Sequence record: PV764938.1
Direction: 5' to 3' (one strand)
DNA: 64,000 nt
Shown: piece after piece, positions 1 to 64,000 of the stretch
Layout of the letters: every line of letters starts with the position of its first letter
Numbering within the stretch: the stretch's first letter is position 1
Made by a program: the position numbers and the translations under genes
Notes under the pieces: generated by a model
What the model was told of the DNA's origin: nothing
Database searches by the model: none
Seen by the model: only the letters and a program-made list of their open reading frames with translations

Positions 1-41
1 CCGACGAAGACGAGGACGAAGATTACGACGATTACGAATAA
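1..41 (+). CDS. 3' end of upstream gene (acidic tail DEDEDEDYDDYE*)
   Basis: Frame from nt 3 reads gac gaa gac...gaa taa; truncated by window edge. Confidence 0.6.
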   Translation, partial: DEDEDEDYDDYE

Positions 42-112
42 TGACATAGGACTACTTACCGCGTTAAGGTAAGAAAAAACACCTGTCACAAGTTGAAAGT
101 TGAAGGCCAATA

Positions 113-580
113 ATGAGCAAATGGTACGGAAAAATCACATCGACACCTGATGATCTGTCCATCCTAGTGGATGCAGTTCTCTATTTCGAAAACGAAATCG
201 AAATGGCAAAGCATGAGGTAAAGCTCAAGGGCTCCGTCGAGAAGTCGAGCGCACAGCTCCCCGGTATCGTTGAGCATCGGTTCAACCAGTACCAAGAGGT
301 CGAGGCCATTCTCAAGTATTTGGAAATTAAACACACCAAAGCCAAGTCCGCAGCTTTCAAGCGTTTTCTCGAAAACTACAATCGCACACTCAGCAGCCGT
401 GATGCAGCAATTTACGCGGACGCAGACTCCGACGTCATTGAGCTTGCAATGCTGATCAACCAAGTTGCGCTCGTGCGTAACACCTACATGGGTGTCATGA
501 AGGGTCTCGAATACAAGCATTGGCAGATCAACAACATTGTCAAGTTAAAGGTCGCCGGCATGGAAGACTTCGAGGTCTGA
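113..580 (+). CDS. uvsY: UvsY-like recombination mediator
   Basis: 155 aa helical protein ending QINNIVKLKVAGMED, typical of UvsY in large T4-like phages; near UvsW. Confidence 0.7.
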   Translation: MSKWYGKITSTPDDLSILVDAVLYFENEIEMAKHEVKLKGSVEKSSAQLPGIVEHRFNQYQEVEAILKYLEIKHTKAKSAAFKRFLENYNRTLSSRDAAIYADADSDVIELAMLINQVALVRNTYMGVMKGLEYKHWQINNIVKLKVAGMEDFEV

Positions 581-618
581 GGTTGACATCCAGAAGCGTC
601 GGCAACTAGGAGAATATC

Positions 619-1122
619 ATGCTTTTTGTTGCCGACGCCGACTTTGTCCAAAAGACGCAAAGCCAAGATCTTGGAGCTGTTGCCGAACAATTCGATGGCA
701 TTGCGGTGATTGAACGCTGCGATACGTTCGACGATCCCGGCTCATATATCCACTTCATGGATATCCCAGATGAATGGGTGGCACCACGCAAACTGCTGGT
801 GAATCAAACGGGTAACCTCCTCTACAAGCCCTACAACACTGACCATCTCGATGAAGACCTTCTGGCTCAGTATTGGGAGATCAAACAGTACGACATCCAG
901 TTCCGCTACGCTATAATGTCGTACGAACCCTACTTGACTCGTAAGGGCCGATATGCGTTGCAAACGCATATGTGGCAGACTCTGATATTTTTTAATTTTG
1001 ACTCTAGCGCGGACGCCGTGTTAGCAAAATTGAGTACAGACGACCTTAGGAGCATTAGCGTTGAAGACTATCGAAGATTGCTTGGAGAAATTGGACAACC
1101 TTCAGTCCATCTTTCCGTATAA
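619..1122 (+). CDS. hypothetical protein, contains F-x4-DA-x-L-x-KL family motif
   Basis: GGAG RBS, TTGACA at about 583; motif FNFDSSADAVLAKL. Confidence 0.7.
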   Translation: MLFVADADFVQKTQSQDLGAVAEQFDGIAVIERCDTFDDPGSYIHFMDIPDEWVAPRKLLVNQTGNLLYKPYNTDHLDEDLLAQYWEIKQYDIQFRYAIMSYEPYLTRKGRYALQTHMWQTLIFFNFDSSADAVLAKLSTDDLRSISVEDYRRLLGEIGQPSVHLSV

Positions 1123-1729
1123 TCCTCCTCCGGGTTCGATCCATCCCACAAAACTCATTTCACAGTGGGATCAGAAATTCATCTCCGATGTTTCCACGCA
1201 CACGGTTCGTGGTTCCCCTTTGAGTTCCGCGCAAGCCGCGTTGACGCTCAAGATCCTCAACAAATACACGTCACTGTTCTCGGGTAACGATCGCACCAAT
1301 GTTGAGTCCCTGATTAAGCATCCGATTTACCGCCGCGAGCTTTACCAAAGCATTGCAGTGGAACGCGAAGTACGTTGGGCTGGTGGTGCAACTCTGTTGT
1401 TCCGCTGCCAGTACAATGCAATCGTGATGAGTGACCTCAAGTACATTAGTTGTGCGCTGGATACGATCATCGAGAAGCGCATGATCAAGGGCATGAAGAC
1501 TTGGAAAATCGTAGTCGACGATTCCAATTACAAGGAGATCATGAACTTCGTAAAGAAGCACAACTTCGCCTTTGACGATGGTGTGCTCGAATTGTTCATG
1601 CACATCAACAATCACGTCGATGACGAACCTGCAATCCGTGTCGTAGACGGCGAGATCCAAGTAGAAATCAACAATGATGTCCTCTCCACGCTGTGGATTG
1701 AGGAAATGGAATGGCTGCGAAATGTTTGA
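1061..1729 (+). CDS. conserved-type hypothetical protein (TTG start)
   Basis: 222 aa ORF overlapping both neighbours in operon fashion. Confidence 0.65.
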   Translation: MKTIEDCLEKLDNLQSIFPYNPPPGSIHPTKLISQWDQKFISDVSTHTVRGSPLSSAQAALTLKILNKYTSLFSGNDRTNVESLIKHPIYRRELYQSIAVEREVRWAGGATLLFRCQYNAIVMSDLKYISCALDTIIEKRMIKGMKTWKIVVDDSNYKEIMNFVKKHNFAFDDGVLELFMHINNHVDDEPAIRVVDGEIQVEINNDVLSTLWIEEMEWLRNV

Positions 1730-3224
1730 GAGAACTTCATATCCGCTAACCGGCAAGTGGGCCAGGCATCTCCTTCGCTTATCAAATGCTTCAAAGATAC
1801 CCGTAGATGCATCGCTACGCGAAGTAGCGAAACAACGTAGCTACGACGTATCAATGGTTCCTGCGCATCTCAAGTTCTCCCGTAAAGAATACGACGCTAT
1901 CCAATACCTATTGGACTGGAATTGCCGTGCCATCCTGTTGGATCACAAGGGTATCAGCTATTCCCGCCACATCTCGCTGTTGGGTGCGCAACTGTTGGAA
2001 TCCAAGTCCATTGTTGTGTTCTGCCGTGGTCCACGACAAGTGAGTGAATGGGCCGATCTGATTCGTTCCATGTATCCGGATGAACCCATCTTCACGAAGA
2101 TCAACAAGGATCCTCGTCGCAATGTCACCCAGCACGATGCCGACACGGCAAGTCGTCGTTGGATCGTTGGTGAATACCGGGAAATGCAAGACATTGGTAT
2201 GGTGACCGAACACAGCATCGACCACATGATTGTCGAGAAGGACGAAAAGGAACTCCCCTACGATTCCACGGATGTACTCGCGGGTCTTTGCTCGGAAATT
2301 CTCCGGACAACCTTTATCGCACAAAGCGCGGAGTTCTGGGTTGATCAATCCGACTACAAGAGTCAGTCCAGCATTGGCGTGATTCAAATGATCCTCTCGG
2401 AATATTTGAAAACTAATCGGCACATGAGTAAGGTCCCAGTGATGTTTGGAACGTCACAGACCGTTGCCATGTATTTCCGCAAGCGTGGACGCAAATACAA
2501 TCCAGTCTCGCTCTTTGAAGCTTCTGGGACCTGTTTTGATCTAGTCATGGAGAAATCCTCTGTGCATTTCAAAAACAACTTCTCCAATACCATGCTTGTG
2601 AATGAGGGAGCCAATAGCAATCGCCGCAACGAAGGCATCCAACGCTACACGAGTGTTGAAGCAGCCGTTTGTGGACGTGCTGGAGCTTCCGTTGATGAAC
2701 TCGTTGATCGTTCGCTTGAAGGTGATACCCAAGCTCGGGCACACCTTGAGGAACTAAAAACAGTGGATTGGGCAAAGCTCAAAGCCAACATGTTCTACAA
2801 CAATCTGCGCGTGATGAGTTCGGCTGAAGAGAAGGTTGTTATCGTCGCCAAGAACCAAGCCCTGCGCAAGTTCATGAGTTTCTCCACGAATATTGTGTCT
2901 GCGGATCCCGGTGATTCCAACATCGATCAGAAGCTCTCGAATTTCGTATATCCCGCAAATAACAGTTTGGATTTTCCGAATCTCCCCTTGGGATTCAAGA
3001 ACCATATCAGCAACACGATTATGGTCTCCGATTTGATCACATTGGATGTTCGGGCGCTGGAGATTACCGAGCAGGTCATCTTCGCCGAGTTCGATTACGA
3101 TCCTCAGGTTCTGGCCGATTACGTGGAGCTATCCAAGGCATTTGGATTCAAGATCACATTCGGGACGATGCGCGGAACTTTTGAGGAACGACTCGCTGAG
3201 AAGCTCCTGGATCCCTACTACTAA
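1722..3224 (+). CDS. degenerate SNF2/SF2 helicase-like protein
   Basis: RAILLDHKGISYS resembles SNF2 ALLADEMGLGKT; IVVFCR..W and EEKVVIVA resemble later motifs; Walker A Lys absent; start re-assigned to ATG 1722. Confidence 0.5.
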   Translation: MFERTSYPLTGKWARHLLRLSNASKIPVDASLREVAKQRSYDVSMVPAHLKFSRKEYDAIQYLLDWNCRAILLDHKGISYSRHISLLGAQLLESKSIVVFCRGPRQVSEWADLIRSMYPDEPIFTKINKDPRRNVTQHDADTASRRWIVGEYREMQDIGMVTEHSIDHMIVEKDEKELPYDSTDVLAGLCSEILRTTFIAQSAEFWVDQSDYKSQSSIGVIQMILSEYLKTNRHMSKVPVMFGTSQTVAMYFRKRGRKYNPVSLFEASGTCFDLVMEKSSVHFKNNFSNTMLVNEGANSNRRNEGIQRYTSVEAAVCGRAGASVDELVDRSLEGDTQARAHLEELKTVDWAKLKANMFYNNLRVMSSAEEKVVIVAKNQALRKFMSFSTNIVSADPGDSNIDQKLSNFVYPANNSLDFPNLPLGFKNHISNTIMVSDLITLDVRALEITEQVIFAEFDYDPQVLADYVELSKAFGFKITFGTMRGTFEERLAEKLLDPYY

Positions 3225-3344
3225 GTTCAATCAGGAACAGAACAAATTGACTACTGAGGCCTTATTCCTGTAAATTGGGAATAAGGTCGTTTTTTATATA
3301 AACGACGTGACCTGAAACGATAAGTAATAATAAAAAGGTCCATC

Positions 3345-4871
3345 GTGAAAACTTGTAAATTGGTAATCCATGACGAGGTTAATGCCTCGTTCGTAGATCT
3401 CGAACCACGTGTTCGTCGTCTATGCCATGACGCGCTCAAGCACTTCCTGCCACATGCTCGTCATACCCCTGCGTTCAAGTTGGGACGTTGGGACGGCACC
3501 ATTAGTTTGTTTGCCGTAAACGGCAACACCTATGTGAATATGCTGGATCGGGTACTCCCGATCATCATGGAAAACGGGTACGAAATTGAGCTCGAAGATC
3601 TTCGAACTCCACGTACTTTTGAATTCCCGGACATTGATGAAGAATACTGCACGAACTTCATGCCCAATAGTGTTTGGCCAAAAGGTCATCCAGCTGCGGG
3701 CAAGCCGATCATGCTGCGCGACTATCAGGTCGAAATCATCAAGACGTTCATCGACAATCCGCAGTCCATGCAGGAAATTGCAACGGGCGCTGGTAAGACT
3801 TTGCTCACGGCTACACTCAGCCATGTAGTCGAAGCCTATGGTCGTAGTATCATTATTGTTCCAAACAAGTCGCTTGTAGAACAAACTGAGGCCGATTATA
3901 AGAATCTTGGTCTTGATGTTGGTGTCTACTACGGTGACCGCAAGGATATCGGTAAGACTCACACGATTTGTACTTGGCAATCACTTGACCGCATGGCCAA
4001 GGGTACTGCAAGCAAGACAAAGACTAACGCCGTTGACTTCGAAGACTTCATCGAAAACGTTGTTTGCGTGATCATCGACGAAGCGCACCAAGCTAAAGCC
4101 GACGTGTTGAAGAACATGATGGCTGGTGCATTCGCAAACATTCCGATTCGTTGGGGACTCACTGGAACTATTCCGAAGGAAGCACATGCAGCGGATACTA
4201 TCCTGAGTTCAATTGGCCCAGTCGTTAACCGACTCGCAGCCAAGGAACTTATGGATCGCGGCGTTCTCAGCTCGTGCCACGTCGAATGCCTCCAGCTCAT
4301 GGACACGGCAGAATTCGGCAGCTTCCATGAGGAATATGAATTCCTCACAACCGACCGTACAAAGCTTGAATGGCTTGCTGGACTGGTTCAGCAAACACGC
4401 AAGACCGGCAACACTCTGGTTCTAGTGAATCGCGTGGCAACCGGAAAGGAACTCCAGGATATGGTCCCGGATTCCGACTTTATTTCAGGCGGTGTGAAAT
4501 CAGCCGAGCGTAATGAAACCTACTCGGATGCTTCCGAGAAGGACAACATGGCAATCATCGCTACCTATGGTGTTGCGGCGGTTGGCATCAATATCCCACG
4601 AATCTTCAACTTGATTCTCATCGAACCAGGAAAGTCGTTCGTCCGAGTTATTCAGAGTATCGGTCGCGGTATTCGTAAGGCTCAGGACAAGGATTTCGTG
4701 CAGATCTACGACGTCGCAAGCACCTGTAAGTTCTCGGCTGCGCATTTGACGAAGCGCAAGAAGTTCTACAAGGAAGCTCAATACCCATACAAGACCAAAA
4801 AGGTCGACTACCTTCGAGGAGAGATGCTCTCCTACAGTGGAAAAACAACAGATGAAGATTCTAACAGTTGA
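3345..4871 (+). CDS. uvsW: UvsW-like SF2 DNA helicase
   Basis: LRDYQ, ATGAGKT, DEAH, GLTGT, QSIGRGIR motifs; GTG start. Confidence 0.9.
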   Translation: MKTCKLVIHDEVNASFVDLEPRVRRLCHDALKHFLPHARHTPAFKLGRWDGTISLFAVNGNTYVNMLDRVLPIIMENGYEIELEDLRTPRTFEFPDIDEEYCTNFMPNSVWPKGHPAAGKPIMLRDYQVEIIKTFIDNPQSMQEIATGAGKTLLTATLSHVVEAYGRSIIIVPNKSLVEQTEADYKNLGLDVGVYYGDRKDIGKTHTICTWQSLDRMAKGTASKTKTNAVDFEDFIENVVCVIIDEAHQAKADVLKNMMAGAFANIPIRWGLTGTIPKEAHAADTILSSIGPVVNRLAAKELMDRGVLSSCHVECLQLMDTAEFGSFHEEYEFLTTDRTKLEWLAGLVQQTRKTGNTLVLVNRVATGKELQDMVPDSDFISGGVKSAERNETYSDASEKDNMAIIATYGVAAVGINIPRIFNLILIEPGKSFVRVIQSIGRGIRKAQDKDFVQIYDVASTCKFSAAHLTKRKKFYKEAQYPYKTKKVDYLRGEMLSYSGKTTDEDSNS

Positions 4872-5352
4872 TAACAAGCCCTTTTCGATGAACGACGTTC
4901 CCGATGAGGTCGATGATATCAGATATTGCGTACTCGATTACACGGACTCCAACAATGTGGATTACATTTTCATCCCATTGATGTTCTTGGAATCGTTCAA
5001 CAAAAGCGCGGTTGACCTGCGCATCGGAAACTATCGGATTCAAATGCCAAGTGATTGGTCCATCGTAATCGGCGATAAGCATTCGGGTGACCTGGAAGTC
5101 ATCAGCCTAAAGCAGCTTAATGACCGAGAGTTTGATGTATTTGCGATCAACCCGATCAGCGGATATATGCCGGAATTTCTTGACATTGAGATCATGAATG
5201 TGTTTCCTGATGTTAAGTGGTATTTCCCTAAACTCAAGTACGGACACATTCTTGCCGTCCCGTTGAGCCATGAGGAAAAATCCCTTTGTGCGTTCTTTGT
5301 GAAGGACGTCAACAAGATCCCGGAATCCCTTGATATCACACAGATGGTTTGA
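4852..5352 (+). CDS. conserved hypothetical protein downstream of UvsW
   Basis: ORF MKILTVDN... overlapping uvsW end; phage-like codon usage. Confidence 0.75.
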   Translation: MKILTVDNKPFSMNDVPDEVDDIRYCVLDYTDSNNVDYIFIPLMFLESFNKSAVDLRIGNYRIQMPSDWSIVIGDKHSGDLEVISLKQLNDREFDVFAINPISGYMPEFLDIEIMNVFPDVKWYFPKLKYGHILAVPLSHEEKSLCAFFVKDVNKIPESLDITQMV

Positions 5353-5555
5353 TGATACCTATTATTTTTAATCTTGATGATTGGGAAGGCTGGACCGTGG
5401 TACGGAATTACGAACGTAATGTTCACTCCGTACCGCGTAAAGGCGAAATGATCCACTACAAGGATACGCACTTCAAGGTGCGTGAAGTAACATACGACAT
5501 GGACGAAGGTTCGTTCGCCCCTGTCATCAAAGTCTACGCAAAGCAGGGTGACTAA
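5349..5555 (+). CDS. hypothetical protein
   Basis: 68 aa, coupled to neighbours. Confidence 0.6.
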   Translation: MMIPIIFNLDDWEGWTVVRNYERNVHSVPRKGEMIHYKDTHFKVREVTYDMDEGSFAPVIKVYAKQGD

Positions 5556-5830
5556 TGTCAACGCTATACTTGAGTTTGAAATCCGAATATTTTGATGCCA
5601 TTCGCGATGGTACCAAACTCGAGGAATATCGTGAAGTTACCGAATACTGGACCAAGAGAATTGTCGGCCGCGAATACACGGATATCATCCTGACTAAGGG
5701 GTATCCGAAGGCCGATGATTGGTCTCGTCGCATTCGTAAGCCCTGGCGCGGATACACCGTCAAAAAGCTTACCCACCCCTTCTTCGGAAATCAGGAAATA
5801 ACTGTCTTCGCAATTGACGTATCTGGTTGA
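5555..5830 (+). CDS. ASCH/PUA-like domain protein
   Basis: LSLKSEYFDAIRDGTKLEEYRE matches ASCH G-x-K-x-x-E-x-R motif. Confidence 0.75.
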   Translation: MSTLYLSLKSEYFDAIRDGTKLEEYREVTEYWTKRIVGREYTDIILTKGYPKADDWSRRIRKPWRGYTVKKLTHPFFGNQEITVFAIDVSG

Positions 5831-5881
5831 CAACTTTGGTTCCTATGTTATTCTACGGATAACAACAGGAGATCGAAGATG
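5823..5881 (+). promoter_or_regulatory. early sigma70-type promoter plus RBS cassette
   Basis: GGTTGACA-N7-GTTCCTATGTTATTCT ... AGGAGATCGAAGATG; near-identical copy at 35018-35076 on minus strand. Confidence 0.8.
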
Positions 5882-6178
5882 TCGGCTGATATGAACAAGT
5901 TTAACGAAGTGTTCTCTCACCTCAAGGCTGACCCCTACGCGGTCGCTGCTCTCGAGGACATGATCGGTCGCGAATTCGTCTACGATATTCCCGAAGAGCC
6001 CGCAGCACGCGACAAGTTCATCCGCGCAAACGGCACGCTCATCCTCAAAAACAAGTTCAAGATCGTCGGCATTCAGCGCGACTACAAGGGCGACCTCGCT
6101 TACCGCGCGGTTTGCTTGGGCTTCGACGACACTTTCGGTCGTTGCGTTTCTCCGAAAGAAATTCAAATTCTGGAATAA
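5879..6178 (+). CDS. early hypothetical protein
   Basis: Directly follows promoter/RBS cassette. Confidence 0.8.
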   Translation: MSADMNKFNEVFSHLKADPYAVAALEDMIGREFVYDIPEEPAARDKFIRANGTLILKNKFKIVGIQRDYKGDLAYRAVCLGFDDTFGRCVSPKEIQILE

Positions 6179-6180
6179 CT

Positions 6181-6235
6181 CTGGTTGACACTTCCCATTC
6201 CTATGTTATGTTGGATGTAACAAAGGAGATCGGAA
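6181..6235 (+). promoter_or_regulatory. early promoter plus RBS cassette
   Basis: GGTTGACA...TTCCTATGTTATGTT...AGGAGATCGGAAATG. Confidence 0.75.
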
Positions 6236-6421
6236 ATGCAGATTCACATGGTCATCAAGGTCGTCAAGCCATACTGCGAAACGCTGGTGTTCAACATCGA
6301 GCCTTATCTCTCAAAGATCAAAGCAGACATTCGCGCAAAGGAACTCAACGACAGCCGGACTCCGGAGGATCTTGAGGACTACGTTGATTACGTTGTAGAA
6401 TCCTACGACATTGCCGCTTAA
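6236..6421 (+). CDS. early hypothetical protein
   Basis: GGAG RBS. Confidence 0.7.
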   Translation: MQIHMVIKVVKPYCETLVFNIEPYLSKIKADIRAKELNDSRTPEDLEDYVDYVVESYDIAA

Positions 6422-6432
6422 GGAGATCGAAA

Positions 6433-6648
6433 ATGGTTAAAGAAGGTCAGCGAATCACCTACAAGGCCAAGGGCAAGCTTGCTCGTCTCGAAGGTAAGGC
6501 CGGCCAGTGGGTCACCGGTGTAGTTATGGGACTTCGCGGAGACGAAAACGCCGTACTCGTAATGCCGGACCATCGCACGGTCGAAGGCGCAGTGTTCAAA
6601 GACCTCGCCGCAATCATCGAAGTCAAAGCCATTAAGAAGGGCAAGTGA
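6433..6648 (+). CDS. early hypothetical protein
   Basis: AGGAGATCGAAAATG leader. Confidence 0.7.
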   Translation: MVKEGQRITYKAKGKLARLEGKAGQWVTGVVMGLRGDENAVLVMPDHRTVEGAVFKDLAAIIEVKAIKKGK

Positions 6649-6887
6649 TGTTTCCGCTCCATATGTGTTTGATGAAAATCACACGGAAGTCAGACGGCAA
6701 TTCCCACAGCATGACTTTCGATATGGAGTACACGGCGCAGGGAACCTTCGAACGACTTGACGCCGCAAATCCAGGCGTATATGAGTGCGAGATCACTCCC
6801 ATCCGGGGCTCCTACTATTATTGCCCTGAGATGTTCGAGCAAGAATTCGCAATTATGGATTTGGAAGCAAGTCGTGCAACTAGATGA
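6645..6887 (+). CDS. hypothetical protein
   Basis: GTGA overlap with upstream stop. Confidence 0.55.
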   Translation: MMFPLHMCLMKITRKSDGNSHSMTFDMEYTAQGTFERLDAANPGVYECEITPIRGSYYYCPEMFEQEFAIMDLEASRATR

Positions 6888-7413
6888 ATATCTCGCATTT
6901 GCGGGGATAGGCCACCAGGAGAATCTCTCCTATTTGCCACAGCCGAATACCGCAGACGTGGTACTCACCGATCAGATAGCGCCGTTGGATATTATTCCGA
7001 CGTCGTTCTGTTTTCCGTTCCTTCGCGATAGACGGGTAGTCTTGGCCAACAATCGCCGACGTGGTGCAGAAATCCCCGGTGGGCACCGTGACCGCATCAA
7101 TGGCGTACTGGAACTTCCCGCAGTAGCAGCAAAGCGCGAAGCACATGAGGAAGTCGGTGCGGTCGTCAATGACGTTATCGCAATCGGGTTCATGCGCAGT
7201 TCCTGCAGTGGTGAAGCACCAGACGGATATCGATATCCGTTCCCGCATTCATGTCAGCAGTTCTTTGCAGGTTTCTGTGAGGACTTGCTCGACTATGAGG
7301 AAAACGATGAATGCTTGGTGCCGCTGTTGGTAGCGCAATCGGACATTGAAAAGCATCTGAAGGACAGAGGTTTGCTCCTGTATAGGGAAGCTTATCGTAG
7401 GCTTTTCTCGTAG
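6874..7413 (+). CDS. Nudix hydrolase
   Basis: EIPGG...AAKREAHEEVG Nudix box with insertion; likely GTG start at 6874. Confidence 0.8.
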   Translation: MQLDEYLAFAGIGHQENLSYLPQPNTADVVLTDQIAPLDIIPTSFCFPFLRDRRVVLANNRRRGAEIPGGHRDRINGVLELPAVAAKREAHEEVGAVVNDVIAIGFMRSSCSGEAPDGYRYPFPHSCQQFFAGFCEDLLDYEENDECLVPLLVAQSDIEKHLKDRGLLLYREAYRRLFS

Positions 7414-7422
7414 TCAAGGAAA

Positions 7423-7446
7423 TGGCCCGGAAACCAGTCCGGGCCA
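7423..7446 (-). terminator. rho-independent terminator
   Basis: 9-bp stem TGGCCCGGA/TCCGGGCCA followed by short T run on minus strand, between convergent genes. Confidence 0.65.
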
Positions 7447-7455
7447 CATCTGTGA

Positions 7456-8160
7456 TTAAACAGCCGTCGAAGTGATACCGTCGATTGTGTATGTCTGACC
7501 GTCAGCAAAACCGAACAGGGTTGTGCCAACGAATGCTGTTGCGCCGCCTTCTGCGTCGTAAGCATCAAGAGTCAGGACAACGTCAGCACCACCAGCGATC
7601 GAAACTGTAACTGTTGCCTTAGCGGACTGGTCACCAGCGAGAAGCAGGTTGCTCTCTGTTGTGTCGTAGATCGAAACAACGTCAAAGCCTGTAATCGAAC
7701 CGGAGATTGCACCAGCTGTTTCGTTAACGTAACCAACAAAGCCTTCGCCTGCTTCAGCTGTTACGGAAATTTCTTCGCCTTCAGCTTCTTCCCATGTTTC
7801 GAATGTGAAGTCAGCCTGACCAGCTTCGGAAGCAGCATCAGCGGACCACATGTAGGAATTGCCGTCGAATGTCTTAACCGTACGGTTGAAGATCTTGCTT
7901 GCGTATTCGACCTGGGAAGCACCGAATGGAGTTACGATGATAACGCCTTCGCCTGGAGCATCCGGCATAGCATCGACGAGCTTTACAACGCCGACCTTAG
8001 TGCCGTTTGTTACCTGGTAACGACCAGTGCCAACCTGACGAACGATCCAGAAACCTGTTTCAGCTTCAGTAGAACCTTCCAGCCATACGTGGGACAGAAC
8101 TAGCTGCTTACCACCGGTTGCTGGCGAACCGAAAAAACTCTTCTTGAGGGGACGACCCAT
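7456..8160 (-). CDS. putative virion structural protein
   Basis: MGRPLKKSFFG N-terminus, beta-rich composition, late-type TAAATA upstream (8192-8197). Confidence 0.55.
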   Translation of the reverse strand: MGRPLKKSFFGSPATGGKQLVLSHVWLEGSTEAETGFWIVRQVGTGRYQVTNGTKVGVVKLVDAMPDAPGEGVIIVTPFGASQVEYASKIFNRTVKTFDGNSYMWSADAASEAGQADFTFETWEEAEGEEISVTAEAGEGFVGYVNETAGAISGSITGFDVVSIYDTTESNLLLAGDQSAKATVTVSIAGGADVVLTLDAYDAEGGATAFVGTTLFGFADGQTYTIDGITSTAV

Positions 8161-8234
8161 GATGTAAACTCCTTCTAATGGGATAACGTTCTATTTATTA
8201 GGCGGATTAAATAATGTTTATTAAGAGGTGCCTA

Positions 8235-8711
8235 ATGCTGTCCCGTCCTGACGTAGAACAGATATTCCTATCCACGATGAGCACTGCTTGGCTTGCAAAA
8301 GCCTATCGGGTATCAACAAACACCATCCGCAGCATCAAGCGTCGTCGCACCCATAACGAATGGACCAAACACATTTTGGCGCCCGGTGTCGCACCCAATG
8401 TGAATCGAAAGGTGCTAGACGACGCTACAGTATGGGCCATTTATAAATTCACCGGCAATACTAAGGACCTCAAGCAACAGTTTGGTATCTCAAAGAAAGT
8501 TGCCATGAACATTAAGTTCCAAATAACATATTCAAGTATTACGCAGGGACTAGGACCTCCGGGTGAGCTAAAGGTACATAAACTTACTTGGGATGATGTC
8601 TGTACTATACGTGCGAGTAATTTGGGTTCGTCGGTACTTGCTGAACTATTCGGTGTTTCCACTGGAACAGTCAATAACATAATCTCGGGCCGAACCAGGA
8701 ATCTGAAATAA
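8235..8711 (+). CDS. protein with three tandem HTH repeats
   Basis: Three repeats of L-x3-V-x2-I...LA-x2-(F/Y)GVS-x3-I-x2-I; GAGG RBS before ATG 8235. Confidence 0.7.
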   Translation: MLSRPDVEQIFLSTMSTAWLAKAYRVSTNTIRSIKRRRTHNEWTKHILAPGVAPNVNRKVLDDATVWAIYKFTGNTKDLKQQFGISKKVAMNIKFQITYSSITQGLGPPGELKVHKLTWDDVCTIRASNLGSSVLAELFGVSTGTVNNIISGRTRNLK

Positions 8712-8746
8712 ATTGACGCCGAAGGCTCCAATGTCGTAGGTTAACT

Positions 8747-9052
8747 ATGAATCAGAGGAACCACTTTATGAAGTACCCTTATCGAATTTTCATCAAGTAC
8801 TCAAAGGGCGAAAGCAAGCTCAAGACGATTCAGGAAGTCAATCGATTCCTGAACAACGACATCAAGGGCGAATACCAAAAATACAACATCATCGGCGGTG
8901 AATTTAGAGACCGCCTCGATGGTATCGAGCTTGCTTTTGCAGATCACAAAGACGCAGTTCTTTTCAGACTAGGATTTAATATCGATGGCCAAGAAGTCAC
9001 AGCCAAAACCCACCAGCGATTCGACGCCGGAGAAGAAAAAGAAAGAGTATAA
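8747..9052 (+). CDS. hypothetical protein, F-x4-DA-x-LFKL family
   Basis: LAFADHKDAVLFRLGF. Confidence 0.65.
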   Translation: MNQRNHFMKYPYRIFIKYSKGESKLKTIQEVNRFLNNDIKGEYQKYNIIGGEFRDRLDGIELAFADHKDAVLFRLGFNIDGQEVTAKTHQRFDAGEEKERV

Positions 9053-9542
9053 GCTCGATCTCTTCGGCCAAACGCTGCCTGCACTCTATAAGTGTGACAT
9101 TGATTTCTATGCACGATGCTCGGAAGAGGAACGCAAGGAAATCAGCCCGCTCATTCTGATGCGCTGGGTATCGCTTGCCGAGGGCCACCAAGAGCTCGCG
9201 CCTACATTCGTAAATACGTTTGTGAACAACGGCTTCTGGCAGCTTTCCAAGCATCCGGAATTGCAGTGGAAGCAGTTGTGTGTGGTTGCATCGGAAATCT
9301 CTCCTAGGACTCCACGGCATAAGTGGATGATGCCTAAGCGAAAGGTCTCCAATACTCCATTGCTCGATAACTATTTCATTCAGAAGTATCCGTTCGCCAA
9401 CGATCAGGAAATCAAGCTTCTGAAGGAAAAGCTGGAAACTGAGGACGCGGTGCGCGATCTCGCAGAGCAGTTCGGTGCAACCGATGGTGAGATCAAAGAC
9501 GTCGTGAAGGAATATCGAGATCACTATGGCAAGAAAGCCTAA
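8985..9542 (+). CDS. clamp-loader small subunit (T4 gp62-like)
   Basis: EEERKEISPLILMRWVS segment and size fit gp62-like proteins; replication context. Confidence 0.5.
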   Translation: MAKKSQPKPTSDSTPEKKKKEYKLDLFGQTLPALYKCDIDFYARCSEEERKEISPLILMRWVSLAEGHQELAPTFVNTFVNNGFWQLSKHPELQWKQLCVVASEISPRTPRHKWMMPKRKVSNTPLLDNYFIQKYPFANDQEIKLLKEKLETEDAVRDLAEQFGATDGEIKDVVKEYRDHYGKKA

Positions 9543-10236
9543 GACCAAAGAGGTTAAAGTCGAACCTATCCGTCATACTTGCGAATTCTGCAAGCGTGAC
9601 TTTTCCACAGAGAAAACACTTATCGCACATGCTTGCGAGAAGAAGCGACGTTGGCTGTGGAAGGATGAGAAGTATGCGACTATGGGCTTCCGTGCATACC
9701 AGCTGTTCTATGAAGTTGGGATGAAATACAAGAAGGTGAAGACCCAAGAGGACTTCATCGATTCCCAATACTACAGCGCGTTCATCAAGTTCGGAAAGCA
9801 TCTAGTCGATATCAACGCGATTGATCCCATTGGTTTTACTGAGTTCCTGATTCGCACGAATGTCCGATTGGACGACTGGACTTTGCCTCGTCCCTATGAG
9901 ATTTGGGTACGCGAACTCGGACGCAAAGAACATCCAGATCGTGCGCTTGAGCGAAATATTCTTCTAATGGAACAGTGGTCTCGCGAGACTGGTGAAGAGT
10001 GGACCGATTTCTTCCGGAAGGTCAATCCGCAGTTGGCAACTAAGTGGATCAAGACTGGACGACTATCGCCGTGGTTGCTGTTCACGGTGGGTGATCAACT
10101 CGTTGAACGTCTCTCCGACGAACAGCTGGTTCTCGTACAGGAACTATTGGAACCGGGATTCTGGTTCAAAAAGTTCGATACGTTCGAGGACGAAGTTCGG
10201 AGCATCAAATTTAACCTAAGAAGCGTTGGCGTCTAA
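9526..10236 (+). CDS. C2H2-type zinc-finger replication-associated protein
   Basis: HTCEFCKRDFSTEKTLIAHAC; C-terminal GRLSPW; possibly a helicase-loader analogue (unproven). Confidence 0.6.
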   Translation: MARKPKTKEVKVEPIRHTCEFCKRDFSTEKTLIAHACEKKRRWLWKDEKYATMGFRAYQLFYEVGMKYKKVKTQEDFIDSQYYSAFIKFGKHLVDINAIDPIGFTEFLIRTNVRLDDWTLPRPYEIWVRELGRKEHPDRALERNILLMEQWSRETGEEWTDFFRKVNPQLATKWIKTGRLSPWLLFTVGDQLVERLSDEQLVLVQELLEPGFWFKKFDTFEDEVRSIKFNLRSVGV

Positions 10237-10266
10237 TAAATATCGCACGCATCCACGGAGATCATT

Positions 10267-10626
10267 ATGAGCGACGACTTTTATTCAAGCATGTACGGGG
10301 CACAGAAGAAGCCCGCCGCGGAAACGCCAGTAAAGCCCGAAGCACCGAAGATTCCGCCGCCGGCGTATCAGCGTTTGTCCGGCTTGAAGCTTTCGGGCCA
10401 GCACATGCACGAAGTGGAAATCAATGGTCGTTACGTGACTATTCCGAGTGCCGCTTACATCAAGCTGCTCGAGGATCAGATCAAGGATTTCCGTCGCACG
10501 GTAGCCCAACAGGGTGAGGATCTTCGTCGCGCGGTGCGTGCGATAAACAAGATGAATTTGGAGATGGAAAAGCTGAAGACCGCGATGGCCGGTACAGTTA
10601 AACACCGCTCCTACCGAGGCTCATAA
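10267..10626 (+). CDS. hypothetical coiled-coil protein
   Basis: GGAG RBS, TAAATA upstream. Confidence 0.7.
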   Translation: MSDDFYSSMYGAQKKPAAETPVKPEAPKIPPPAYQRLSGLKLSGQHMHEVEINGRYVTIPSAAYIKLLEDQIKDFRRTVAQQGEDLRRAVRAINKMNLEMEKLKTAMAGTVKHRSYRGS

Positions 10627-11108
10627 TGGTAATTTCTGTCGATTTCGTCGATGCAATTCATGGCCATGCTTGGTCAGTCGAACTCCAAGATCAAGACGAA
10701 ATCTTTCTCAATGATGTTTGGTTTAAAGAGGACGCTCTGCTAGTCGGGCTCAGTGCTCAGGAACCTTTTGTTGGTCGTACCACGTGGAGTGACTTGGAAA
10801 TGGTTCACTATCAGATCCTATTGTTCCGTGCCTTTGATCTACTTGGCTCAGATACACCGATGGACGAAATCACAGTCCGTTATCGTGAGCCATTCTCTAC
10901 ATTCCGATTCCTAGCCACTGCAATCACCAAGCTTGCAAAGCTCGATGGTGTAACTGGTTTCGATAACGTAACGATTAGTCGCCCTCGTGATAATCGAGTT
11001 GTGGTGGATTTCCGACGTTTGTTCCGTTTCGATTGGGACTCCTACGTTCCACCGAAGCCGAAGCCCAAGGGCAATCCATTCCAAGTTATCGTTGACAATA
11101 CGAAATAA
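10626..11108 (+). CDS. hypothetical protein
   Basis: TAATG coupling. Confidence 0.7.
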   Translation: MVISVDFVDAIHGHAWSVELQDQDEIFLNDVWFKEDALLVGLSAQEPFVGRTTWSDLEMVHYQILLFRAFDLLGSDTPMDEITVRYREPFSTFRFLATAITKLAKLDGVTGFDNVTISRPRDNRVVVDFRRLFRFDWDSYVPPKPKPKGNPFQVIVDNTK

Positions 11109-11115
11109 GGTAAGT

Positions 11116-11331
11116 ATGTTCACACATAGCGACGATACCCCGTTAGTCTTCTTTGTCGACGATATGGACGCCGTGATGACTGCGGATATCTTTGAGTGGT
11201 TTGTTCGTCGCAAGCCTGAACATTTTGTTCGCACCCTTTTGAACATGGAGCGAAACGAGTCCGGGCACAAATACGAATTGATCTTCACGCATAAAAAAGA
11301 CGCAATGGAATTCAAGCTTACTTTCCTATGA
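11116..11331 (+). CDS. hypothetical protein, F-x4-DA-x-FKL family
   Basis: ELIFTHKKDAMEFKLTFL; start re-assigned to ATG 11116 after AAGG. Confidence 0.7.
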   Translation: MFTHSDDTPLVFFVDDMDAVMTADIFEWFVRRKPEHFVRTLLNMERNESGHKYELIFTHKKDAMEFKLTFL

Positions 11332-11903
11332 AAAAAGTCACAGACATTGACATCGACTTTGCTGACCGTGATATAGCCCTACAGCACGTTGCCCACACTC
11401 CCGCTAGTTTGATCAAGGATGGCGTTCTCAAGCGCCACAACGTCGGTGTATATCTGCACGACGTGCCCGTGGATCCAATCACAAACTTCTGCTCAATCGA
11501 ATACAAGCGAGCAGAAGAATTGGGTTTCTTCAAGATGGACTTTCTGAATGTTTCCGTGTATAAGGACGTGAAGTCACCGGAGCATTTGGATAAGCTGATG
11601 AACACTCCGCCGATGTGGGAGATTCTCGAGGACGAGTCCATTGTCGATGGCTTGTTCCACTTGGGCGGACATTTCGATGTTGTGTCGAAGATGAAGCCAA
11701 AGTCCGTCATGGAACTCGCAATGGTTCTCGCTCTGATCCGTCCGGCAAAACGGCATCTCGTCGGTAAATCGTGGAGTGAAGTTGAGAAGGATATTTGGAC
11801 AGCAAGCGCGGATGATCTCTATGGGTTCAAAAAGTCCCACGCCGTCTCTTATGCTTTGGTGATTGTTGTGCAGATGAACCTGCTAGTAGAGGGTGCGCTT
11901 TAA
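11328..11903 (+). CDS. dnaE: miniature DNA polymerase III alpha (DnaE) catalytic module
   Basis: TDIDIDF, RHNVGV, FKMDFL, LIRPA, GFKKSHAVSY motifs in 191 aa. Confidence 0.8.
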   Translation: MKKVTDIDIDFADRDIALQHVAHTPASLIKDGVLKRHNVGVYLHDVPVDPITNFCSIEYKRAEELGFFKMDFLNVSVYKDVKSPEHLDKLMNTPPMWEILEDESIVDGLFHLGGHFDVVSKMKPKSVMELAMVLALIRPAKRHLVGKSWSEVEKDIWTASADDLYGFKKSHAVSYALVIVVQMNLLVEGAL

Positions 11904-12265
11904 AACTTTGGTTTCTTAACCAGTTGAATCTGTCGGCGCTTGATTCGCTTTGCGGTGAGGTCATCTAGACTCACGCATGGCCCGCAATGGATCGTAAAAT
12001 CTTTTGTGATGAAAGTCTTAAGATATGGGCGGAAAACCGCCCACTTTTGCTTCAACGCGATATTGATTGGGAGTTGTCGATTAGTCTCCCACCACCATTC
12101 TTCACCTAGCTCCAAGAACAGCTTCTTCAGCTCGTCCGTCGGCAAGTCCCCGTAGATATACATGGAGAGGATTTGATTATCGGAGTTGCCTACGATTCCC
12201 AGGTACTCAGTATCCACGTATGTTCCGTGGGTGAGAAATGGGAATTTTTCCAGTGTGTTCTTCAT
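11900..12265 (-). CDS. conserved hypothetical protein
   Basis: AAGGA RBS; EEWWWETNRQLPINI; late-type promoter upstream. Confidence 0.75.
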   Translation of the reverse strand: MKNTLEKFPFLTHGTYVDTEYLGIVGNSDNQILSMYIYGDLPTDELKKLFLELGEEWWWETNRQLPINIALKQKWAVFRPYLKTFITKDFTIHCGPCVSLDDLTAKRIKRRQIQLVKKPKF

Positions 12266-12341
12266 AGATCCTTGAAAGGTTTTAGCTAAATATCGGATAC
12301 CTTTCTATTTATAAAAGGTTCAATCCGATATTGGGTGAGAC

Positions 12342-13151
12342 ATGGGTTCAGTGATACTTTACGAGACAAAGCGACGTATTTGGTTGACCATTGAAGGCCT
12401 GAGTGTTCACATGAATAGGAATATGGCCATGCACAATCCAGATTTTCTCGCGTTCAAAGACTCCCAAACTGATATCGAATTCATAGTTCGAAACATTGAT
12501 CGTAAGCCGATCAATTTGACCGACCGTAAGCTATTTGCGACTCTCGTAAACTACCACAGCGGACAAACAATGGCGAGTGTGCCGTTGACCATTGTGGATG
12601 CCACAAGAGGAATCTGCCGCCTAACATTCTTGCCCTATATGGTCAAGGACATGCCCCTGGGTTTTCACAGATATTCAGTCTCTTATATGCTTGACAATGG
12701 AAACGCCAAGCTACTGAGCACAGATCAATACGAGACTGCGCATGGTTTCTTCGAGCTCCGCTATGGCCGTGAACTCCAGGGAATTCAAAGCCAAAGCTAC
12801 GATTTCTCCTCATTTGCTCCCGTCAATAACAACCGCTACGACACCTACTGGGTATCTCCACACTATAAGGGCAACCTGCGTAATGGTTCGCTCGATGGTC
12901 TCCACACGATGGCTTGGTATCTCGAGGACTTCACGGGTTCCATTTGGGTCGAAGGTAGCATCGTTGAGCAAACGCCAGATGAGCCGGATTGGTTCCCAGT
13001 ACTCATCGATGACCGTTTCGAAACGATCCTAACGAGACAGTCAGGCATCATTGCCCACAACGTCGAGGCTAACCTGCAGTGGGTTCGATTCAAGGTTAAG
13101 CCGGACCAGATAAACGTCGGAAAAATAAGCAAAATCATGTTTAGAAATTGA
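12342..13151 (+). CDS. virion protein with BppU-like N-terminal Ig domain
   Basis: DIEFIVRNIDRKPINLT...GICRLTF...GFHRYSVSY pattern. Confidence 0.55.
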   Translation: MGSVILYETKRRIWLTIEGLSVHMNRNMAMHNPDFLAFKDSQTDIEFIVRNIDRKPINLTDRKLFATLVNYHSGQTMASVPLTIVDATRGICRLTFLPYMVKDMPLGFHRYSVSYMLDNGNAKLLSTDQYETAHGFFELRYGRELQGIQSQSYDFSSFAPVNNNRYDTYWVSPHYKGNLRNGSLDGLHTMAWYLEDFTGSIWVEGSIVEQTPDEPDWFPVLIDDRFETILTRQSGIIAHNVEANLQWVRFKVKPDQINVGKISKIMFRN

Positions 13152-13164
13152 CTTCGGTAACGCT

Positions 13165-13209
13165 CCTCTCTTATATTCTAAATACATATATCGAAAATAT
13201 AAGAAGAGG
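13165..13209 (+). promoter_or_regulatory. RBS-occluding hairpin with late promoter TAAATA in its loop
   Basis: CCTCTCTTATATT pairs with AATATAAGAAGAGG (contains SD AGAGG); TAAATA at 13179-13184. Confidence 0.7.
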
Positions 13210-13215
13210 TAGTAA

Positions 13216-14865
13216 ATGCCCGGAATTGATTTTTCCCTGCGATATTCTGACTACGCTCGGTTTCTACCGGCTGTGAGTGAGATGTATACGCGCTTCGTCG
13301 TAAACGATAATCCGAAGCGTGAGGGTCCCATTCTCCGTAGCGATCTGGATTTCTTTAATCCCGACACTAGCCTGTGGTACCTGCCTTGCTCACTTTATTC
13401 GGCGGGTCAGGCTGCAAAGTCTGAAGGTGCTGCAAAGCGCAAGGACATGATCACGGGTCGCATCAACAAAAACACCACGATCCTTGGCGACTCCGGTGGA
13501 TTCCAAATCCAGCAGGGTTCGATCAAGTTTAAGGGCGACGTTACGCGCGAGCGTATGATGCGTTGGCTTGAAGAGAACTGCGACTGGAGCATGATTCTCG
13601 ACTTCCCAACGGGTGGTATCAACATGGGCACAATCGACGCCCACTATAACCGCCTGGTCGCTGATGGTGACACCTATGAGATGGACGTCAACGGAACTCC
13701 GACACAGCTGAACATTACTCAGTTCGCGAAGGAACTCAAGTTTGATCTGAACGATCTGCAACAGCGTGGGTTTGCCACTTGCATGTTCCAGACTCTGATC
13801 AATAACGTGTACTTCGCAACAAAGCGTGATGTCGGTAAAACTGGATTCCTCAACGTTATCCAGGGTCGTACAAAGGACGAATCCGATGCTTGGTACGAGC
13901 GCGTAAAGCACTTCAGCAAGAAGGATGTTTATGGCGATCGTGCATTTGAGGGTTGGTCGCTCGCTGGTCCACATAAGGAAAAGTTTGATATGACGCTATC
14001 GCGTCTACTTGCTTTCCGTCGTGATGGTCTCCTCGAGGGTAAGAACTGGATGCACATTCTCGGTGTTGGCAAGCTCGCAAACGGCTGCGCCTATACGACT
14101 ATGCAGCGCATGATTCGCAAGCACGACAATCCAGAGTTCACAATCTCCTACGACGTGTCCTCGCCATTCACCACGGCAGCTTATGGTAACCTATTCTTGG
14201 GTTACACTCTGGACAAGAACGCATGGACGATTCAGTCCGAAAAGCTTGACGGTCGTGAATATCTAGCCGAGTACAACGCGGACATTCATCGCAACCCGAT
14301 CAAGCGTCGTGACCAGTACGGTAAGATGGCAACGGTTCCCTACAAGGGCGACCACGAGTTCCTCGATGAGCTCAAGATCCTTTGGGACGAAAAGTTCCGT
14401 AAGCAGTCGGAAACCTACAGCACATTCGTGCGTACGGAAATCGGCCAGCGTTTGAAGATGAAGGACATCTGCGTTAACTCGGATCCTGACCTCACATCGA
14501 CATGGGACGTTGTCACGTATGCGTACCTGATGAACCATAACGTCCAGGTTCACCTAGAGGGTGTTTTCGAATCACAGGACCTCTATGACAAGGGCGACGT
14601 CGAGCGCGTTCCTTTGAAGATGATCATGATGAAGGAAGCGATCGAGGAAATTCTTGATCCCGCATGTCCTAATCCGCTAGAATTGATAGATAAGCATAGA
14701 GACGTTCTGAACTGCTTGGCCGGTGACAAAGTTACCGCAGGCGTTCTGATGACCGGCGCTATTGATCAGCCTCCAATTCCAGATCACAACAAACAGTTGA
14801 AGATCATGAAGGAAGAGACGAAGCTCAAGCCAGTCGAATTGAAGATCGTCGAAGGTCTATTCTAA
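13216..14865 (+). CDS. TGT-fold guanine transglycosylase (DpdA/TGT-like)
   Basis: LGDSGGFQI, MILDFP, NVIQG, MHILGVG, SYDVSSP match TGT catalytic motifs. Confidence 0.8.
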   Translation: MPGIDFSLRYSDYARFLPAVSEMYTRFVVNDNPKREGPILRSDLDFFNPDTSLWYLPCSLYSAGQAAKSEGAAKRKDMITGRINKNTTILGDSGGFQIQQGSIKFKGDVTRERMMRWLEENCDWSMILDFPTGGINMGTIDAHYNRLVADGDTYEMDVNGTPTQLNITQFAKELKFDLNDLQQRGFATCMFQTLINNVYFATKRDVGKTGFLNVIQGRTKDESDAWYERVKHFSKKDVYGDRAFEGWSLAGPHKEKFDMTLSRLLAFRRDGLLEGKNWMHILGVGKLANGCAYTTMQRMIRKHDNPEFTISYDVSSPFTTAAYGNLFLGYTLDKNAWTIQSEKLDGREYLAEYNADIHRNPIKRRDQYGKMATVPYKGDHEFLDELKILWDEKFRKQSETYSTFVRTEIGQRLKMKDICVNSDPDLTSTWDVVTYAYLMNHNVQVHLEGVFESQDLYDKGDVERVPLKMIMMKEAIEEILDPACPNPLELIDKHRDVLNCLAGDKVTAGVLMTGAIDQPPIPDHNKQLKIMKEETKLKPVELKIVEGLF

Positions 14866-14875
14866 GGATAAAACA

Positions 14876-15958
14876 ATGAATCTGATATACGACGCGCTCA
14901 CTCGGGTTATTCCGGGTGTCAAGCGCAAGCACGGCTCAAGCAGTTGGAACAACTTCAACGCTATCTGTTGCACGTATAACGGAGAAGTTCGTCCTGATAC
15001 TAGAAACAGAGGAGGGTTGATTCTCTCCTCTGATAACTCCTGTGTGTATCACTGCTTCAACTGCAAGTATAAGGCCTCCTGGAAGCCCGGGCAAAAGCTC
15101 GGACGCAAGATGGAAGACCTGTTGGATTGGGCGCATGTGAGTCTTGAGGAGCAGAAGCGAATCAAGTTTAAGGTCTGGCAGCTTTGGATGAACTCCAAGG
15201 CTGACAAACCAATCGACAACTCATTTTACGTTCCGAAGTCCAAGTTCTCATTTCCCGAGATGGAACTCCCGAATGGTGCAAAGCCATTTTCGCATTGGTT
15301 GAAACCCGAGAATTTCCATGAGGATTTTGTTCCAGTCGTCGAATACATGCTGGAGCGCGGCGAGGATCTATTTGATTCCTACGATTTCTACTGGACGCCA
15401 GAGCCGGAAAAGTTCCCCGATGGTAAGCCGGATCCGACCATCAGCAAGCGCGTGATCATTCCGTTCCATTGGGAAGGCAAAACCGTCGGCTATACGGGTC
15501 GTGACACTTCGGGTTCTCTCAAGCATCGCTACTATGGCAAGGTGCTTCCCAACTACATTTTCAATACGGAATCCATCGAACACGATAACGAATACATCTT
15601 TGTCTGCGAAGGCGCATTCGATGCCTTGGCTATCAACGGCGTTGCTCTGCTTGGTGACAAAATCACTCCTGAACAAGCAGATTGGCTCGACGACACCGGT
15701 AAGAAAATCGTAGTCGTTTGCGACCGCGAGAAGGGCGGCGGCCGTCTCGTTGACATGGCCGTAGAGCGTGGTTGGTATGTCAGTTTCCCCGCATGGGGAG
15801 ACAATCTGGATATCAAGGATGCAGCTCAGGCAGTCCGGGAATTAGGAAAGATATATACAATGTTGAGCATAACTGGTGTTATGTTCAATGATAAGTTCGC
15901 TATCAGCGTAAGAAGAAAACTTGCTTTCAGGAAGGCAAAAAACAAGTATGTCCGCTAA
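14876..15958 (+). CDS. gp61: DNA primase (T4 gp61-like)
   Basis: Zn-binding CC..NGE..RGG..YHCFNC and TOPRIM CEGAFDALAI / VVVCDRE. Confidence 0.85.
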   Translation: MNLIYDALTRVIPGVKRKHGSSSWNNFNAICCTYNGEVRPDTRNRGGLILSSDNSCVYHCFNCKYKASWKPGQKLGRKMEDLLDWAHVSLEEQKRIKFKVWQLWMNSKADKPIDNSFYVPKSKFSFPEMELPNGAKPFSHWLKPENFHEDFVPVVEYMLERGEDLFDSYDFYWTPEPEKFPDGKPDPTISKRVIIPFHWEGKTVGYTGRDTSGSLKHRYYGKVLPNYIFNTESIEHDNEYIFVCEGAFDALAINGVALLGDKITPEQADWLDDTGKKIVVVCDREKGGGRLVDMAVERGWYVSFPAWGDNLDIKDAAQAVRELGKIYTMLSITGVMFNDKFAISVRRKLAFRKAKNKYVR

Positions 15959-17417
15959 AGAAAATAAAAAGACTGAGACAATCGACTACAACGAAGACGT
16001 GCAACGACTGCTCCTGCAGTTTATGATTTCCGATCCCGCAGCTTTTGCACGTTCCCAGAATATTATCAAGCCTGAATATTGGAATGACCGTCTGCGCGGT
16101 GCTTGCCGCTACATCATGAAGTATTCGACCGAGTACAATATTCTGCCTACGCCTGAAATGGTCAAGGCCGAAGCTGGCGTAGAAATCGATAAGCTTGGTG
16201 CAGAAATCACCGTGGGCCATAGCGAATGGTACATGGATACGATTGAGCAGTTTTGTCGTCACAAGGCGATGGAAGCTCTCGTATATGAAGGTCCTGAACT
16301 CGTCGACAAGGGAATGTATTCGGAACTGGAACGTCGCTCCAAGGAGAACATGCTGATCTCCTTGCAGAAGGACATGGGTACCGATTACTTCACGAATCCT
16401 CTTGAGCGTTTGCAGCGCATGAAGGATCGTACCGGTATGACCTCGACGGGCTGGCGCGATATCGACGCAAAGCTCTACGGTGGTATGAACCGAGGAGAAT
16501 TGACATTCTTTGCTGGTGGTCCTGGTACCGGCAAGTCCTTGTTCTTGCAGAACCTAGCGTTGAACTGGGTGCAGATGGGACTGAACATCGTCTACGTTAC
16601 GCTGGAACTTTCGGAAGAACTCGTTGGTCTTCGTTTCGACGCGATGATTTCGGAAATGCCGACGAAGCAGATCTTCAAAAACATGGACGAAACCGCGATG
16701 AAGGTCGCGATGGCAAAGAAGACCCACAAGTGGGGTCGCTTGCATATCAAGAAGTTTCCTGAAGCTGGTACCTCTGCAAACGATATTCGTGCATACTTGA
16801 AGGAATATGAAATCCAGAACGGATTCAAGCCCGACGGTATTTGCGTGGACTACTTGGACCTTCTGCATCCGAACAGCGGTAAGATCAGCGCATCTGACCT
16901 GTTCATCAAGGACAAGTACACGTCGGAAGAATTGCGTGCGTTGGCTTCCGAATACAACCTGTTGGCGGCGACTGCTTCTCAGCTTAACCGTGCATCGATT
17001 CAGGAACAAAGCTTCGACGCCTCGCACATGGCGGGTGGTATTTCCAAGATCAACACTGCGGATAACGTGCTTGCTATCTTTATGAGCCCGCAGATGAAGG
17101 AAATCGGCCAGTACAACATTCAGTTCCTCAAGACGCGTTCGTCTTCGGGTGTCGGCTCGAACATTTTCCTGAAGTTTAACTTGGAGACACTCCGTATCGT
17201 TGACCATGACGAAAACGCATCTGCTAGTGTCCCGGCGACCTTCTCGAAGATCTCCGAAGAGATCAAAAAATCTGCCCCGCAAGTTGTCAAGGCGGGCCCG
17301 AAGGTTGAAGAAAACGAGTACAAGCCAGGAGCTGCCGCACCAGCAACTCCGGCCGGTGGAAACGCTGTGGATCTGCGTGCTCGCATCAAAAACCTCCAGT
17401 CAAAGGGTGACTTCTAA
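15948..17417 (+). CDS. gp41: replicative DnaB-family helicase (T4 gp41-like)
   Basis: GGPGTGKS, VTLELSE, CVDYLDLL, TASQLNR, LKTRSS motifs. Confidence 0.9.
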   Translation: MSAKENKKTETIDYNEDVQRLLLQFMISDPAAFARSQNIIKPEYWNDRLRGACRYIMKYSTEYNILPTPEMVKAEAGVEIDKLGAEITVGHSEWYMDTIEQFCRHKAMEALVYEGPELVDKGMYSELERRSKENMLISLQKDMGTDYFTNPLERLQRMKDRTGMTSTGWRDIDAKLYGGMNRGELTFFAGGPGTGKSLFLQNLALNWVQMGLNIVYVTLELSEELVGLRFDAMISEMPTKQIFKNMDETAMKVAMAKKTHKWGRLHIKKFPEAGTSANDIRAYLKEYEIQNGFKPDGICVDYLDLLHPNSGKISASDLFIKDKYTSEELRALASEYNLLAATASQLNRASIQEQSFDASHMAGGISKINTADNVLAIFMSPQMKEIGQYNIQFLKTRSSSGVGSNIFLKFNLETLRIVDHDENASASVPATFSKISEEIKKSAPQVVKAGPKVEENEYKPGAAAPATPAGGNAVDLRARIKNLQSKGDF

Positions 17418-17428
17418 GTCACCCTTTT
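17402..17428 (+). terminator. rho-independent terminator
   Basis: AAAGGGTGACT-TCTA-AGTCACCCTTT followed by T. Confidence 0.75.
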
Positions 17429-17476
17429 GATAAATTCCTGGACATATAAATATAACAAAATCCGGGAGACCCATAC

Positions 17477-17764
17477 ATGACAAATCATTTAACCGATTTG
17501 AGAACTTTTATGGATATTGCAGGAACTACCGTGCGTGGATTCCAGGATAATGTCCAACCTCACTTCGATGAGAAAGTTGTCATCAATGTCGCACCCGACC
17601 AGGACACTATTCTGGAAGATTTAGAGCTCCTCAGATTCAAGCTTTTGAATCATCGCCAAATGACAGGTTCGGATGATTACGCATTGGGATATGAGGAAGC
17701 GTGTTTGAAAGTCGTAGAGATGATTGATGGTATAATTCGCAATCATCGCGAAGAAGAATTTTAA
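17477..17764 (+). CDS. late hypothetical protein
   Basis: TATAAATA at 17445-17452, GGAG RBS. Confidence 0.7.
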   Translation: MTNHLTDLRTFMDIAGTTVRGFQDNVQPHFDEKVVINVAPDQDTILEDLELLRFKLLNHRQMTGSDDYALGYEEACLKVVEMIDGIIRNHREEEF

Positions 17765-17777
17765 GGCAGACCTCTCA

Positions 17778-18026
17778 ATGAAAACCATGCGAAGCATCAT
17801 CAGTGAATTGGATCGCCTGGTCCCCGAACGGGACAAGCACCAAATTATCGAGGCTAGAGCTTCTAATGTCATCACCAGTTGCATAAACGTTATGCAGCTC
17901 ATCGCCGAAAGCTTCTCCGATGAGGAAGCCGAAGAGCTTAACAAACGCCTACTTGGTGCTATAAAGAATCGTGATCCAAGCAAGTTTAATCGCAAGATCA
18001 AAGAGATGAAGAAGATCGGCAAGTAA
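17778..18026 (+). CDS. conserved late hypothetical protein
   Basis: MKTMRSIISE leader; 82 aa. Confidence 0.75.
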   Translation: MKTMRSIISELDRLVPERDKHQIIEARASNVITSCINVMQLIAESFSDEEAEELNKRLLGAIKNRDPSKFNRKIKEMKKIGK

Positions 18027-18027
18027 G

Positions 18028-18768
18028 ATGACAAATGACATTCGCAAACACATGGACATGCTAAACGAGGCTTCCCTCAAGGATGTAGCCGCGGATGTCA
18101 GCAACAAGGCGAAAGCAGCACTCGGCGACAAGGGCGCTGCTGGTAAAGAAGACGCAAAGCGTCTCTCCAAATATCTCAGCAAAAGTTACAAGAAATGGCT
18201 AGGGCAGACCGGTGGCGAACCCACTGAAGAAACCCTAATGAAATTTCTCGTGTCCAAAATCGGATTCACAGCCGCAAACGCTCGTAAGATTTTCGATAAG
18301 TCGGGCATACAGGACCCGACAAAGGCAAATGAATCCGTTATGGAAGACATTAGCCGTGCTGATCTGGACAAAGTATTTTTGAACGCTGCTCAGTTCGCAT
18401 ATGAGTATGACCTAATTAAGGATCCCGAAGAGGACAAGGAACGCAAGATCAACAAGTCCGAATATTCGGATGGAAGCTTTGGTTCTCGTGGTCGCTCTAG
18501 CGGATATGGTTCCCGTCGTGGTTACCAGAACAGCGATCCCATCGGCGGTCTTCGTGACCAAGTCCAGAAGAACTCCTACCAAGTCGATAAGGGCGAAATG
18601 CTCCAGCAGATCACCAAGTCTGGCCTGTCGAAGGAGCATCTTGAGGATCTCACCGACATCGTTGCAAACGCAAAGAAGTTTGAGGATCTACAGTCCCGTC
18701 CGGACCGTCAGGAGCTTATGAAGCAGCTGGCGCGTATCGGTTACGCCTTCTTCAAATCCAACAAATAG
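18028..18768 (+). CDS. putative head-internal protein
   Basis: MTNDIRKHMDMLNEA leader with an LxE site. Confidence 0.65.
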   Translation: MTNDIRKHMDMLNEASLKDVAADVSNKAKAALGDKGAAGKEDAKRLSKYLSKSYKKWLGQTGGEPTEETLMKFLVSKIGFTAANARKIFDKSGIQDPTKANESVMEDISRADLDKVFLNAAQFAYEYDLIKDPEEDKERKINKSEYSDGSFGSRGRSSGYGSRRGYQNSDPIGGLRDQVQKNSYQVDKGEMLQQITKSGLSKEHLEDLTDIVANAKKFEDLQSRPDRQELMKQLARIGYAFFKSNK

Positions 18769-18804
18769 ATTGACTAACAGGGGCAAGTCTCGCATATAGA
18801 GTGC

Positions 18805-20040
18805 ATGAAACACCTATGCGACTTGCCAATCCCTACCATCCGTGCTATTCTTAGCAAGACTTGGCGTCTGAGCGAAAAGCTCGACGGTTCGTTCATGCGA
18901 GCCGGTTTGGATGAGAATGGCGTCTTCTATACGGAGCGCAAGGGTAAGAACCGCTATTACAGTGTGGATGATTGGCCCGATTTACCCTGGACCAATTACT
19001 TCCGTAGTGCTCACTTGGCACTTGAAGCAGTCTTCGATGGACTCGCTGATCACAACCTGCTTACAGGGAAATACGTTGACATTGAAGTCATTGGCGGTGA
19101 ACTCCCCAATAGCATTCGCTATAGCCTGTTCAGCGCGAACAACCTGTGGATCACCGGTGGCACTGCATTCATGGAAGTAGCCGAAATCGGTGGCAAGAAG
19201 CTATTCCGTTTCGGTGGTAACCAAAGCCATTTCGGCCACATAAAGGTCGCTTCGAATTTCTGGAAGACAACCGACGGCATCGATCTAGTGAAAGAGCGCA
19301 AGGAAATTGCGTGGTCGCTTCGTCGCATGGATATGCTAGATATTGACGCTCATGAACTCTTTGAGGGCCGTGAGCTCAACTTGCGGACATGGCTTGAACG
19401 TACTGTCGTGTTCCGCGGAGAAACTACAAACAATGGTGATCTTCTCGACGCCAAGCTGAATCGCAAGCCGGAGTTCGTACAGCAAGAGGACTGGTCAGCT
19501 AATCGGTTGGAAATCCTAGCCCAGCTCAAAGTAAAGCGCGAGTCTCTCCGTGATGAGTTCGTAAAGCTCTGCAACGTCACGGCCCGCATTTTGAAGCTCA
19601 AGCTCCAACACGTCGACTATGAGAATTTCAAGAAGCGGATTCCATCGCCGGGTGAAGTAGAAGGCGTGGTCATTTCGGTTTGGCTCAACTATCCGGAAAA
19701 GCTTGTATTCAAGGTCGTTGATAAAGATCATTTTGCACCTTTGAACAACTTCACGCATATTGTTCGGTATTGGCTACAGGGTGGAAGACGACCCGAGCGC
19801 CCAAGCTTCTGGTCACGGACCGAACACTGGCCCATGCAGAAACGCCTGGATCGACTAGAAGTGTTGCGTCGTCGATACCAGCGTGGCAAATATGCGCTCG
19901 AACATACTTTCGATCGACGACCACTTGCCTATTCAAACTGGGAACTAGACCAGCGAACGCTTTTGTTGTTCGCGGAACTCAAGCAGAGGATTCAAAATGG
20001 GTGGGGCAGCATTCAAGGACAAGGCCCGTCGGATCAATAA
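18805..20040 (+). CDS. ATP-dependent ligase-like nucleotidyltransferase (RNA-ligase-like)
   Basis: Motif I SEKLDGS, DIEVI, EGVV, FKVVDK. Confidence 0.65.
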   Translation: MKHLCDLPIPTIRAILSKTWRLSEKLDGSFMRAGLDENGVFYTERKGKNRYYSVDDWPDLPWTNYFRSAHLALEAVFDGLADHNLLTGKYVDIEVIGGELPNSIRYSLFSANNLWITGGTAFMEVAEIGGKKLFRFGGNQSHFGHIKVASNFWKTTDGIDLVKERKEIAWSLRRMDMLDIDAHELFEGRELNLRTWLERTVVFRGETTNNGDLLDAKLNRKPEFVQQEDWSANRLEILAQLKVKRESLRDEFVKLCNVTARILKLKLQHVDYENFKKRIPSPGEVEGVVISVWLNYPEKLVFKVVDKDHFAPLNNFTHIVRYWLQGGRRPERPSFWSRTEHWPMQKRLDRLEVLRRRYQRGKYALEHTFDRRPLAYSNWELDQRTLLLFAELKQRIQNGWGSIQGQGPSDQ

Positions 20041-20857
20041 AGAGGAAATTATCCCCACGTTGAAGTGGATCGCCTATAAGACTGGGCTTGGATATCCCTA
20101 TTTGATCAACAACATGATGGGCTCCGCCGGTAAATCCGAAACATCTGGCGACATTGACATCAACATGGATCAGACCAAATACGACAAGCGGGCGCTTTTG
20201 AATAAGCTCGTGAACGTGTTGGGTCCCGATGATGTCAAAGACTGGACTCATGTGAATCAGATCTTCACTTGCATTCCCATCACGGGTGATCCGGCTCACG
20301 GTTACGTGCAGGTCGACTTCATGTTCGGCAATCATGCCTGGCAAGCGTTCTCGTATCACAGCCCAGGCCCAACGTCCCAGTACAAGGGACTATTTCGGAC
20401 TGAACTGATTAAAGCCGCAGTTGCGTTCAACTCGGATTGGACTCTCATGGAGAATGACGAGTTGGTTGCTCGTGTCGGTCCGACATTCTTCCACGACAAA
20501 GGTCTTGTCTGGCGTTATCGTCATCGTGCTCCACGCAAGGATGGCAAAGGCCGAGTAAAAGCACTCAGTGAGCTTACGGAAGCAGAATTCCTGCAGATGT
20601 ATCCGGATGCTAAGAAAGCGTCCGCGCTTATCGTTGATAGTCCCAAGGGCGTTGCTGAGCTAATCTTCGGTTCGGATAAAACCCTACAAGCTTTCGACCG
20701 CTACGAAACGCTCAGTGAGAAGCTGAAGACGTTCTACGGGAGAAACTCCTATGGGACCATCATGGAGATTTTCGAAGAACGATTAAATAGTCTGAAGGTT
20801 GACATACCTAAGGACATTATCGATGAAATTCTTGCAGCAACTAGAGCCGCTGGTTGA
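19997..20857 (+). CDS. Pol-beta superfamily nucleotidyltransferase
   Basis: MGSAGK..SGDIDI and VQVDFM (third Asp). Confidence 0.75.
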   Translation: MGGAAFKDKARRINKEEIIPTLKWIAYKTGLGYPYLINNMMGSAGKSETSGDIDINMDQTKYDKRALLNKLVNVLGPDDVKDWTHVNQIFTCIPITGDPAHGYVQVDFMFGNHAWQAFSYHSPGPTSQYKGLFRTELIKAAVAFNSDWTLMENDELVARVGPTFFHDKGLVWRYRHRAPRKDGKGRVKALSELTEAEFLQMYPDAKKASALIVDSPKGVAELIFGSDKTLQAFDRYETLSEKLKTFYGRNSYGTIMEIFEERLNSLKVDIPKDIIDEILAATRAAG

Positions 20858-21500
20858 AACTCACACTACGGCTATAGAAGAGAAACTGGAAGAGTCCAGT
20901 GTGATTCGCGCACTGGACCAATTCCGTCATTATACGATCCGTGATATCGCGGACTTCGCATTCCTGCATTTCCTCATTTTGTTCATCTTGGAAACGGACT
21001 TCAAGAGCTCCGTTCTCGTAAAGGGCCACGCTACTCGTACCCTACAACACGTTGATTTTAAAAAGCTTTCCTTTATCGGCACCGATCTTTATCTGTACTT
21101 GCATTTGCTTTTGGGTCACAGCTTAGACAAACTCAAGCAGACACCGGCCAATGCAATCTTCATGCGTCGCAATCATCTCCAGGAACGCGACGTAAAGAGT
21201 ATGCTCCGTGATATGGCAAATGGTCATCGCGATGAAGCAAAGGAATCCCGTTTTCTTCTATCCCTGGAGAAAAACCTACAAATAGACACAGCCAATTATC
21301 GCAGTTGCCGACGACTTGTCGCATACTGGGATGAGCAGGATACTCACAATCAAAAACTGGTTGTAACGAGAATTCTCTTGGCTTTGAGGACACGAACACC
21401 AAAATCTGACCTGCTACCCTATTTAGAAGCCTACGCTAAGGCGAAAGCTTTTGAACTCAAGCACGTCAAGAACCCGGAGAAACACGATGAAAGCAATTGA
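20823..21500 (+). CDS. conserved hypothetical (probable virion-internal) protein
   Basis: MKFLQQLE...KLEES leader; start re-assigned to ATG 20823. Confidence 0.65.
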   Translation: MKFLQQLEPLVETHTTAIEEKLEESSVIRALDQFRHYTIRDIADFAFLHFLILFILETDFKSSVLVKGHATRTLQHVDFKKLSFIGTDLYLYLHLLLGHSLDKLKQTPANAIFMRRNHLQERDVKSMLRDMANGHRDEAKESRFLLSLEKNLQIDTANYRSCRRLVAYWDEQDTHNQKLVVTRILLALRTRTPKSDLLPYLEAYAKAKAFELKHVKNPEKHDESN

Positions 21501-21684
21501 AATTCTTTCTGAAAGCCAATTGGCCCTTTTCGAACATGCAAGCGGTGGTGGCACCGGTGCAGGCTCTGTTGCAACCTCTGTAGGAGGCCTTGGTGCTGGC
21601 TTTGACCCTGATGCTGACTTCGGCATTTACGGCGAAAATCCTAATAAGAAAAAGGCTAAAAAAGCAACTGTGATTCGTCGGTAA
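21487..21684 (+). CDS. small Gly-rich late protein
   Basis: MKAIEILSE..LFEHASGGGTGAGSVA. Confidence 0.65.
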   Translation: MKAIEILSESQLALFEHASGGGTGAGSVATSVGGLGAGFDPDADFGIYGENPNKKKAKKATVIRR

Positions 21685-21737
21685 GACACTCAGAGCATAA
21701 ATAGTTTTAACAGAAACTCTCATTTGGAGTACACACA

Positions 21738-22136
21738 ATGACTGAAAAAGTTAATGGTACCAGCTTTGCTGGTCAGTTCCTCACAGGCGGCCTGAACTTC
21801 TACAAGGTTCGTACAACTCTCGATATCCGCGCTACTGGCGTTATCGGTGATGCGTCCCAGAAGCGTCTTGACAAGCTTGTTGAAACAATCTCGACACGCG
21901 CTCAGCCAGTTATCCTGTCGGCTGTTACATCGGCTGTAGAAGCTGCACCAACAGACCTCGTTGGCACAAACGTAACAGTTTACACACTGTCGTTCGCTAT
22001 CGAGCACAACATGGCTTGGGAAGTTGCTGGTTCTAAGAACCCAGACCTCGCTGAGTCGCTCGACGGCATTGAAGGCTTTGTAAACGACGGCGTTGCTATC
22101 GGCAACGTTTCGGTACAGCTCGTAGAATCCCTGTAA
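21738..22136 (+). CDS. putative abundant virion structural protein
   Basis: Own TAAATA (21698), GGAG RBS, highly biased codons, own terminator. Confidence 0.6.
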   Translation: MTEKVNGTSFAGQFLTGGLNFYKVRTTLDIRATGVIGDASQKRLDKLVETISTRAQPVILSAVTSAVEAAPTDLVGTNVTVYTLSFAIEHNMAWEVAGSKNPDLAESLDGIEGFVNDGVAIGNVSVQLVESL

Positions 22137-22162
22137 TCCCTTCCTCGGTTACAGTTACAAAG

Positions 22163-22195
22163 AAGCCAGCGGATCAAAGCGATTCGCTGGTTTTT
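22163..22195 (+). terminator. rho-independent terminator
   Basis: CCAGCGGATC/GATTCGCTGG stem followed by TTTTT. Confidence 0.7.
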
Positions 22196-22401
22196 CCTTG
22201 AATGGCTTGGTGCACCGGAGGGCAAAGCTCTCTCATAGTTTCGGCAATCTCTTTGCCATTACCATCGCCGACACGTTCATCATAGAGCTCAACAAAACGT
22301 GCCCAGAAAGTGTCGCCGTTGGTGTGTTTCTCAGCATTGCAGTGGTCGAGAACGGAAACTGCAATTAAAAGTCGGCTGCGAGCAGTATCTTCAATTTTCA
22401 T
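22174..22401 (-). CDS. early hypothetical protein
   Basis: GGAGATCGAACATG leader and TTGACA promoter at 22449-22454. Confidence 0.7.
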   Translation of the reverse strand: MKIEDTARSRLLIAVSVLDHCNAEKHTNGDTFWARFVELYDERVGDGNGKEIAETMRELCPPVHQAIQGKTSESL

Positions 22402-22585
22402 GTTCGATCTCCCCTCGGTTTCCTAAACGCTAACACAGGATCCAGATTTGTCAACCATGTCAAAAAGAAACCGAGCCTAAGCCCGGTTTTCAAGTTGTTT
22501 TGTTCTAGTTGGTTCGGGGAACCTCACCCATCTAGAACTGCTCTGCGTGTTAAACAAACAATCTTAGCGTGCATTTGTCAACACG

Positions 22586-23890
22586 TTAGCGTGAAATTTC
22601 CTTAGCACGTTTAATATAATCGGTTACATCACGCCCAATGCCCTGGAACTCCAGGAACTTTCCGTTATCGTCGAAGACTGCGCGGTCGATCCAATCGAGC
22701 CAACGAGTCTCTCCATTGTAGGAAACCCGGTGAAGCGTGCGCTTTACTGGAGATTCCACTGTGATCGCTGTGAGGTGAGACAACACCCGTTGATGGTCAC
22801 GAATATCGATGGCCTCAAGTAGACTCGTATTTGGCGTGAACGGCTTCCCAAAGTAATCCAGGAATGTCTGGTTCACAAAGGTCAAGCATAGGTCCATACC
22901 ATAGCAGGCAACGACGTCAAAGGTGTTGTCGGTGATGCTCTTGTAGCGTTCACGAGACAAGTGAAGAATCTGCTCTACGTCCTTGAGATGGGTGATGTCT
23001 CGGATGACCTTGATTCGAGCCTTTGCATTGCGCCAATCAACAACTCGCTCGTTGATTGCGACTTCAACGGAGCCACCAGTTTTTGTACGGAACAAAGTCG
23101 TGTAGGCTTTGTTCGTCATATCACTGGAGCTTCCAATGCGAGAACGTTCCATCGGATGGATGAAATCTTCTGCACGCATTTTGGCAATTTCCGCGTTGGT
23201 GAAACCCGTCATTTCGGTAAGGCGAGGATTCCAGTCCAAGAGACCTGTGTCATTGTGGATCATCATGGCCTCATTCGAAGCCTGTCCAAACACTCGGAAG
23301 TGTTCTTCGGATTCCAACAGAAGCTGCTCGGCCTCAACATGTTCGGTAATGTCTTGGACCAAAAGCATGAACTTGGTCGATCCATCGGAGCGTTCAAATT
23401 CACTGATCTTGATGTTCGGGTAGAACTGATCTCCATCCTTAGTGATACCACGGATAGTGAGTTTGCCCTTGCGGACAAGATCCCAACTGTGAGCTACACC
23501 ACGGAATGTGTCTTGGATGGTTTCAAGAGTGACTCCGCCGTTTGAATCCGTAAAAAGATCACCGACGGTTTTCTGCAGGAATTCCGATTTGCAGAAGCCG
23601 AAAATCTGTTCAGCCGCTACGTTGATGTTTTCGAGTTTTCCCTCGTCGGAAACAAGAATCAATGCATCAGGAATTACGAGACTGGTTGCCTCGATTTGGT
23701 TTGTGTAATCGTCGATGCGATCACGGAGTCCAACAGTGACATCCTTAGCTAGACTAAGAGTGTCGCCTGCTGCACTCATAAAAGCGGTGTAGCTTTCATT
23801 AACCTTATTAATCTGTTCGTCGGCCGCTTGTGCTTTCTTCAAGAGCTCAGCGTTACTGGTACCAAACATGGATCGAATTAGCCGCTTCAT
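22586..23890 (-). CDS. coiled-coil plus three tandem PAS domains, no output domain
   Basis: IPDALILVSDEG...NVAAEQIFGF; WNPRLTEMTGF; FVNQTFLDYFG; PAC ends QDIT, RDIT, GIGRDVT; stop follows third PAS. Confidence 0.9.
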   Translation of the reverse strand: MKRLIRSMFGTSNAELLKKAQAADEQINKVNESYTAFMSAAGDTLSLAKDVTVGLRDRIDDYTNQIEATSLVIPDALILVSDEGKLENINVAAEQIFGFCKSEFLQKTVGDLFTDSNGGVTLETIQDTFRGVAHSWDLVRKGKLTIRGITKDGDQFYPNIKISEFERSDGSTKFMLLVQDITEHVEAEQLLLESEEHFRVFGQASNEAMMIHNDTGLLDWNPRLTEMTGFTNAEIAKMRAEDFIHPMERSRIGSSSDMTNKAYTTLFRTKTGGSVEVAINERVVDWRNAKARIKVIRDITHLKDVEQILHLSRERYKSITDNTFDVVACYGMDLCLTFVNQTFLDYFGKPFTPNTSLLEAIDIRDHQRVLSHLTAITVESPVKRTLHRVSYNGETRWLDWIDRAVFDDNGKFLEFQGIGRDVTDYIKRAKEISR

Positions 23891-24135
23891 TATAGTTTGC
23901 CCTTAATTTCAGCTAGAACGATTTTTAGTCCATGCAGAGCTTCTGTGATCGTCAGGTTACCTTTATAGTAATCGTCAATGATCTTTTCCAGCTTCGCGTC
24001 TTTCTTCTCAATATCTGCAACTAGGCGTCTACGGTCCCAAATCAGAACGCCAATGAACCCCACCAGAAGAGCGATAATTGCTCCGGGACCTCCATTGGAG
24101 ATCGTCGTGAGCAACAATTTCAAAATTTCTTCCAT
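23890..24135 (-). CDS. small single-pass membrane protein (holin-like or sensor partner)
   Basis: TM segment GPGAIIALLVGFIGVLIW then coiled coil; TAATG-coupled to PAS gene; TAAATA upstream. Confidence 0.7.
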   Translation of the reverse strand: MEEILKLLLTTISNGGPGAIIALLVGFIGVLIWDRRRLVADIEKKDAKLEKIIDDYYKGNLTITEALHGLKIVLAEIKGKL

Positions 24136-24229
24136 TTGTGTTGTTCCGTACTTAGAATGCGATGTGTATTGAATATTTATGTGATGTACCCAGTTCACAT
24201 AAATAGCATATTAGTTTGGAGTATTGGGC

Positions 24230-26002
24230 ATGGCTTCCACAGAACCTTTCGACGTTTCCGCAGTTTTGGCAGCATTGGGCGTTAAGCCCGAAGTCGCTAA
24301 AAGCCTGCAGAACAAGATGGACGGCGTAGATTATTTGAATCTAGTAAACTCGCTCTCCGATGATTCCGAAGGTGGTCGTGAAAGAGCTACGCAGATACTA
24401 GCCAAGTACGGAATCAAAATTCGCAAGGTGCCTCACATGGAAAATACACGCCTGGAATCCATCTTCAAAGAGATGCACGCTGGTAAGGATTACGAAGCAG
24501 CCCACAATACTGCTTTTGTTCGTCCGATCAGCGAAATGGAATCTCCGTCCGCAGCAATGTCCGGATATTCCTCGTTTGTTCGCGCTGCCAATGATTCGGA
24601 TGCAGAAACGCTCCGTGACTGGCTAGAAGAGAACGAATTCGACTACCAGAATAATGACAAACTCACGTTTCTTGTGCAAAGTGCAGATCGTGAACGAACC
24701 TACCGTTTGAATCACTTCATGGGTAAGATGAACGGCAAGACATCAGTTATGGACGAACTCGACGAAGCATCCCCTCAGTCGATTAACTCGATCATTGATG
24801 GAGTTGGCGCAAGTGGTTCTAACCGCACACCGATGGCACAGGACGACAAGTCAAAGCGTTTGTTTACTCGTGGTTTCCGCGCTGGTTTTGCTGGTAACTC
24901 CCATGCAAGCGATGAAGGTGTATCCGATGCGGACATGGCAATTGTAGACAAGGGTTTGCAAGCTGGCCGAGTAGCACGCAAGAAGGCTGGTGAGCAGAAT
25001 GTTCCAGCTTCGCATGTTGAAGGTCGCTTCGGAACAAAGAAATTGAATCCGGCTTTCACTAAGGCTGCTGATGCAGCAATGGCGCAGGCAATGGATGAAT
25101 CCGTTGTAGAAGAAAAGAAGAAGAATATGGCTAAGGATGATCTTCCAAAGCAACGCAATCCGTTTGCGGCTCAGGTTATTAAGAAGTCGGGTGGTGGCGC
25201 TCACAACAGCAAGGACCCATCCCGTCGTGACGCTTGGTCCCGCAACGCAAAGCATAAGGGCCGTAGCTACGAGTCCATCGAAGAGAGCATCTTCACACAG
25301 GGCGAATCTGTCCAGTTCGAAGGCAATGATTGCTCCGTACAAATCCCAAGTGGCCCGAATGGCACTGTTGGTCTCCTGATCGACGGCAAGGTTCGCATGG
25401 TCCGCGAAAGCGACATTTCCCGTGTAGATGAAGGAGTTCTAGGTATGACAAAGGTCGACCCACTATACCGTTTGCGAGAGTTGGCCGGAGTTAAACCTTC
25501 TGCTACGAAGATCGAAGAAGATGATTTCGGAACTGTTGATCCGATGGCTGACATGGATGTCGCTGATGACTTTGATGATGCAGGTGCCGATTTTGATGCA
25601 GGTGACATTGGCGGTGATTTCGCTGACCCTGCTGATGACATGGGTATGGACATTGGTGGCGCGTCGGACGACCTGGCAGGATCCGCAGACATTGGCGGTG
25701 GACTTGATCCAATGGCAGATGACGGTCTGGACGGTGATTTTGGTGGTGCTGGTCCTGCTATGGACGGTGGTATTCCTGGCGAACTCCCACCAATGGGCGC
25801 CGGCGATGCTCTCGGTGTTGGCCCTGTAGACTCTGAGGCTTACACTCAGATCCAGGATCATTTGAATAACATCCAGGCTTCCCTCGGTGATGTAAAGCTT
25901 TCGGAGTACCGTTCGCTCATCGCTAAGCTTGAGGCTCTTGCGGTTCAGGTTAAGTCCATGGGTCGTGACTATCTCGGCGAACAGCGCAAGTTGAAGAAGT
26001 AA
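24230..26002 (+). CDS. large acidic head-internal/scaffold-like protein
   Basis: TAAATA at 24200; many xxE sites; Asp/Gly/Met low-complexity tract. Confidence 0.6.
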   Translation: MASTEPFDVSAVLAALGVKPEVAKSLQNKMDGVDYLNLVNSLSDDSEGGRERATQILAKYGIKIRKVPHMENTRLESIFKEMHAGKDYEAAHNTAFVRPISEMESPSAAMSGYSSFVRAANDSDAETLRDWLEENEFDYQNNDKLTFLVQSADRERTYRLNHFMGKMNGKTSVMDELDEASPQSINSIIDGVGASGSNRTPMAQDDKSKRLFTRGFRAGFAGNSHASDEGVSDADMAIVDKGLQAGRVARKKAGEQNVPASHVEGRFGTKKLNPAFTKAADAAMAQAMDESVVEEKKKNMAKDDLPKQRNPFAAQVIKKSGGGAHNSKDPSRRDAWSRNAKHKGRSYESIEESIFTQGESVQFEGNDCSVQIPSGPNGTVGLLIDGKVRMVRESDISRVDEGVLGMTKVDPLYRLRELAGVKPSATKIEEDDFGTVDPMADMDVADDFDDAGADFDAGDIGGDFADPADDMGMDIGGASDDLAGSADIGGGLDPMADDGLDGDFGGAGPAMDGGIPGELPPMGAGDALGVGPVDSEAYTQIQDHLNNIQASLGDVKLSEYRSLIAKLEALAVQVKSMGRDYLGEQRKLKK

Positions 26003-26003
26003 G

Positions 26004-26234
26004 ATGCGATTTTACGAAATTAAAGGCGGGATCCAGGTCCCGCTTTCCAATGAAGAGCGTAGACTTCTTGAGTCCGTTGAGACTGAAGGACAAGTCCTAG
26101 GTGAAGACCTTGACGAACGTGATCGCGAGCTTGCCCGTCAACTCGTGGTCCGTGGCGTCTTCAATATGATCGAGAACGAAGATGATTCCATCACCTATAC
26201 GGTGAACAAGCTAGAAGATATTTGGAGAGACTAA
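26004..26234 (+). CDS. late hypothetical protein
   Basis: MRFYEI leader; coupled to neighbours. Confidence 0.7.
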   Translation: MRFYEIKGGIQVPLSNEERRLLESVETEGQVLGEDLDERDRELARQLVVRGVFNMIENEDDSITYTVNKLEDIWRD

Positions 26235-26893
26235 TGAATAACATCGGCGTCGGCCCAACTGCACAAGACGTAAACGAGATGCAGAAGCTGATTAACTTGA
26301 TGAACGGTAACGCGGACGAACAGTCCTATGAACCAGTTCGTCAGTCTGCCCCTGTTCCTGCAGTGGTAACTTCCGACAAGGATCACATGAAGAAGATCCT
26401 AGAAGGTTTTTACGGCGCTGCTGGTGAAGCGATCACTGAAGTTGTTCGTGAATCTACTCATGACCGTCGTCTCCAAGAAGCAATGCAGACCCACCGCACT
26501 GATGAAGGTGCAATCATTGGGTCTTGGGAAGTTCGTGTAAAGATCACGGAATCCAACGGAGCCAAGCGTAAGATGTACGATGTTCTGCATCCTGGAACAA
26601 AGAGTACGCTGTTCTCCGATCTCGTAATTTTTGAAGCAGCTCATGCGATCGTTCGTTACCTGAACAAGGGTCTTCATACGACTCACAATAAGATCGTTGA
26701 GATCGCAGACCTCGAAGAAATTTACCGACGCAATCGTCAGGATGCCATCATTTTCAAGAAGCGTTACGAGCGTTGCTTGGAACTGAAAGAGACTGCCGCT
26801 GGTGAAGTGTTTGAAGCTCGCTATCACAAGGCTAGAGCACAAGCAATCGTTGCCAACGACTCCATCAAGACGATTCTAGACAATATTCGATAA
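26234..26893 (+). CDS. late hypothetical protein
   Basis: TAATG coupling, GGAG RBS. Confidence 0.7.
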   Translation: MNNIGVGPTAQDVNEMQKLINLMNGNADEQSYEPVRQSAPVPAVVTSDKDHMKKILEGFYGAAGEAITEVVRESTHDRRLQEAMQTHRTDEGAIIGSWEVRVKITESNGAKRKMYDVLHPGTKSTLFSDLVIFEAAHAIVRYLNKGLHTTHNKIVEIADLEEIYRRNRQDAIIFKKRYERCLELKETAAGEVFEARYHKARAQAIVANDSIKTILDNIR

Positions 26894-26987
26894 CACGGTT
26901 TGGCACATCGTGCCAAGTGTCAGGAAAACTGTGGCAGAATAAATAGTTATAAATTAAGCAACTTCCCTTGAATTGGAAGGTTAACAC

Positions 26988-27302
26988 ATGATTGTCAACG
27001 AACTCGAACATAGCGCCCACTTCAAGTTGGCCAAGGTTCTAAGCACTCTAAGCGAGTCGCATGGAATTCACTTGGACTTTACTCAGTCCGACTTCGATCA
27101 ACTGATGGGTGTCTACGAGGAATGCCAGAGTACTCGCTCTCGCATCGTAGAATCGGCAGCTCACAATACGTATCATAGCAATGGTAAGTATCTGGAAGCT
27201 GGTCTAATTCAAGAGGCCATCCACATTTTTCTAAGCGAGGTTGCTCCTAAGCGACTCAACCGTCGCCTGCGAACAACAGCTTTTGGAGCGAATAATGAAT
27301 AA
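26988..27302 (+). CDS. late hypothetical protein
   Basis: TAAATA at 26940; MIVNELE leader. Confidence 0.7.
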   Translation: MIVNELEHSAHFKLAKVLSTLSESHGIHLDFTQSDFDQLMGVYEECQSTRSRIVESAAHNTYHSNGKYLEAGLIQEAIHIFLSEVAPKRLNRRLRTTAFGANNE

Positions 27303-29076
27303 GAAGCATAAAATCGAACGTCTACAGGCTCTGAACGAGTCCGTAAAGGCAACGCAGGTCAAGCTTGCTCGTGCCAAGAAGCTTGAAGAGTCCCTCCGTG
27401 CAACCAACATTGGTGTGCTTCTGGAAGCTGAACTCGAACAAGCTGAAGTAATTCTCGCGGCTAAGGACTTCGTTTCGAAGCTCCAGAAGATGGCCGAAGA
27501 CCTCGCAAACATGCAGGCAGAGTCGATTCCACTTGGTGACTCCATGAAGGAAACACTCGGCCCGGACGCTGCACAGGATTTCGAAAACGCCGTAACCGAC
27601 GCTATCGCACAGGGCCTGGTTGCTGTTCGCGCTGCTAAGGATCAGATCTCTGATTCGATCACTCGCGTTGAAGGTGGTACTCCTGAGGCTTCCGCTGATA
27701 TCGGTTCCGATATGGGCGACTTCGGTGATGATGCTGGCGCTGAGGATCTCGGCGGTGATGATCTTGCTGGTGATCTTGAAGAGCCTGCTGCCGATGTATT
27801 CGGTGGTGCAGAAGCTTCGGCTGGTCCTGCTGAAGAGCCACTTGGTCGTGGTTTCAAGGAATCCTACAAGAGCATTGGTAAGAAGCTGCTTGAGCGTGAA
27901 TCCCTCGATTCGCTCGTTGGTTGGTTGTTCGAGAACATTTCCGCTACAATGCCTGCGGAACAGTTCCCGAAGTTTGCTGGTCAGATCGCAATGAAGGGCG
28001 CACAGGACTCCGAGCGTCTGGCAGGTTGGATCGGCAAGCGCAAGTACGGCAAGGGTCTTAACGCACAGCTTTCGTCCCCACTAGACGATATGGATGCTGA
28101 CATTCTCGATGAAGGTGCTCGTGCAGACCGAAAGACTGTTCAACAGCTCGAAAAAAAGAAAGCTGATGGCAAGAAGCTGAATCCATCGGAAGTTGCCCGT
28201 CTTGACCGTGCCAAGGCTAACACAGAAAAGGAATCCGTAAAGGAAGGCAAGTCCTACCGTTATGACGACGAAGACGGAGATGACGTAGACACCAAGAAGA
28301 AGGCTTCCGCTGAGAAGGGCGCAAAGGCAAAATCCAAGCGTACAATCGAAGAAGCAGTTCGTCTGATCATCGAGCGCAACATTGCACAGACCGGTAAGGG
28401 TCTCGCTGCTCGCGCAATTGCTGAAGCACAAAGCATGTTCCCAATGGTTGAGTCCACAAGCGAGTCGATCGTTGAAGCGTTCACTGCTGAATTCGGTATG
28501 TCCCCGCAGGCTTACTCCGTAAAGAAGGCAAAGGCTGTTGCTGAGGCACAGACTCTGAACCCGCAGGACAAGAAGAATGCAGCCGCTGTAATGAGCAAGG
28601 TTGCTGGTGAAATGGCAACAGATAAGGCACTGGACAAGAAGGGCGTTGACTCTGCAATGTCCAAGTTGGACCCGAAGGAGCGTTCTACAGCTCAGAAGGT
28701 AATCAACAACGCAAAGTCCCAGGGCAAGACTGTTCAGAAGGTTGGCGATCTGGTTTCCGCAACAAAGGATGAACTCGAAGAGAACATCAACGCTGCTAAC
28801 TGGCCAATCAACAGCATGGGTCAGTACAAGGGCGACGCGTTCTCGACCGACTATAACAAGCTGAAGCCAAACAAAACTTCGACGGATTCGGCTCAGGTCT
28901 CGGATACTCCAAAGGCTGCTGATGCTCCAAAGTCCGATACTCCGTGGGATGGCAGCAATAAGGCCCCTGCAGAGTCTCCAAAGACATCCGATGGTGCAAC
29001 AGCAAGCAACAAGCCTGCTAAGCCTTCCCAGGATGGTGCTACAAAGTCCGAAGGTTCTGAAGAAGAAAAGGACTAA
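27295..29076 (+). CDS. prohead core/scaffold-like coiled-coil protein
   Basis: LLEAELEQAEVILAAKDFV..LQKMAEDL; acidic linker; multiple LxE/IxE sites. Confidence 0.55.
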   Translation: MNKKHKIERLQALNESVKATQVKLARAKKLEESLRATNIGVLLEAELEQAEVILAAKDFVSKLQKMAEDLANMQAESIPLGDSMKETLGPDAAQDFENAVTDAIAQGLVAVRAAKDQISDSITRVEGGTPEASADIGSDMGDFGDDAGAEDLGGDDLAGDLEEPAADVFGGAEASAGPAEEPLGRGFKESYKSIGKKLLERESLDSLVGWLFENISATMPAEQFPKFAGQIAMKGAQDSERLAGWIGKRKYGKGLNAQLSSPLDDMDADILDEGARADRKTVQQLEKKKADGKKLNPSEVARLDRAKANTEKESVKEGKSYRYDDEDGDDVDTKKKASAEKGAKAKSKRTIEEAVRLIIERNIAQTGKGLAARAIAEAQSMFPMVESTSESIVEAFTAEFGMSPQAYSVKKAKAVAEAQTLNPQDKKNAAAVMSKVAGEMATDKALDKKGVDSAMSKLDPKERSTAQKVINNAKSQGKTVQKVGDLVSATKDELEENINAANWPINSMGQYKGDAFSTDYNKLKPNKTSTDSAQVSDTPKAADAPKSDTPWDGSNKAPAESPKTSDGATASNKPAKPSQDGATKSEGSEEEKD

Positions 29077-29079
29077 TAG

Positions 29080-29478
29080 ATGAGACTCTCAGAGATCATC
29101 AATGAAAGTGGAGCTTTGGGCTCCACTTTTGTTATCGAGGGACAAACCGATAATGCGATGCGCGAAGTAATGCGCGCTACGCTTATTCCGTTGAAATCCC
29201 AAAAGGTCAGCAAGATCACAGTTGATCAGTTCATGGATACCATCCGTGAAAACCCAATGCTCCAGGGCATTGACTTCGATCAGTCCTATGTGGTTGACCA
29301 ACTCGGTAAGTCCAAGGTTGTAAATAAAATACAAGCGGATCCCGAGAACAACGGGCTGATGACCATCTATTTCGACTTCCCAGTTGGCGATCGTCAAATC
29401 GATGCAAAGCAAGCGGAACGCGAAAAGGAAAGTATTAAGAAGTCCGCACTTCGAGCTATTAAGGACAAACAGAAGTGA
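29080..29478 (+). CDS. late hypothetical protein
   Basis: MRLSEIINES leader. Confidence 0.7.
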   Translation: MRLSEIINESGALGSTFVIEGQTDNAMREVMRATLIPLKSQKVSKITVDQFMDTIRENPMLQGIDFDQSYVVDQLGKSKVVNKIQADPENNGLMTIYFDFPVGDRQIDAKQAEREKESIKKSALRAIKDKQK

Positions 29479-31298
29479 CCAAACTAACTGAAGGCCGTGG
29501 AATTGTTGATCGCATTGTTTTGGACGGAATGGATATTTCCATCGAGGTCGAAGCCGGCGGTACACGCTCTGGCGTAAACTTTAAGGGTGAACGCTGGGAG
29601 AACAAAGTCAAAGCGGCTTACGGTTATATCTTGGGTACAAACTCTCCGGATGGGGAACACCTGGATGTATGGGTGAAGAAAAACGCAAAGGACGGACGTC
29701 CTGTATTCGTTATTCATCAGTTGACTCCCGATGGTTCCAAGTACGATGAAGACAAGGTAATGCTCGGATATTCCTCCGCTGAGGAAGCCATTAAGGCGTT
29801 CAAGGATCATGCGTTCAAACCCGAAAAGATGTTCGGTGGATGCTCGGAGTTTGGTATCGAGCATTTCAAAGTAATTGCGTATCAGGCATCCAACAGTAAA
29901 GCGATGCTTGCTAGTCAAAAAATGTTCGACAAGTTCGTCGAAAAGGGTCTCCTCCCCAAGGGTATAAAGAGCCCAATTCAAGTCAGCCAAATCGTTAAAG
30001 AAGGTGCAAATATGGGTCTCTATATTTCCTACAAATCCCACATTGTCGCTGAGTCAGCTCTCGATCTGGCTCTTACAGGAGGGCTCAAGGCTCGCAAGGC
30101 TAACATGGATCTCATTTTTGAATCACAGAGTGATCTCGGCAATTTCATTAAGCTCATCGATGAGAACATGGAAGATCGTGCTCACCTCGGTGACCTGCAT
30201 GATATGCTTCCGGAGTCCATGGAAGTTATCATGGAGTCGAACTTGTCCGACGCTATTGACGACCTCAAGTCCGAGCTAAAGGTGGAAATGAACTCCACAC
30301 AGATCCATCAGTTGGTTAACTCCATCGCAGCCGACTACGGTATCAACCAGGCAACTCTGTCCGGTGCATTCGAGAAAGCAACAAAGACTTCGATTCATTC
30401 CTGGGCTGCATATCGTGACGCAAACAATGCGGTACTACAGCAACAGAAGGACAATGAGAAACGCGCTGCTGATAAGGCTGCCGCTGACAAGAAGGCTGCA
30501 ACCGCAGCACGTCGCAAAGCAAGCTCTCCACAGGGCAAGATGAGCGAACTCGTTCGCTATGTCATGGATCGCATTGGTAACTACTTTCCGGATGGTGATC
30601 CAACAGACGCCGTAATCGATGGCCTCTCTGAGTTGGGCATTGACACACACGAATACTACCAGAAATATGAGAAGTATTTCCGCAAGTTGTTCAAGGCCGA
30701 AACCGGTTACGAAACACCTTACGATTACGCTGCTGGTATTTGGGACGATATGGCCGCTGATAATCCGGAGGAATACGGCGATCGTAATCCTTATCGTGAA
30801 TCCGTCGATGCAATGCTCAAGCTTGCCGGTGTTAAGACTGCAATCGTTGAATCCACACGCACTCCGCTTGTTCATGCAAGCCGTAGCGTAGTTGGTGCAA
30901 TCAACGAAACACACAACTCTGCGCTACGTGCCTATATGGTCGGATATGCCGTTAAGAAGCAGAGAGCACTCACGGAATCGGTTAGTGAAGTTGATATGGA
31001 TGCGGCACTGCGTCGCTATGCAAACACACTCCTGGCTTATCCAAAGGCTTCTGCAGAAACAGTTCTTCGTGTAGTTGCGGAAAAGGTTGTTCGTGGTGAT
31101 GAACGTGCCCTGCGTGAACATGTTGGCGCCACAACTGGCCTGTCCGTAGATGCATTCCGCGAAGCTATTGCTCAGCGCGTATGGAAGGACAACCGAATTA
31201 GCCGTCAGGTATTCGAGTCTCTTATGGAAGCAACCGAAGCTGGTTGGAACCTAGACTGTCCGGATAAGGGTACTGCTTTCGCTAAGGCTTGCCGCTAA
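29475..31298 (+). CDS. virion protein with N-terminal inorganic-pyrophosphatase-like (InPase) domain
   Basis: ISIEVEAGGTRSG...YGYILGT..PDGEHLDVWV...YDEDKVMLGY..AEEA. Confidence 0.75.
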   Translation: MTKLTEGRGIVDRIVLDGMDISIEVEAGGTRSGVNFKGERWENKVKAAYGYILGTNSPDGEHLDVWVKKNAKDGRPVFVIHQLTPDGSKYDEDKVMLGYSSAEEAIKAFKDHAFKPEKMFGGCSEFGIEHFKVIAYQASNSKAMLASQKMFDKFVEKGLLPKGIKSPIQVSQIVKEGANMGLYISYKSHIVAESALDLALTGGLKARKANMDLIFESQSDLGNFIKLIDENMEDRAHLGDLHDMLPESMEVIMESNLSDAIDDLKSELKVEMNSTQIHQLVNSIAADYGINQATLSGAFEKATKTSIHSWAAYRDANNAVLQQQKDNEKRAADKAAADKKAATAARRKASSPQGKMSELVRYVMDRIGNYFPDGDPTDAVIDGLSELGIDTHEYYQKYEKYFRKLFKAETGYETPYDYAAGIWDDMAADNPEEYGDRNPYRESVDAMLKLAGVKTAIVESTRTPLVHASRSVVGAINETHNSALRAYMVGYAVKKQRALTESVSEVDMDAALRRYANTLLAYPKASAETVLRVVAEKVVRGDERALREHVGATTGLSVDAFREAIAQRVWKDNRISRQVFESLMEATEAGWNLDCPDKGTAFAKACR

Positions 31299-31304
31299 CA
31301 TATT

Positions 31305-31335
31305 CAGGAACAATTGTTAATTGCAATTGTTCCTG
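31305..31335. terminator. 12-bp perfect inverted repeat ending the late block
   Basis: CAGGAACAATTG-N7-CAATTGTTCCTG followed by TTT. Confidence 0.5.
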
Positions 31336-31384
31336 TTTCCATGTAAGAATGGGAATTAAGATTCCACAAAAATAAGAAGAAACT

Positions 31385-32074
31385 ATGGAAATCAATAAAC
31401 TTTACGAATACGAAAAACTTGAACGAGTCACGCATGAAGATGGTTCCCGCTATTATGTTAGCCCACAGAACGATCATCTGAGTTCTGTAACTACGATTCT
31501 CAGTGCAACCTCCTATAGCCCGGAACTAGAAGCCTGGCAAAAGCGAGTAGGACTCCAAGAAGCAGAGCGTGTTCGTGTAGAGGCTACCGGCTTGGGTTCG
31601 CTCATGCACACACACTTGGAAAACTACGTGATGGGTGAAGAGCGTCCCGGTGGCAATAACATCGTTCGCGTCATGGCCAAGAACATGGCAGATCAGGTTA
31701 TCGAAAAGGGTCTCTGCAACGTCAATGAAGTCTGGGGCATGGAAGAGATTCTGTATTACCCGGGACTTTACGCGGGAACGTCCGACTTGATTGGTATCCA
31801 CAATGGTGAGCCGGCAATCATGGACTACAAGACTTGCCGCAAGATGAAGAAGAAAGCCACCATCACGGACTATTCTCTCCAGGGTGCAGCTTACAGTATC
31901 GCACACAACCACATTCACGGCACCGACATTAAGAAGATCGTTATCTTCATGGTCAGCCGCGATATGGAATTCCAGGAATACATTTGGGAAGGTGACGAAT
32001 TCGAGAAGGCCAAGGAACTTTGGCTAATGCGTTTGGAAGCATTCCATTCGACCAACAAGAAGCTTGGTCAATAA
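31385..32074 (+). CDS. PD-(D/E)XK exonuclease
   Basis: SVTTIL, GSLMH, YAGTSDL, IMDYKT, Y-x-x-Q motifs. Confidence 0.85.
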   Translation: MEINKLYEYEKLERVTHEDGSRYYVSPQNDHLSSVTTILSATSYSPELEAWQKRVGLQEAERVRVEATGLGSLMHTHLENYVMGEERPGGNNIVRVMAKNMADQVIEKGLCNVNEVWGMEEILYYPGLYAGTSDLIGIHNGEPAIMDYKTCRKMKKKATITDYSLQGAAYSIAHNHIHGTDIKKIVIFMVSRDMEFQEYIWEGDEFEKAKELWLMRLEAFHSTNKKLGQ

Positions 32075-32075
32075 G

Positions 32076-32100
32076 AAAAGCGGCCAAGTTGGCCGCTTTT
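32076..32100. terminator. bidirectional terminator
   Basis: AAAAGCGGCC-AAGTT-GGCCGCTTTT between convergent genes. Confidence 0.8.
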
Positions 32101-32352
32101 TCACCAAATAACTACCGCTTTGAATTCTTCGCCGAACTCGTCCTTGTGGTTCTTCCACACAGCATCTTCAGTCCGTGCGAAATACTTGGGATCATTCTTC
32201 GATTTCATGAGCTGGTCATAGTTGAGCCAGTGTCCAATATAATCGGAATCGACGGGCGGAAAATCACCAGCAGAACCGCGCTTATGAAGGGGAAGGTTTT
32301 GGTCGACCTTTAGGAGTATTTCCACAAGATCCCTAACGCACATTTCTGCCAT
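32101..32352 (-). CDS. hypothetical protein
   Basis: Last gene of minus-strand early cluster. Confidence 0.6.
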   Translation of the reverse strand: MAEMCVRDLVEILLKVDQNLPLHKRGSAGDFPPVDSDYIGHWLNYDQLMKSKNDPKYFARTEDAVWKNHKDEFGEEFKAVVIW

Positions 32353-32822
32353 CAGACCTTCTCCACTTTCTTCTGCTCGGCCTTCAGTTTGCCGACGGCT
32401 TCTTCAACATGCTTGCAGCGGCGACCACGTTCGCCGGCCGGACAAGTGCAGGACCAAGAGAACTTGGCCTTGGTGACAACGTAGGTGTTGCCCTTGGAAC
32501 CCTTGATCTCGAAAGTCCGATCCGCAGCTTTCTCTTCCACCATGATCGCTTTGAAAGCGCCGTTGGTTTCCTCGTGAAGTGCCTGCGCCTTGATCTGTTC
32601 GATTGAAGTCACGAACTTGAGGTCGATAGTTTTGATCCGCATTTTGGGATCATCCGTAAGGAGCGCGAAAGTGTTCTCACCTTCCCATTCCTGGGACTCC
32701 ATCACCTTGCCGACAGTCGTGTACTTGCGTTGGACGAGCCAGTGGAAGTTCTTTTTGGGCTCGGAATAGTCAGTAGTGACTCGAACCCATGTGCCGACTT
32801 TGGGCTTCTTGATATCAGCCAT
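32352..32822 (-). CDS. SWIM zinc-finger protein
   Basis: WSCTCPAGERGRRCKHV (CxC-xn-CxH). Confidence 0.75.
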   Translation of the reverse strand: MADIKKPKVGTWVRVTTDYSEPKKNFHWLVQRKYTTVGKVMESQEWEGENTFALLTDDPKMRIKTIDLKFVTSIEQIKAQALHEETNGAFKAIMVEEKAADRTFEIKGSKGNTYVVTKAKFSWSCTCPAGERGRRCKHVEEAVGKLKAEQKKVEKV

Positions 32823-33045
32823 TTGCGTAGATCCTTCTCCACTCACTCAGCAGCATAAACTCGTTGGCCGAATAGTCAACCAGTTTGGAACGACCGGCTC
32901 CGTTTTTGGACCAAATGAAGACCATGTTGGCTTCTACCCGTTCAACAATAAAGCTGGGAACGGCACCGCGGCTTCGGAATATTACTTCGTCGCCAGGCCG
33001 AAACGGATTGGTTTTGCTAGGAGGGGTCCAACCGCCGTTAGTCAA
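32815..33045 (-). CDS. hypothetical protein (TTG start)
   Basis: LTNGGWTPPSKTNPFRPGDEV..., overlaps upstream stop. Confidence 0.5.
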   Translation of the reverse strand: MTNGGWTPPSKTNPFRPGDEVIFRSRGAVPSFIVERVEANMVFIWSKNGAGRSKLVDYSANEFMLLSEWRRIYANG

Positions 33046-33316
33046 TTTTGATCCTCCCGTTATAGAGGTCCGACATATAGATGGCAGCCTCGAGGCAAAG
33101 CTTTGCCGAGCTTTTCGAAAGGGCCAGTCCATGTGCGATTTTGTGAATATTCCGAGCCTCGTCTCCGTAGAGGTCCTCGACCTGCTGCTTTGCAGCATAG
33201 CCCGCAACCTCGCGGAAAACCTTCAGTTCCGCCGACATCATCTGGATCAGATCGACCAGGTCGCGAACGTTCGTGTAGTTCCCAACGGTATGTTCGATTT
33301 CCTTGTCGGTGATCAT
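33038..33316 (-). CDS. hypothetical protein
   Basis: GGAG RBS. Confidence 0.65.
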   Translation of the reverse strand: MITDKEIEHTVGNYTNVRDLVDLIQMMSAELKVFREVAGYAAKQQVEDLYGDEARNIHKIAHGLALSKSSAKLCLEAAIYMSDLYNGRIKID

Positions 33317-33319
33317 CGA

Positions 33320-33727
33320 TTACTCCTTCGGCTCGACAGTTGCAGTGAACCAGCTTTCAACACCGCCGCCGTCCCATTCGTAGTTGAACTTGCCGACGAG
33401 ACCGTTTTCATCAGCCCAGTCGAAGAAGCTCTGGAAAGCATGAAAGTGTGGGTGATTCATGGCCTCGAACTTACCGACCATCGTTTTGGTGGGCCAGCCG
33501 TACGTATTGAAGGGCTCCCACTTCGGGAACTTCTCGGGCTTGAAAGTGCGACCGGCTTCGATGGCCGATTCGATGATTGCAATTTGACGTTCGATTTCAT
33601 TGCGGATCGTGGCGTCGTCAGCCTTGAACTTGGCGAGATCTGCCTCACGCTTTGCGATTTCAGCCTTATTGGCGGCCTCTGCACGAGCAATGTTGGCCGC
33701 CTTAAGCTTTTCACCGAGATTGGTCAT
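33320..33727 (-). CDS. early hypothetical protein
   Basis: AGGAGATCGAAAATG leader; promoter TTGACA at 33791-33796. Confidence 0.75.
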   Translation of the reverse strand: MTNLGEKLKAANIARAEAANKAEIAKREADLAKFKADDATIRNEIERQIAIIESAIEAGRTFKPEKFPKWEPFNTYGWPTKTMVGKFEAMNHPHFHAFQSFFDWADENGLVGKFNYEWDGGGVESWFTATVEPKE

Positions 33728-33823
33728 TTTCGATCTCCTTGCTTGCGCTTGTGCGCTTCCATGTTCTCAACATAACATAGGAACCAAGGATGTCAACCAG
33801 TTCAGGAAGATTTTTCTTCCTGA

Positions 33824-34072
33824 TTACCAGGAGCCGTATCGAATAACGCCGCTGTTGTAGAGCTCGATGACACGTGGCTTGATCGTGCCCTCTTTATGCT
33901 CCAAGTATTTGGCTTCAGCCTCGGGTTTCACAACCCACGTCTGATGACCGAAAAACGGGTTGCTGGTTTCGAGGTCAGCGAGGGTGAGGCCGGTGTCGGC
34001 GATCACAGCCTCAATGAGATTTTCCGGACGTGGATACCCTGGCGGGCAATCAAGTTCGATGGTCTGCGGCAT
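33824..34072 (-). CDS. early hypothetical protein
   Basis: GAGGAGATCGAAATG leader. Confidence 0.7.
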   Translation of the reverse strand: MPQTIELDCPPGYPRPENLIEAVIADTGLTLADLETSNPFFGHQTWVVKPEAEAKYLEHKEGTIKPRVIELYNSGVIRYGSW

Positions 34073-34092
34073 TTCGATCTCCTCTGTTGCAT

Positions 34093-34566
34093 TTAGAGTC
34101 CAAATCTTGCCTTCAACTCACGTTCGACCTTTTCGGTCATTGGTCCGCGAATCATGTTGTGGATTCTAGCGAAAGCCAACTGCGAGTGCAAACTTGTCGG
34201 AACGGTTGCCCACAACGTGATCAAGTCGATCTTCATTTCGAACATCTCGAGAAGTTTGAAACTACGAGGATCGTTATTGCCGAATACGTCGTGACAACCC
34301 TTGAGCACGATAACTTTGTTTTCGGCCACAGCATTTTTCAAGGTGCCGGCCATCCAGCTCTCAATCTTAAAGAGCGGATTGTTCATGTTGTAGGTGATGT
34401 AGGGAGTCTGGAGAGCTTCGAATTCCTGTTCCAGAACCGTTATGATTTGGGTTGCCCACATATCGCCGACAATTGCAGTGTTCAGCTTACCTTGAAAGGC
34501 AGCGATCCTAGCAATCCCACGAATCTGGGAATGGAACAATGGAAGAGCTTCGAAGAATCCGCTCAT
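34093..34566 (-). CDS. hypothetical protein
   Basis: GGAGG RBS; coupled. Confidence 0.65.
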   Translation of the reverse strand: MSGFFEALPLFHSQIRGIARIAAFQGKLNTAIVGDMWATQIITVLEQEFEALQTPYITYNMNNPLFKIESWMAGTLKNAVAENKVIVLKGCHDVFGNNDPRSFKLLEMFEMKIDLITLWATVPTSLHSQLAFARIHNMIRGPMTEKVERELKARFGL

Positions 34567-34838
34567 GCTGCCTCCGGACGGATATATTCGATTTCGTATT
34601 CGGATGGCTTGAACTCGCCAATACCACCGCCGCAGCGAACACCGACGATCAGGTCGAGTTCCGGATCACATGCGGATTCGACCACATCGAGAACAGCCTG
34701 ACGCTTGGTACGCAAAGCTTTGGCGATTGCCGAAACCTTCATGTAATCGGACTCGCCCATTACACGCTTGATCTCGGCAACTGCCTTTTCATCGATGAGG
34801 TCGGCAAACTTGGTCTTGGTCATTAGATCAGATCCCAA
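34563..34838 (-). CDS. hypothetical protein
   Basis: Operon context; start uncertain. Confidence 0.6.
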   Translation of the reverse strand: MGSDLMTKTKFADLIDEKAVAEIKRVMGESDYMKVSAIAKALRTKRQAVLDVVESACDPELDLIVGVRCGGGIGEFKPSEYEIEYIRPEAA

Positions 34839-35020
34839 GTGTTGTTGGTGACGGTTTCGTCAGTCGCGTCGATCATGACCGCGGCCATTGCAGGAGAAAC
34901 TTCGATCTCACCGGCGACTTTTGCGATGACTTTTTCGCGGGCTGCACCACGCAGGGAACCGAATTCACGGTCCATGAGGTGGGCGATTGCTGCTTTGAGG
35001 ATTGCTACTTCGTTGTCCAT
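34823..35020 (-). CDS. early hypothetical protein
   Basis: Follows promoter/RBS cassette copy. Confidence 0.7.
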   Translation of the reverse strand: MDNEVAILKAAIAHLMDREFGSLRGAAREKVIAKVAGEIEVSPAMAAVMIDATDETVTNNTWDLI

Positions 35021-35076
35021 CTTCGATCTCCTTGTGTTGTCCGAAGAATAACATAGGAACCAAAGTTGTCAACCAG
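35018..35076 (-). promoter_or_regulatory. early promoter plus RBS cassette (repeat of 5823-5881)
   Basis: 32 bp identical CTGGTTGACAACTTTGGTTCCTATGTTATTCT plus identical AGGAGATCGAAGATG. Confidence 0.8.
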
Positions 35077-35101
35077 AAATGGGAATGGACTGAGATTTCT
35101 C

Positions 35102-35482
35102 TCAGCCCATCGACAGCTTGAGGATCATTACGATCTGTTCGTCCGTCAATACCGAAGTATCGATGTGGTCGAACGGCTCGACAACCCGCTGTAGCGTCCT
35201 AAAGTCGATACCATACGGGGTCGCATTGTTATCGGCATAGTGACGCAGTTCGGCCAACGTTATCTCAGTCGGATCCCACTGATCTTCCAAGCCGTAGCAG
35301 GAGCAGTGCGAACCGGTAACCAAGAACAATCGACCACCTTTGAGAAAGATCACTCCGGCGGAGCCATCGTAACCTTCGATCTCATAGGATGCGTACAGGA
35401 AATGCAGTCCTTCACGGTCGGCGCCGGAGACGCTGAAGTTAGAGAATACATCGTCTGCACACGTAAATTCGCCGTAAAACAT
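35102..35482 (-). CDS. conserved phage hypothetical protein
   Basis: GSHCSCYGLEDQW motif; GGAG RBS. Confidence 0.75.
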   Translation of the reverse strand: MFYGEFTCADDVFSNFSVSGADREGLHFLYASYEIEGYDGSAGVIFLKGGRLFLVTGSHCSCYGLEDQWDPTEITLAELRHYADNNATPYGIDFRTLQRVVEPFDHIDTSVLTDEQIVMILKLSMG

Positions 35483-35624
35483 TTCTTTCTCCTAAATTGC
35501 GTTGCATAGCAGGCAACCTTATCTCGGAGTGATCTGTTCTTTAGCGAACTCACACACAGTAGCAAAAGCATTGGTCTTTGTCAACCAGGTTTAGATAAAT
35601 ATTGAAAACAAAGGGAGACGATCG

Positions 35625-36539
35625 ATGCCTGTTACACAAATCAGCAGAATCCAGATCCGTCGCGGGCCCAAGGATAACATTCCACAGGCTCTCGAGGAAG
35701 GCGAAATGGCTATGACCACCAATACCGGCGAGGTATTCATTGGTGCTCCTAACCTGCCAAAGATCGCCCATCGCGGTGGATCGATCTTCCCGTATCAAAA
35801 CATTCGCCTGATCACAGAGTTCGACTTGGTTCACTCCATGCACGATCACGTTGTGACTACTGGCCCGCTTATGCGAATCACAGCTCCAACTCGTACAGAC
35901 GACTCCAAGACATTCTCGTTCATGTACTTGGGCGCTCCTGAAGATTTGACTCCTGGTCTCCGTGTAATCGAACTTGGTTTCGACGGTGTTGCTCCGGCTC
36001 CTGGCGATCTTCGCGGTCGCGTAATGAGCAAAGCAACTCTGATCCGTGGCACTGATGGCAACTCTCAGACTGTACCGTACGCGGCTTTCAACGTGTTCCA
36101 CAAGAATGGTTCAGCTACACCAAACAGCTTCATGACAATCGACTTGGATGCAGCTGGTCTCGCAAGTTTGCACCCGGCGGATCGCTTCCTCATTACGTTT
36201 TTGAATCTCGATGTTGTTGCAGAGTTTCCGCTTGCTGAGTCCGATAGTTTCGTAATGGACTACTCGATGACTTCAGACGTCGAAGTCAACAACCTGCGTG
36301 TTCGTCGCACCGGCACACTTCACATCGTTTGTGATGATTATTCCGTAGCGATGATCGATCACGGTGTTGATCTGAACCAGGATCCAACGAATAACAATTT
36401 CATGAAGATCGTTTGGTCCGGACACATCGAGCAACGATCTGGTTTCCCTTGGGTTATCCTGACATGTACGAATGCCAGCTATTATCCCGTAAGCATTACA
36501 TTTGCCGGCTCTCGCTGGTCGCATACTTCGGAGGCCTAA
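35625..36539 (+). CDS. tail/virion protein with Mtd-N-like N-terminus
   Basis: QISRIQIRRG...EEGEMA..TNTGEVFIG; TAAATA at 35596. Confidence 0.7.
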   Translation: MPVTQISRIQIRRGPKDNIPQALEEGEMAMTTNTGEVFIGAPNLPKIAHRGGSIFPYQNIRLITEFDLVHSMHDHVVTTGPLMRITAPTRTDDSKTFSFMYLGAPEDLTPGLRVIELGFDGVAPAPGDLRGRVMSKATLIRGTDGNSQTVPYAAFNVFHKNGSATPNSFMTIDLDAAGLASLHPADRFLITFLNLDVVAEFPLAESDSFVMDYSMTSDVEVNNLRVRRTGTLHIVCDDYSVAMIDHGVDLNQDPTNNNFMKIVWSGHIEQRSGFPWVILTCTNASYYPVSITFAGSRWSHTSEA

Positions 36540-36542
36540 TCG

Positions 36543-37769
36543 ATGAGCTCGACAACAAACCTGAATAACCTGGATAACCAAGTCGCACAGTACGGTGCAA
36601 CTGGTGCCGTAGCTTTGCCGATCGGTACAAACATTCAGCGCCCGAAGAACCCGGCAAACGGTATGCTTCGTTGGAACTCCACAACAAACGCTTTGGAGCT
36701 TTACGGTCCAACAACTTGGAACTCTATCCTGAACAAGCAGGATATCGAAGACGCATACGTGAAGATTGCTGAACCTAAGTTCGAAGGTGATCTCGACGCA
36801 GGCGGGCACAAGTTGGGGAATATCGCTGCGCCAGCTGCAAATGGTGATGCCGTAAACTTGGGCTACTTGGAGCAACGATTCACAGCGGGTACCGGAATTA
36901 ATGCTGACACTCTCGACGGTCACGATTCCCTATACTTTGCGACTCAATACGATGTCACTGACCTCCAGAACCTCGTAGGACAAGTTCAGACCAACTTGAA
37001 CGCGCACATTGCGGACAAGGATAATCCTCACGAGACCACAAAGGCTCAGGTCGGACTGGATCAGGTTGATAACACTTCGGATCTAGATAAGCCGATTTCC
37101 ACAGCCACACAGACCGCGTTGAATGGTAAGGTCAACAAGGCCGGCGACACAATGCAGGGCAACCTGAGTATCGGTTACAACAACCTCATGGACATCATGA
37201 ACTTCGTGGGTTCCATTTGGTACTTTGCTCGTGAGAATGCTCCGGCTGGCTTCCTCGTATGTAATGGGGCTGCCGTTTCTCGTACCAACTATTCGCGCTT
37301 GTTCTCTATCATCGGTACACGTTTTGGTGCAGGCGATGGATCCACAACATTCAACTTGCCCGATTTGCGTGGTATGTTTCTTCGTGGTTGGGCGCTTGGT
37401 GGTTTCCCGACGGATCCTGGTCGCGTAATGGGCTCATTCCAAGCCGACGCATTCAAGGCTCACAAGCACGATCTCAACGAAGCTGCTCACACCCACACGG
37501 GCTCCACAGGACCTGCTGGTCAGCACCATCACGCTGTTATGAACGGCGCAGGTGGTCAGGAAACAGACTCCGTTGGCGATCGTAAAAACTTCGCAGCACG
37601 TGACTACGCAACTAGCTTCTATAGTGATCCCAACGTTGTGCAGCCAGCGGGTGAACACACTCACCCCGTAACATTGAATGGTGCGAAGACAAATATCACG
37701 ATGGAAAACGCGGGTGGAACAGAAACACGCCCGATGAACGTCGCGATGCTTGCTTGTATCATGTACTAA
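36543..37769 (+). CDS. tail fibre protein with tail-collar domain
   Basis: VGSIWYFA..APAGFLVCNGAAVSRTNYSRLFSIIG..FNLPDLRGMFLRG; H-x-H repeats; ETRPMNVA. Confidence 0.9.
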   Translation: MSSTTNLNNLDNQVAQYGATGAVALPIGTNIQRPKNPANGMLRWNSTTNALELYGPTTWNSILNKQDIEDAYVKIAEPKFEGDLDAGGHKLGNIAAPAANGDAVNLGYLEQRFTAGTGINADTLDGHDSLYFATQYDVTDLQNLVGQVQTNLNAHIADKDNPHETTKAQVGLDQVDNTSDLDKPISTATQTALNGKVNKAGDTMQGNLSIGYNNLMDIMNFVGSIWYFARENAPAGFLVCNGAAVSRTNYSRLFSIIGTRFGAGDGSTTFNLPDLRGMFLRGWALGGFPTDPGRVMGSFQADAFKAHKHDLNEAAHTHTGSTGPAGQHHHAVMNGAGGQETDSVGDRKNFAARDYATSFYSDPNVVQPAGEHTHPVTLNGAKTNITMENAGGTETRPMNVAMLACIMY

Positions 37770-37797
37770 ATATTCACAAGTACAACAAACTTTGGGT

Positions 37798-38262
37798 ATG
37801 ATAATGAATCCGTTTTTGCTACCTGAGAAAGATCGTATGCTTTCCTGGAGAGAGCTTCGTAACCAAATCTCTGCACTTCCCGATGATGAAAAGTTTGAAC
37901 CACTTCTGCGTTGGTGGGCAAAGGCTCCTATTTGTGCCTACGCAATCGATGCCTACGATTGCTCGCAGTGGCCAACACCTTGGGAACTCTTGAATGAGAA
38001 TATGTTCTGCACAAGTGCGATTGCATACTTGATGGCGCAGACACTCATCTTGGGCGGCGTGAACGAAAACCGTATCATTCTCTCTTGCATCAAGAGCAAT
38101 GACGACGAACGACTCATTGTCATTGTCGACGACAGCATCGTACTAAACTATTCGTATGGTGAAGTTTTCGCTTGGAGCGATATCAAGGACGAATTCGTAG
38201 AACGCCAGTCCTACCGTTTCTCCGACGCCAAGGCAATTCCGATTAGCCGTACCGCAGCTTAA
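37798..38262 (+). CDS. transglutaminase/papain-like fold protein (putative)
   Basis: WPTPWELL...FCTSAIAYLMAQTL Cys-helix pattern. Confidence 0.45.
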   Translation: MIMNPFLLPEKDRMLSWRELRNQISALPDDEKFEPLLRWWAKAPICAYAIDAYDCSQWPTPWELLNENMFCTSAIAYLMAQTLILGGVNENRIILSCIKSNDDERLIVIVDDSIVLNYSYGEVFAWSDIKDEFVERQSYRFSDAKAIPISRTAA

Positions 38263-38476
38263 ACAGAACAGCTTCTGCGGGGTCTTCGAACCAGAAATCC
38301 CGCAGAAGTTTGTAATGATTGCCTGTGAGTTCGTTTTGGCAGTAATCAATTGCAGCGCGGTATTCCGCACTGAACTCACTCATCACAGGAGTGTCACGTA
38401 GCTCCACTCGCACCCATAGTTCAGCACCTTTTGCTAATTTGAAGATTGTCTCGGGTACGGGTTTGTTCTCGCGCAT
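38243..38476 (-). CDS. F-x4-DA-x-LFKL family protein
   Basis: FWFEDPAEAVLFKLRYG. Confidence 0.7.
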   Translation of the reverse strand: MRENKPVPETIFKLAKGAELWVRVELRDTPVMSEFSAEYRAAIDYCQNELTGNHYKLLRDFWFEDPAEAVLFKLRYG

Positions 38477-38496
38477 AAGCGCATTCTAACGAATTG

Positions 38497-38754
38497 TCAA
38501 AGAAAACGCAATTTGTAGAGCATCGCGTCGCGTGCTTCTTCAAACCAATAACCGGGCCTACTGGTGCGATCAACGCAGAATCGACCTGCCGATTCTACGC
38601 GAACAAACTCATGCACTTGAGTACGGTGTTCAAGCCGTTCGCGTAGCTCGTACATTTCGGAGTAATCGACTGCTGGTACGAAATGCCAAGTCGCTCGATA
38701 GCCATTGCTGGCGAAAGTCTCTGGAAGGATTTGTTTAGTTGGAAAGTCAGTCAT
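38497..38754 (-). CDS. F-x4-DA-x-LFKL family protein
   Basis: YWFEEARDAMLYKLRFL. Confidence 0.7.
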   Translation of the reverse strand: MTDFPTKQILPETFASNGYRATWHFVPAVDYSEMYELRERLEHRTQVHEFVRVESAGRFCVDRTSRPGYWFEEARDAMLYKLRFL

Positions 38755-38893
38755 CTGCGTCTTTGCGTTCTAGTTCCCGTTTGCGCTTTGCCATCTTGTA
38801 GGCAAAGTCTTCGGCTTGCTCCAGAAGACGTTCGGTTTCGGAACGTTCAATTTGTTCGAGCTCTTGCTTCTTGTGCGGGAACCAGTGACGCAT
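38747..38893 (-). CDS. 48-aa charged peptide MRHWFPHKKQELEQ...
   Basis: Translated by hand; GAGGT RBS; overlaps next start. Confidence 0.6.
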   Translation of the reverse strand: MRHWFPHKKQELEQIERSETERLLEQAEDFAYKMAKRKRELERKDADD

Positions 38894-38942
38894 GGATGAC
38901 CTCAAATTGTTTGTCTACAATTTATTGGTTGATACTCAGAAG

Positions 38943-39185
38943 TCAACCAAAAGCCAGCTTAAACAGCATGGCATCCTGCCGCTTTTCGAAACAAACGTAG
39001 GTGTTGAAATTCTTGCTGTGGTAGCAACCCTTGGCGTTTTCATGGCACCAGATCAGGGCATCTTCCTCATACCGCATAAGTTCGTCCCAGGTCTTCCAAT
39101 AGTCTTGGGAAGCCATACGGATGACATGCCAACGCAGGTAGTACCCTTTGTCCAAATACTCTTCATATAGAACGTGACGGTCCAT
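38943..39185 (-). CDS. F-x4-DA-x-LFKL family protein (tandem paralogue)
   Basis: YLRW...VCFEKRQDAMLFKLAFG. Confidence 0.75.
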   Translation of the reverse strand: MDRHVLYEEYLDKGYYLRWHVIRMASQDYWKTWDELMRYEEDALIWCHENAKGCYHSKNFNTYVCFEKRQDAMLFKLAFG

Positions 39186-39499
39186 TAGGTGAAAGCCAGT
39201 TTGAACAACATTGCGTCTTGACGTTCTTCAAAGCACACGAACGCCCAATGTTTGGTAGAGAATCGGCCCTTGCAGTTCTCGCATAGCCACTCAATCATCT
39301 CGTCCTCGAACTCATAGTATTCGAGACCGTCGGCCCATATTGGCTTGGCATCGACTCGAATGGGAAGCCAACGCAGGTACAATCCCTCCGTGTAGTATCG
39401 ATAATAATCGACAAACTTGGGATCGCCGACTGTCATCATTGCGGCCTTCTCCTCCTGCTGTATCTTATATTCGAGTAGAATAGTCATTAGATGACTCAT
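39185..39499 (-). CDS. F-x4-DA-x-LFKL family protein (tandem paralogue)
   Basis: YLRW...VCFEERQDAMLFKLAFT. Confidence 0.75.
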   Translation of the reverse strand: MSHLMTILLEYKIQQEEKAAMMTVGDPKFVDYYRYYTEGLYLRWLPIRVDAKPIWADGLEYYEFEDEMIEWLCENCKGRFSTKHWAFVCFEERQDAMLFKLAFT

Positions 39500-39527
39500 A
39501 TATTGGGCTCACTATCAGAACAAGAGC

Positions 39528-39551
39528 AAAAAACCGGCCGAAGCCGGTTTT
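39528..39551 (-). terminator. tmRNA terminator
   Basis: AAAACCGGC-TTCG-GCCGGTTTTTT on minus strand (UUCG loop). Confidence 0.85.
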
Positions 39552-39723
39552 AAGTGGGCCCGTTCTGTTTCGAGGTGGAACCCATACCCAAAAGGTTACG
39601 CTGCGAGAGCGACCTTAGTGGAAACGTTGTCGTTTGCACTTAGAATTGTAGCCCGATAACGGTGGTACAATACCGGAAACCTACTCGCACCGTTCATCAC
39701 CTGGTCGATCCTATTTCAGCCCC
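39552..39723 (-). ncRNA. ssrA: two-piece (permuted) tmRNA, coding piece; tag (A)ANDNVSTKVALAA
   Basis: Starts GGGGCTGAAATAGGATCGAC; contains rhizobial-like TTGTACCACCGTTATCGGGCTA; tag ORF 39637-39596 gca aac gac aac...gca gcg taa. Confidence 0.93.
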
Positions 39724-39957
39724 ATCATAACAACATGACCCATATTGGTCGTTGGCCTCGTTGCCGTGCTACGCGCACTTAGATCCGACACATGTCGTCC
39801 GCTAACCACCAGCCCAATCCGTTCTTTATCCCGCCCTTGTCGCGAACTCAGTTGGGGAACTTGCATCTGGTAGTACGAGTGCTTGAATGCTTCCCTCTAG
39901 AATTTGATATCGAATCCTAGGCTTAACACGTTCAGCGCATGTTGTTATGATGGGGCT
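39718..39957. repeat. perfect 20-bp inverted repeat (39718-39737 / 39938-39957) enclosing 200 nt
   Basis: AGCCCCATCATAACAACATG versus CATGTTGTTATGATGGGGCT. Confidence 0.95.
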
Positions 39958-39968
39958 TCCGTTTAGGC

Positions 39969-40144
39969 CAGCACCACCAAAAACATAAGCCGCCGTCACA
40001 TGAACGACTACGCTGCAAACGAGGGTTCTTTTGTTCCTCTTGCCGTTTGCAGCGGTTTGAGGATTTGTTGTAACCCTGGGCCTATTAAGTTATGCGCACC
40101 ACTTTCCGTGCAGAAGGCCTCGTCTTATGTTTTTGGTGGAGCTG
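39969..40144. repeat. 20/21-bp inverted repeat (39969-39989 / 40124-40144) enclosing 134 nt
   Basis: CAGCACCACCAAAAACATAAG versus CTTATGTTTTTGGTGGAGCTG. Confidence 0.95.
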
Positions 40145-40200
40145 TGGGGTACCGCCCCCCAGTCCCATAGCGACTATTGAGATTGTATCAACAGCTTCAC
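40134..40200 (-). ncRNA. ssrA: two-piece tmRNA, acceptor piece (T-arm and CCA)
   Basis: GGGACTGGGGGCGGTACCCCACAGCTCCACCA resembles alphaproteobacterial acceptor piece; G3-U70 pair with coding piece; 5' end approximate. Confidence 0.9.
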
Positions 40201-40203
40201 CGC

Positions 40204-40233
40204 TATTTACACACAGGGCGGTACCCAAGTCAA
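40204..40233 (-). promoter_or_regulatory. tmRNA promoter (TTGACT-18-TAAATA)
   Basis: Late-type TAAATA at 40204-40209 and a -35-like hexamer. Confidence 0.6.
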
Positions 40234-40238
40234 CCTAA

Positions 40239-40700
40239 TTAATCCGACCCACCACAAGAACTTGAATCCGAGCTAGAAGAGCTACTGGAATCGTACGAGC
40301 TAGACGAACTGGAGCAGGAATCATCCGAAGAACTGCTATAGGATGAGGTATAGCTTGTGTAGGCGAACGGCGAAGTATCATAGTAGGAAGTGTCATCGCG
40401 ACGAGTAGAAGAACTCGTGGACGATGAACCCGAAGAGCTCGACGAACTTGTAGAACGTCTCGACGGAACACTATGATACGGGCTGTAGCTGGAGGAAATT
40501 GGGCGAGAGAAGCTCGGAGGAGTGGAGCCAACAAGATCGCCAGCAATTGTCTTTTGCTTCTTAGTCTTGAAGAACAGACCCAAGAAGATAAGGGTAGCAC
40601 CGATCGGGAATAGGATCCCGAAACCGGAGATAGAAAGTAGCACCGCGGCGACTGAAATTGCGCAGAGTGCGAAACCAATTACATGAAGGATTGAACGCAT
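40239..40700 (-). CDS. membrane protein with Ser-rich C-terminal tail
   Basis: Two hydrophobic N-terminal segments, long poly-Ser; GGAG RBS. Confidence 0.75.
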   Translation of the reverse strand: MRSILHVIGFALCAISVAAVLLSISGFGILFPIGATLIFLGLFFKTKKQKTIAGDLVGSTPPSFSRPISSSYSPYHSVPSRRSTSSSSSSGSSSTSSSTRRDDTSYYDTSPFAYTSYTSSYSSSSDDSCSSSSSSYDSSSSSSSDSSSCGGSD

Positions 40701-40761
40701 AATAGCTCCCAGTTGTTATTTCCAGGAGCGTTGCATAGAGTTTAATTAAAAATCAATATTA

Positions 40762-41046
40762 TTAGGGGCCGATGAAAACATCAGAGGAACCCGTTAGTAC
40801 GGAAGAACCGCAGCTTACGGGATCACCGATACGACCCGCTTGCTTATCGTTGATCCATACGGTTCCGCTACCCGAAGCAAGGTTGCCACTGTGAGAAGTG
40901 AAGCAGCTATGGGAAGCCCAAGCATCACCCTGACGGTGTGCGCCCAAATCATTTGTGAATACATCCGAAGAAGCTTCCACATTGGGACGACTGCTATAGC
41001 AGCCATGACCCGTGCATTTATCATTGAGACGAGCTGCGCCTGGCAT
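40762..41046 (-). CDS. PAAR spike-tip protein (T4 gp5.4-like)
   Basis: MPGAARLND.CTGHG; AHRQGD; AGRIGDPVSCG. Confidence 0.9.
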   Translation of the reverse strand: MPGAARLNDKCTGHGCYSSRPNVEASSDVFTNDLGAHRQGDAWASHSCFTSHSGNLASGSGTVWINDKQAGRIGDPVSCGSSVLTGSSDVFIGP

Positions 41047-41047
41047 C

Positions 41048-41779
41048 TTATGCTCCCAAAACGTTTGCGGCTGCGGATGTGAGCATTCCACCGAGGATCT
41101 GTTTCAAGCAGGGATCCTTCATCTGGAACTTCATCATTTGAGCCAAGTTCATCTTGCTCATGTTGAGCATCGACTTTGCCATCTTTTCGATTTCTTCAAG
41201 CATCTGTGTCATAGCTTTGGCGATTGCTGCCATTAGCTTTGCAACGAGTTCCTTGAGAAGATCCAAAGCGGCTTGTAGGTTCTCTTTAATGTTGGCGATG
41301 GCCGCTATAATCTCGTTCATGATATCACGACCAGCATCGAGAACCGAGCCCATGATATCACCGAAGCCCAGGCAGGGATTGCTGCCATAGGCTCCGACGT
41401 TGTTTCCGATTTCGCTCTGTACGATACTGGAAATAGTCGGAAAGTTCGCGATCAAACGATCGGTGTGTTCCTTATACTCGTCCAGTGCATCTTTAGCATC
41501 TTCAAGGTGATCCGGAATGGTCGTTGGGATATCCGGATTATTTTTCACGTCTTCGATGATTTCATCAAGATCGTTATTGGCTTGGTCTACTTCACAGGCA
41601 CGAGGGTTGGTCAGAACACCAGCAAACGGATTGGCTGTTGGCATACTGGTAACCATTTCCCTATATGTGGCCATGAGCTCTTCAGTTGGCTCTGCCGTGT
41701 TCATAATCCCAAAAAGCTCAGTCACATCTGGAGCTCTTGATGGATTATAGGTTTCACTCTGAAGTGCTGATGTCGCCAT
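41048..41779 (-). CDS. baseplate-region helical hypothetical protein
   Basis: Adjacent to PAAR; start approximate. Confidence 0.6.
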   Translation of the reverse strand: MATSALQSETYNPSRAPDVTELFGIMNTAEPTEELMATYREMVTSMPTANPFAGVLTNPRACEVDQANNDLDEIIEDVKNNPDIPTTIPDHLEDAKDALDEYKEHTDRLIANFPTISSIVQSEIGNNVGAYGSNPCLGFGDIMGSVLDAGRDIMNEIIAAIANIKENLQAALDLLKELVAKLMAAIAKAMTQMLEEIEKMAKSMLNMSKMNLAQMMKFQMKDPCLKQILGGMLTSAAANVLGA

Positions 41780-41987
41780 TTCTATCCTTGAGGGCAAGAA
41801 CTCCGTCTGCGGTCAGGCTGAGATTGCCAGTTACATGAAGGGCAAAATCGCCCTCCAGAATTACTTTGTTATTCACTAGGTCCAAAGTCATGCCGTTATC
41901 CAAACGGATAACCGGATGGACTGTGTCAGCAACCAATGCACGATGCGCCCAGATCAAACGCTGAGAAAGTTGCTGAAACCAGTTCAT
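41754..41987 (-). CDS. small beta-strand-repeat protein (spike-associated?)
   Basis: KVILEGDFALHVTGNLSLTADG. Confidence 0.5.
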   Translation of the reverse strand: MNWFQQLSQRLIWAHRALVADTVHPVIRLDNGMTLDLVNNKVILEGDFALHVTGNLSLTADGVLALKDRNGDISTSE

Positions 41988-42355
41988 CGTCCACGTCCGC
42001 CTCTGCGGCCCATCGAGCTCTGCACTTGAGTGATCTTTGGCGTCGCTACGGTTTCTTCACCAACAGCCTGCGAGTACTGCGATGCAGCATCCACACGCGC
42101 TGTAGCCAAAGCAATGATCTTGCTGGGCTCGATTGCAATCTCAGTGTCTTCATCAACGCCAAGCATCCAAGGCGCAAATGCGACCATGCCCTGATTGCCA
42201 TCATCCGAAGGCATCATCACCATTGCCAATGGGTTCTTAACCTTGACAGCGCCGGTCGGATAATTGTCCTCGGGAATACGAGCGATGATTTCTTCACCAG
42301 TAACCAGCTTCAAAATGCCGACCTTACCAGTCAAGCTCTTCTTTTCAACCAACAT
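41984..42355 (-). CDS. Sm-like fold conserved phage protein
   Basis: LKLVTGEEIIARI...VKNPL...FAPWM pattern; TAAATA upstream. Confidence 0.6.
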   Translation of the reverse strand: MLVEKKSLTGKVGILKLVTGEEIIARIPEDNYPTGAVKVKNPLAMVMMPSDDGNQGMVAFAPWMLGVDEDTEIAIEPSKIIALATARVDAASQYSQAVGEETVATPKITQVQSSMGRRGGRGR

Positions 42356-42385
42356 GAGTTATTCCTTTTTCCATATTTATGAGTC

Positions 42386-42889
42386 TTATAAACCGCGTAG
42401 TTTACGCCGAGCATCAAGAAGCCCAACATATCCGAGATCAGTGAACCGTCCGAGGAAAGTCGAAGCTTCAATCATTTCCTTCATTCTAGCATGGCTTATG
42501 GTTAGAACTGTATATTCTATTTTGACCTGAGCTCTAAGTGGATCCGCAAGGAAAGCATTTCCGGGTTCAATCTCGTAGTCGAAGCCTTTGGGAGGAACGA
42601 TAAGTTCGTTGGGTTTGGTCCACTCGTATACGGAGTATTCCTGTAGAGCGGCACGCGCCTGTGTGGCTTCGGCTTCTGCAATGACTTCATCGACGACTTG
42701 CCATTGTGTTTTACCGCCACGAGTTTTGATTTCGGCGAGTGCTTCACGAACCCAAAGTGGTTGCCCACAGTTCTCGATTTCTTCGTCGCTGAGATTGCCC
42801 GCGATGACCTTCTGATAAAGTTCCTCTTGTGCGGGTTTGCGTTTGATACGCAGGAAGTAATCGGACTTCCCGTAGAGTGATGATCGCAT
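42386..42889 (-). CDS. hypothetical protein
   Basis: GGAGG RBS. Confidence 0.7.
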   Translation of the reverse strand: MRSSLYGKSDYFLRIKRKPAQEELYQKVIAGNLSDEEIENCGQPLWVREALAEIKTRGGKTQWQVVDEVIAEAEATQARAALQEYSVYEWTKPNELIVPPKGFDYEIEPGNAFLADPLRAQVKIEYTVLTISHARMKEMIEASTFLGRFTDLGYVGLLDARRKLRGL

Positions 42890-42976
42890 GTTGCCTCCAT
42901 TCCGATAATTTATCGGTTCACCAACATGAATTTTGATTCTGATAAGTACCCTGTGTAATACTCAAGCTAGGAGAAA

Positions 42977-43279
42977 ATGATGAAATACGATACCGAACAT
43001 TTTGAACGCAAGCTATCTGTGCTGAACATGGCGATGGATCTCTATGGTGCGACACTTCCTTCGGGGTTTGACTCCGAGAAGAATCACGCGGATGGTGTTA
43101 TCGCGGCTGCTCGAAAAATTGAGGAATTCATCTTTTCGGATTTCCAATTGGCAGATAAACCTGCTGTTGTCTCTGAGGCTGCGAAACGTCAAGCGTTTTT
43201 GGATTCGATTTCCTCAAACACTTGCGGTCGCGGAATTGAAGGTTGCGATGGTTCAGAAGGAACATGCACATGTCAGTAA
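42977..43279 (+). CDS. hypothetical protein with Cys-rich tail
   Basis: AGGAG RBS. Confidence 0.7.
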   Translation: MMKYDTEHFERKLSVLNMAMDLYGATLPSGFDSEKNHADGVIAAARKIEEFIFSDFQLADKPAVVSEAAKRQAFLDSISSNTCGRGIEGCDGSEGTCTCQ

Positions 43280-43512
43280 CAGACGAACAAACAATCGAAG
43301 AAGCTCTCGTGGATTTCGATCCGCAAGTCGTGGCCGTGCTTGTTGAGCAAAGCCAGGGCAAGTATCACAAGATCCTGCTCTCACAAGATGACGCTGGCAC
43401 GGCGTTCTTCCGTGAGACAACAAACTTTGTCGATGATGAATCCGATGAGCCGGTAATCTTCGGACCATTCGCTGATGCAGCTTCGGCACTTTGGGGTATT
43501 AGCTTGCTCTAA
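43270..43512 (+). CDS. hypothetical protein
   Basis: Start re-assigned to ATG 43270. Confidence 0.6.
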   Translation: MSVTDEQTIEEALVDFDPQVVAVLVEQSQGKYHKILLSQDDAGTAFFRETTNFVDDESDEPVIFGPFADAASALWGISLL

Positions 43513-43934
43513 TGGATGACTCCTACAAAAGCGTGTTCTTCAGAATTCGTGATCGTGGTGGAGTTATTCACCACGAATGGACCGGCCAAGATCACAGCGA
43601 GTCACGCCCCTATATGAGGGTGTATAAGCTTAACGGATACAACCTGAATTTGTCATTACCCGGAAGCTGTGACCATATGGTCGCATTCGAAGTTCCTGAT
43701 TATGACGCTTTCGTGATGCGACGATATTCATATGTGGAGTTCGTCAAATACACCACAATGTTCGCGGATACCGCATGGCCCGTCTGGGGTTGTTTTCCGA
43801 CTTGTGATGACCGTTGTCACGATATTCACCTGGGCTTTGTGTTTAGGAGCCAAACCGATGCTGCGGTATTCAAATTGGCGTGTGAATTTCCTACTCATGT
43901 CATCGACTTTCCCACGGAATTCATCAACGAATAA
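43512..43934 (+). CDS. F-x4-DA-x-LFKL family protein
   Basis: FVFRSQTDAAVFKLAC. Confidence 0.65.
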   Translation: MDDSYKSVFFRIRDRGGVIHHEWTGQDHSESRPYMRVYKLNGYNLNLSLPGSCDHMVAFEVPDYDAFVMRRYSYVEFVKYTTMFADTAWPVWGCFPTCDDRCHDIHLGFVFRSQTDAAVFKLACEFPTHVIDFPTEFINE

Positions 43935-44021
43935 ATATTGACATATTGGGTTATCAGCCAATATGTGAGCTAAAACGCCAAAGCAGTTTGGCGTTTTTCT
44001 GCATTCTAAAAGGGCAAAATC

Positions 44022-44189
44022 ATGCGTGGTATCTTCTCCAAACTCAAATCTGTTTTCTCTCTCCAGAGCGATCGCGACCGTTATTTGATGGGCTCCGCCG
44101 ACCTCGCAGAGCTGGAATATCGTCGTCGCCAGTGGGACCGTTGGGAAATGGATCGCGCTCGCAATTTCGGCGACAAGCGTTTCTATTAA
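44022..44189 (+). CDS. 55-aa DUF3563-like protein
   Basis: Hand translation MRGIFSKLKS...DRYLMGSADLAELEYRRRQW; resembles R-x-YL-x-x-S-x-D-x-x-DLE-x-R pattern. Confidence 0.6.
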   Translation: MRGIFSKLKSVFSLQSDRDRYLMGSADLAELEYRRRQWDRWEMDRARNFGDKRFY

Positions 44190-44446
44190 TTGGAAATTAT
44201 TCAGAGTTTTCATACTGTTGCATGAATGCTGGTGTTAGCTGAAATAGTTAACCTACCTAAGTTTTCAATTGCATAAGTTGCACTTTGACTGCAAAGTAGT
44301 TGCGGGTGGGGCAGGGTACACCCGCGCATCGTGCATTCCATGCACGAACATAGAAGCCCGAAAAGGGTTCTCCTTCAGTCGTTAGAGGTGGTAAAGCGTT
44401 GTTAACGTTGAAATCTTTCCATAGTGCGGCATTTATCCAAGAGAAA

Positions 44447-44923
44447 ATGCGTGATAGTGATGTCTTCGCAACTGTCATCGAGGGCAAATACCAAGGTACC
44501 GTCGGCAAAATCCAGCGGGTTGTACGTAAGCATTATGATCGTCATGAGTACTTCTTGGCTGTAGGGGCCAAGTCGATAAAGTTCTGCGGCAGCATCCTCA
44601 AGGAAAGCTCGTCGCATGAAGTTACTCTCCAGCTGAACCAAAACTATCAGCGTGAGTTTAGGGACTTCAACGAACGCACAATTGGTCTTAATAATGTGCT
44701 AATCATTTCCGCGCCGAGCAAAAAGAATAGCTCGAACGAGGTGATCATCGGCACAGTTCGTAAGATCGATGATACCGGCGTATTTGTCGCACCCTTCGCG
44801 GTCAACGGCAAGTACACGAATGAGTCCACAAAATATGTCCGCGTGATCAAAACTGCCAGCGCGATCATTTTGGACAACTCAACACAAAACGCCTGCATGT
44901 TGCAGCGCCTCTCCGCAGCCTAA
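44447..44923 (+). CDS. KOW/SH3-like hypothetical protein
   Basis: VIEGKYQGTVGKI. Confidence 0.6.
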   Translation: MRDSDVFATVIEGKYQGTVGKIQRVVRKHYDRHEYFLAVGAKSIKFCGSILKESSSHEVTLQLNQNYQREFRDFNERTIGLNNVLIISAPSKKNSSNEVIIGTVRKIDDTGVFVAPFAVNGKYTNESTKYVRVIKTASAIILDNSTQNACMLQRLSAA

Positions 44924-45000
44924 ATCATATTTTTGGTTGACACTTCACTCAATCCTTACTACTTGGACGGCATACGACGTTAGGTAAGGATTGAGTTTTC

Positions 45001-45621
45001 ATGTGGGAGTTTTTCACGAGTGACGCCAACCTCCCCTTCTTGGGTGGTTTGCTTATTCTTCTCGGCATCGGCGTTCTCGAAATCCTCAGCTTGCTCGTTG
45101 GACTTTCCTTTTTGGGTTCCAACGATTTCGATGCTGATTCGAATTTCGACATCGACGGTTTCTTCGGCGATGCCCTACACTGGGTTGGTTTCGGGCGCGT
45201 TCCGCTGCTCGTATTCATCGCACTGTTCTCGGGCATTTTTGCAATCGCCGGCTTTACGCTGAATCACATTGCATTGCATTCGGCGGGTGTTGCTTTGGTT
45301 CACATGCTGAGCGTTCCGCTTGCAATTGTGATCACATTGCCGATCCTCTCCCGCGCAAGCCGACTTGTGGCAAAGCTGTTGCCGAAAGATGAAACCAACG
45401 TTATCGCGTTGTCGGCACTCGTCAATCGACATGGCGTGGTCATCAGCGGAAACGCCACCGACATTCAAGTCGCATTTGCCCGCGTGTATGATGCGCATAG
45501 TGTCCAACATGTCGTGCGTGTTCGCAGCGCAAACGGCGACACTATTCCGGAAAATTCTCACATTGTTCTGGTCGCATATGAAGCTGACCAGGGCTTCTTC
45601 TACGCAAACAAAACCAACTAA
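45001..45621 (+). CDS. yqiJ: YqiJ/NfeD-like membrane protein with C-terminal OB fold
   Basis: NLPF..., GRVPLL, TM helices, LVNRHGVV..G, directly upstream of flotillin. Confidence 0.85.
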   Translation: MWEFFTSDANLPFLGGLLILLGIGVLEILSLLVGLSFLGSNDFDADSNFDIDGFFGDALHWVGFGRVPLLVFIALFSGIFAIAGFTLNHIALHSAGVALVHMLSVPLAIVITLPILSRASRLVAKLLPKDETNVIALSALVNRHGVVISGNATDIQVAFARVYDAHSVQHVVRVRSANGDTIPENSHIVLVAYEADQGFFYANKTN

Positions 45622-45633
45622 GGAGAAAAGACG

Positions 45634-47334
45634 TTGGATAATATGATTTTCATCGGTACCATGGTCGGCATCGGCCTGGTCGTACTGGTTGTGGTGGGTT
45701 TCATCCTCGCCCGCCTCTTCAAGCGTGCTTCAAAGGAAACGGCATTCGTTCGTACGGGTTTCGGCGGCCAGAAGGTCGTTAAGGACGGCGGCGCGGTCAT
45801 TTTCCCGATCCTGCACGACACCATCGACGTCAACATGAAGACGCTCAAGCTGGACGTTTCCCGTCACGGCACTGACGCACTCCTTACTGGTGACCAGATT
45901 CGCGTAGACGTTGAAGCATCCTTCTACACCCGCGTGAAGCCGGACGAGTCCGCTATTGCTATTGCTGCCCAGACGCTCGGCGACAAGACGCAGAATCCGC
46001 AGGCGCTGAAGGAAATCATCGAAAACAAGTTCGTCGACGTTCTCCGCTCGGTTGCGGCGCAGATGACCATGAACGACCTGATCTCCAAGCGTGCTGACTT
46101 CTCGGCGAAGGTTCGTGAAGCTATCGCACACAACATCGAGGCCAACGGTCTTGAACTCGAAGACGTCGCCGTTACCCGTCTCGACCAGACGCCGGTCAAG
46201 TTCCTTGACCCGAACAACGTCTACGACGCCGCCGGTCTCGCAGCGATCACCAAGGTGACCAAGGAGAAGGAACGCGAGCGTAACGACTTCGAACAGGGTA
46301 CCCGCGTTGCCATCGAGCAGCGTAACCTGGAAGCAACTCAGCAGTCGCTGGCAATCAAGCAGCAGAACGAATTCGCAACCCTGGACCAGGAACGCGAAAT
46401 CGAAACTCGCCGCGCCGAGCAGGAATCCCAGCTCGCTAAGCAGCGTGCCGACCGCAAGCGTGAAGCCGACGTTGCCCAGATTTCGGCCGACCAGGCAACT
46501 GCACTGGCTCGTACTGAATCGAACCAGAAGCAGAAGGAAGCTGAAATCACGGCAACCCAGCAGCTTCGCATTGCCGAGCAGGTCGCACAGATCGCCGTCA
46601 ACGAGAAGTCGGAAGCTGAATCCCAGGCACGCGCCAAGGCTGACACTGCTCGTGCAGAAGCTGTTTCGGCTGCTGAAAGCGTGAAGACGGCGGAAGCTGT
46701 TGCGGCAGCTGAACGTAACAAGCAGGTTGCGATCATCGCTGCTGAACAGGAAGCCGGCAAGGAAGCAACCAAGATCACGGTTCAGGCCAAGGCCGAAGCA
46801 GAAGCTGCCGACCTCCAGGTTCAGGCACGTCTGAAGAACGCTGAAGCTCTCGAGCGCGAACTCACTGTTAAGGCCGAAGGTGAGCGCAAGCTTGCTGAAG
46901 CTGCAAACAGCCTGAGCCCTGAGCAGGTACAGCTTCGCATCCGTCTCGCTGCAATCGAAGCTGCACCGCAGCTGGTTGCTGAAATGGCCAAGCCGATGGC
47001 TGCGGTCAAGAATGCACGTGTCGTTGCAGTCACCGGTCTCGGTGCAAACGGCGGTGCAATCGCCGGCGCAAATGGTTCTTCCGGCAACGTTCCGCAGGAC
47101 CTGACCAACGCACTGCTCAACTTCAAGTTGCAGTCGCCGGTTGTCGAACAGATCGGCGCCCTCGCTGGCTTCGATCTCAAGAACGGTCTCGCTGGTATCG
47201 GCGAATCGACGTTCAACTTCGACGACAGCGACCAGCCGGAAGCTGAAACTGTTGAAGCAGTCGAAGCACCGGTCGATACTGCGGCTCTCCAGAAGCTCGC
47301 TGGCATTACGCCGGAACGCCGTGTACGCAAGTAA
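45634..47334 (+). CDS. yqiK: flotillin/SPFH protein (YqiK-like)
   Basis: TM, AFVRTGFGG.KVV..GGA, GLELEDVAVT, long AE-rich coiled coil; TTG start with GGAG. Confidence 0.92.
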   Translation: MDNMIFIGTMVGIGLVVLVVVGFILARLFKRASKETAFVRTGFGGQKVVKDGGAVIFPILHDTIDVNMKTLKLDVSRHGTDALLTGDQIRVDVEASFYTRVKPDESAIAIAAQTLGDKTQNPQALKEIIENKFVDVLRSVAAQMTMNDLISKRADFSAKVREAIAHNIEANGLELEDVAVTRLDQTPVKFLDPNNVYDAAGLAAITKVTKEKERERNDFEQGTRVAIEQRNLEATQQSLAIKQQNEFATLDQEREIETRRAEQESQLAKQRADRKREADVAQISADQATALARTESNQKQKEAEITATQQLRIAEQVAQIAVNEKSEAESQARAKADTARAEAVSAAESVKTAEAVAAAERNKQVAIIAAEQEAGKEATKITVQAKAEAEAADLQVQARLKNAEALERELTVKAEGERKLAEAANSLSPEQVQLRIRLAAIEAAPQLVAEMAKPMAAVKNARVVAVTGLGANGGAIAGANGSSGNVPQDLTNALLNFKLQSPVVEQIGALAGFDLKNGLAGIGESTFNFDDSDQPEAETVEAVEAPVDTAALQKLAGITPERRVRK

Positions 47335-47356
47335 TCGGCTTTAACTAAACTGTTGG

Positions 47357-47383
47357 AAAAGGCTCCTTTTAGGGGCCTTTTTC
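47357..47383 (+). terminator. rho-independent terminator
   Basis: AAAAGGCTCC-TTTTA-GGGGCCTTTTTT. Confidence 0.75.
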
Positions 47384-47446
47384 TTTATCAGCAGTAGACT
47401 TTGGTACCAGCTTGTGTAATATTCCGCGCAACATATGGAGACAAAC

Positions 47447-48109
47447 ATGAACAAAATCCTTGGCGTCATTGGTGCCATTCTCTTGGGCGGCGCAATTGCA
47501 TGGGGCATCGTTACAATGCTCGGCGCAAGTCCCTTTGTACTGTTGGCGGCAATCCTCGCGGCCATGGTCGGTGGCTTCTGTGGCTACAATGGAATCATGG
47601 GGTTTCTCAAAGAGTTCGACAACAAAACCCAGCAAACTGAAACACTCCGCCTCACGCATGAGGAATTCACTGGTCTAGAGGGCCTTTCCGGCATCAACAC
47701 CGAGGAGTTTATCGAGCTAGTGCAGGGTGCGCGAAAGAAGCTGCGAGCTATCGTTGACGTGCGTATGCGTCTCATAGACGTAAAGGAAACCGTCGGGTTG
47801 CTTACTTTGGGCAAGCTCGGTGACGATATCATCAACGAAATCAAACGCGATCCCAAAGACTACCGACTTGCTCGGTCCTGGTTCAACACGCACTTGGATC
47901 AAACCCTCAACATCGCGACCAAATTCGAACAGATGCGCGGGCGCGTAAAGGGACAGGAACTCGCACAAATCACCGCCGAGTTCGAAACCACTGTAAAACA
48001 GCTGGAAACCAATTTCACCAAACTCCTGGAAGATCTCCGAGCCAACGATATGATGGCACTCAAGATCGACATGGAAGTGCTGAACGATCAGCTCAAACTC
48101 GAACGCTAA
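47447..48109 (+). CDS. xpaC: XpaC-like (5-bromo-4-chloroindolyl phosphate hydrolysis family) membrane protein
   Basis: 2 TM helices then helical domain with ARSWFNTHLD and LKIDMEVL; upstream of TelA as in xpaC-yaaN/klaC-type loci. Confidence 0.75.
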   Translation: MNKILGVIGAILLGGAIAWGIVTMLGASPFVLLAAILAAMVGGFCGYNGIMGFLKEFDNKTQQTETLRLTHEEFTGLEGLSGINTEEFIELVQGARKKLRAIVDVRMRLIDVKETVGLLTLGKLGDDIINEIKRDPKDYRLARSWFNTHLDQTLNIATKFEQMRGRVKGQELAQITAEFETTVKQLETNFTKLLEDLRANDMMALKIDMEVLNDQLKLER

Positions 48110-48119
48110 GGAGAACCCC

Positions 48120-49181
48120 ATGGAACAGACCAATACGATCCCGCTCGTTGGACTTGAAGTACCGAAAGCATCGGATTCCGTCAACATCACGCTCTACAAG
48201 AAAGAGCTGAATCTCGACGACACCACCAGCGTTATTAGCTGGGGCACCGGCGCACAGAAGAAGGTCGGTCAGATCAACGCACAGATGCTCGAGGGCGTGC
48301 GTTCGAAGGATGCCGGCGAAGTTGGTGCGGCTCTGAACTCGATGGTTACACAGATTCGCGGGCTGGACTTCGGCAAGGTCACGGAAAAGCAAGGCTTCTT
48401 CGGCAAGCTGTTGGGCAAGATCACCCCGATCGCTGAATTCGTTCAGTCCTTCGAGACGATTTCGAGCCAGGTTGAAGCTGTCGCCAACAAGCTGGAAACC
48501 CACAAAGTCGAACTGCTGAAGTCGATCAAGTCCCTGGACATCCTCTATACGAGCACGCTCGAATACTTCCACGAACTCGGCAACTACGTGAAGGCCGGCG
48601 AGGATATCCTGAAGGAACTCGACGAAGTCCGCGTTCCGGAACTCAAGGCCAAGGCCGAAGCTTCCGGCGATATGCTAGACGCACAGAACCTCAACGATCT
48701 CGTCGCCAAGCGTGATGCGTTCGACCGTCGCGTTCACGATCTGCGTCTGACCCGTCAGGTTGTCATGCAGACACTTCCGCAGATTCGTATGATCCAGGGC
48801 AACGACAACGGCCTCGTGCAGAAGATCGATACACAGATCCTCAACACGATTCCGCTCTGGGAAGGTCAGCTTGTGCTTGCGGTCGAGCAGTGGAAGATGG
48901 CTGATGCAACCAAGACGACCAAGGCCGTTTCGGATCTGCAGAACGAGCTGCTCGTCAAGAATGCAGAAATGCTGAAGCAGGGCAACGCCGAAGCCCGTAG
49001 GGAAATCGAGCGCGGCGTCTACGACGTTGAAAGCGTGAAGAAGTCCAACGATTTGCTGATCGCGGCGATTGAAGAATCCATCGCGATCACACAAGAGGGT
49101 CGTGCAAACCGCATTGCTGCGGCAAACGTACTGGTAGAGGCCGAAGGGCAGCTCAAGTCTGCCCTTCGTAACGCGGCTTAA
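48120..49181 (+). CDS. telA: TelA/KlaA toxic-anion resistance protein
   Basis: ISWGTGAQ, QTLPQIRMIQGND..LVQKI, TIPLW, NELLVKNAEMLK. Confidence 0.9.
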   Translation: MEQTNTIPLVGLEVPKASDSVNITLYKKELNLDDTTSVISWGTGAQKKVGQINAQMLEGVRSKDAGEVGAALNSMVTQIRGLDFGKVTEKQGFFGKLLGKITPIAEFVQSFETISSQVEAVANKLETHKVELLKSIKSLDILYTSTLEYFHELGNYVKAGEDILKELDEVRVPELKAKAEASGDMLDAQNLNDLVAKRDAFDRRVHDLRLTRQVVMQTLPQIRMIQGNDNGLVQKIDTQILNTIPLWEGQLVLAVEQWKMADATKTTKAVSDLQNELLVKNAEMLKQGNAEARREIERGVYDVESVKKSNDLLIAAIEESIAITQEGRANRIAAANVLVEAEGQLKSALRNAA

Positions 49182-52100
49182 CCGAAGAAGTCGTCGTAGT
49201 CACTACTTGGTGAACCAGGACCGCCGCTGGGGCTTGATGGATCCGGCGGCGGCTCCAAGATGTAGCACTTACCGATTGAACCCGTTGCCGTCGAGAACTG
49301 GCAAACTGCGGTCTTTGGCTTCGGTGGCAGGAAGCTTCCTGGGATACCCACTGTTGCGTCGGTTGTCGCTGTAGTTGCATCGGTTGCAGATTTGCCTGTT
49401 GCTGTCCAGTGAACTCGGTATGTACGATACTTTGTTTCACCTGTGACCAAGTCAACACCACGAATCTTAAATGTATAGGTCGTTGGAGTTGATGGCGGCT
49501 TAGTGTTGATTGGACCACCATTTCTAGCATCAAACTGCGACTTAACTGTGCTGTAGTTCATGAAGCTAAGTGTAGCGTTAGTCCAGCCCAAGAACTTCTT
49601 CGTTGGCTTGTAGTAGGTGTTACCGTACATTTTGAAGGATTCGTAGTGTAGCCATGGGCTATACTTACCATATCCGGCACCCAGATATCCATTGATCATT
49701 TCGTTTGCTGGGATATTAAAGCCAGTACCTGGGTATTGCTTTAGACCAGCAGCCGTTGCATCGTTGAATCCCGAGTACGACCACACCGGGCCACCATCAA
49801 GACCAACAATGAAGTCACGTGGAACCGTGTATGTGACATTGCCGGTTGGAGCCTTCGTAGTCTTGTCTGGGCTACCTACTGGACGCTGCGATGCAACAAA
49901 TCCCGCATAGCTGTTGGTACCAGCTAACTTGACGTAGTATTGACCCTTGATGTACGGATTCAAGTCGTTGCTGTTGGATCCAACCTGGTCGTAGATTGTC
50001 TTCATTGGGAAGACCTTCTGCGCACGAGTAATCGGATACGGGGACATACTCTGGCTTACCTGTAGTTGTTTGAACATTGGCGTACCGTATGTGCTCAAAG
50101 AGAAGTCCCAAAGACGATTATCGGACTGACAGATCGTTTGCTGACCATGTTCGTTCATGATGTCGTAGCGCACGTAGAAGCGAGACGAGAAGATGAACAA
50201 CTCGAATGTTGCATTCAATGGGAGCCAGAACTCGTTAGGACCAATCCAAGCAAATTCATCCAAAGCGTAGGATTGCGTGTAGGTTTGCTCATCAGGAACC
50301 GCTGTGCCATCGGGCTGTGGTGTATACACGGTATCGGTTGGCTTGTGGTAGATTGGTTTACCAGGAACCAAGACGTTCGGCTGATCCTGTTGCAGGATAT
50401 AGTCGGGAACCGCCTTGATGATCGGTGACATATCCGTGTCCAAGATATTGCAGGATCCAGGAACCGCAGTATCGCAAACTGGACGATATGTACCGTCTGG
50501 GCCAGCAACAAACTTCGTACCGGTATCCGAGACAAAGCAAGTACCAGGCTGCGACAAGTAAGGTGTACCTGTTTCCGTAAGCGCACCTGGAGGACTTACG
50601 TAGTGGTCACCCGTGATATACGACATAACGCCGGACGACTTTGTTGTCTTCGGATTTACCGTGTTGATCTGATTCGTATAATATCCGGGATTCGCATCGA
50701 AGTATTTCTTGTCAGCGAAATACAAGTCCTTTGGCTTGTACGAGATATTGTTGATTCTGATCCAAACCAGCTTTGTTGGCTTTGGAGAAGCAGCCGCAGT
50801 CTTGACGTTCGCAACACCCGTTGGACGAACCGCAAAACGTGGATTCCCAGCCTTGTTCTTCGGGATACGAAGCGTAAAGATCTGAGTGAAGTTTTCACCA
50901 ACTGTCTTCGATTTGCTTAGGACCAACTCGTAAGTCTTGTCGAGGTTTGTGACTTCAACACGCGAAGTGTCAGCACCACCCTCAAGCTTAACCTGAACGA
51001 GATATTCATCCTTAGTCGTGTTCGGTGCAATCGGAGTGGTCGAGCACTCGTCACCAACGGGTTGGTCCGCAATGTTGAAGGGAAGCTGTACGAACTCACC
51101 ATCAACGACGACCAATGTTACCGGGCCCTGAGGAGCATTCGGAACGTATACGATTTGACCAGGCTCTAGAGTTGCAGGATCTGGTAGAATACGACCGAGG
51201 ACCTTAACCCAGAGTCCGCACTCACCAACTGGTTCCCAAACACCGTAGAAGTTCAGCTTGTAGGTACAACCCGCGGAGCTCGTCGATACACCAGGTTCAA
51301 CCGGTGGATATTCTACTGGCAACGGGATGATCTTAACAAGCAGGCTGAGTTCACGGCATTTGCCCTTCTGGGTGCAAACGTCGAACATCAAGCGTTCCAT
51401 CCAAATTGTTGGATCGTCACCGCAATGGTGTTTCAGCTTAACGAGACCATTGTTGACGTCAGCCTGTGTAAAGACTGCCGGAATAATCTCGACTTTGTTG
51501 TTGTCGTTATTGATGAACTGAGTACGCTCTGGATTCAACGTGATCGAAATCTGATCGTCAGTGGAACCGAAATCAACCACATACTTGAGTTGATCCGGAG
51601 TCAGTGTGATCTCGGAACATTCGTCCATCTCCGCATAGTTGTTTTCGACTTCCGGATATGGCCACTCGATGACCTTGATGTTGAAACGGCCAGCGGTGCA
51701 TTTGAATTCGTTTACGCAAGCACTGAAACCAAAGTATTCTTTACCAGCGCCCGTAAACAAACCCTGTACGCAGACTTTACCTTCATCGAGATCCTTGTGA
51801 GTGAACTTGTCACCGATCTTCATCTTGACACCGTTCAAGAGAATCTCGGCTTTATCCATTAGGCTCAGGTAAGTAACCGTATAGGTAACCGGGAAACGTT
51901 CCCAAAGTGGATCCGTCGGTGGATCTGGGACCGGAGGAACTACTGGTGGCGGAATCTCAACAGCTTCCATATCCTCATATGTGGCGTACTGTTGAGACAA
52001 TGCGGAGAAACCATACTGAGCAGGACCGTCAAAAACACTACCCGAGGGAATCGTATAGGTGATCGTCGTGGAGTCATCCAACGGCAATACCGCGTTATTC

Positions 52101-53101
52101 ACGCCAACTGTTGTGTAGCTGAACTGGCTTGTTTTGGCTGTGATCGTGTTGCCCTTACGAACAACCTCAATCTGAGTCTTACCCAGAGTTGCCCAGTTTT
52201 GGCTCTTGGTATTACCAAAAGCATTTGGTGCAGCCATATTATTTTGTGCGATGATTGTACGGTTGTTTCCGTTCGTCATCATAAGGAACCAAGTGTTTCC
52301 GGTGCCATTGAAGCCACCGGAACGAACCGCTGCGATTGTCTGAGGAACACCACCGACTTCAGCATAAGCAACGATGATACCAATCAAGTCATCATCCTTT
52401 GCCGCAGAGCTGAGAGTGGACTTCATTCGGAAGGATTCACTCTGAGTCAAGTTTACCATACCCGTATAAGACGGGCTGTTATTGGTGATACGGATCGCGC
52501 TGTTGGTGGGATCAAATTCCCAACGCTTGGCATCGGAACTTGCTGGAGCATCCTTACCGGCGTTTTCATAAACGATCGGTCCGGAGAATCGCTTCCACGT
52601 ATTGAAAATATTGTTTTCGGTTGGGCTTACTGGCTCAGCTGGCTTTCCGAAATACTTGTTGATCTGCGGCGTGTCCGAGGAATAGAAGAGCCAATTACGG
52701 TTCAAGCACTTGAGCTCGTCTTCCATAATCGACATTTCTTTGTTGCGAATTTCCTTAGGGAAAGGCAAGCAAACGATGTTGATGGGAAACGTATAGATAC
52801 CATCCTTCGGGATTGTTGCGTCGGGCAAGCAATCGCTTCGTGGAGTCTGAGGTGTGAGTTTCTCAGTGTCACTCAACGGGATAATGTATTTGAAGAAGTC
52901 GTAGGCGCTGCTCACGTTGCCTTCGTTCTTTGTGTGTTGGTACTGGAGTGTACCTACACGAACGTCGGCCTGTGTGAATCGCTCATTCACCTTCATGAGC
53001 TTACCGTTCAACAGCAAATTGCCGTGTGTGGGCAACTGTGTGACCTGGTAAATCGCACGAAGATCATATTCTTCTACGATGATATTTTGATGCTGGTTCA
53101 T
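49178..53101 (-). CDS. large virion fibre/adhesin with CSPG-cadherin repeats and a lectin-like domain
   Basis: Repeats of LP.HG.L..NG....FTQAD...G...Y.H; DDDLIGIIVAY resembles thrombospondin C-terminal lectin; Cys/Pro-rich. Confidence 0.7.
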   Translation of the reverse strand: MNQHQNIIVEEYDLRAIYQVTQLPTHGNLLLNGKLMKVNERFTQADVRVGTLQYQHTKNEGNVSSAYDFFKYIIPLSDTEKLTPQTPRSDCLPDATIPKDGIYTFPINIVCLPFPKEIRNKEMSIMEDELKCLNRNWLFYSSDTPQINKYFGKPAEPVSPTENNIFNTWKRFSGPIVYENAGKDAPASSDAKRWEFDPTNSAIRITNNSPSYTGMVNLTQSESFRMKSTLSSAAKDDDLIGIIVAYAEVGGVPQTIAAVRSGGFNGTGNTWFLMMTNGNNRTIIAQNNMAAPNAFGNTKSQNWATLGKTQIEVVRKGNTITAKTSQFSYTTVGVNNAVLPLDDSTTITYTIPSGSVFDGPAQYGFSALSQQYATYEDMEAVEIPPPVVPPVPDPPTDPLWERFPVTYTVTYLSLMDKAEILLNGVKMKIGDKFTHKDLDEGKVCVQGLFTGAGKEYFGFSACVNEFKCTAGRFNIKVIEWPYPEVENNYAEMDECSEITLTPDQLKYVVDFGSTDDQISITLNPERTQFINNDNNKVEIIPAVFTQADVNNGLVKLKHHCGDDPTIWMERLMFDVCTQKGKCRELSLLVKIIPLPVEYPPVEPGVSTSSAGCTYKLNFYGVWEPVGECGLWVKVLGRILPDPATLEPGQIVYVPNAPQGPVTLVVVDGEFVQLPFNIADQPVGDECSTTPIAPNTTKDEYLVQVKLEGGADTSRVEVTNLDKTYELVLSKSKTVGENFTQIFTLRIPKNKAGNPRFAVRPTGVANVKTAAASPKPTKLVWIRINNISYKPKDLYFADKKYFDANPGYYTNQINTVNPKTTKSSGVMSYITGDHYVSPPGALTETGTPYLSQPGTCFVSDTGTKFVAGPDGTYRPVCDTAVPGSCNILDTDMSPIIKAVPDYILQQDQPNVLVPGKPIYHKPTDTVYTPQPDGTAVPDEQTYTQSYALDEFAWIGPNEFWLPLNATFELFIFSSRFYVRYDIMNEHGQQTICQSDNRLWDFSLSTYGTPMFKQLQVSQSMSPYPITRAQKVFPMKTIYDQVGSNSNDLNPYIKGQYYVKLAGTNSYAGFVASQRPVGSPDKTTKAPTGNVTYTVPRDFIVGLDGGPVWSYSGFNDATAAGLKQYPGTGFNIPANEMINGYLGAGYGKYSPWLHYESFKMYGNTYYKPTKKFLGWTNATLSFMNYSTVKSQFDARNGGPINTKPPSTPTTYTFKIRGVDLVTGETKYRTYRVHWTATGKSATDATTATTDATVGIPGSFLPPKPKTAVCQFSTATGSIGKCYILEPPPDPSSPSGGPGSPSSDYDDFFG

Positions 53102-54267
53102 AGATCAATACTTTCCGATGCTAGTCCATCATTACTTAGCCCGTTGCTGGTTAGGACCAAGGCATACCGACGAACAAACGATTCGCCTGTTCTAGGGTCA
53201 TAAGCAGTGACAGTGAAAGGATACCGACCCGGCTTCAAGGGAAGCTTCCATGGTTGAGTGCCCGCGAGGCTTGTCGGTGTACGATCGGCTGTTCCGATAT
53301 AACCAACGCTCGAAAACGCAACGCCCAAAGGAAGACCACCATCCCAATAGAGACGTTCCTTTATATTTCTGTAACTAGATAATTTATCATATCCAGGACC
53401 GCGGTCTGGGGAATCCACAGGCAAGTCACTGTTCACGACATAGGTGGACCAATCCACGATATAGCCGGCTGCGGGCTTTGTATTGACCGGAGGAATATCA
53501 GTGCCTGCACGAAGCTCCCAAAGTGCATTCGGTGCATTCGACGTGAAAGTCCAGTTGAAGTTGGTTCCGACTTCCGCATAAATGACGTTATCACCGATTT
53601 GACGGAACTTAGGTGTGATCGAGAGATCCAGCGAAGTTTCTACGCAACGGCTTTTAATTGTGCAGGCATTGAACTCCAGACGCTCAACGGCATTACCCAA
53701 GCGCGTGTTGACGTACACGACATCGCCTGCGTTGATATCCGCTTGTGTGAACATCTCTGCGTTACGACCGCGCAAGCTAATGTAACCGTTAGCCGGCTTG
53801 TTCGTCAACGTGTAGATGATTTCATCTGGCGCAAAGCTAGGATCAACCACGCTGAGCAGGTTGTTCGCGAGAATAAGAGTTCCTTCTTCACGCAGGATAA
53901 CCGTACCTGGATCTATACCCGCTGTAGGATCAACCGGACGCTTAATGGTGATTGCGAACACAAAGATGCCATTCTCGGGAGTAGCAATCTCACGAGGCGG
54001 CATACAATCCGAATACATGTCGCCGGTGATATCACCGAGATCCTGTTCCCACATGGAGAACTCGAAGGAATCTTCAGTCTCATTGACACCTGGATCCAAT
54101 GGAACCGTGCTGTGATAAAGAATGCGACCCGCATTGATGTCGGCTTGAGTGAACTTGGATCCCACTTGTAGTGGGACCCCGTTTCTTGACAATTTACCCA
54201 ATGTAGGAAGCTTTCGGATCTTGAAGAATCCTTTGTCTGCTACCGATGATTGAATCTTATGAAGCAT
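53098..54267 (-). CDS. CSPG-cadherin repeat protein
   Basis: Two FTQADINAG repeats; N-terminus paralogous to the 1307-aa gene. Confidence 0.75.
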   Translation of the reverse strand: MLHKIQSSVADKGFFKIRKLPTLGKLSRNGVPLQVGSKFTQADINAGRILYHSTVPLDPGVNETEDSFEFSMWEQDLGDITGDMYSDCMPPREIATPENGIFVFAITIKRPVDPTAGIDPGTVILREEGTLILANNLLSVVDPSFAPDEIIYTLTNKPANGYISLRGRNAEMFTQADINAGDVVYVNTRLGNAVERLEFNACTIKSRCVETSLDLSITPKFRQIGDNVIYAEVGTNFNWTFTSNAPNALWELRAGTDIPPVNTKPAAGYIVDWSTYVVNSDLPVDSPDRGPGYDKLSSYRNIKERLYWDGGLPLGVAFSSVGYIGTADRTPTSLAGTQPWKLPLKPGRYPFTVTAYDPRTGESFVRRYALVLTSNGLSNDGLASESIDL

Positions 54268-54279
54268 CAGTAGTCTCCC

Positions 54280-57200
54280 TTACACGTATTGGATTTCGAA
54301 AGTCCAAGTTGCCGGCGATGGGCCAGTCACGCAAGTTTCAACAACCTGACACTCAACGTATCCGGAAGTAATGCTTGGGGTGAACGAGAATGTCTTCTCA
54401 CCATCAGCCGATGTTTGGCATGTCGAAGCCGCTAGAATTGCACCGGACTGGTCACGAACATAAGCACGTGCCGAACCCGCTGAAACCAAGAACTTCAAAG
54501 TCATCGGAGCCACTGGGGTCTTCAACTTGATTGTGCGCGATGCACGTCCATCCGAATCTGTATCAGCCGGAGACAATACAAAGCCTTCATCGTGTGTCAG
54601 CGTATCCAGGTCTTCAGCGGATTCTGGATCAGGATCCAGAACATCATCGTAGTCCAAGTCAACGTCGCAGAGCTGGAGTTCGTTCAGCGTAATCGCCTTT
54701 GTTTCCATCTCAAACAAAGTGATACCTGTGTTTGCGCATACCCACGGTGGGTTGTTGATCTGCTTGAACTTGATGTCGAAGGTCTGGTTTGTTGCGTTGA
54801 ACACATCACTGTTTACGTCGAACTTGAAGGAGTCCGGCTTAGTGAAGTAGGACAAGCTCGTGTAGTTGACCAGGTTCGCATAGATGTCAGTGAGTGTGAA
54901 TGTGTCACCGACGACCAAAGCCACGCTGTTACGTTCAAGCACGCCATAGATTGGCAAGCTACGAACCGTAAACACCATGTTGTCCTTGTTGTAGGTGCTA
55001 CGCAGGTTCTTGATGCTCAAGCTTACTGGAGTGATCGCACGCTTGGTGCACGGATCAATCGTCATACCCTTGTTGATGAGTTCCGGCGGTGGCGGTGGGA
55101 TGATCTTAATCGGAAGCGTGAGCGGCGTAACAACGTTGGTCGCCGAGTCAGTTACCGAGAAGTCAAAAGAGTCCAACAGTGCGCCTTCAGTGGTTTCACA
55201 ATACATCATGTTACCACCAAGAATATCCGCGTATGTGAATGTGCTGCCCTCAGCGAGCGTGACGCCATTACGCTGGACAGTACCGTGAATCGTGTTGGTC
55301 AGCATGGTAATGATCAGCTGACTATCAGAGGATTCCTTATCTGTAATACGGATATGGTTGTTTGTGATTTCCGCACATGTGAGTTCGCCAACGGAAAGCT
55401 CATTGATAACAACTTCCGGTGGACGATCCGTTAGGATAATCTTGATCTTGAAGACTGCGTCAATGTGTTCGATGCTGTCAGTGACACGGAACTTGAACTG
55501 ATCCTTGTCCATGAGAAGCTGATCAGGATCCGGAGCATACTGGAGCAAACCGGAGTCGATGTCGGCCTGTGTGAAGCTTACGGCATCGCCTACTGGCAAG
55601 GCAAGTTCAACACCACCCAGCAATAGCTTACCCGCAGCTGGCAACGTCAACAACTTGTAGAGAATCTGAGTCGCGTTGGACACAGCGCCGGATTCAGCAA
55701 GCAAATATGTGTTATCGATTGTTGCCGGAGGATCAGCCTGAACAACTGTGAGTTCATTGTTCTCTACGAGCTTGAGACCCGGCAGGAATTGAATCACGTA
55801 GACGCCGCTAACCGCACAGAACCCGTTGGTTACGGAGAACTCGAAACGATCATCCGGAGGAGTATCTGTTTCGTGCTTGTAGGTGAATTTCATATCCTTG
55901 ATATCTTGGGAAGTCCAAGTACCAGTTGTCTCAACAACTTCGACACCACCAACGAAAAGCTTACCGAATTCAGGCTTCTTTGTGAGAGTCCAAACGAATT
56001 CCTTTGCATCAACGCCTTCGTTCGACGCGAATAGATCAAACTCCGAAATAGCCTTTTCCTGTGTGTAGGAAGTCTTCAACGGAATGTTTGTGATATCTGG
56101 GCAAACCAATGGCGGTGGTGGGAATACGATGTGAATCGCAAGATCCTCAACCACGTTGTTCTCATCGTAAAGCTTGAAGAATGCAAAGTCTTCCATGATC
56201 TCGTTTGCAGGAGAACCCGCAACGTAACGGAATGTCAATGCTTCCCATTCTGTACGATTGAACTTCTGACCAACTGTGGCGGGGTTACCGTTGATGAACA
56301 GGTCACCATGCTCGGGCAGAGCTGTCAGTTCCCACCAAACCTTATCCGGGGTTGTGTCATCGTCTGTGAAGTCGAACTTGTCGAACTTCCAGCTAACTTC
56401 ACCGTTGCGTTCGCAAAGATGAGTTTCGTTCGTGACCATATACGGAGGCTTGTCCTCGACAACTAGGATCTGGATCGGAAGAATCAAAGGAATCTTCAAG
56501 CCACCATCCTTGAGGATGAACTTGAATTGGTCAGTCAGGGGATCGTGAGTCGTACAATCGTGAATGTAGGAAATGTTGCCGGCGAGTACATCAGCATAGG
56601 TGTATTTGGTGCCGATTGTTGCTGTCATGCCGTTGATACGGAGCATACCATGTAGCGGCAGCTCGGTGATTTCCATTTCAAGATCCGGAGGAAGCAGACC
56701 TTCGGGGTCAGTGATCTTGAGGTTTGCTTCGCCTGGAATACCAGTGTCGCACTTTGGAACCAACAGTGGGTTGATTTCAACGTTCGGTGGTAGGTTCGGG
56801 ATCAAACGAATCGGAAACTTATTACCGGGAATCGTTTGCTTGCTATGGGAAACTTCAAACTCGAATTCGTCAGTTGGAGTATCCGAGCAATCCTGAGTGA
56901 AAGTGATTCGACCCGCAGCAATATCCGCGTTTGTCCAAGTCGTACCAATAACCATCGGTGTGCCATTCTTCTTGAGAATGCCATGCAGAGGAAGCTTGGT
57001 CAGCTTGAACGTGATTACCAGCGCCGGATCATCTTCATCCGATGCAACCAGGAGCGTATCGTCGATAACGCCGGTCTCACATTGCAGGACTTCAAGTGGG
57101 CCATTTGGGCTGACAACAATTGGAAGGTCTGTGAGCTGAATGTGAATATTCAAGACGTAGACGTTGGCCGATGTTTCGGTAGCGGTTTCACCCGGAGTCA

Positions 57201-57843
57201 GACCAGACCACTTGTTCTTGGTATCGCGAACCTTAAACGTGAGAACGTCCAGCTCAGCTTCGTCGCCATTGTGCTTATAGGAAATACGACCCGCGATGAT
57301 ATCAGCCATCGAGAATTCGCTATTTGGACCCATCGGCAACGGAGAACCGTTCTTGAGGATCTGACCATGAGTAGGCCAGTTTTGGATCCGGAAGAAGATA
57401 GCTGTCGGGCTATCATACAAGTCGGTAAAGTTAATGTTACCGGTTGTGATCTTCTGCTCAGTATTTTCCTTCACGTACATGTCATTGACAGTACCTTCAG
57501 GCGGACCATCTGGGAGCGAGTATCGAATTTCGAAGTCTCTTAGCTCGGCAGAACCATCGGTTGTGTCGATGATACGAATCTTGTACTTGATGCTGATAAC
57601 CGTTTTGTTGGTTGGATCAGAAGTGTACTTGATAACGTTGCTATCGACTTCGGCCTGTGTGAACGATGTAACGGGTACGCCGCCCTTAGTGATTGCGCCG
57701 ATCGCCGGCGACGCACTAACAACTTGATATTGAATCTTGTTTGCAGCGGGACCAGTAGCTTTTAGGAATGCGCTTGTGATGTTCGTTGTACCTGTCGCGT
57801 TAACGGTCAACGGAGAGTTCACTGTTACTTTAGTGAGTGCCAT
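54280..57843 (-). CDS. tandem CSPG-cadherin repeat protein (roughly 9-10 repeats)
   Basis: About 115-aa repeats with P.HG.L...G...FT.ADI..G.I.Y.H and D.F.F.V.D; TAAATA at 57873. Confidence 0.8.
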   Translation of the reverse strand: MALTKVTVNSPLTVNATGTTNITSAFLKATGPAANKIQYQVVSASPAIGAITKGGVPVTSFTQAEVDSNVIKYTSDPTNKTVISIKYKIRIIDTTDGSAELRDFEIRYSLPDGPPEGTVNDMYVKENTEQKITTGNINFTDLYDSPTAIFFRIQNWPTHGQILKNGSPLPMGPNSEFSMADIIAGRISYKHNGDEAELDVLTFKVRDTKNKWSGLTPGETATETSANVYVLNIHIQLTDLPIVVSPNGPLEVLQCETGVIDDTLLVASDEDDPALVITFKLTKLPLHGILKKNGTPMVIGTTWTNADIAAGRITFTQDCSDTPTDEFEFEVSHSKQTIPGNKFPIRLIPNLPPNVEINPLLVPKCDTGIPGEANLKITDPEGLLPPDLEMEITELPLHGMLRINGMTATIGTKYTYADVLAGNISYIHDCTTHDPLTDQFKFILKDGGLKIPLILPIQILVVEDKPPYMVTNETHLCERNGEVSWKFDKFDFTDDDTTPDKVWWELTALPEHGDLFINGNPATVGQKFNRTEWEALTFRYVAGSPANEIMEDFAFFKLYDENNVVEDLAIHIVFPPPPLVCPDITNIPLKTSYTQEKAISEFDLFASNEGVDAKEFVWTLTKKPEFGKLFVGGVEVVETTGTWTSQDIKDMKFTYKHETDTPPDDRFEFSVTNGFCAVSGVYVIQFLPGLKLVENNELTVVQADPPATIDNTYLLAESGAVSNATQILYKLLTLPAAGKLLLGGVELALPVGDAVSFTQADIDSGLLQYAPDPDQLLMDKDQFKFRVTDSIEHIDAVFKIKIILTDRPPEVVINELSVGELTCAEITNNHIRITDKESSDSQLIITMLTNTIHGTVQRNGVTLAEGSTFTYADILGGNMMYCETTEGALLDSFDFSVTDSATNVVTPLTLPIKIIPPPPPELINKGMTIDPCTKRAITPVSLSIKNLRSTYNKDNMVFTVRSLPIYGVLERNSVALVVGDTFTLTDIYANLVNYTSLSYFTKPDSFKFDVNSDVFNATNQTFDIKFKQINNPPWVCANTGITLFEMETKAITLNELQLCDVDLDYDDVLDPDPESAEDLDTLTHDEGFVLSPADTDSDGRASRTIKLKTPVAPMTLKFLVSAGSARAYVRDQSGAILAASTCQTSADGEKTFSFTPSITSGYVECQVVETCVTGPSPATWTFEIQYV

Positions 57844-57902
57844 AAGGATGAGCTCCAAGTCATAATTTCATCTATTTATGGTATTCCTGAATGACGTTTT
57901 GG

Positions 57903-57953
57903 TGTTGACAAAGTTGGTTCCTGTGTTAGAGTCGGTACAAATAGGAGATCGCG
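57903..57953 (+). promoter_or_regulatory. early promoter plus RBS cassette
   Basis: TTGACAAAGTTGGTTCCTGTGTTA...AGGAGATCGCGATG. Confidence 0.75.
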
Positions 57954-59522
57954 ATGGACTTTCTGCGTAACAAGAACTTGATCAAACTGGTCGGCCACTT
58001 CGAGAAGATGGGTTATCAAATCCGTGTCGTTGGTGGTGCTGTTCGTGATGCTCTGCAGAAACTCCCCTGCAAGGATATCGATCTCTGCACTGACGCCGAT
58101 CCCAACGAAATGATGGAACTGGCCGAGAAATTCTCGCTGCATGTGGTTCCAACAGGCCTGCAACACGGCACCGTAACGTTCGTGATCAACGGCGAGCCCT
58201 TCGAAGTGACAACCCTGCGTGTGGACGTCGAGACAGATGGTCGGCACGCACAGGTCGAATACACTCGCAGCTTCACAAAGGACGCTTTCCGCCGTGACCT
58301 GACCATCAACGCGATGTCGATGGACATGAACGGCAACGTCTACGACTATTTCTGTGGTCGCGAAGACCTGCGTAAGAATCGTGTTCGGTTTGTCGGTGAG
58401 GCACGCGATCGTGTCCGTGAGGATTACCTGCGTGTTCTGCGTTGGTTCCGCTTTGCAGCACGGATGAAGCAGTTTCCCGAGTATAGGACAATTGAATCCG
58501 AACTGCGCCTGTTCGGCGAAGCTGACACACTGAATGGTCTGGCCAATATCAGCGGTGAACGTATCTGGTCCGAACTGAAGAAGATCTTGGTCGCTCCGAA
58601 TGGTCGCAAGGCTATCGAGTATATGATGTCCACACACGTCTTCAACAGCATCTCGACGGACAAGGCCAAGTTCCGTTCGCAGGGCATTGGGGCGTTTTCG
58701 GTTCAGATCCTGATCGAAGCCTACAACGCACAGAACGACTACAGTGATGACTTCGCCGATATGAAGGAAGCGATGGTCATGGCAAGCCTGGCTGTGCTGG
58801 TCGGTGTGCATCAGGCAGATCAAGTCATCGAACGCTTGAAGTTCTCCACCAAGGAACGCAAGTATTTCGAGTTTATGGTTCGTTGGATCGAACTGGCCGT
58901 GTTCCAGAAGAAGTCACTGGGCCAGCTGGAGTCTTGGTTCTATTTCAGGACTTCTGAAGGCGCTGATCCACAATTGCTGATGGCTGCGGTCAAGATCGCA
59001 GAAATCAACGCGCGGATGGATGGTTCGATTCTGAAGAACATCATGACCGACGATGGTAAAGTGAAATTCAGCCAAGACCAGGCACCGTTCCCAGTTTCCG
59101 GAAAGGATTTGGCAGAACGTGGCGTTAGACCGGGACCCGCAATGGGTCACCTGCTGAAGGCCATGCGCTTGGATTGGGCTTTGCAACCGCATCCCGCTGT
59201 AGCTACGAAAAAGATGCTGCTGGATAACGTTCTGGGCCAGTTCTCGGATCCTTCTGAAATCTATGCGATGAAGGTTCCGGTGGTTAAGGTCGACGAGTTC
59301 TTTCAGGATCACCTGGACTACATGGTGCATCACGATATGACCGGTGAGACCGTAAAAGTGTTGAATCTGATGCAGGATCTGTTCGAAGCAGAGTCTGAGT
59401 TCCACTATGTGGATTTCGACATGGACCCAGACGGTGACCAACACTTCCTGGCTTTCTTCAAGAGCAAGGATTCTGCAATGATTGCAAAGCTGCGGGAGGG
59501 TGCATTTGCCTCTGCCCGATGA
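57954..59522 (+). CDS. cca: class II tRNA nucleotidyltransferase (CCA-adding enzyme) with C-terminal extension
   Basis: VGGAVRD, DIDL, RRDLTINAM, EDYLRVLRWFRFA, SGERIWSEL. Confidence 0.88.
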   Translation: MDFLRNKNLIKLVGHFEKMGYQIRVVGGAVRDALQKLPCKDIDLCTDADPNEMMELAEKFSLHVVPTGLQHGTVTFVINGEPFEVTTLRVDVETDGRHAQVEYTRSFTKDAFRRDLTINAMSMDMNGNVYDYFCGREDLRKNRVRFVGEARDRVREDYLRVLRWFRFAARMKQFPEYRTIESELRLFGEADTLNGLANISGERIWSELKKILVAPNGRKAIEYMMSTHVFNSISTDKAKFRSQGIGAFSVQILIEAYNAQNDYSDDFADMKEAMVMASLAVLVGVHQADQVIERLKFSTKERKYFEFMVRWIELAVFQKKSLGQLESWFYFRTSEGADPQLLMAAVKIAEINARMDGSILKNIMTDDGKVKFSQDQAPFPVSGKDLAERGVRPGPAMGHLLKAMRLDWALQPHPAVATKKMLLDNVLGQFSDPSEIYAMKVPVVKVDEFFQDHLDYMVHHDMTGETVKVLNLMQDLFEAESEFHYVDFDMDPDGDQHFLAFFKSKDSAMIAKLREGAFASAR

Positions 59523-59763
59523 AGGATCCTGGCTCGGCCGGATTGAAGTCCCTGAAGGTCGTGATGATATCATTACCATTACGACCTACTTCGACCGAAC
59601 CGATGGCTACTATACGCGCAAGAAAATTGCGACATCCAAAGCCGTGCTGGATTGGTGTGCCGAAAACAATATCGCGATAAACGATCTGTTTCCGTTGTTC
59701 CCGCGCACCCTGTATTTCAAAACGACACAGGATGCTATGCTGTTCAAGTTGAGGTGGCTATGA
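59506..59763 (+). CDS. F-x4-DA-x-LFKL family protein
   Basis: LYFKTTQDAMLFKLRWL; probable TTG start after GGAGG. Confidence 0.7.
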   Translation: MPLPDEGSWLGRIEVPEGRDDIITITTYFDRTDGYYTRKKIATSKAVLDWCAENNIAINDLFPLFPRTLYFKTTQDAMLFKLRWL

Positions 59764-60101
59764 CTCTCGTTTACGTGGGTAAAGACGACGGAGATTCCCA
59801 TGTTATCCGTATCGAGTCAACTGCTTTGATGAACCGCCTCTATATGTGGAATCAAATCAAGTTGGGCACAATGGATGGATTCAATCGAATCTGGCCATGG
59901 GATCCTGCGTTTCGAATGCACCGGTGGATTCAGCCGGAATTCAAGGAGTGGCTGGAAAAGCACGCGACTACCGACGAGGGAATGCCGCTGTATTCGATAC
60001 GCTGGCGCGAATGTGAAGTCGCCGGATACTTCCGCAAGTATCTTCACATTCATTTCTATCGTGAGCGGAGCGCGGCAATATTCAGGTTGACCTACTCATG
60101 A
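59760..60101 (+). CDS. F-x4-DA-x-LFKL family protein
   Basis: IHFYRERSAAIFRLTYS; ATGA overlap. Confidence 0.7.
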   Translation: MTLVYVGKDDGDSHVIRIESTALMNRLYMWNQIKLGTMDGFNRIWPWDPAFRMHRWIQPEFKEWLEKHATTDEGMPLYSIRWRECEVAGYFRKYLHIHFYRERSAAIFRLTYS

Positions 60102-60349
60102 TCCAATATGTACTCGAGGACGAAGAGAAACGCGATGGTCTAGTTGATGAGGACTGGGGTATCGTTGACATCAAGTGCTATGGTGGTTCGCCCGTCGAGA
60201 TCAACGGAACACGCTGGAATCTCAAACAAGAGGTTGAAGACTGGCTTGAATCCGATATTATCGGCCAGTACGAGTATGAAGTAGAGTCAAGCGTCCTCAA
60301 GTTCAAATCACCCGATGACGCGATGTTGTTCAAGTTGACCTGGTTATGA
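60098..60349 (+). CDS. F-x4-DA-x-LFKL family protein
   Basis: LKFKSPDDAMLFKLTWL; ATGA overlap. Confidence 0.75.
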   Translation: MIQYVLEDEEKRDGLVDEDWGIVDIKCYGGSPVEINGTRWNLKQEVEDWLESDIIGQYEYEVESSVLKFKSPDDAMLFKLTWL

Positions 60350-60678
60350 GAGTATTCTCCAACGCGCACCAAGCTATTATGCGGCTTGGTGGTGACGAAA
60401 TCGACAAGGTGCTAAATGTTGACTGGGATTCCGTCAACAGCATCACGACTTGGAAATTGGTCCAGCGTGCGCGGCAAATGGAGACGATCCTATCGGCTAC
60501 CGATTTCAAACCCGACGTGAAGACATGGCTCGAAACAAGCCTCGGCCCATATGGTGACCAATACCATTTGAATTGGAAAGCCGTCGCAAGCAATGCAAAT
60601 TGGGACATTAAAGTCACCTGCGACTTGCATTTCGAGAATACCAAATACGCGGCACTCTTTAGGTTAACCTGGCTATGA
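60346..60678 (+). CDS. F-x4-DA-x-LFKL family protein
   Basis: LHFENTKYAALFRLTWL; ATGA overlap. Confidence 0.75.
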   Translation: MRVFSNAHQAIMRLGGDEIDKVLNVDWDSVNSITTWKLVQRARQMETILSATDFKPDVKTWLETSLGPYGDQYHLNWKAVASNANWDIKVTCDLHFENTKYAALFRLTWL

Positions 60679-60992
60679 TTGCAATCCCATTGGAAACTGT
60701 CGACCAGATGGAGAAGCTATTCAAATTGGATGAATGGCGAGAGCAGGTGGGCCGTGCATTGTTGTTCAGCGGATTATCAGAGATGAAGATCCTAGCGACG
60801 ATGGAAGCCTTGGATCTTACTGATACTGCTCGCGATTTCCTCTACGAGCATGATCTCTATTATCCGAGACAATTTCGGTTCGAGTGGGAATGCACTGAAA
60901 TCCAAGCAGAACCAGAAAATCGGTTCGACGTCCGGGGCAAATTCTTCTTACCCGAGGAATATGCGGTTTTGTTCAAACTGGCTATTCTGTGA
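60675..60992 (+). CDS. F-x4-DA-x-LFKL family protein
   Basis: FFLPEEYAVLFKLAIL; ATGA overlap. Confidence 0.7.
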   Translation: MIAIPLETVDQMEKLFKLDEWREQVGRALLFSGLSEMKILATMEALDLTDTARDFLYEHDLYYPRQFRFEWECTEIQAEPENRFDVRGKFFLPEEYAVLFKLAIL

Positions 60993-61042
60993 GTTGACAT
61001 TCCTGATTCCTATGTTAGTATGCGACTAACAAAGGATAGGTT

Positions 61043-61558
61043 ATGACAAAGTTTTTTCATGCAGAGCTGAACGCTCACAAAGGCTTAGGCATCGACATTG
61101 ATGAAACGCTCATCAATGGCCCGGGCAGCTATTTCCTGCAGGAATGGGTTCAAGAGTATCACAGCCAGCTTGAGCTGCATCTGATCACGTTCCGCACCGG
61201 CAAGTGGCTCGATCAACTCGCCGACGACGTTTATCGTTGGGGTATCGAACCCCATATGTTCCAGGGCATTCACAGCGTTCCAATCGAAACTGCAGGTCCG
61301 TTCTGGGACCTCGTAAACGCGATCGGCGACAAACGTGCGAAGAATTTCCATCGTCCCAAATGGGAACGTGGTCTTGCCCATCACAAGGTCACCGAAGAAC
61401 AGTACGACGCGATGGAACTAAACCTTGCGCTGTGGAAGGGCTCCAAGTGCAAAGAGCTTGGCCTTACGGCGCTTGTCGATGACTTGGAGCATTGGGTTGT
61501 CCCCGGTTGTAACGCGCACGGCGTTACGTGGATCAACTCGCTTACGCTGCGTCCTTAG
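61043..61558 (+). CDS. HAD-superfamily phosphatase
   Basis: GIDIDETL (DxDxT), LITFR, K and LVDD motifs; early promoter at 60994. Confidence 0.75.
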   Translation: MTKFFHAELNAHKGLGIDIDETLINGPGSYFLQEWVQEYHSQLELHLITFRTGKWLDQLADDVYRWGIEPHMFQGIHSVPIETAGPFWDLVNAIGDKRAKNFHRPKWERGLAHHKVTEEQYDAMELNLALWKGSKCKELGLTALVDDLEHWVVPGCNAHGVTWINSLTLRP

Positions 61559-61877
61559 GCGGCCGATAATCAACCGGGAGGATCTCATCGGGATTCACCC
61601 GGCAAAGCCCGCACATTCCGCCATCTTCATCGCGGCTTGCATTTTCGATGGCCATCTTTAGCTCAATCAGCATAGTGGTCATCGCAGCATTTACGTTAGC
61701 TGCAATTTGCGAGGCCATCATTTGGCCCGCATTCCGCATGATATCTTCGATGTTATTGCTGCCGTATCCGGATCCACTGTAATAGGTTGTAGGAACCCAC
61801 GAACGGTAGGTCAGTTGTTGGACTTTGTCCATGAGAATGTCCGCGTCTACTACTTTCTTTTTAGCCACAATAGCCAA
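61542..61877 (-). CDS. hypothetical protein
   Basis: TTG start with GGAG; ends convergently. Confidence 0.55.
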   Translation of the reverse strand: MAIVAKKKVVDADILMDKVQQLTYRSWVPTTYYSGSGYGSNNIEDIMRNAGQMMASQIAANVNAAMTTMLIELKMAIENASRDEDGGMCGLCRVNPDEILPVDYRPPKDAA

Positions 61878-62209
61878 GCTCCGCCGTCATTTTGTTTCTT
61901 AATTTTTCGGACTCTGGGATGCAACGAGGCCCATGTCTCAAACTCCTGAGATATCTGGCCACTCTTTCCCGTAATGTGCTGGACTTTCTTAATCCCTAAA
62001 TAGAATGCTTGTTCAAGATGATCACTGCTCGCTTCATAAGCTTGTTGAATCGTGTAGTTGTGAAGATCCAATACAGGCGAAAACGATATATCCTGAACCT
62101 GAGGACGAGTCGCGCGAGTTGGCAACGGAATACTTTCAGATAGGTTGAGCTTCACCCCTTTGGTGAAGTCGTCCCAAAGCTTCCTCTCTGTATCCGTAAG
62201 CTCACGCAT
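61850..62209 (-). CDS. Smr-domain endonuclease (SmrA/SmrB-like)
   Basis: N-terminal MRELTDTERKLW, LDLH, ITGK, DGGAWLLWL. Confidence 0.85.
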   Translation of the reverse strand: MRELTDTERKLWDDFTKGVKLNLSESIPLPTRATRPQVQDISFSPVLDLHNYTIQQAYEASSDHLEQAFYLGIKKVQHITGKSGQISQEFETWASLHPRVRKIKKQNDGGAWLLWLKRK

Positions 62210-62297
62210 TTCTATTTTGACTCTACTTGTCTGAACCAGCTATATTTTGACTTAACAGGACACGACGTTGTCTGTCAATTTTTACAGGAGAAATCTT

Positions 62298-62741
62298 ATG
62301 TACGTTTCCACCAAGACCTATGGCCACGATATCGGACTGAGCTGTGCTTTTCGTCAATGGCGCGCCGAATCGCATTGCCGATTCATTCACGGCTACGCGC
62401 TGAAGGTCCACCTGGAATTTGAAGCTGACGAACTGGACGCCCGTAACTGGGTTGTTGATTTCGGTTCGCTCAAGAGCTTCAAGAAGATGCTTGAAGACAC
62501 TTTCGACCACAAGCTATTGGTGGCCGAGGATGATCCGGAGCTTGAAACACTTATGGACCTTCATGCAAAGGGTCTGGCTGATGTTGTAGTTCTTCCGAAG
62601 GCTGGCTGTGAGGCTTTTGCCGAATACGTCTTTGGTGCTGCTGAGACGTGGCTACAGTCGAATGGATACACTCCGCGCGTTCGTATGCGCCGCGTGGAAG
62701 TTTCCGAACACGGCGCAAACTCTGCGCAATTTGTTGCTTAA
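62298..62741 (+). CDS. queD: 6-carboxy-5,6,7,8-tetrahydropterin synthase (QueD/PTPS)
   Basis: HCRFIHGY, VDFGSLK, FDHK, VSEHGAN; AGGAG RBS before ATG 62298. Confidence 0.9.
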   Translation: MYVSTKTYGHDIGLSCAFRQWRAESHCRFIHGYALKVHLEFEADELDARNWVVDFGSLKSFKKMLEDTFDHKLLVAEDDPELETLMDLHAKGLADVVVLPKAGCEAFAEYVFGAAETWLQSNGYTPRVRMRRVEVSEHGANSAQFVA

Positions 62742-63388
62742 TTTCGGTCTTCGACTTCAGCAACCTGGTCCGCAAACATTAGCTTGAGGACCAGGACTTC
62801 GTTTAGCTTGTCCACGTAAACGAATGTATCTCGGACAACACCTTCCGGATGTCTTTCATCCACGCTATTCGAATATTTCTTGCAGACTAACTTGTGATGA
62901 ACGCCGAGCTCAGTTAGGGCTTTGGCGTTCTCATCGTCTGTGCCCCAGTTACGGTTGCGCATTTTCACACGGAAACGGAACTCTCCGTAGAACTTACCCT
63001 TATCGTTGTTTTGACGTGGCAAAGGCTTGCCCCAGTGCGCGGGATTTGTCTGACGCACACTGTTGACGAAGAAACGGCTGTTGTGGGTCTCAATCCAACG
63101 CAAAACCGCGGGATCGTTCCCGTAGACGTAGAAGTCGTAGGTTGCCTTCACACTGACAAGGTGCGCACCCAATGGATCCAGCGCATCATGAAGAACCTGC
63201 TTGAGTTCATCAAAGTGATGCCACGATTCCAAGCTTGGACTCAGCGCGACACGGAACGCATACTTGGCGAAGAACTTGGGCCTATGGAGCATTTCAGACG
63301 CCTCGGCATCCAAGATTGCGTTGTCAACAAGACGCGCAATTGCTCGCTCCATTCTCTGCTCATAAGTCCACGCCATGGCATGCTCCAA
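62738..63388 (-). CDS. hypothetical protein, divergent F-x4-DA-x-LFKL family
   Basis: VYVDKLNEVLVLKLMF near C-terminus. Confidence 0.65.
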   Translation of the reverse strand: MEHAMAWTYEQRMERAIARLVDNAILDAEASEMLHRPKFFAKYAFRVALSPSLESWHHFDELKQVLHDALDPLGAHLVSVKATYDFYVYGNDPAVLRWIETHNSRFFVNSVRQTNPAHWGKPLPRQNNDKGKFYGEFRFRVKMRNRNWGTDDENAKALTELGVHHKLVCKKYSNSVDERHPEGVVRDTFVYVDKLNEVLVLKLMFADQVAEVEDRN

Positions 63389-63503
63389 AAATAAGGTCGT
63401 GCCATATTTAACACAAATCGTTTATTGACACAACTGGGTGATTTTTGGTTGACACGACCATTTCCTGCTTTATGTAGGACACAATAATCGAAAGGATTCG
63501 TTA

Positions 63504-64000
63504 ATGAATAGCCAGGGGTTTAGGGTTTCACATCACGGTGACCAGGCACAAATGCAGGTGGATCGTGAAAAGCGCCTGGATGCCTTCCAAGATATGTCGC
63601 TCAAGTTCATCAAGGATGTGAAGTTCCTGCATGGCGGCGACATGGCTAAGGCCGTGATTGAGTCCCTTTCCGAAACGCTTGGAAAGCAGTGGTCTTCGCG
63701 TATCATCTTCGACATGATCGCACGCAACGATGAGGTTCCCGCTTACGTTCGGGTTACGCTCCGTGTGAATGCACAGAATGGCGCGGCTCCACAAAAGATT
63801 CCGCTCATCAAGGGTTTCCGTTGGCTCACCGGTACCGGTCTGAAGGAAGCCAAGGATGCTATTGAGGCCCTCATGTCTCGCGTCGAGCTTTGGGAGCTTG
63901 AGCTGGCCAAGCTTAACCGTTATCCAAACTATCGCGAAGCCCCGTATATCCAGATCGAAGTCCGCCAGGACACTTACGACGAGGCTGCGAAAGAATACAC
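63504..64000 (+). CDS. protein with ribosomal bL12 (L7/L12) C-terminal-like domain, truncated by window end
   Basis: Hand translation open to end; KIPLIKGFRWLTGTGLKEAKDAIE matches bL12 KI.VIK.VR..TGLGLKEAK..VE. Confidence 0.8.
   Translation, partial: MNSQGFRVSHHGDQAQMQVDREKRLDAFQDMSLKFIKDVKFLHGGDMAKAVIESLSETLGKQWSSRIIFDMIARNDEVPAYVRVTLRVNAQNGAAPQKIPLIKGFRWLTGTGLKEAKDAIEALMSRVELWELELAKLNRYPNYREAPYIQIEVRQDTYDEAAKEY

Follow-up and report, generated by a model that had tools for sequence, protein, structure and literature searches.

A two-piece tmRNA and a conserved Smr-CCA gene neighbourhood in the jumbo phage Phosso

We analysed a window of 64,000 nt, positions 310001-374000 of the Sinorhizobium phage Phosso genome (PV764938.1, 469,473 bp). 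Its tmRNA and its Smr-CCA gene cluster are best read, with a probability of about 0.6, as two independent parts of a jumbo-phage translation-maintenance tool-kit rather than as a dedicated closed circuit. The identity, integrity and conservation of these parts are established (Table 1). The original prediction had gone further, to a ribosome-rescue kit with a complete loop of cleavage and rescue. The parts exist and look functional, but the sequences give no sign of a single closed 'cut-and-rescue' circuit.

Table 1. Features of the window, in window coordinates
Feature	Position	Strand	Basis or remark
91-aa protein, ASCH candidate	5555..5830	+	matches only PHROG 625 (function unassigned)
411-aa protein with ligase-type motifs KLDG, EGVVI, FKVVDK	18805..20040	+	motif level only
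286-aa protein with Pol-beta-type GS...DID motif	19997..20857	+	motif level only
Intrinsic terminator-like hairpin and T run directly after tmRNA	39530..39551	-	identical in 480-kb relative
Permuted two-piece alpha-type tmRNA, whole precursor	39553..40242	-	Rfam RF01849, RF04321; syntenic homologues
tmRNA coding piece: 5′ acceptor strand GGGGCUG, pseudoknot region, tag frame, 3′ tail	39553..39723	-	Rfam alignment
Tag reading frame ANDNVSTKVALAA and stop	39596..39637	-	translation
tmRNA intervening sequence, 410 nt	39724..40133	-	between acceptor and coding pieces
Spacer segment complementary to leader and GGGGCU of coding piece (39718-39737)	39938..39957	-	perfect, 20/20
Spacer segment complementary to acceptor 3′ end and trailer (40121-40144)	39969..39992	-	22/24 by blastn against own sequence
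tmRNA acceptor piece: 5′ strand of helix 2, T-arm, 3′ acceptor strand CAGCUCC, encoded ACCA	40134..40198	-	Rfam alignment
Class II tRNA nucleotidyltransferase (CCA-adding type), 522 aa	57954..59522	+	Pfam, PHROG, NCBIfam
Five tandem small paralogues, C-terminal F...A.LF[KR]L.W motif	59506..60992	+	some copies in relatives
HAD-like phosphatase candidate, 171 aa	61043..61558	+	motifs only
Conserved partner ORF, 108 aa	61542..61868	-	overlaps Smr stop by 19 nt
Stand-alone Smr-domain protein, 119 aa, N-terminal helix	61850..62209	-	Pfam, AlphaFold2, Foldseek
QueD-like 6-pyruvoyl-tetrahydropterin synthase	62298..62741	+	Pfam PTPS 72.5 bits, phrog_2389 151.8 bits
Conserved hypothetical protein of cluster, 212 aa	62738..63376	-	no family match
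bL12 C-terminal-domain-like protein; full ORF 173 aa, record 373504-374025	63504..64000	+	extends past window end

The tmRNA and its spacer

The predicted two-piece tmRNA with its own tag is confirmed. It scores 113.3 bits with RF04321 tmRNA_permuted at 39596-40198(-) (gathering cutoff 47) and 108 bits with RF01849 alpha_tmRNA at 39553-40242(-) (cutoff 50). The CCACCA of the acceptor piece ends at 40134. The gene was not detected in the ARAGORN run and is not annotated in the GenBank record.

Homologues lie at the same locus in 2-3 relatives (in synteny at L242 6910-7310 and L243 6910-7323). The acceptor stem covaries between Phosso and relatives, GGGGCUG/CAGCUCC versus GGGGGCG/CGCCUCC with G3:U70 retained, and a coding-piece hairpin shows an additional U-A to C-G swap. 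The tags of the three syntenic relatives vary in the middle and retain ANDN...ALAA. The coding piece is 70-72% similar to the tmRNAs of RcXuper, vB_RpoS-V10 and DSS3P8. From the compensatory changes and the kept G3:U70, the Phosso tmRNA looks functional.

Such a tmRNA would be transcribed as one precursor and then cut into the acceptor and coding pieces. Host AlaRS would charge it with alanine via G3:U70 and host SmpB would deliver it to ribosomes stalled on broken mRNAs, where it may append ANDNVSTKVALAA to the nascent product. The ...ALAA end would direct the tagged product to ClpXP, which is encoded by Phosso as well.

The spacer between the two pieces is 410 nt long versus 102 nt and 86 nt in two relatives, and an Rfam search inside it detected no family. 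Its segment facing the acceptor end is 20/21 complementary in an ungapped scan and paired in the minimum-free-energy fold, and the predicted fold has the spacer sequester both mature tmRNA ends. The spacer of the 480-kb relative lacks the leader-complementary segment, its best match being 10-11 of 20-21. In Phosso itself, this predicted pairing could leave tmRNA maturation impaired or regulated.

The ends masked in the predicted fold would also suit a tmRNA that is a mere passenger, either host ssrA scrap from an integration site or a decoy, and not a working rescue RNA. tmRNA genes often serve as integration sites, with fragments found in prophages (PMC9004378), and the 20-nt alpha tmRNA 5′ motif is present in >120 IMG/VR contigs. 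However, the Phosso gene is complete in length and has an unbroken tag frame, G3:U70 and encoded CCA, its relatives combine the same locus with lineage-specific tags and compensatory changes, and no integrase is annotated near it in the GenBank record. The passenger reading is hence highly improbable.

Among 18,146 phage genomes, 402 carry tmRNA; 53 of those are two-piece, 50 of them from marine or aquatic samples (PMC9004378). The Phosso one is from soil. It shares the permuted alpha-type ssrA with the lytic Melnitz, pelagimyophages (PMC9004378) and DSS3P8-like roseophages. It differs from these phage tmRNAs in that no riboswitch was detected and in its long spacer with antisense copies of both mature termini.

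The Smr protein and its neighbours

The Smr protein with a DLH motif, also predicted, holds up. It scores 29.4 bits with Pfam Smr (cutoff 25.7 bits) and has LDLH at residues 47-50. The best 9 Foldseek matches of its AlphaFold2 model (pLDDT 82.6) are all Smr-domain, from MutS2, SmrB, YdaL, NEDD4-binding protein 2 and B3BP, and its structural neighbours include ribosome-bound MutS2/SmrB (8r55_z, 8qpp_W, 7qgr_v). Neither the SmrB nor the SmrA model matched in the NCBIfam search, and a PDB sequence search, profile included, gave no match. The phage Smr family has 537 representatives. W12, D48, H50, G81, G84, W93 and G110 are invariant and the catalytic D-x-H is unchanged in 44 diverse homologues. 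Homologues of the partner ORF keep the same overlapping placement in L133, L292, L294 and L295.

The Smr fold is shared with E. coli SmrB, the B. subtilis MutS2 Smr domain and E. coli YdaL (SmrA) at a Foldseek probability of 1.00, with a TM-score on target of 0.83 against 2zqe. The D-x-H motif is also common to them, and the extension before the domain is like that of stand-alone SmrB-type proteins. Unlike them, the phage protein has TGKSG as its second motif, is much shorter and is only 15-23% identical. Its active site is intact and its N-terminal helix, a putative docking element, is invariant. The protein is probably an endonuclease, most likely acting on ribosome-associated RNA.

Alternatively, Smr may nick DNA in replication, recombination or repair, unrelated to translation. 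Some sources label its homologues 'DNA-nicking Smr family endonuclease', MutS2 Smr domains are the best structural matches and topoisomerase II genes lie beside the cluster. But these names are automatic labels and not tests, the MutS2 matches are ribosome-bound complexes (8r55, 8qpp), and the conserved genes closest to it relate to translation or tRNA (bL12-domain protein, QueD, CCA). A DNA role appears quite improbable.

The CCA-adding enzyme was correctly predicted. It matches the Pfam PolyA_pol head (105.8 bits) and PolyA_pol_RNAbd as well as phrog_2244 tRNA nucleotidyltransferase (209 bits), and its translation contains GGAVRD...DIDL, RRD and EDYLR; among NCBIfam models PRK13299, for CCA enzymes, fits best, at 196 bits and under its 290-bit cutoff. 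Because 60 of the 62 Phosso tRNA genes found by ARAGORN encode CCA at the 3′ end, the enzyme is plausibly for repair. It would repair, rather than make, the 3′ ends of tRNA and tmRNA.

The HAD phosphatase stands at the motif level. DIDET, T49, K132-137 and DD146-147, four HAD-type motifs, are invariant in 3 homologues, but profile searches and the PDB gave no match. The record labels this protein 'polynucleotide kinase'; it has neither a P-loop nor a Pnkp profile match. In T4, tRNA is repaired by Pnkp and Rnl1. Phosso likewise has an Rnl1-family ligase (TIGR02308, 110 bits, below cutoff), about 200 kb away and outside the window, and the HAD-like protein that the record names as a kinase.

An alternative is that Smr may work with its HAD-like phosphatase and CCA-enzyme neighbours to heal RNA 3′ ends, by trimming or cutting, dephosphorylating and rebuilding CCA on tRNA or tmRNA, apart from any ribosome collision. 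Their genes and the small ORF are adjacent even in the distant Agrobacterium phage Atu_ph07, the encoded CCA of the tRNA genes points to a repair enzyme, the CCA enzyme has no Pfam domain able to supply the phosphatase activity, and the ligase is available elsewhere in the genome. However, the HAD identity is motif-based and a nucleotidase is equally possible, a kinase domain is absent, and six unrelated genes set Smr and the CCA gene apart in L296. We hold such a module as tentative and rather doubtful.

The predicted bL12-CTD protein is only partly so. Its Pfam Ribosomal_L12 match of 31.6 bits (cutoff 25.9 bits) covers only profile positions 8-39 of 67, and phmmer against the PDB matches bL12 only. 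Its helix-turn-helix K-I-x-x-I-K-x-x-R-x-x-T-G-x-G-L-K-E-A-K-D fits bL12 C-terminal domains. So does the beta-alpha-alpha-beta-alpha-beta topology predicted for the C-terminal half (AlphaFold2, pLDDT 68.7), whose model has bL12 in all top Foldseek matches, weakly, with a best E of 3.7e-3. Homologous ORFs with PF00542 matches occur in distant contigs. However, the N-terminal, bL10-binding domain of bL12 is missing, replaced by three helices that include an invariant SETLGKQWSSRIIFDM block, and the protein scores 24 with the NCBIfam L12 model, whose cutoff is 84. It is therefore not a genuine bL12.

Elsewhere in the window, the ligase-like and Pol-beta nucleotidyltransferases (18805-20857) do carry such motifs, but profile searches matched neither protein. 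The predicted ASCH protein at 5555 likewise shows a short motif only.

Conservation of the neighbourhood and the question of a loop

The order bL12-like, QueD, Smr, overlapping ORF, HAD and CCA recurs in many jumbo-phage contigs. The neighbourhood is retained in L133, L292, L294, L295, L296, L297 and a 19.8-kb JGI contig, and synteny extends to the topoisomerase and giant Cadherin_3 genes that flank it. Its persistence may simply reflect the common ancestry of these phages.

Atu_ph07 (490 kb, Polybotosvirus) and the Sinorhizobium jumbo phage AP-J-162 (471.5 kb) match Phosso in host group and genome size class. Atu_ph07 shares Smr (44% identity), HAD (42%), CCA (59%) and PAAR (65%) with Phosso and has the same local order, but no bL12-like or QueD neighbour is detectable. 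AP-J-162, compared by its published description only, has 66 tRNAs, one tmRNA, bS21, 'L7/L12', IF-3, tRNA nucleotidyltransferase, peptidyl-tRNA hydrolases and RNA ligases (PMC11242549); that paper does not mention Smr.

The Phosso genome holds about 62-70 tRNAs (62 by ARAGORN, ~70 in the record). Pfam confirms its ClpX, ClpP, ClpS, RRF and IF-3, and NCBIfam supports three Pth2 and the Rnl1-type ligase outside the cluster. The record also annotates ThrRS, CysRS, IF-1, bS21 and peptide deformylase, and no SmpB is among its annotated genes.

Could the parts still form a loop? The phage Smr would sense collided ribosomes like E. coli SmrB and cut the mRNA, upstream ribosomes would run to the new mRNA 3′ end, and the phage tmRNA would rescue them, with help from the CCA enzyme and bL12-like protein, as a counter to host defences based on translation stalling or tRNA cleavage. 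A short N-terminal helix, a linker and an Smr domain with invariant W12, D48 and H50 suit a docked nuclease, and the structural neighbours include ribosome-bound proteins. The 480-kb relative, like Phosso, has tmRNA, ClpXP and Smr together, and a bL12-domain gene adjoins Smr in distant contigs.

However, the NCBIfam SmrB and SmrA models fail to match, and a distance of 18-22 kb separates the tmRNA from the Smr-CCA cluster, which belongs to another transcription unit. Atu_ph07 keeps Smr, HAD and CCA with no tmRNA found at its PAAR locus, its Smr locus or in the published annotation; conversely, the RcXuper and DSS3P8 group, phages of other alphaproteobacteria with related tmRNAs, gave no tblastn match to Phosso Smr. 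Nor is a defence link visible. Since SmpB is unannotated, host factors would be needed and the loop is not "complete" as proposed. We consider it unlikely, and any activity, partner or hand-over from Smr to tmRNA is inferred.

The tool-kit reading agrees with what huge phages carry. Phages >200 kb recurrently have IF-1, IF-3, S21, L7/L12 and the CCA-adding enzyme, and likewise Que genes, RRF, PDF, tmRNA and aaRS, according to Al-Shayeb et al. 2020 (PMC7162821). The same paper reports phage SmpB, unannotated in Phosso, and the gene classes quoted here from it do not include Smr proteins. An anti-defence purpose of the set is pure inference, and a general translation tool-kit of huge phages fits equally well (PMC11242549, PMC7162821).

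In summary, the Phosso tmRNA, Smr, CCA enzyme and bL12-tail protein are members of the translation tool-set known from giant phages. tmRNA and L7/L12 were already published for the near relative AP-J-162; new in Phosso are the phage Smr family and the odd 410-nt tmRNA spacer. The neighbourhood of bL12-tail, QueD, Smr, small ORF, HAD-like and CCA genes would serve the ribosomes and tRNAs.

The permuted tmRNA gene and its spacer

Sinorhizobium phage Phosso is a circular record of 469,473 bp, of soil origin, with S. meliloti as the host, and the window is 100% identical to PV764938.1, its first base being record position 310001. The tmRNA gene is matched over the full length of two Rfam models, tmRNA_permuted RF04321 at 113.3 bits (gathering 47; window 39596-40198, minus strand) and alpha_tmRNA RF01849 at 108 bits (gathering 50; window 39553-40242, minus strand). 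Its order is permuted, with the acceptor piece upstream, then the spacer and then the coding piece. Both thresholds, this order and the tag frame bear out the original prediction of a two-piece tmRNA with its own tag.

The acceptor stem has 7 bp, GGGGCUG/CAGCUCC, with G:U at position 3, and such a G3:U70 pair is the alanine identity element. The T-arm reads CUGGGG/CCCCA and the 3' ACCA is encoded in the gene. The tag begins with an Ala codon and closes with a hydrophobic ALAA-type degron before the stop. A promoter scan yielded sites no more numerous than in the shuffled controls.

ARAGORN called neither tRNA nor tmRNA in the window. It is unreliable here because the Rfam-supported tmRNA goes undetected, and the miss is probably due to the long spacer. 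The annotation of PV764938.1 has no feature between CDS 479 and CDS 480, so the tmRNA gene is unannotated. Going through the whole annotation piecewise, we met no broken genes.

Two relatives, a 480-kb IMG/VR contig (L242) and a 10-kb contig (L243), carry their tmRNA in the matching position, with a PAAR gene upstream. Their acceptor stem is altered on both strands, GGGGGCG/CGCCUCC vs the Phosso one, with G3:U70 retained, and a hairpin of the coding piece shows a U-A to C-G swap between Phosso and the relatives. The ANDN start and the ALAA end are common to all three tags and to the Rfam alpha consensus, the reference with which the Phosso tag was compared. The compensatory changes and the retained tag ends indicate, at the level of sequence comparison, that the Phosso tmRNA would be a working gene rather than a scrap of host DNA. 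By megablast and blastn, the tmRNA region has Phosso itself as the sole match in the phage collection, and the adjacent protein at 40239-40700 has no relative in IMG/VR.

When IMG/VR and the JGI metagenomes were searched with a lineage-specific 21-23-nt tmRNA pattern, the same 480-kb contig was the sole one recovered from either, and the general 14-nt and 20-nt alpha-tmRNA patterns matched more than 120 viral contigs and are too unspecific to use.

The Phosso spacer is ~300 nt longer than those of the two relatives and carries two adjacent antisense segments (window 39938-39992). One, at 39992-39969, is antisense to the acceptor 3' end and trailer (40121-40144) at 22 of 24 positions. The other, at 39957-39938, is antisense to the leader and GGGGCU (39718-39737) at all 20 positions, whereas by our own estimate a perfect 20-nt inverted repeat is expected within ~700 nt by chance at roughly 2e-7. 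Both segments are paired in the minimum-free-energy fold of the precursor (z = -4.3), and both mature tmRNA ends are predicted to be sequestered in that fold. By contrast, the L242 and L243 tmRNAs lack the antisense segments and are closed by a plain stem of trailer and leader, which measures 11 bp in L243.

The antisense segments may form duplexes for processing, put a brake on maturation or be the scar of a rearrangement. No known RNA family came up when the spacer was scanned against Rfam with a permissive threshold. Read on the plus strand, the antisense region resembles a miniature acceptor-stem hairpin that includes CCA, although position 3 is G:A.

Features of the window, of the rest of the phage record and of relatives (positions without a prefix are in the window)
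Feature	Position	Strand	Basis or remark
Ligase-motif protein and Pol-beta-motif protein, overlapping genes	18805-20857	+	short motifs
Terminator-like hairpin beside tmRNA	39551-39530	-	
tmRNA tag frame, ANDNVSTKVALAA and stop	39637-39596	-	translation
tmRNA coding piece, 5' end GGGGCUG	starts 39723	-	
tmRNA spacer, 410 nt	40133-39724	-	
tmRNA acceptor piece, 3' end ...CAGCUCCACCA	ending at 40134	-	
Three giant ORFs, 1307, 389 and 1192 aa	49178-57858; 45634-49181	-; +	relatives with Cadherin_3 matches
Class II tRNA nucleotidyltransferase, 522 aa	57954	+	Pfam PolyA_pol head, 105.8 bits
Five tandem paralogous ORFs, 83-113 aa	59506-60992	+	[DE]WL[E] block and C-terminal F...A.LF[KR]L.W[L]
ORF, 108 aa	61542-61868	-	overlaps Smr gene end by 19 nt
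Smr-domain protein, 119 aa	61850-62209	-	Pfam Smr, 29.4 vs cutoff 25.7 bits, residues 47-107
bL12-like protein, 173 aa	starts 63504	+	Pfam PF00542, 31.6 vs cutoff 25.9 bits
tmRNA of 480-kb IMG/VR contig	L242 6910-7310		spacer 102 nt, tag ANDNSVASQPVALAA
tmRNA of 10-kb contig	L243 6910-7323		150.7 bits, spacer 86 nt, tag ANDNTVEEMALAA
Annotated 'peptidyl tRNA hydrolase', three genes	PV764938.1 17908-18324, 176653-176985, 281210-281626		
CUA-anticodon tRNAs	PV764938.1 171983-172058, 446731-446806 (L006 21983-22058; L010 21731-21806)		ARAGORN: tRNA-Pyl; CCA encoded in both
Ro60-type protein	PV764938.1 290301-291965 (L008 40301-41965)		TROVE and Ro60 vWA, Pfam 163 and 160 bits
ClpX (zinc finger and AAA_2) and IF-3, adjacent	PV764938.1 380983-382829 (L009 983-2829)		

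The Smr protein and its neighbourhood

The hallmarks of the Smr family are a catalytic D-x-H motif and a second motif of the G-x-G type. The predicted Smr protein with a DLH motif stands, as the Pfam threshold is passed, the modelled fold is that of Smr and D48 and H50 of the D-x-H motif are invariant; the second motif reads TGKSG. Among 44 diverse members of 27-65% identity, the invariant residues are W12, D48, H50, G81, G84, W93 and G110. The AlphaFold2 model, built from 16 homologues, has a pLDDT of 82.6 and a beta-alpha-beta-alpha-beta-beta core, and its N-terminal helix (residues 6-16) carries the invariant W12. SmrB-type endonucleases of collided ribosomes dock on the small subunit through an N-terminal element and cut the mRNA between the ribosomes.

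The best Foldseek matches of the model are Smr domains, with T. thermophilus MutS2 (2zqe) at a TM of 0.83 and an rmsd of 1.4. Also among the best matches are MutS2 of B. subtilis in complex with collided disomes, disome-bound E. coli SmrB (7qgr_v) and YdaL, and 4och, 3qd7 and 2d9i are listed as well. Sequence and profile searches of the PDB returned CENP-M, which is spurious, and eukaryotic L9; Smr domains were recovered by the fold search only, and SmrB in the PDB gave no sequence match even with a profile. No NCBIfam family, SmrB and SmrA included, matched at E <= 0.01, and neither PHROG nor NCBIfam holds a model for the phage Smr family.

The family is large. Searched with a profile, a set of 1.84 billion representative proteins yielded 537 relatives, 158 of them at E <= 1e-10. 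Among the 150 matches listed, almost all are 100-135 aa long and most align near full length, and PF01713 is present in most homologues.

A 108-aa ORF follows the Smr gene; it and the HAD-like gene are convergent, and their 3' ends overlap by 17 nt. In every relative seen, the Agrobacterium jumbo phage Atu_ph07 included, Smr is followed by an ORF of this size in this position. The ORF may encode a partner or regulator of the Smr nuclease.

The gene order runs from topoisomerase, topo IV-A, p511, p510, bL12-like, p508 and QueD to Smr, and on through the overlapping ~100-aa ORF, HAD, small paralogues and CCA to the giant Cadherin_3 proteins. It is kept from topoisomerase to Cadherin_3 in four viral contigs, L133 (480 kb), L292 (434 kb), L294 and L295. 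More distant Smr relatives lie on phage-like contigs with an adjoining Ribosomal_L12-domain ORF, PTPS/QueD and a PolyA_pol gene, and CCA, HAD, the small ORF and Smr stay together in Atu_ph07. Much of this conservation is shared ancestry because the flanking genes are also syntenic; the conservation demonstrates retention of the genes but is no proof of their coupling. In L294, the topoisomerase large-subunit gene (L294 2945-4927) has an intein (Pfam Intein_splicing).

Baseplate genes surround the tmRNA, and a distance of 18-22 kb separates it from the cluster of the Smr and CCA genes. In between lie the three giant ORFs and, adjoining these, genes for SPFH-domain and for TelA-like ('toxic anion resistance') proteins.

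The bL12-like protein, the CCA enzyme and other proteins

The C-terminal domain claimed for the protein at 63504 is backed by its sequence and predicted fold, while the N-terminal domain and the full-length L12 score (24.3 bits in NCBIfam, cutoff 84.4) fail. The PF00542 match is confined to profile positions 8-39 of 67, the conserved helix-turn-helix segment. The C-terminal half of the model, at moderate model confidence, runs beta-alpha-alpha-beta-alpha-beta as in bL12, and bL12 takes the first nine places among the Foldseek matches (best E 3.7e-3; target-based TM 0.57-0.67), with ClpS next. The N-terminal half has no Pfam match and no bL12 dimerisation or bL10-binding domain. It is unrelated to bL12 but strongly conserved among its few homologues. 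The 173-aa protein is a bL12-tail protein, not ribosomal bL12.

Class II CCA-adding enzymes carry the motifs GGxVRD/DxD, RRD and EDxxR, and the protein at 57954 shows GGAVRD...DIDL, RRD and EDYLR. Its PolyA_pol head makes it a class II tRNA nucleotidyltransferase; as to the more specific name of CCA-adding enzyme, the CCA model PRK13299 is the best NCBIfam match at 196 bits but misses the equivalog cutoff of 290 bits, with the PcnB models lower at 106 and 74 bits. CCA is encoded in 60 of the 62 ARAGORN-called phage tRNA genes and in the tmRNA, so, judged from these genes, a putative role in end repair suits the enzyme better than one in maturation.

Outside the window, the record lists ~70 tRNAs, ThrRS, CysRS, IF-1, bS21, peptide deformylase and further Clp ATPases. 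Pfam upholds IF-3, RRF, ClpX, ClpP and ClpS, and an Rnl1-family ligase is supported below the NCBIfam cutoff. The ClpX and IF-3 pair is ~7 kb past the window end, with ClpP and ClpS elsewhere in the genome; in L295 the pair (L295 1-1407) is less than 10 kb away from Smr. The CUA-anticodon tRNAs are of the amber-suppressor type and could, through UAG read-through, bring more ribosomes to mRNA ends. Ro60-type proteins, of which Phosso encodes one, normally pair with a Y RNA.

No SmpB is found among the annotated genes of the record. Among the three genes annotated as peptidyl tRNA hydrolase, two clearly match the archaeal/eukaryotic-type Pth2 in NCBIfam, though below the cutoff (71 and 54 bits), and the third does so only weakly (17.6 bits). 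As candidate ArfB-type rescue factors they were rejected, with no match to ArfB, release-factor or bacterial Pth models.

Several proteins are known by motifs. HAD proteins have four motifs, DxDxT, S/T, K and DD, and the 171-aa protein at 61043, predicted as a HAD phosphatase, has all four as D18-I-D20-x-T22, T49, K132/135/137 and D146-D147, all of them unchanged across three homologues (42-53% identity). Yet no match came from Pfam (even at an E of 10), PHROGs, NCBIfam or the PDB. The record calls it a 'polynucleotide kinase', and it lacks a P-loop.

The assigned ligase-like and Pol-beta nucleotidyltransferases likewise keep their short motifs but no profile or PDB support. KxDG is a motif of the nucleotidyltransferase (ligase) family; the protein at 18805 has the ligase-type motifs I, IV and V as KLDG, EGVVI and FKVVDK, and that at 19997 a Pol-beta-type GS...DID motif. 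Neither is matched in Pfam, PHROGs, NCBIfam or a PDB sequence search, and the pair could be an unrecognised one for nucleic-acid end joining or tailing. The ASCH assignment at 5555 also keeps short motifs but gains no profile or PDB support, with PHROG 625, a function-unknown family, as the sole match. The five tandem paralogues have no family match, and their copy number varies among relatives.

A possible rescue pathway and its meaning

The original prediction joined the Smr protein, tmRNA, CCA enzyme and bL12-like protein into one loop of collision, cleavage and rescue. Across phages the Smr-CCA neighbourhood recurs, but Smr and tmRNA part company in the distribution data obtained. In Atu_ph07, a Smr carrier, a local Rfam scan shows no tmRNA at the Smr locus or close to the PAAR gene, and its published table lists none; the roseophages and Rhodobacter phages with related tmRNA give no match to the Phosso Smr in a single-query tblastn. 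These absences, though weak as evidence, give an obligate Smr-tmRNA circuit no backing. The purpose proposed for the loop, to counter host defences, is without support in the sequence.

The link between the tmRNA and ClpXP is considered the more concrete one because the tag ends in ALAA. ClpX recognises ends of this type, so products with an ALAA tag would be dealt with by a phage-encoded protease.

The broader reading is tentative and we give it about one chance in five. The small Smr proteins (~110-130 aa), with their invariant N-terminal Trp helix and intact D-x-H, would form a large jumbo-phage-specific family (537 representative clusters) and be a virus-encoded ribosome-collision endonuclease. 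This would be kept beside the bL12-tail protein, with tmRNA and ClpXP added in the lineage of Phosso, making up the phage's own ribosome quality-control pathway, and the antisense 410-nt spacer would be a built-in maturation control.

Huge phages are reported with IF-1, IF-3, S21, L7/L12, CCA-adding enzymes, Que genes, RRF, tmRNA and SmpB (PMC7162821), and phage tmRNAs, two-piece ones included, have already been catalogued (PMC4131195; PMC9004378). The closely similar Sinorhizobium jumbo phage AP-J-162 has been described with tmRNA, 'L7/L12', bS21, IF-3, tRNA nucleotidyltransferase, Pth and RNA ligases (PMC11242549). The Phosso window is one more well-documented case of giant phages bringing translation parts. 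Our literature search found no paper on phage Smr proteins, and two items are absent from the literature searched: a widespread small phage Smr family conserved beside bL12-domain, QueD and CCA genes, and a tmRNA precursor spacer antisense to both mature ends.

The missing tmRNA is a correction to the deposited PV764938.1 record. Since ARAGORN misses it, the tmRNA counts of phage surveys made with ARAGORN only may be too low. If the Smr family acts on stalled ribosomes, the bacterial SmrB/MutS2 collision response would have its first counterpart in a virus, and it would become testable by what means phages keep their ribosomes at work in late infection.
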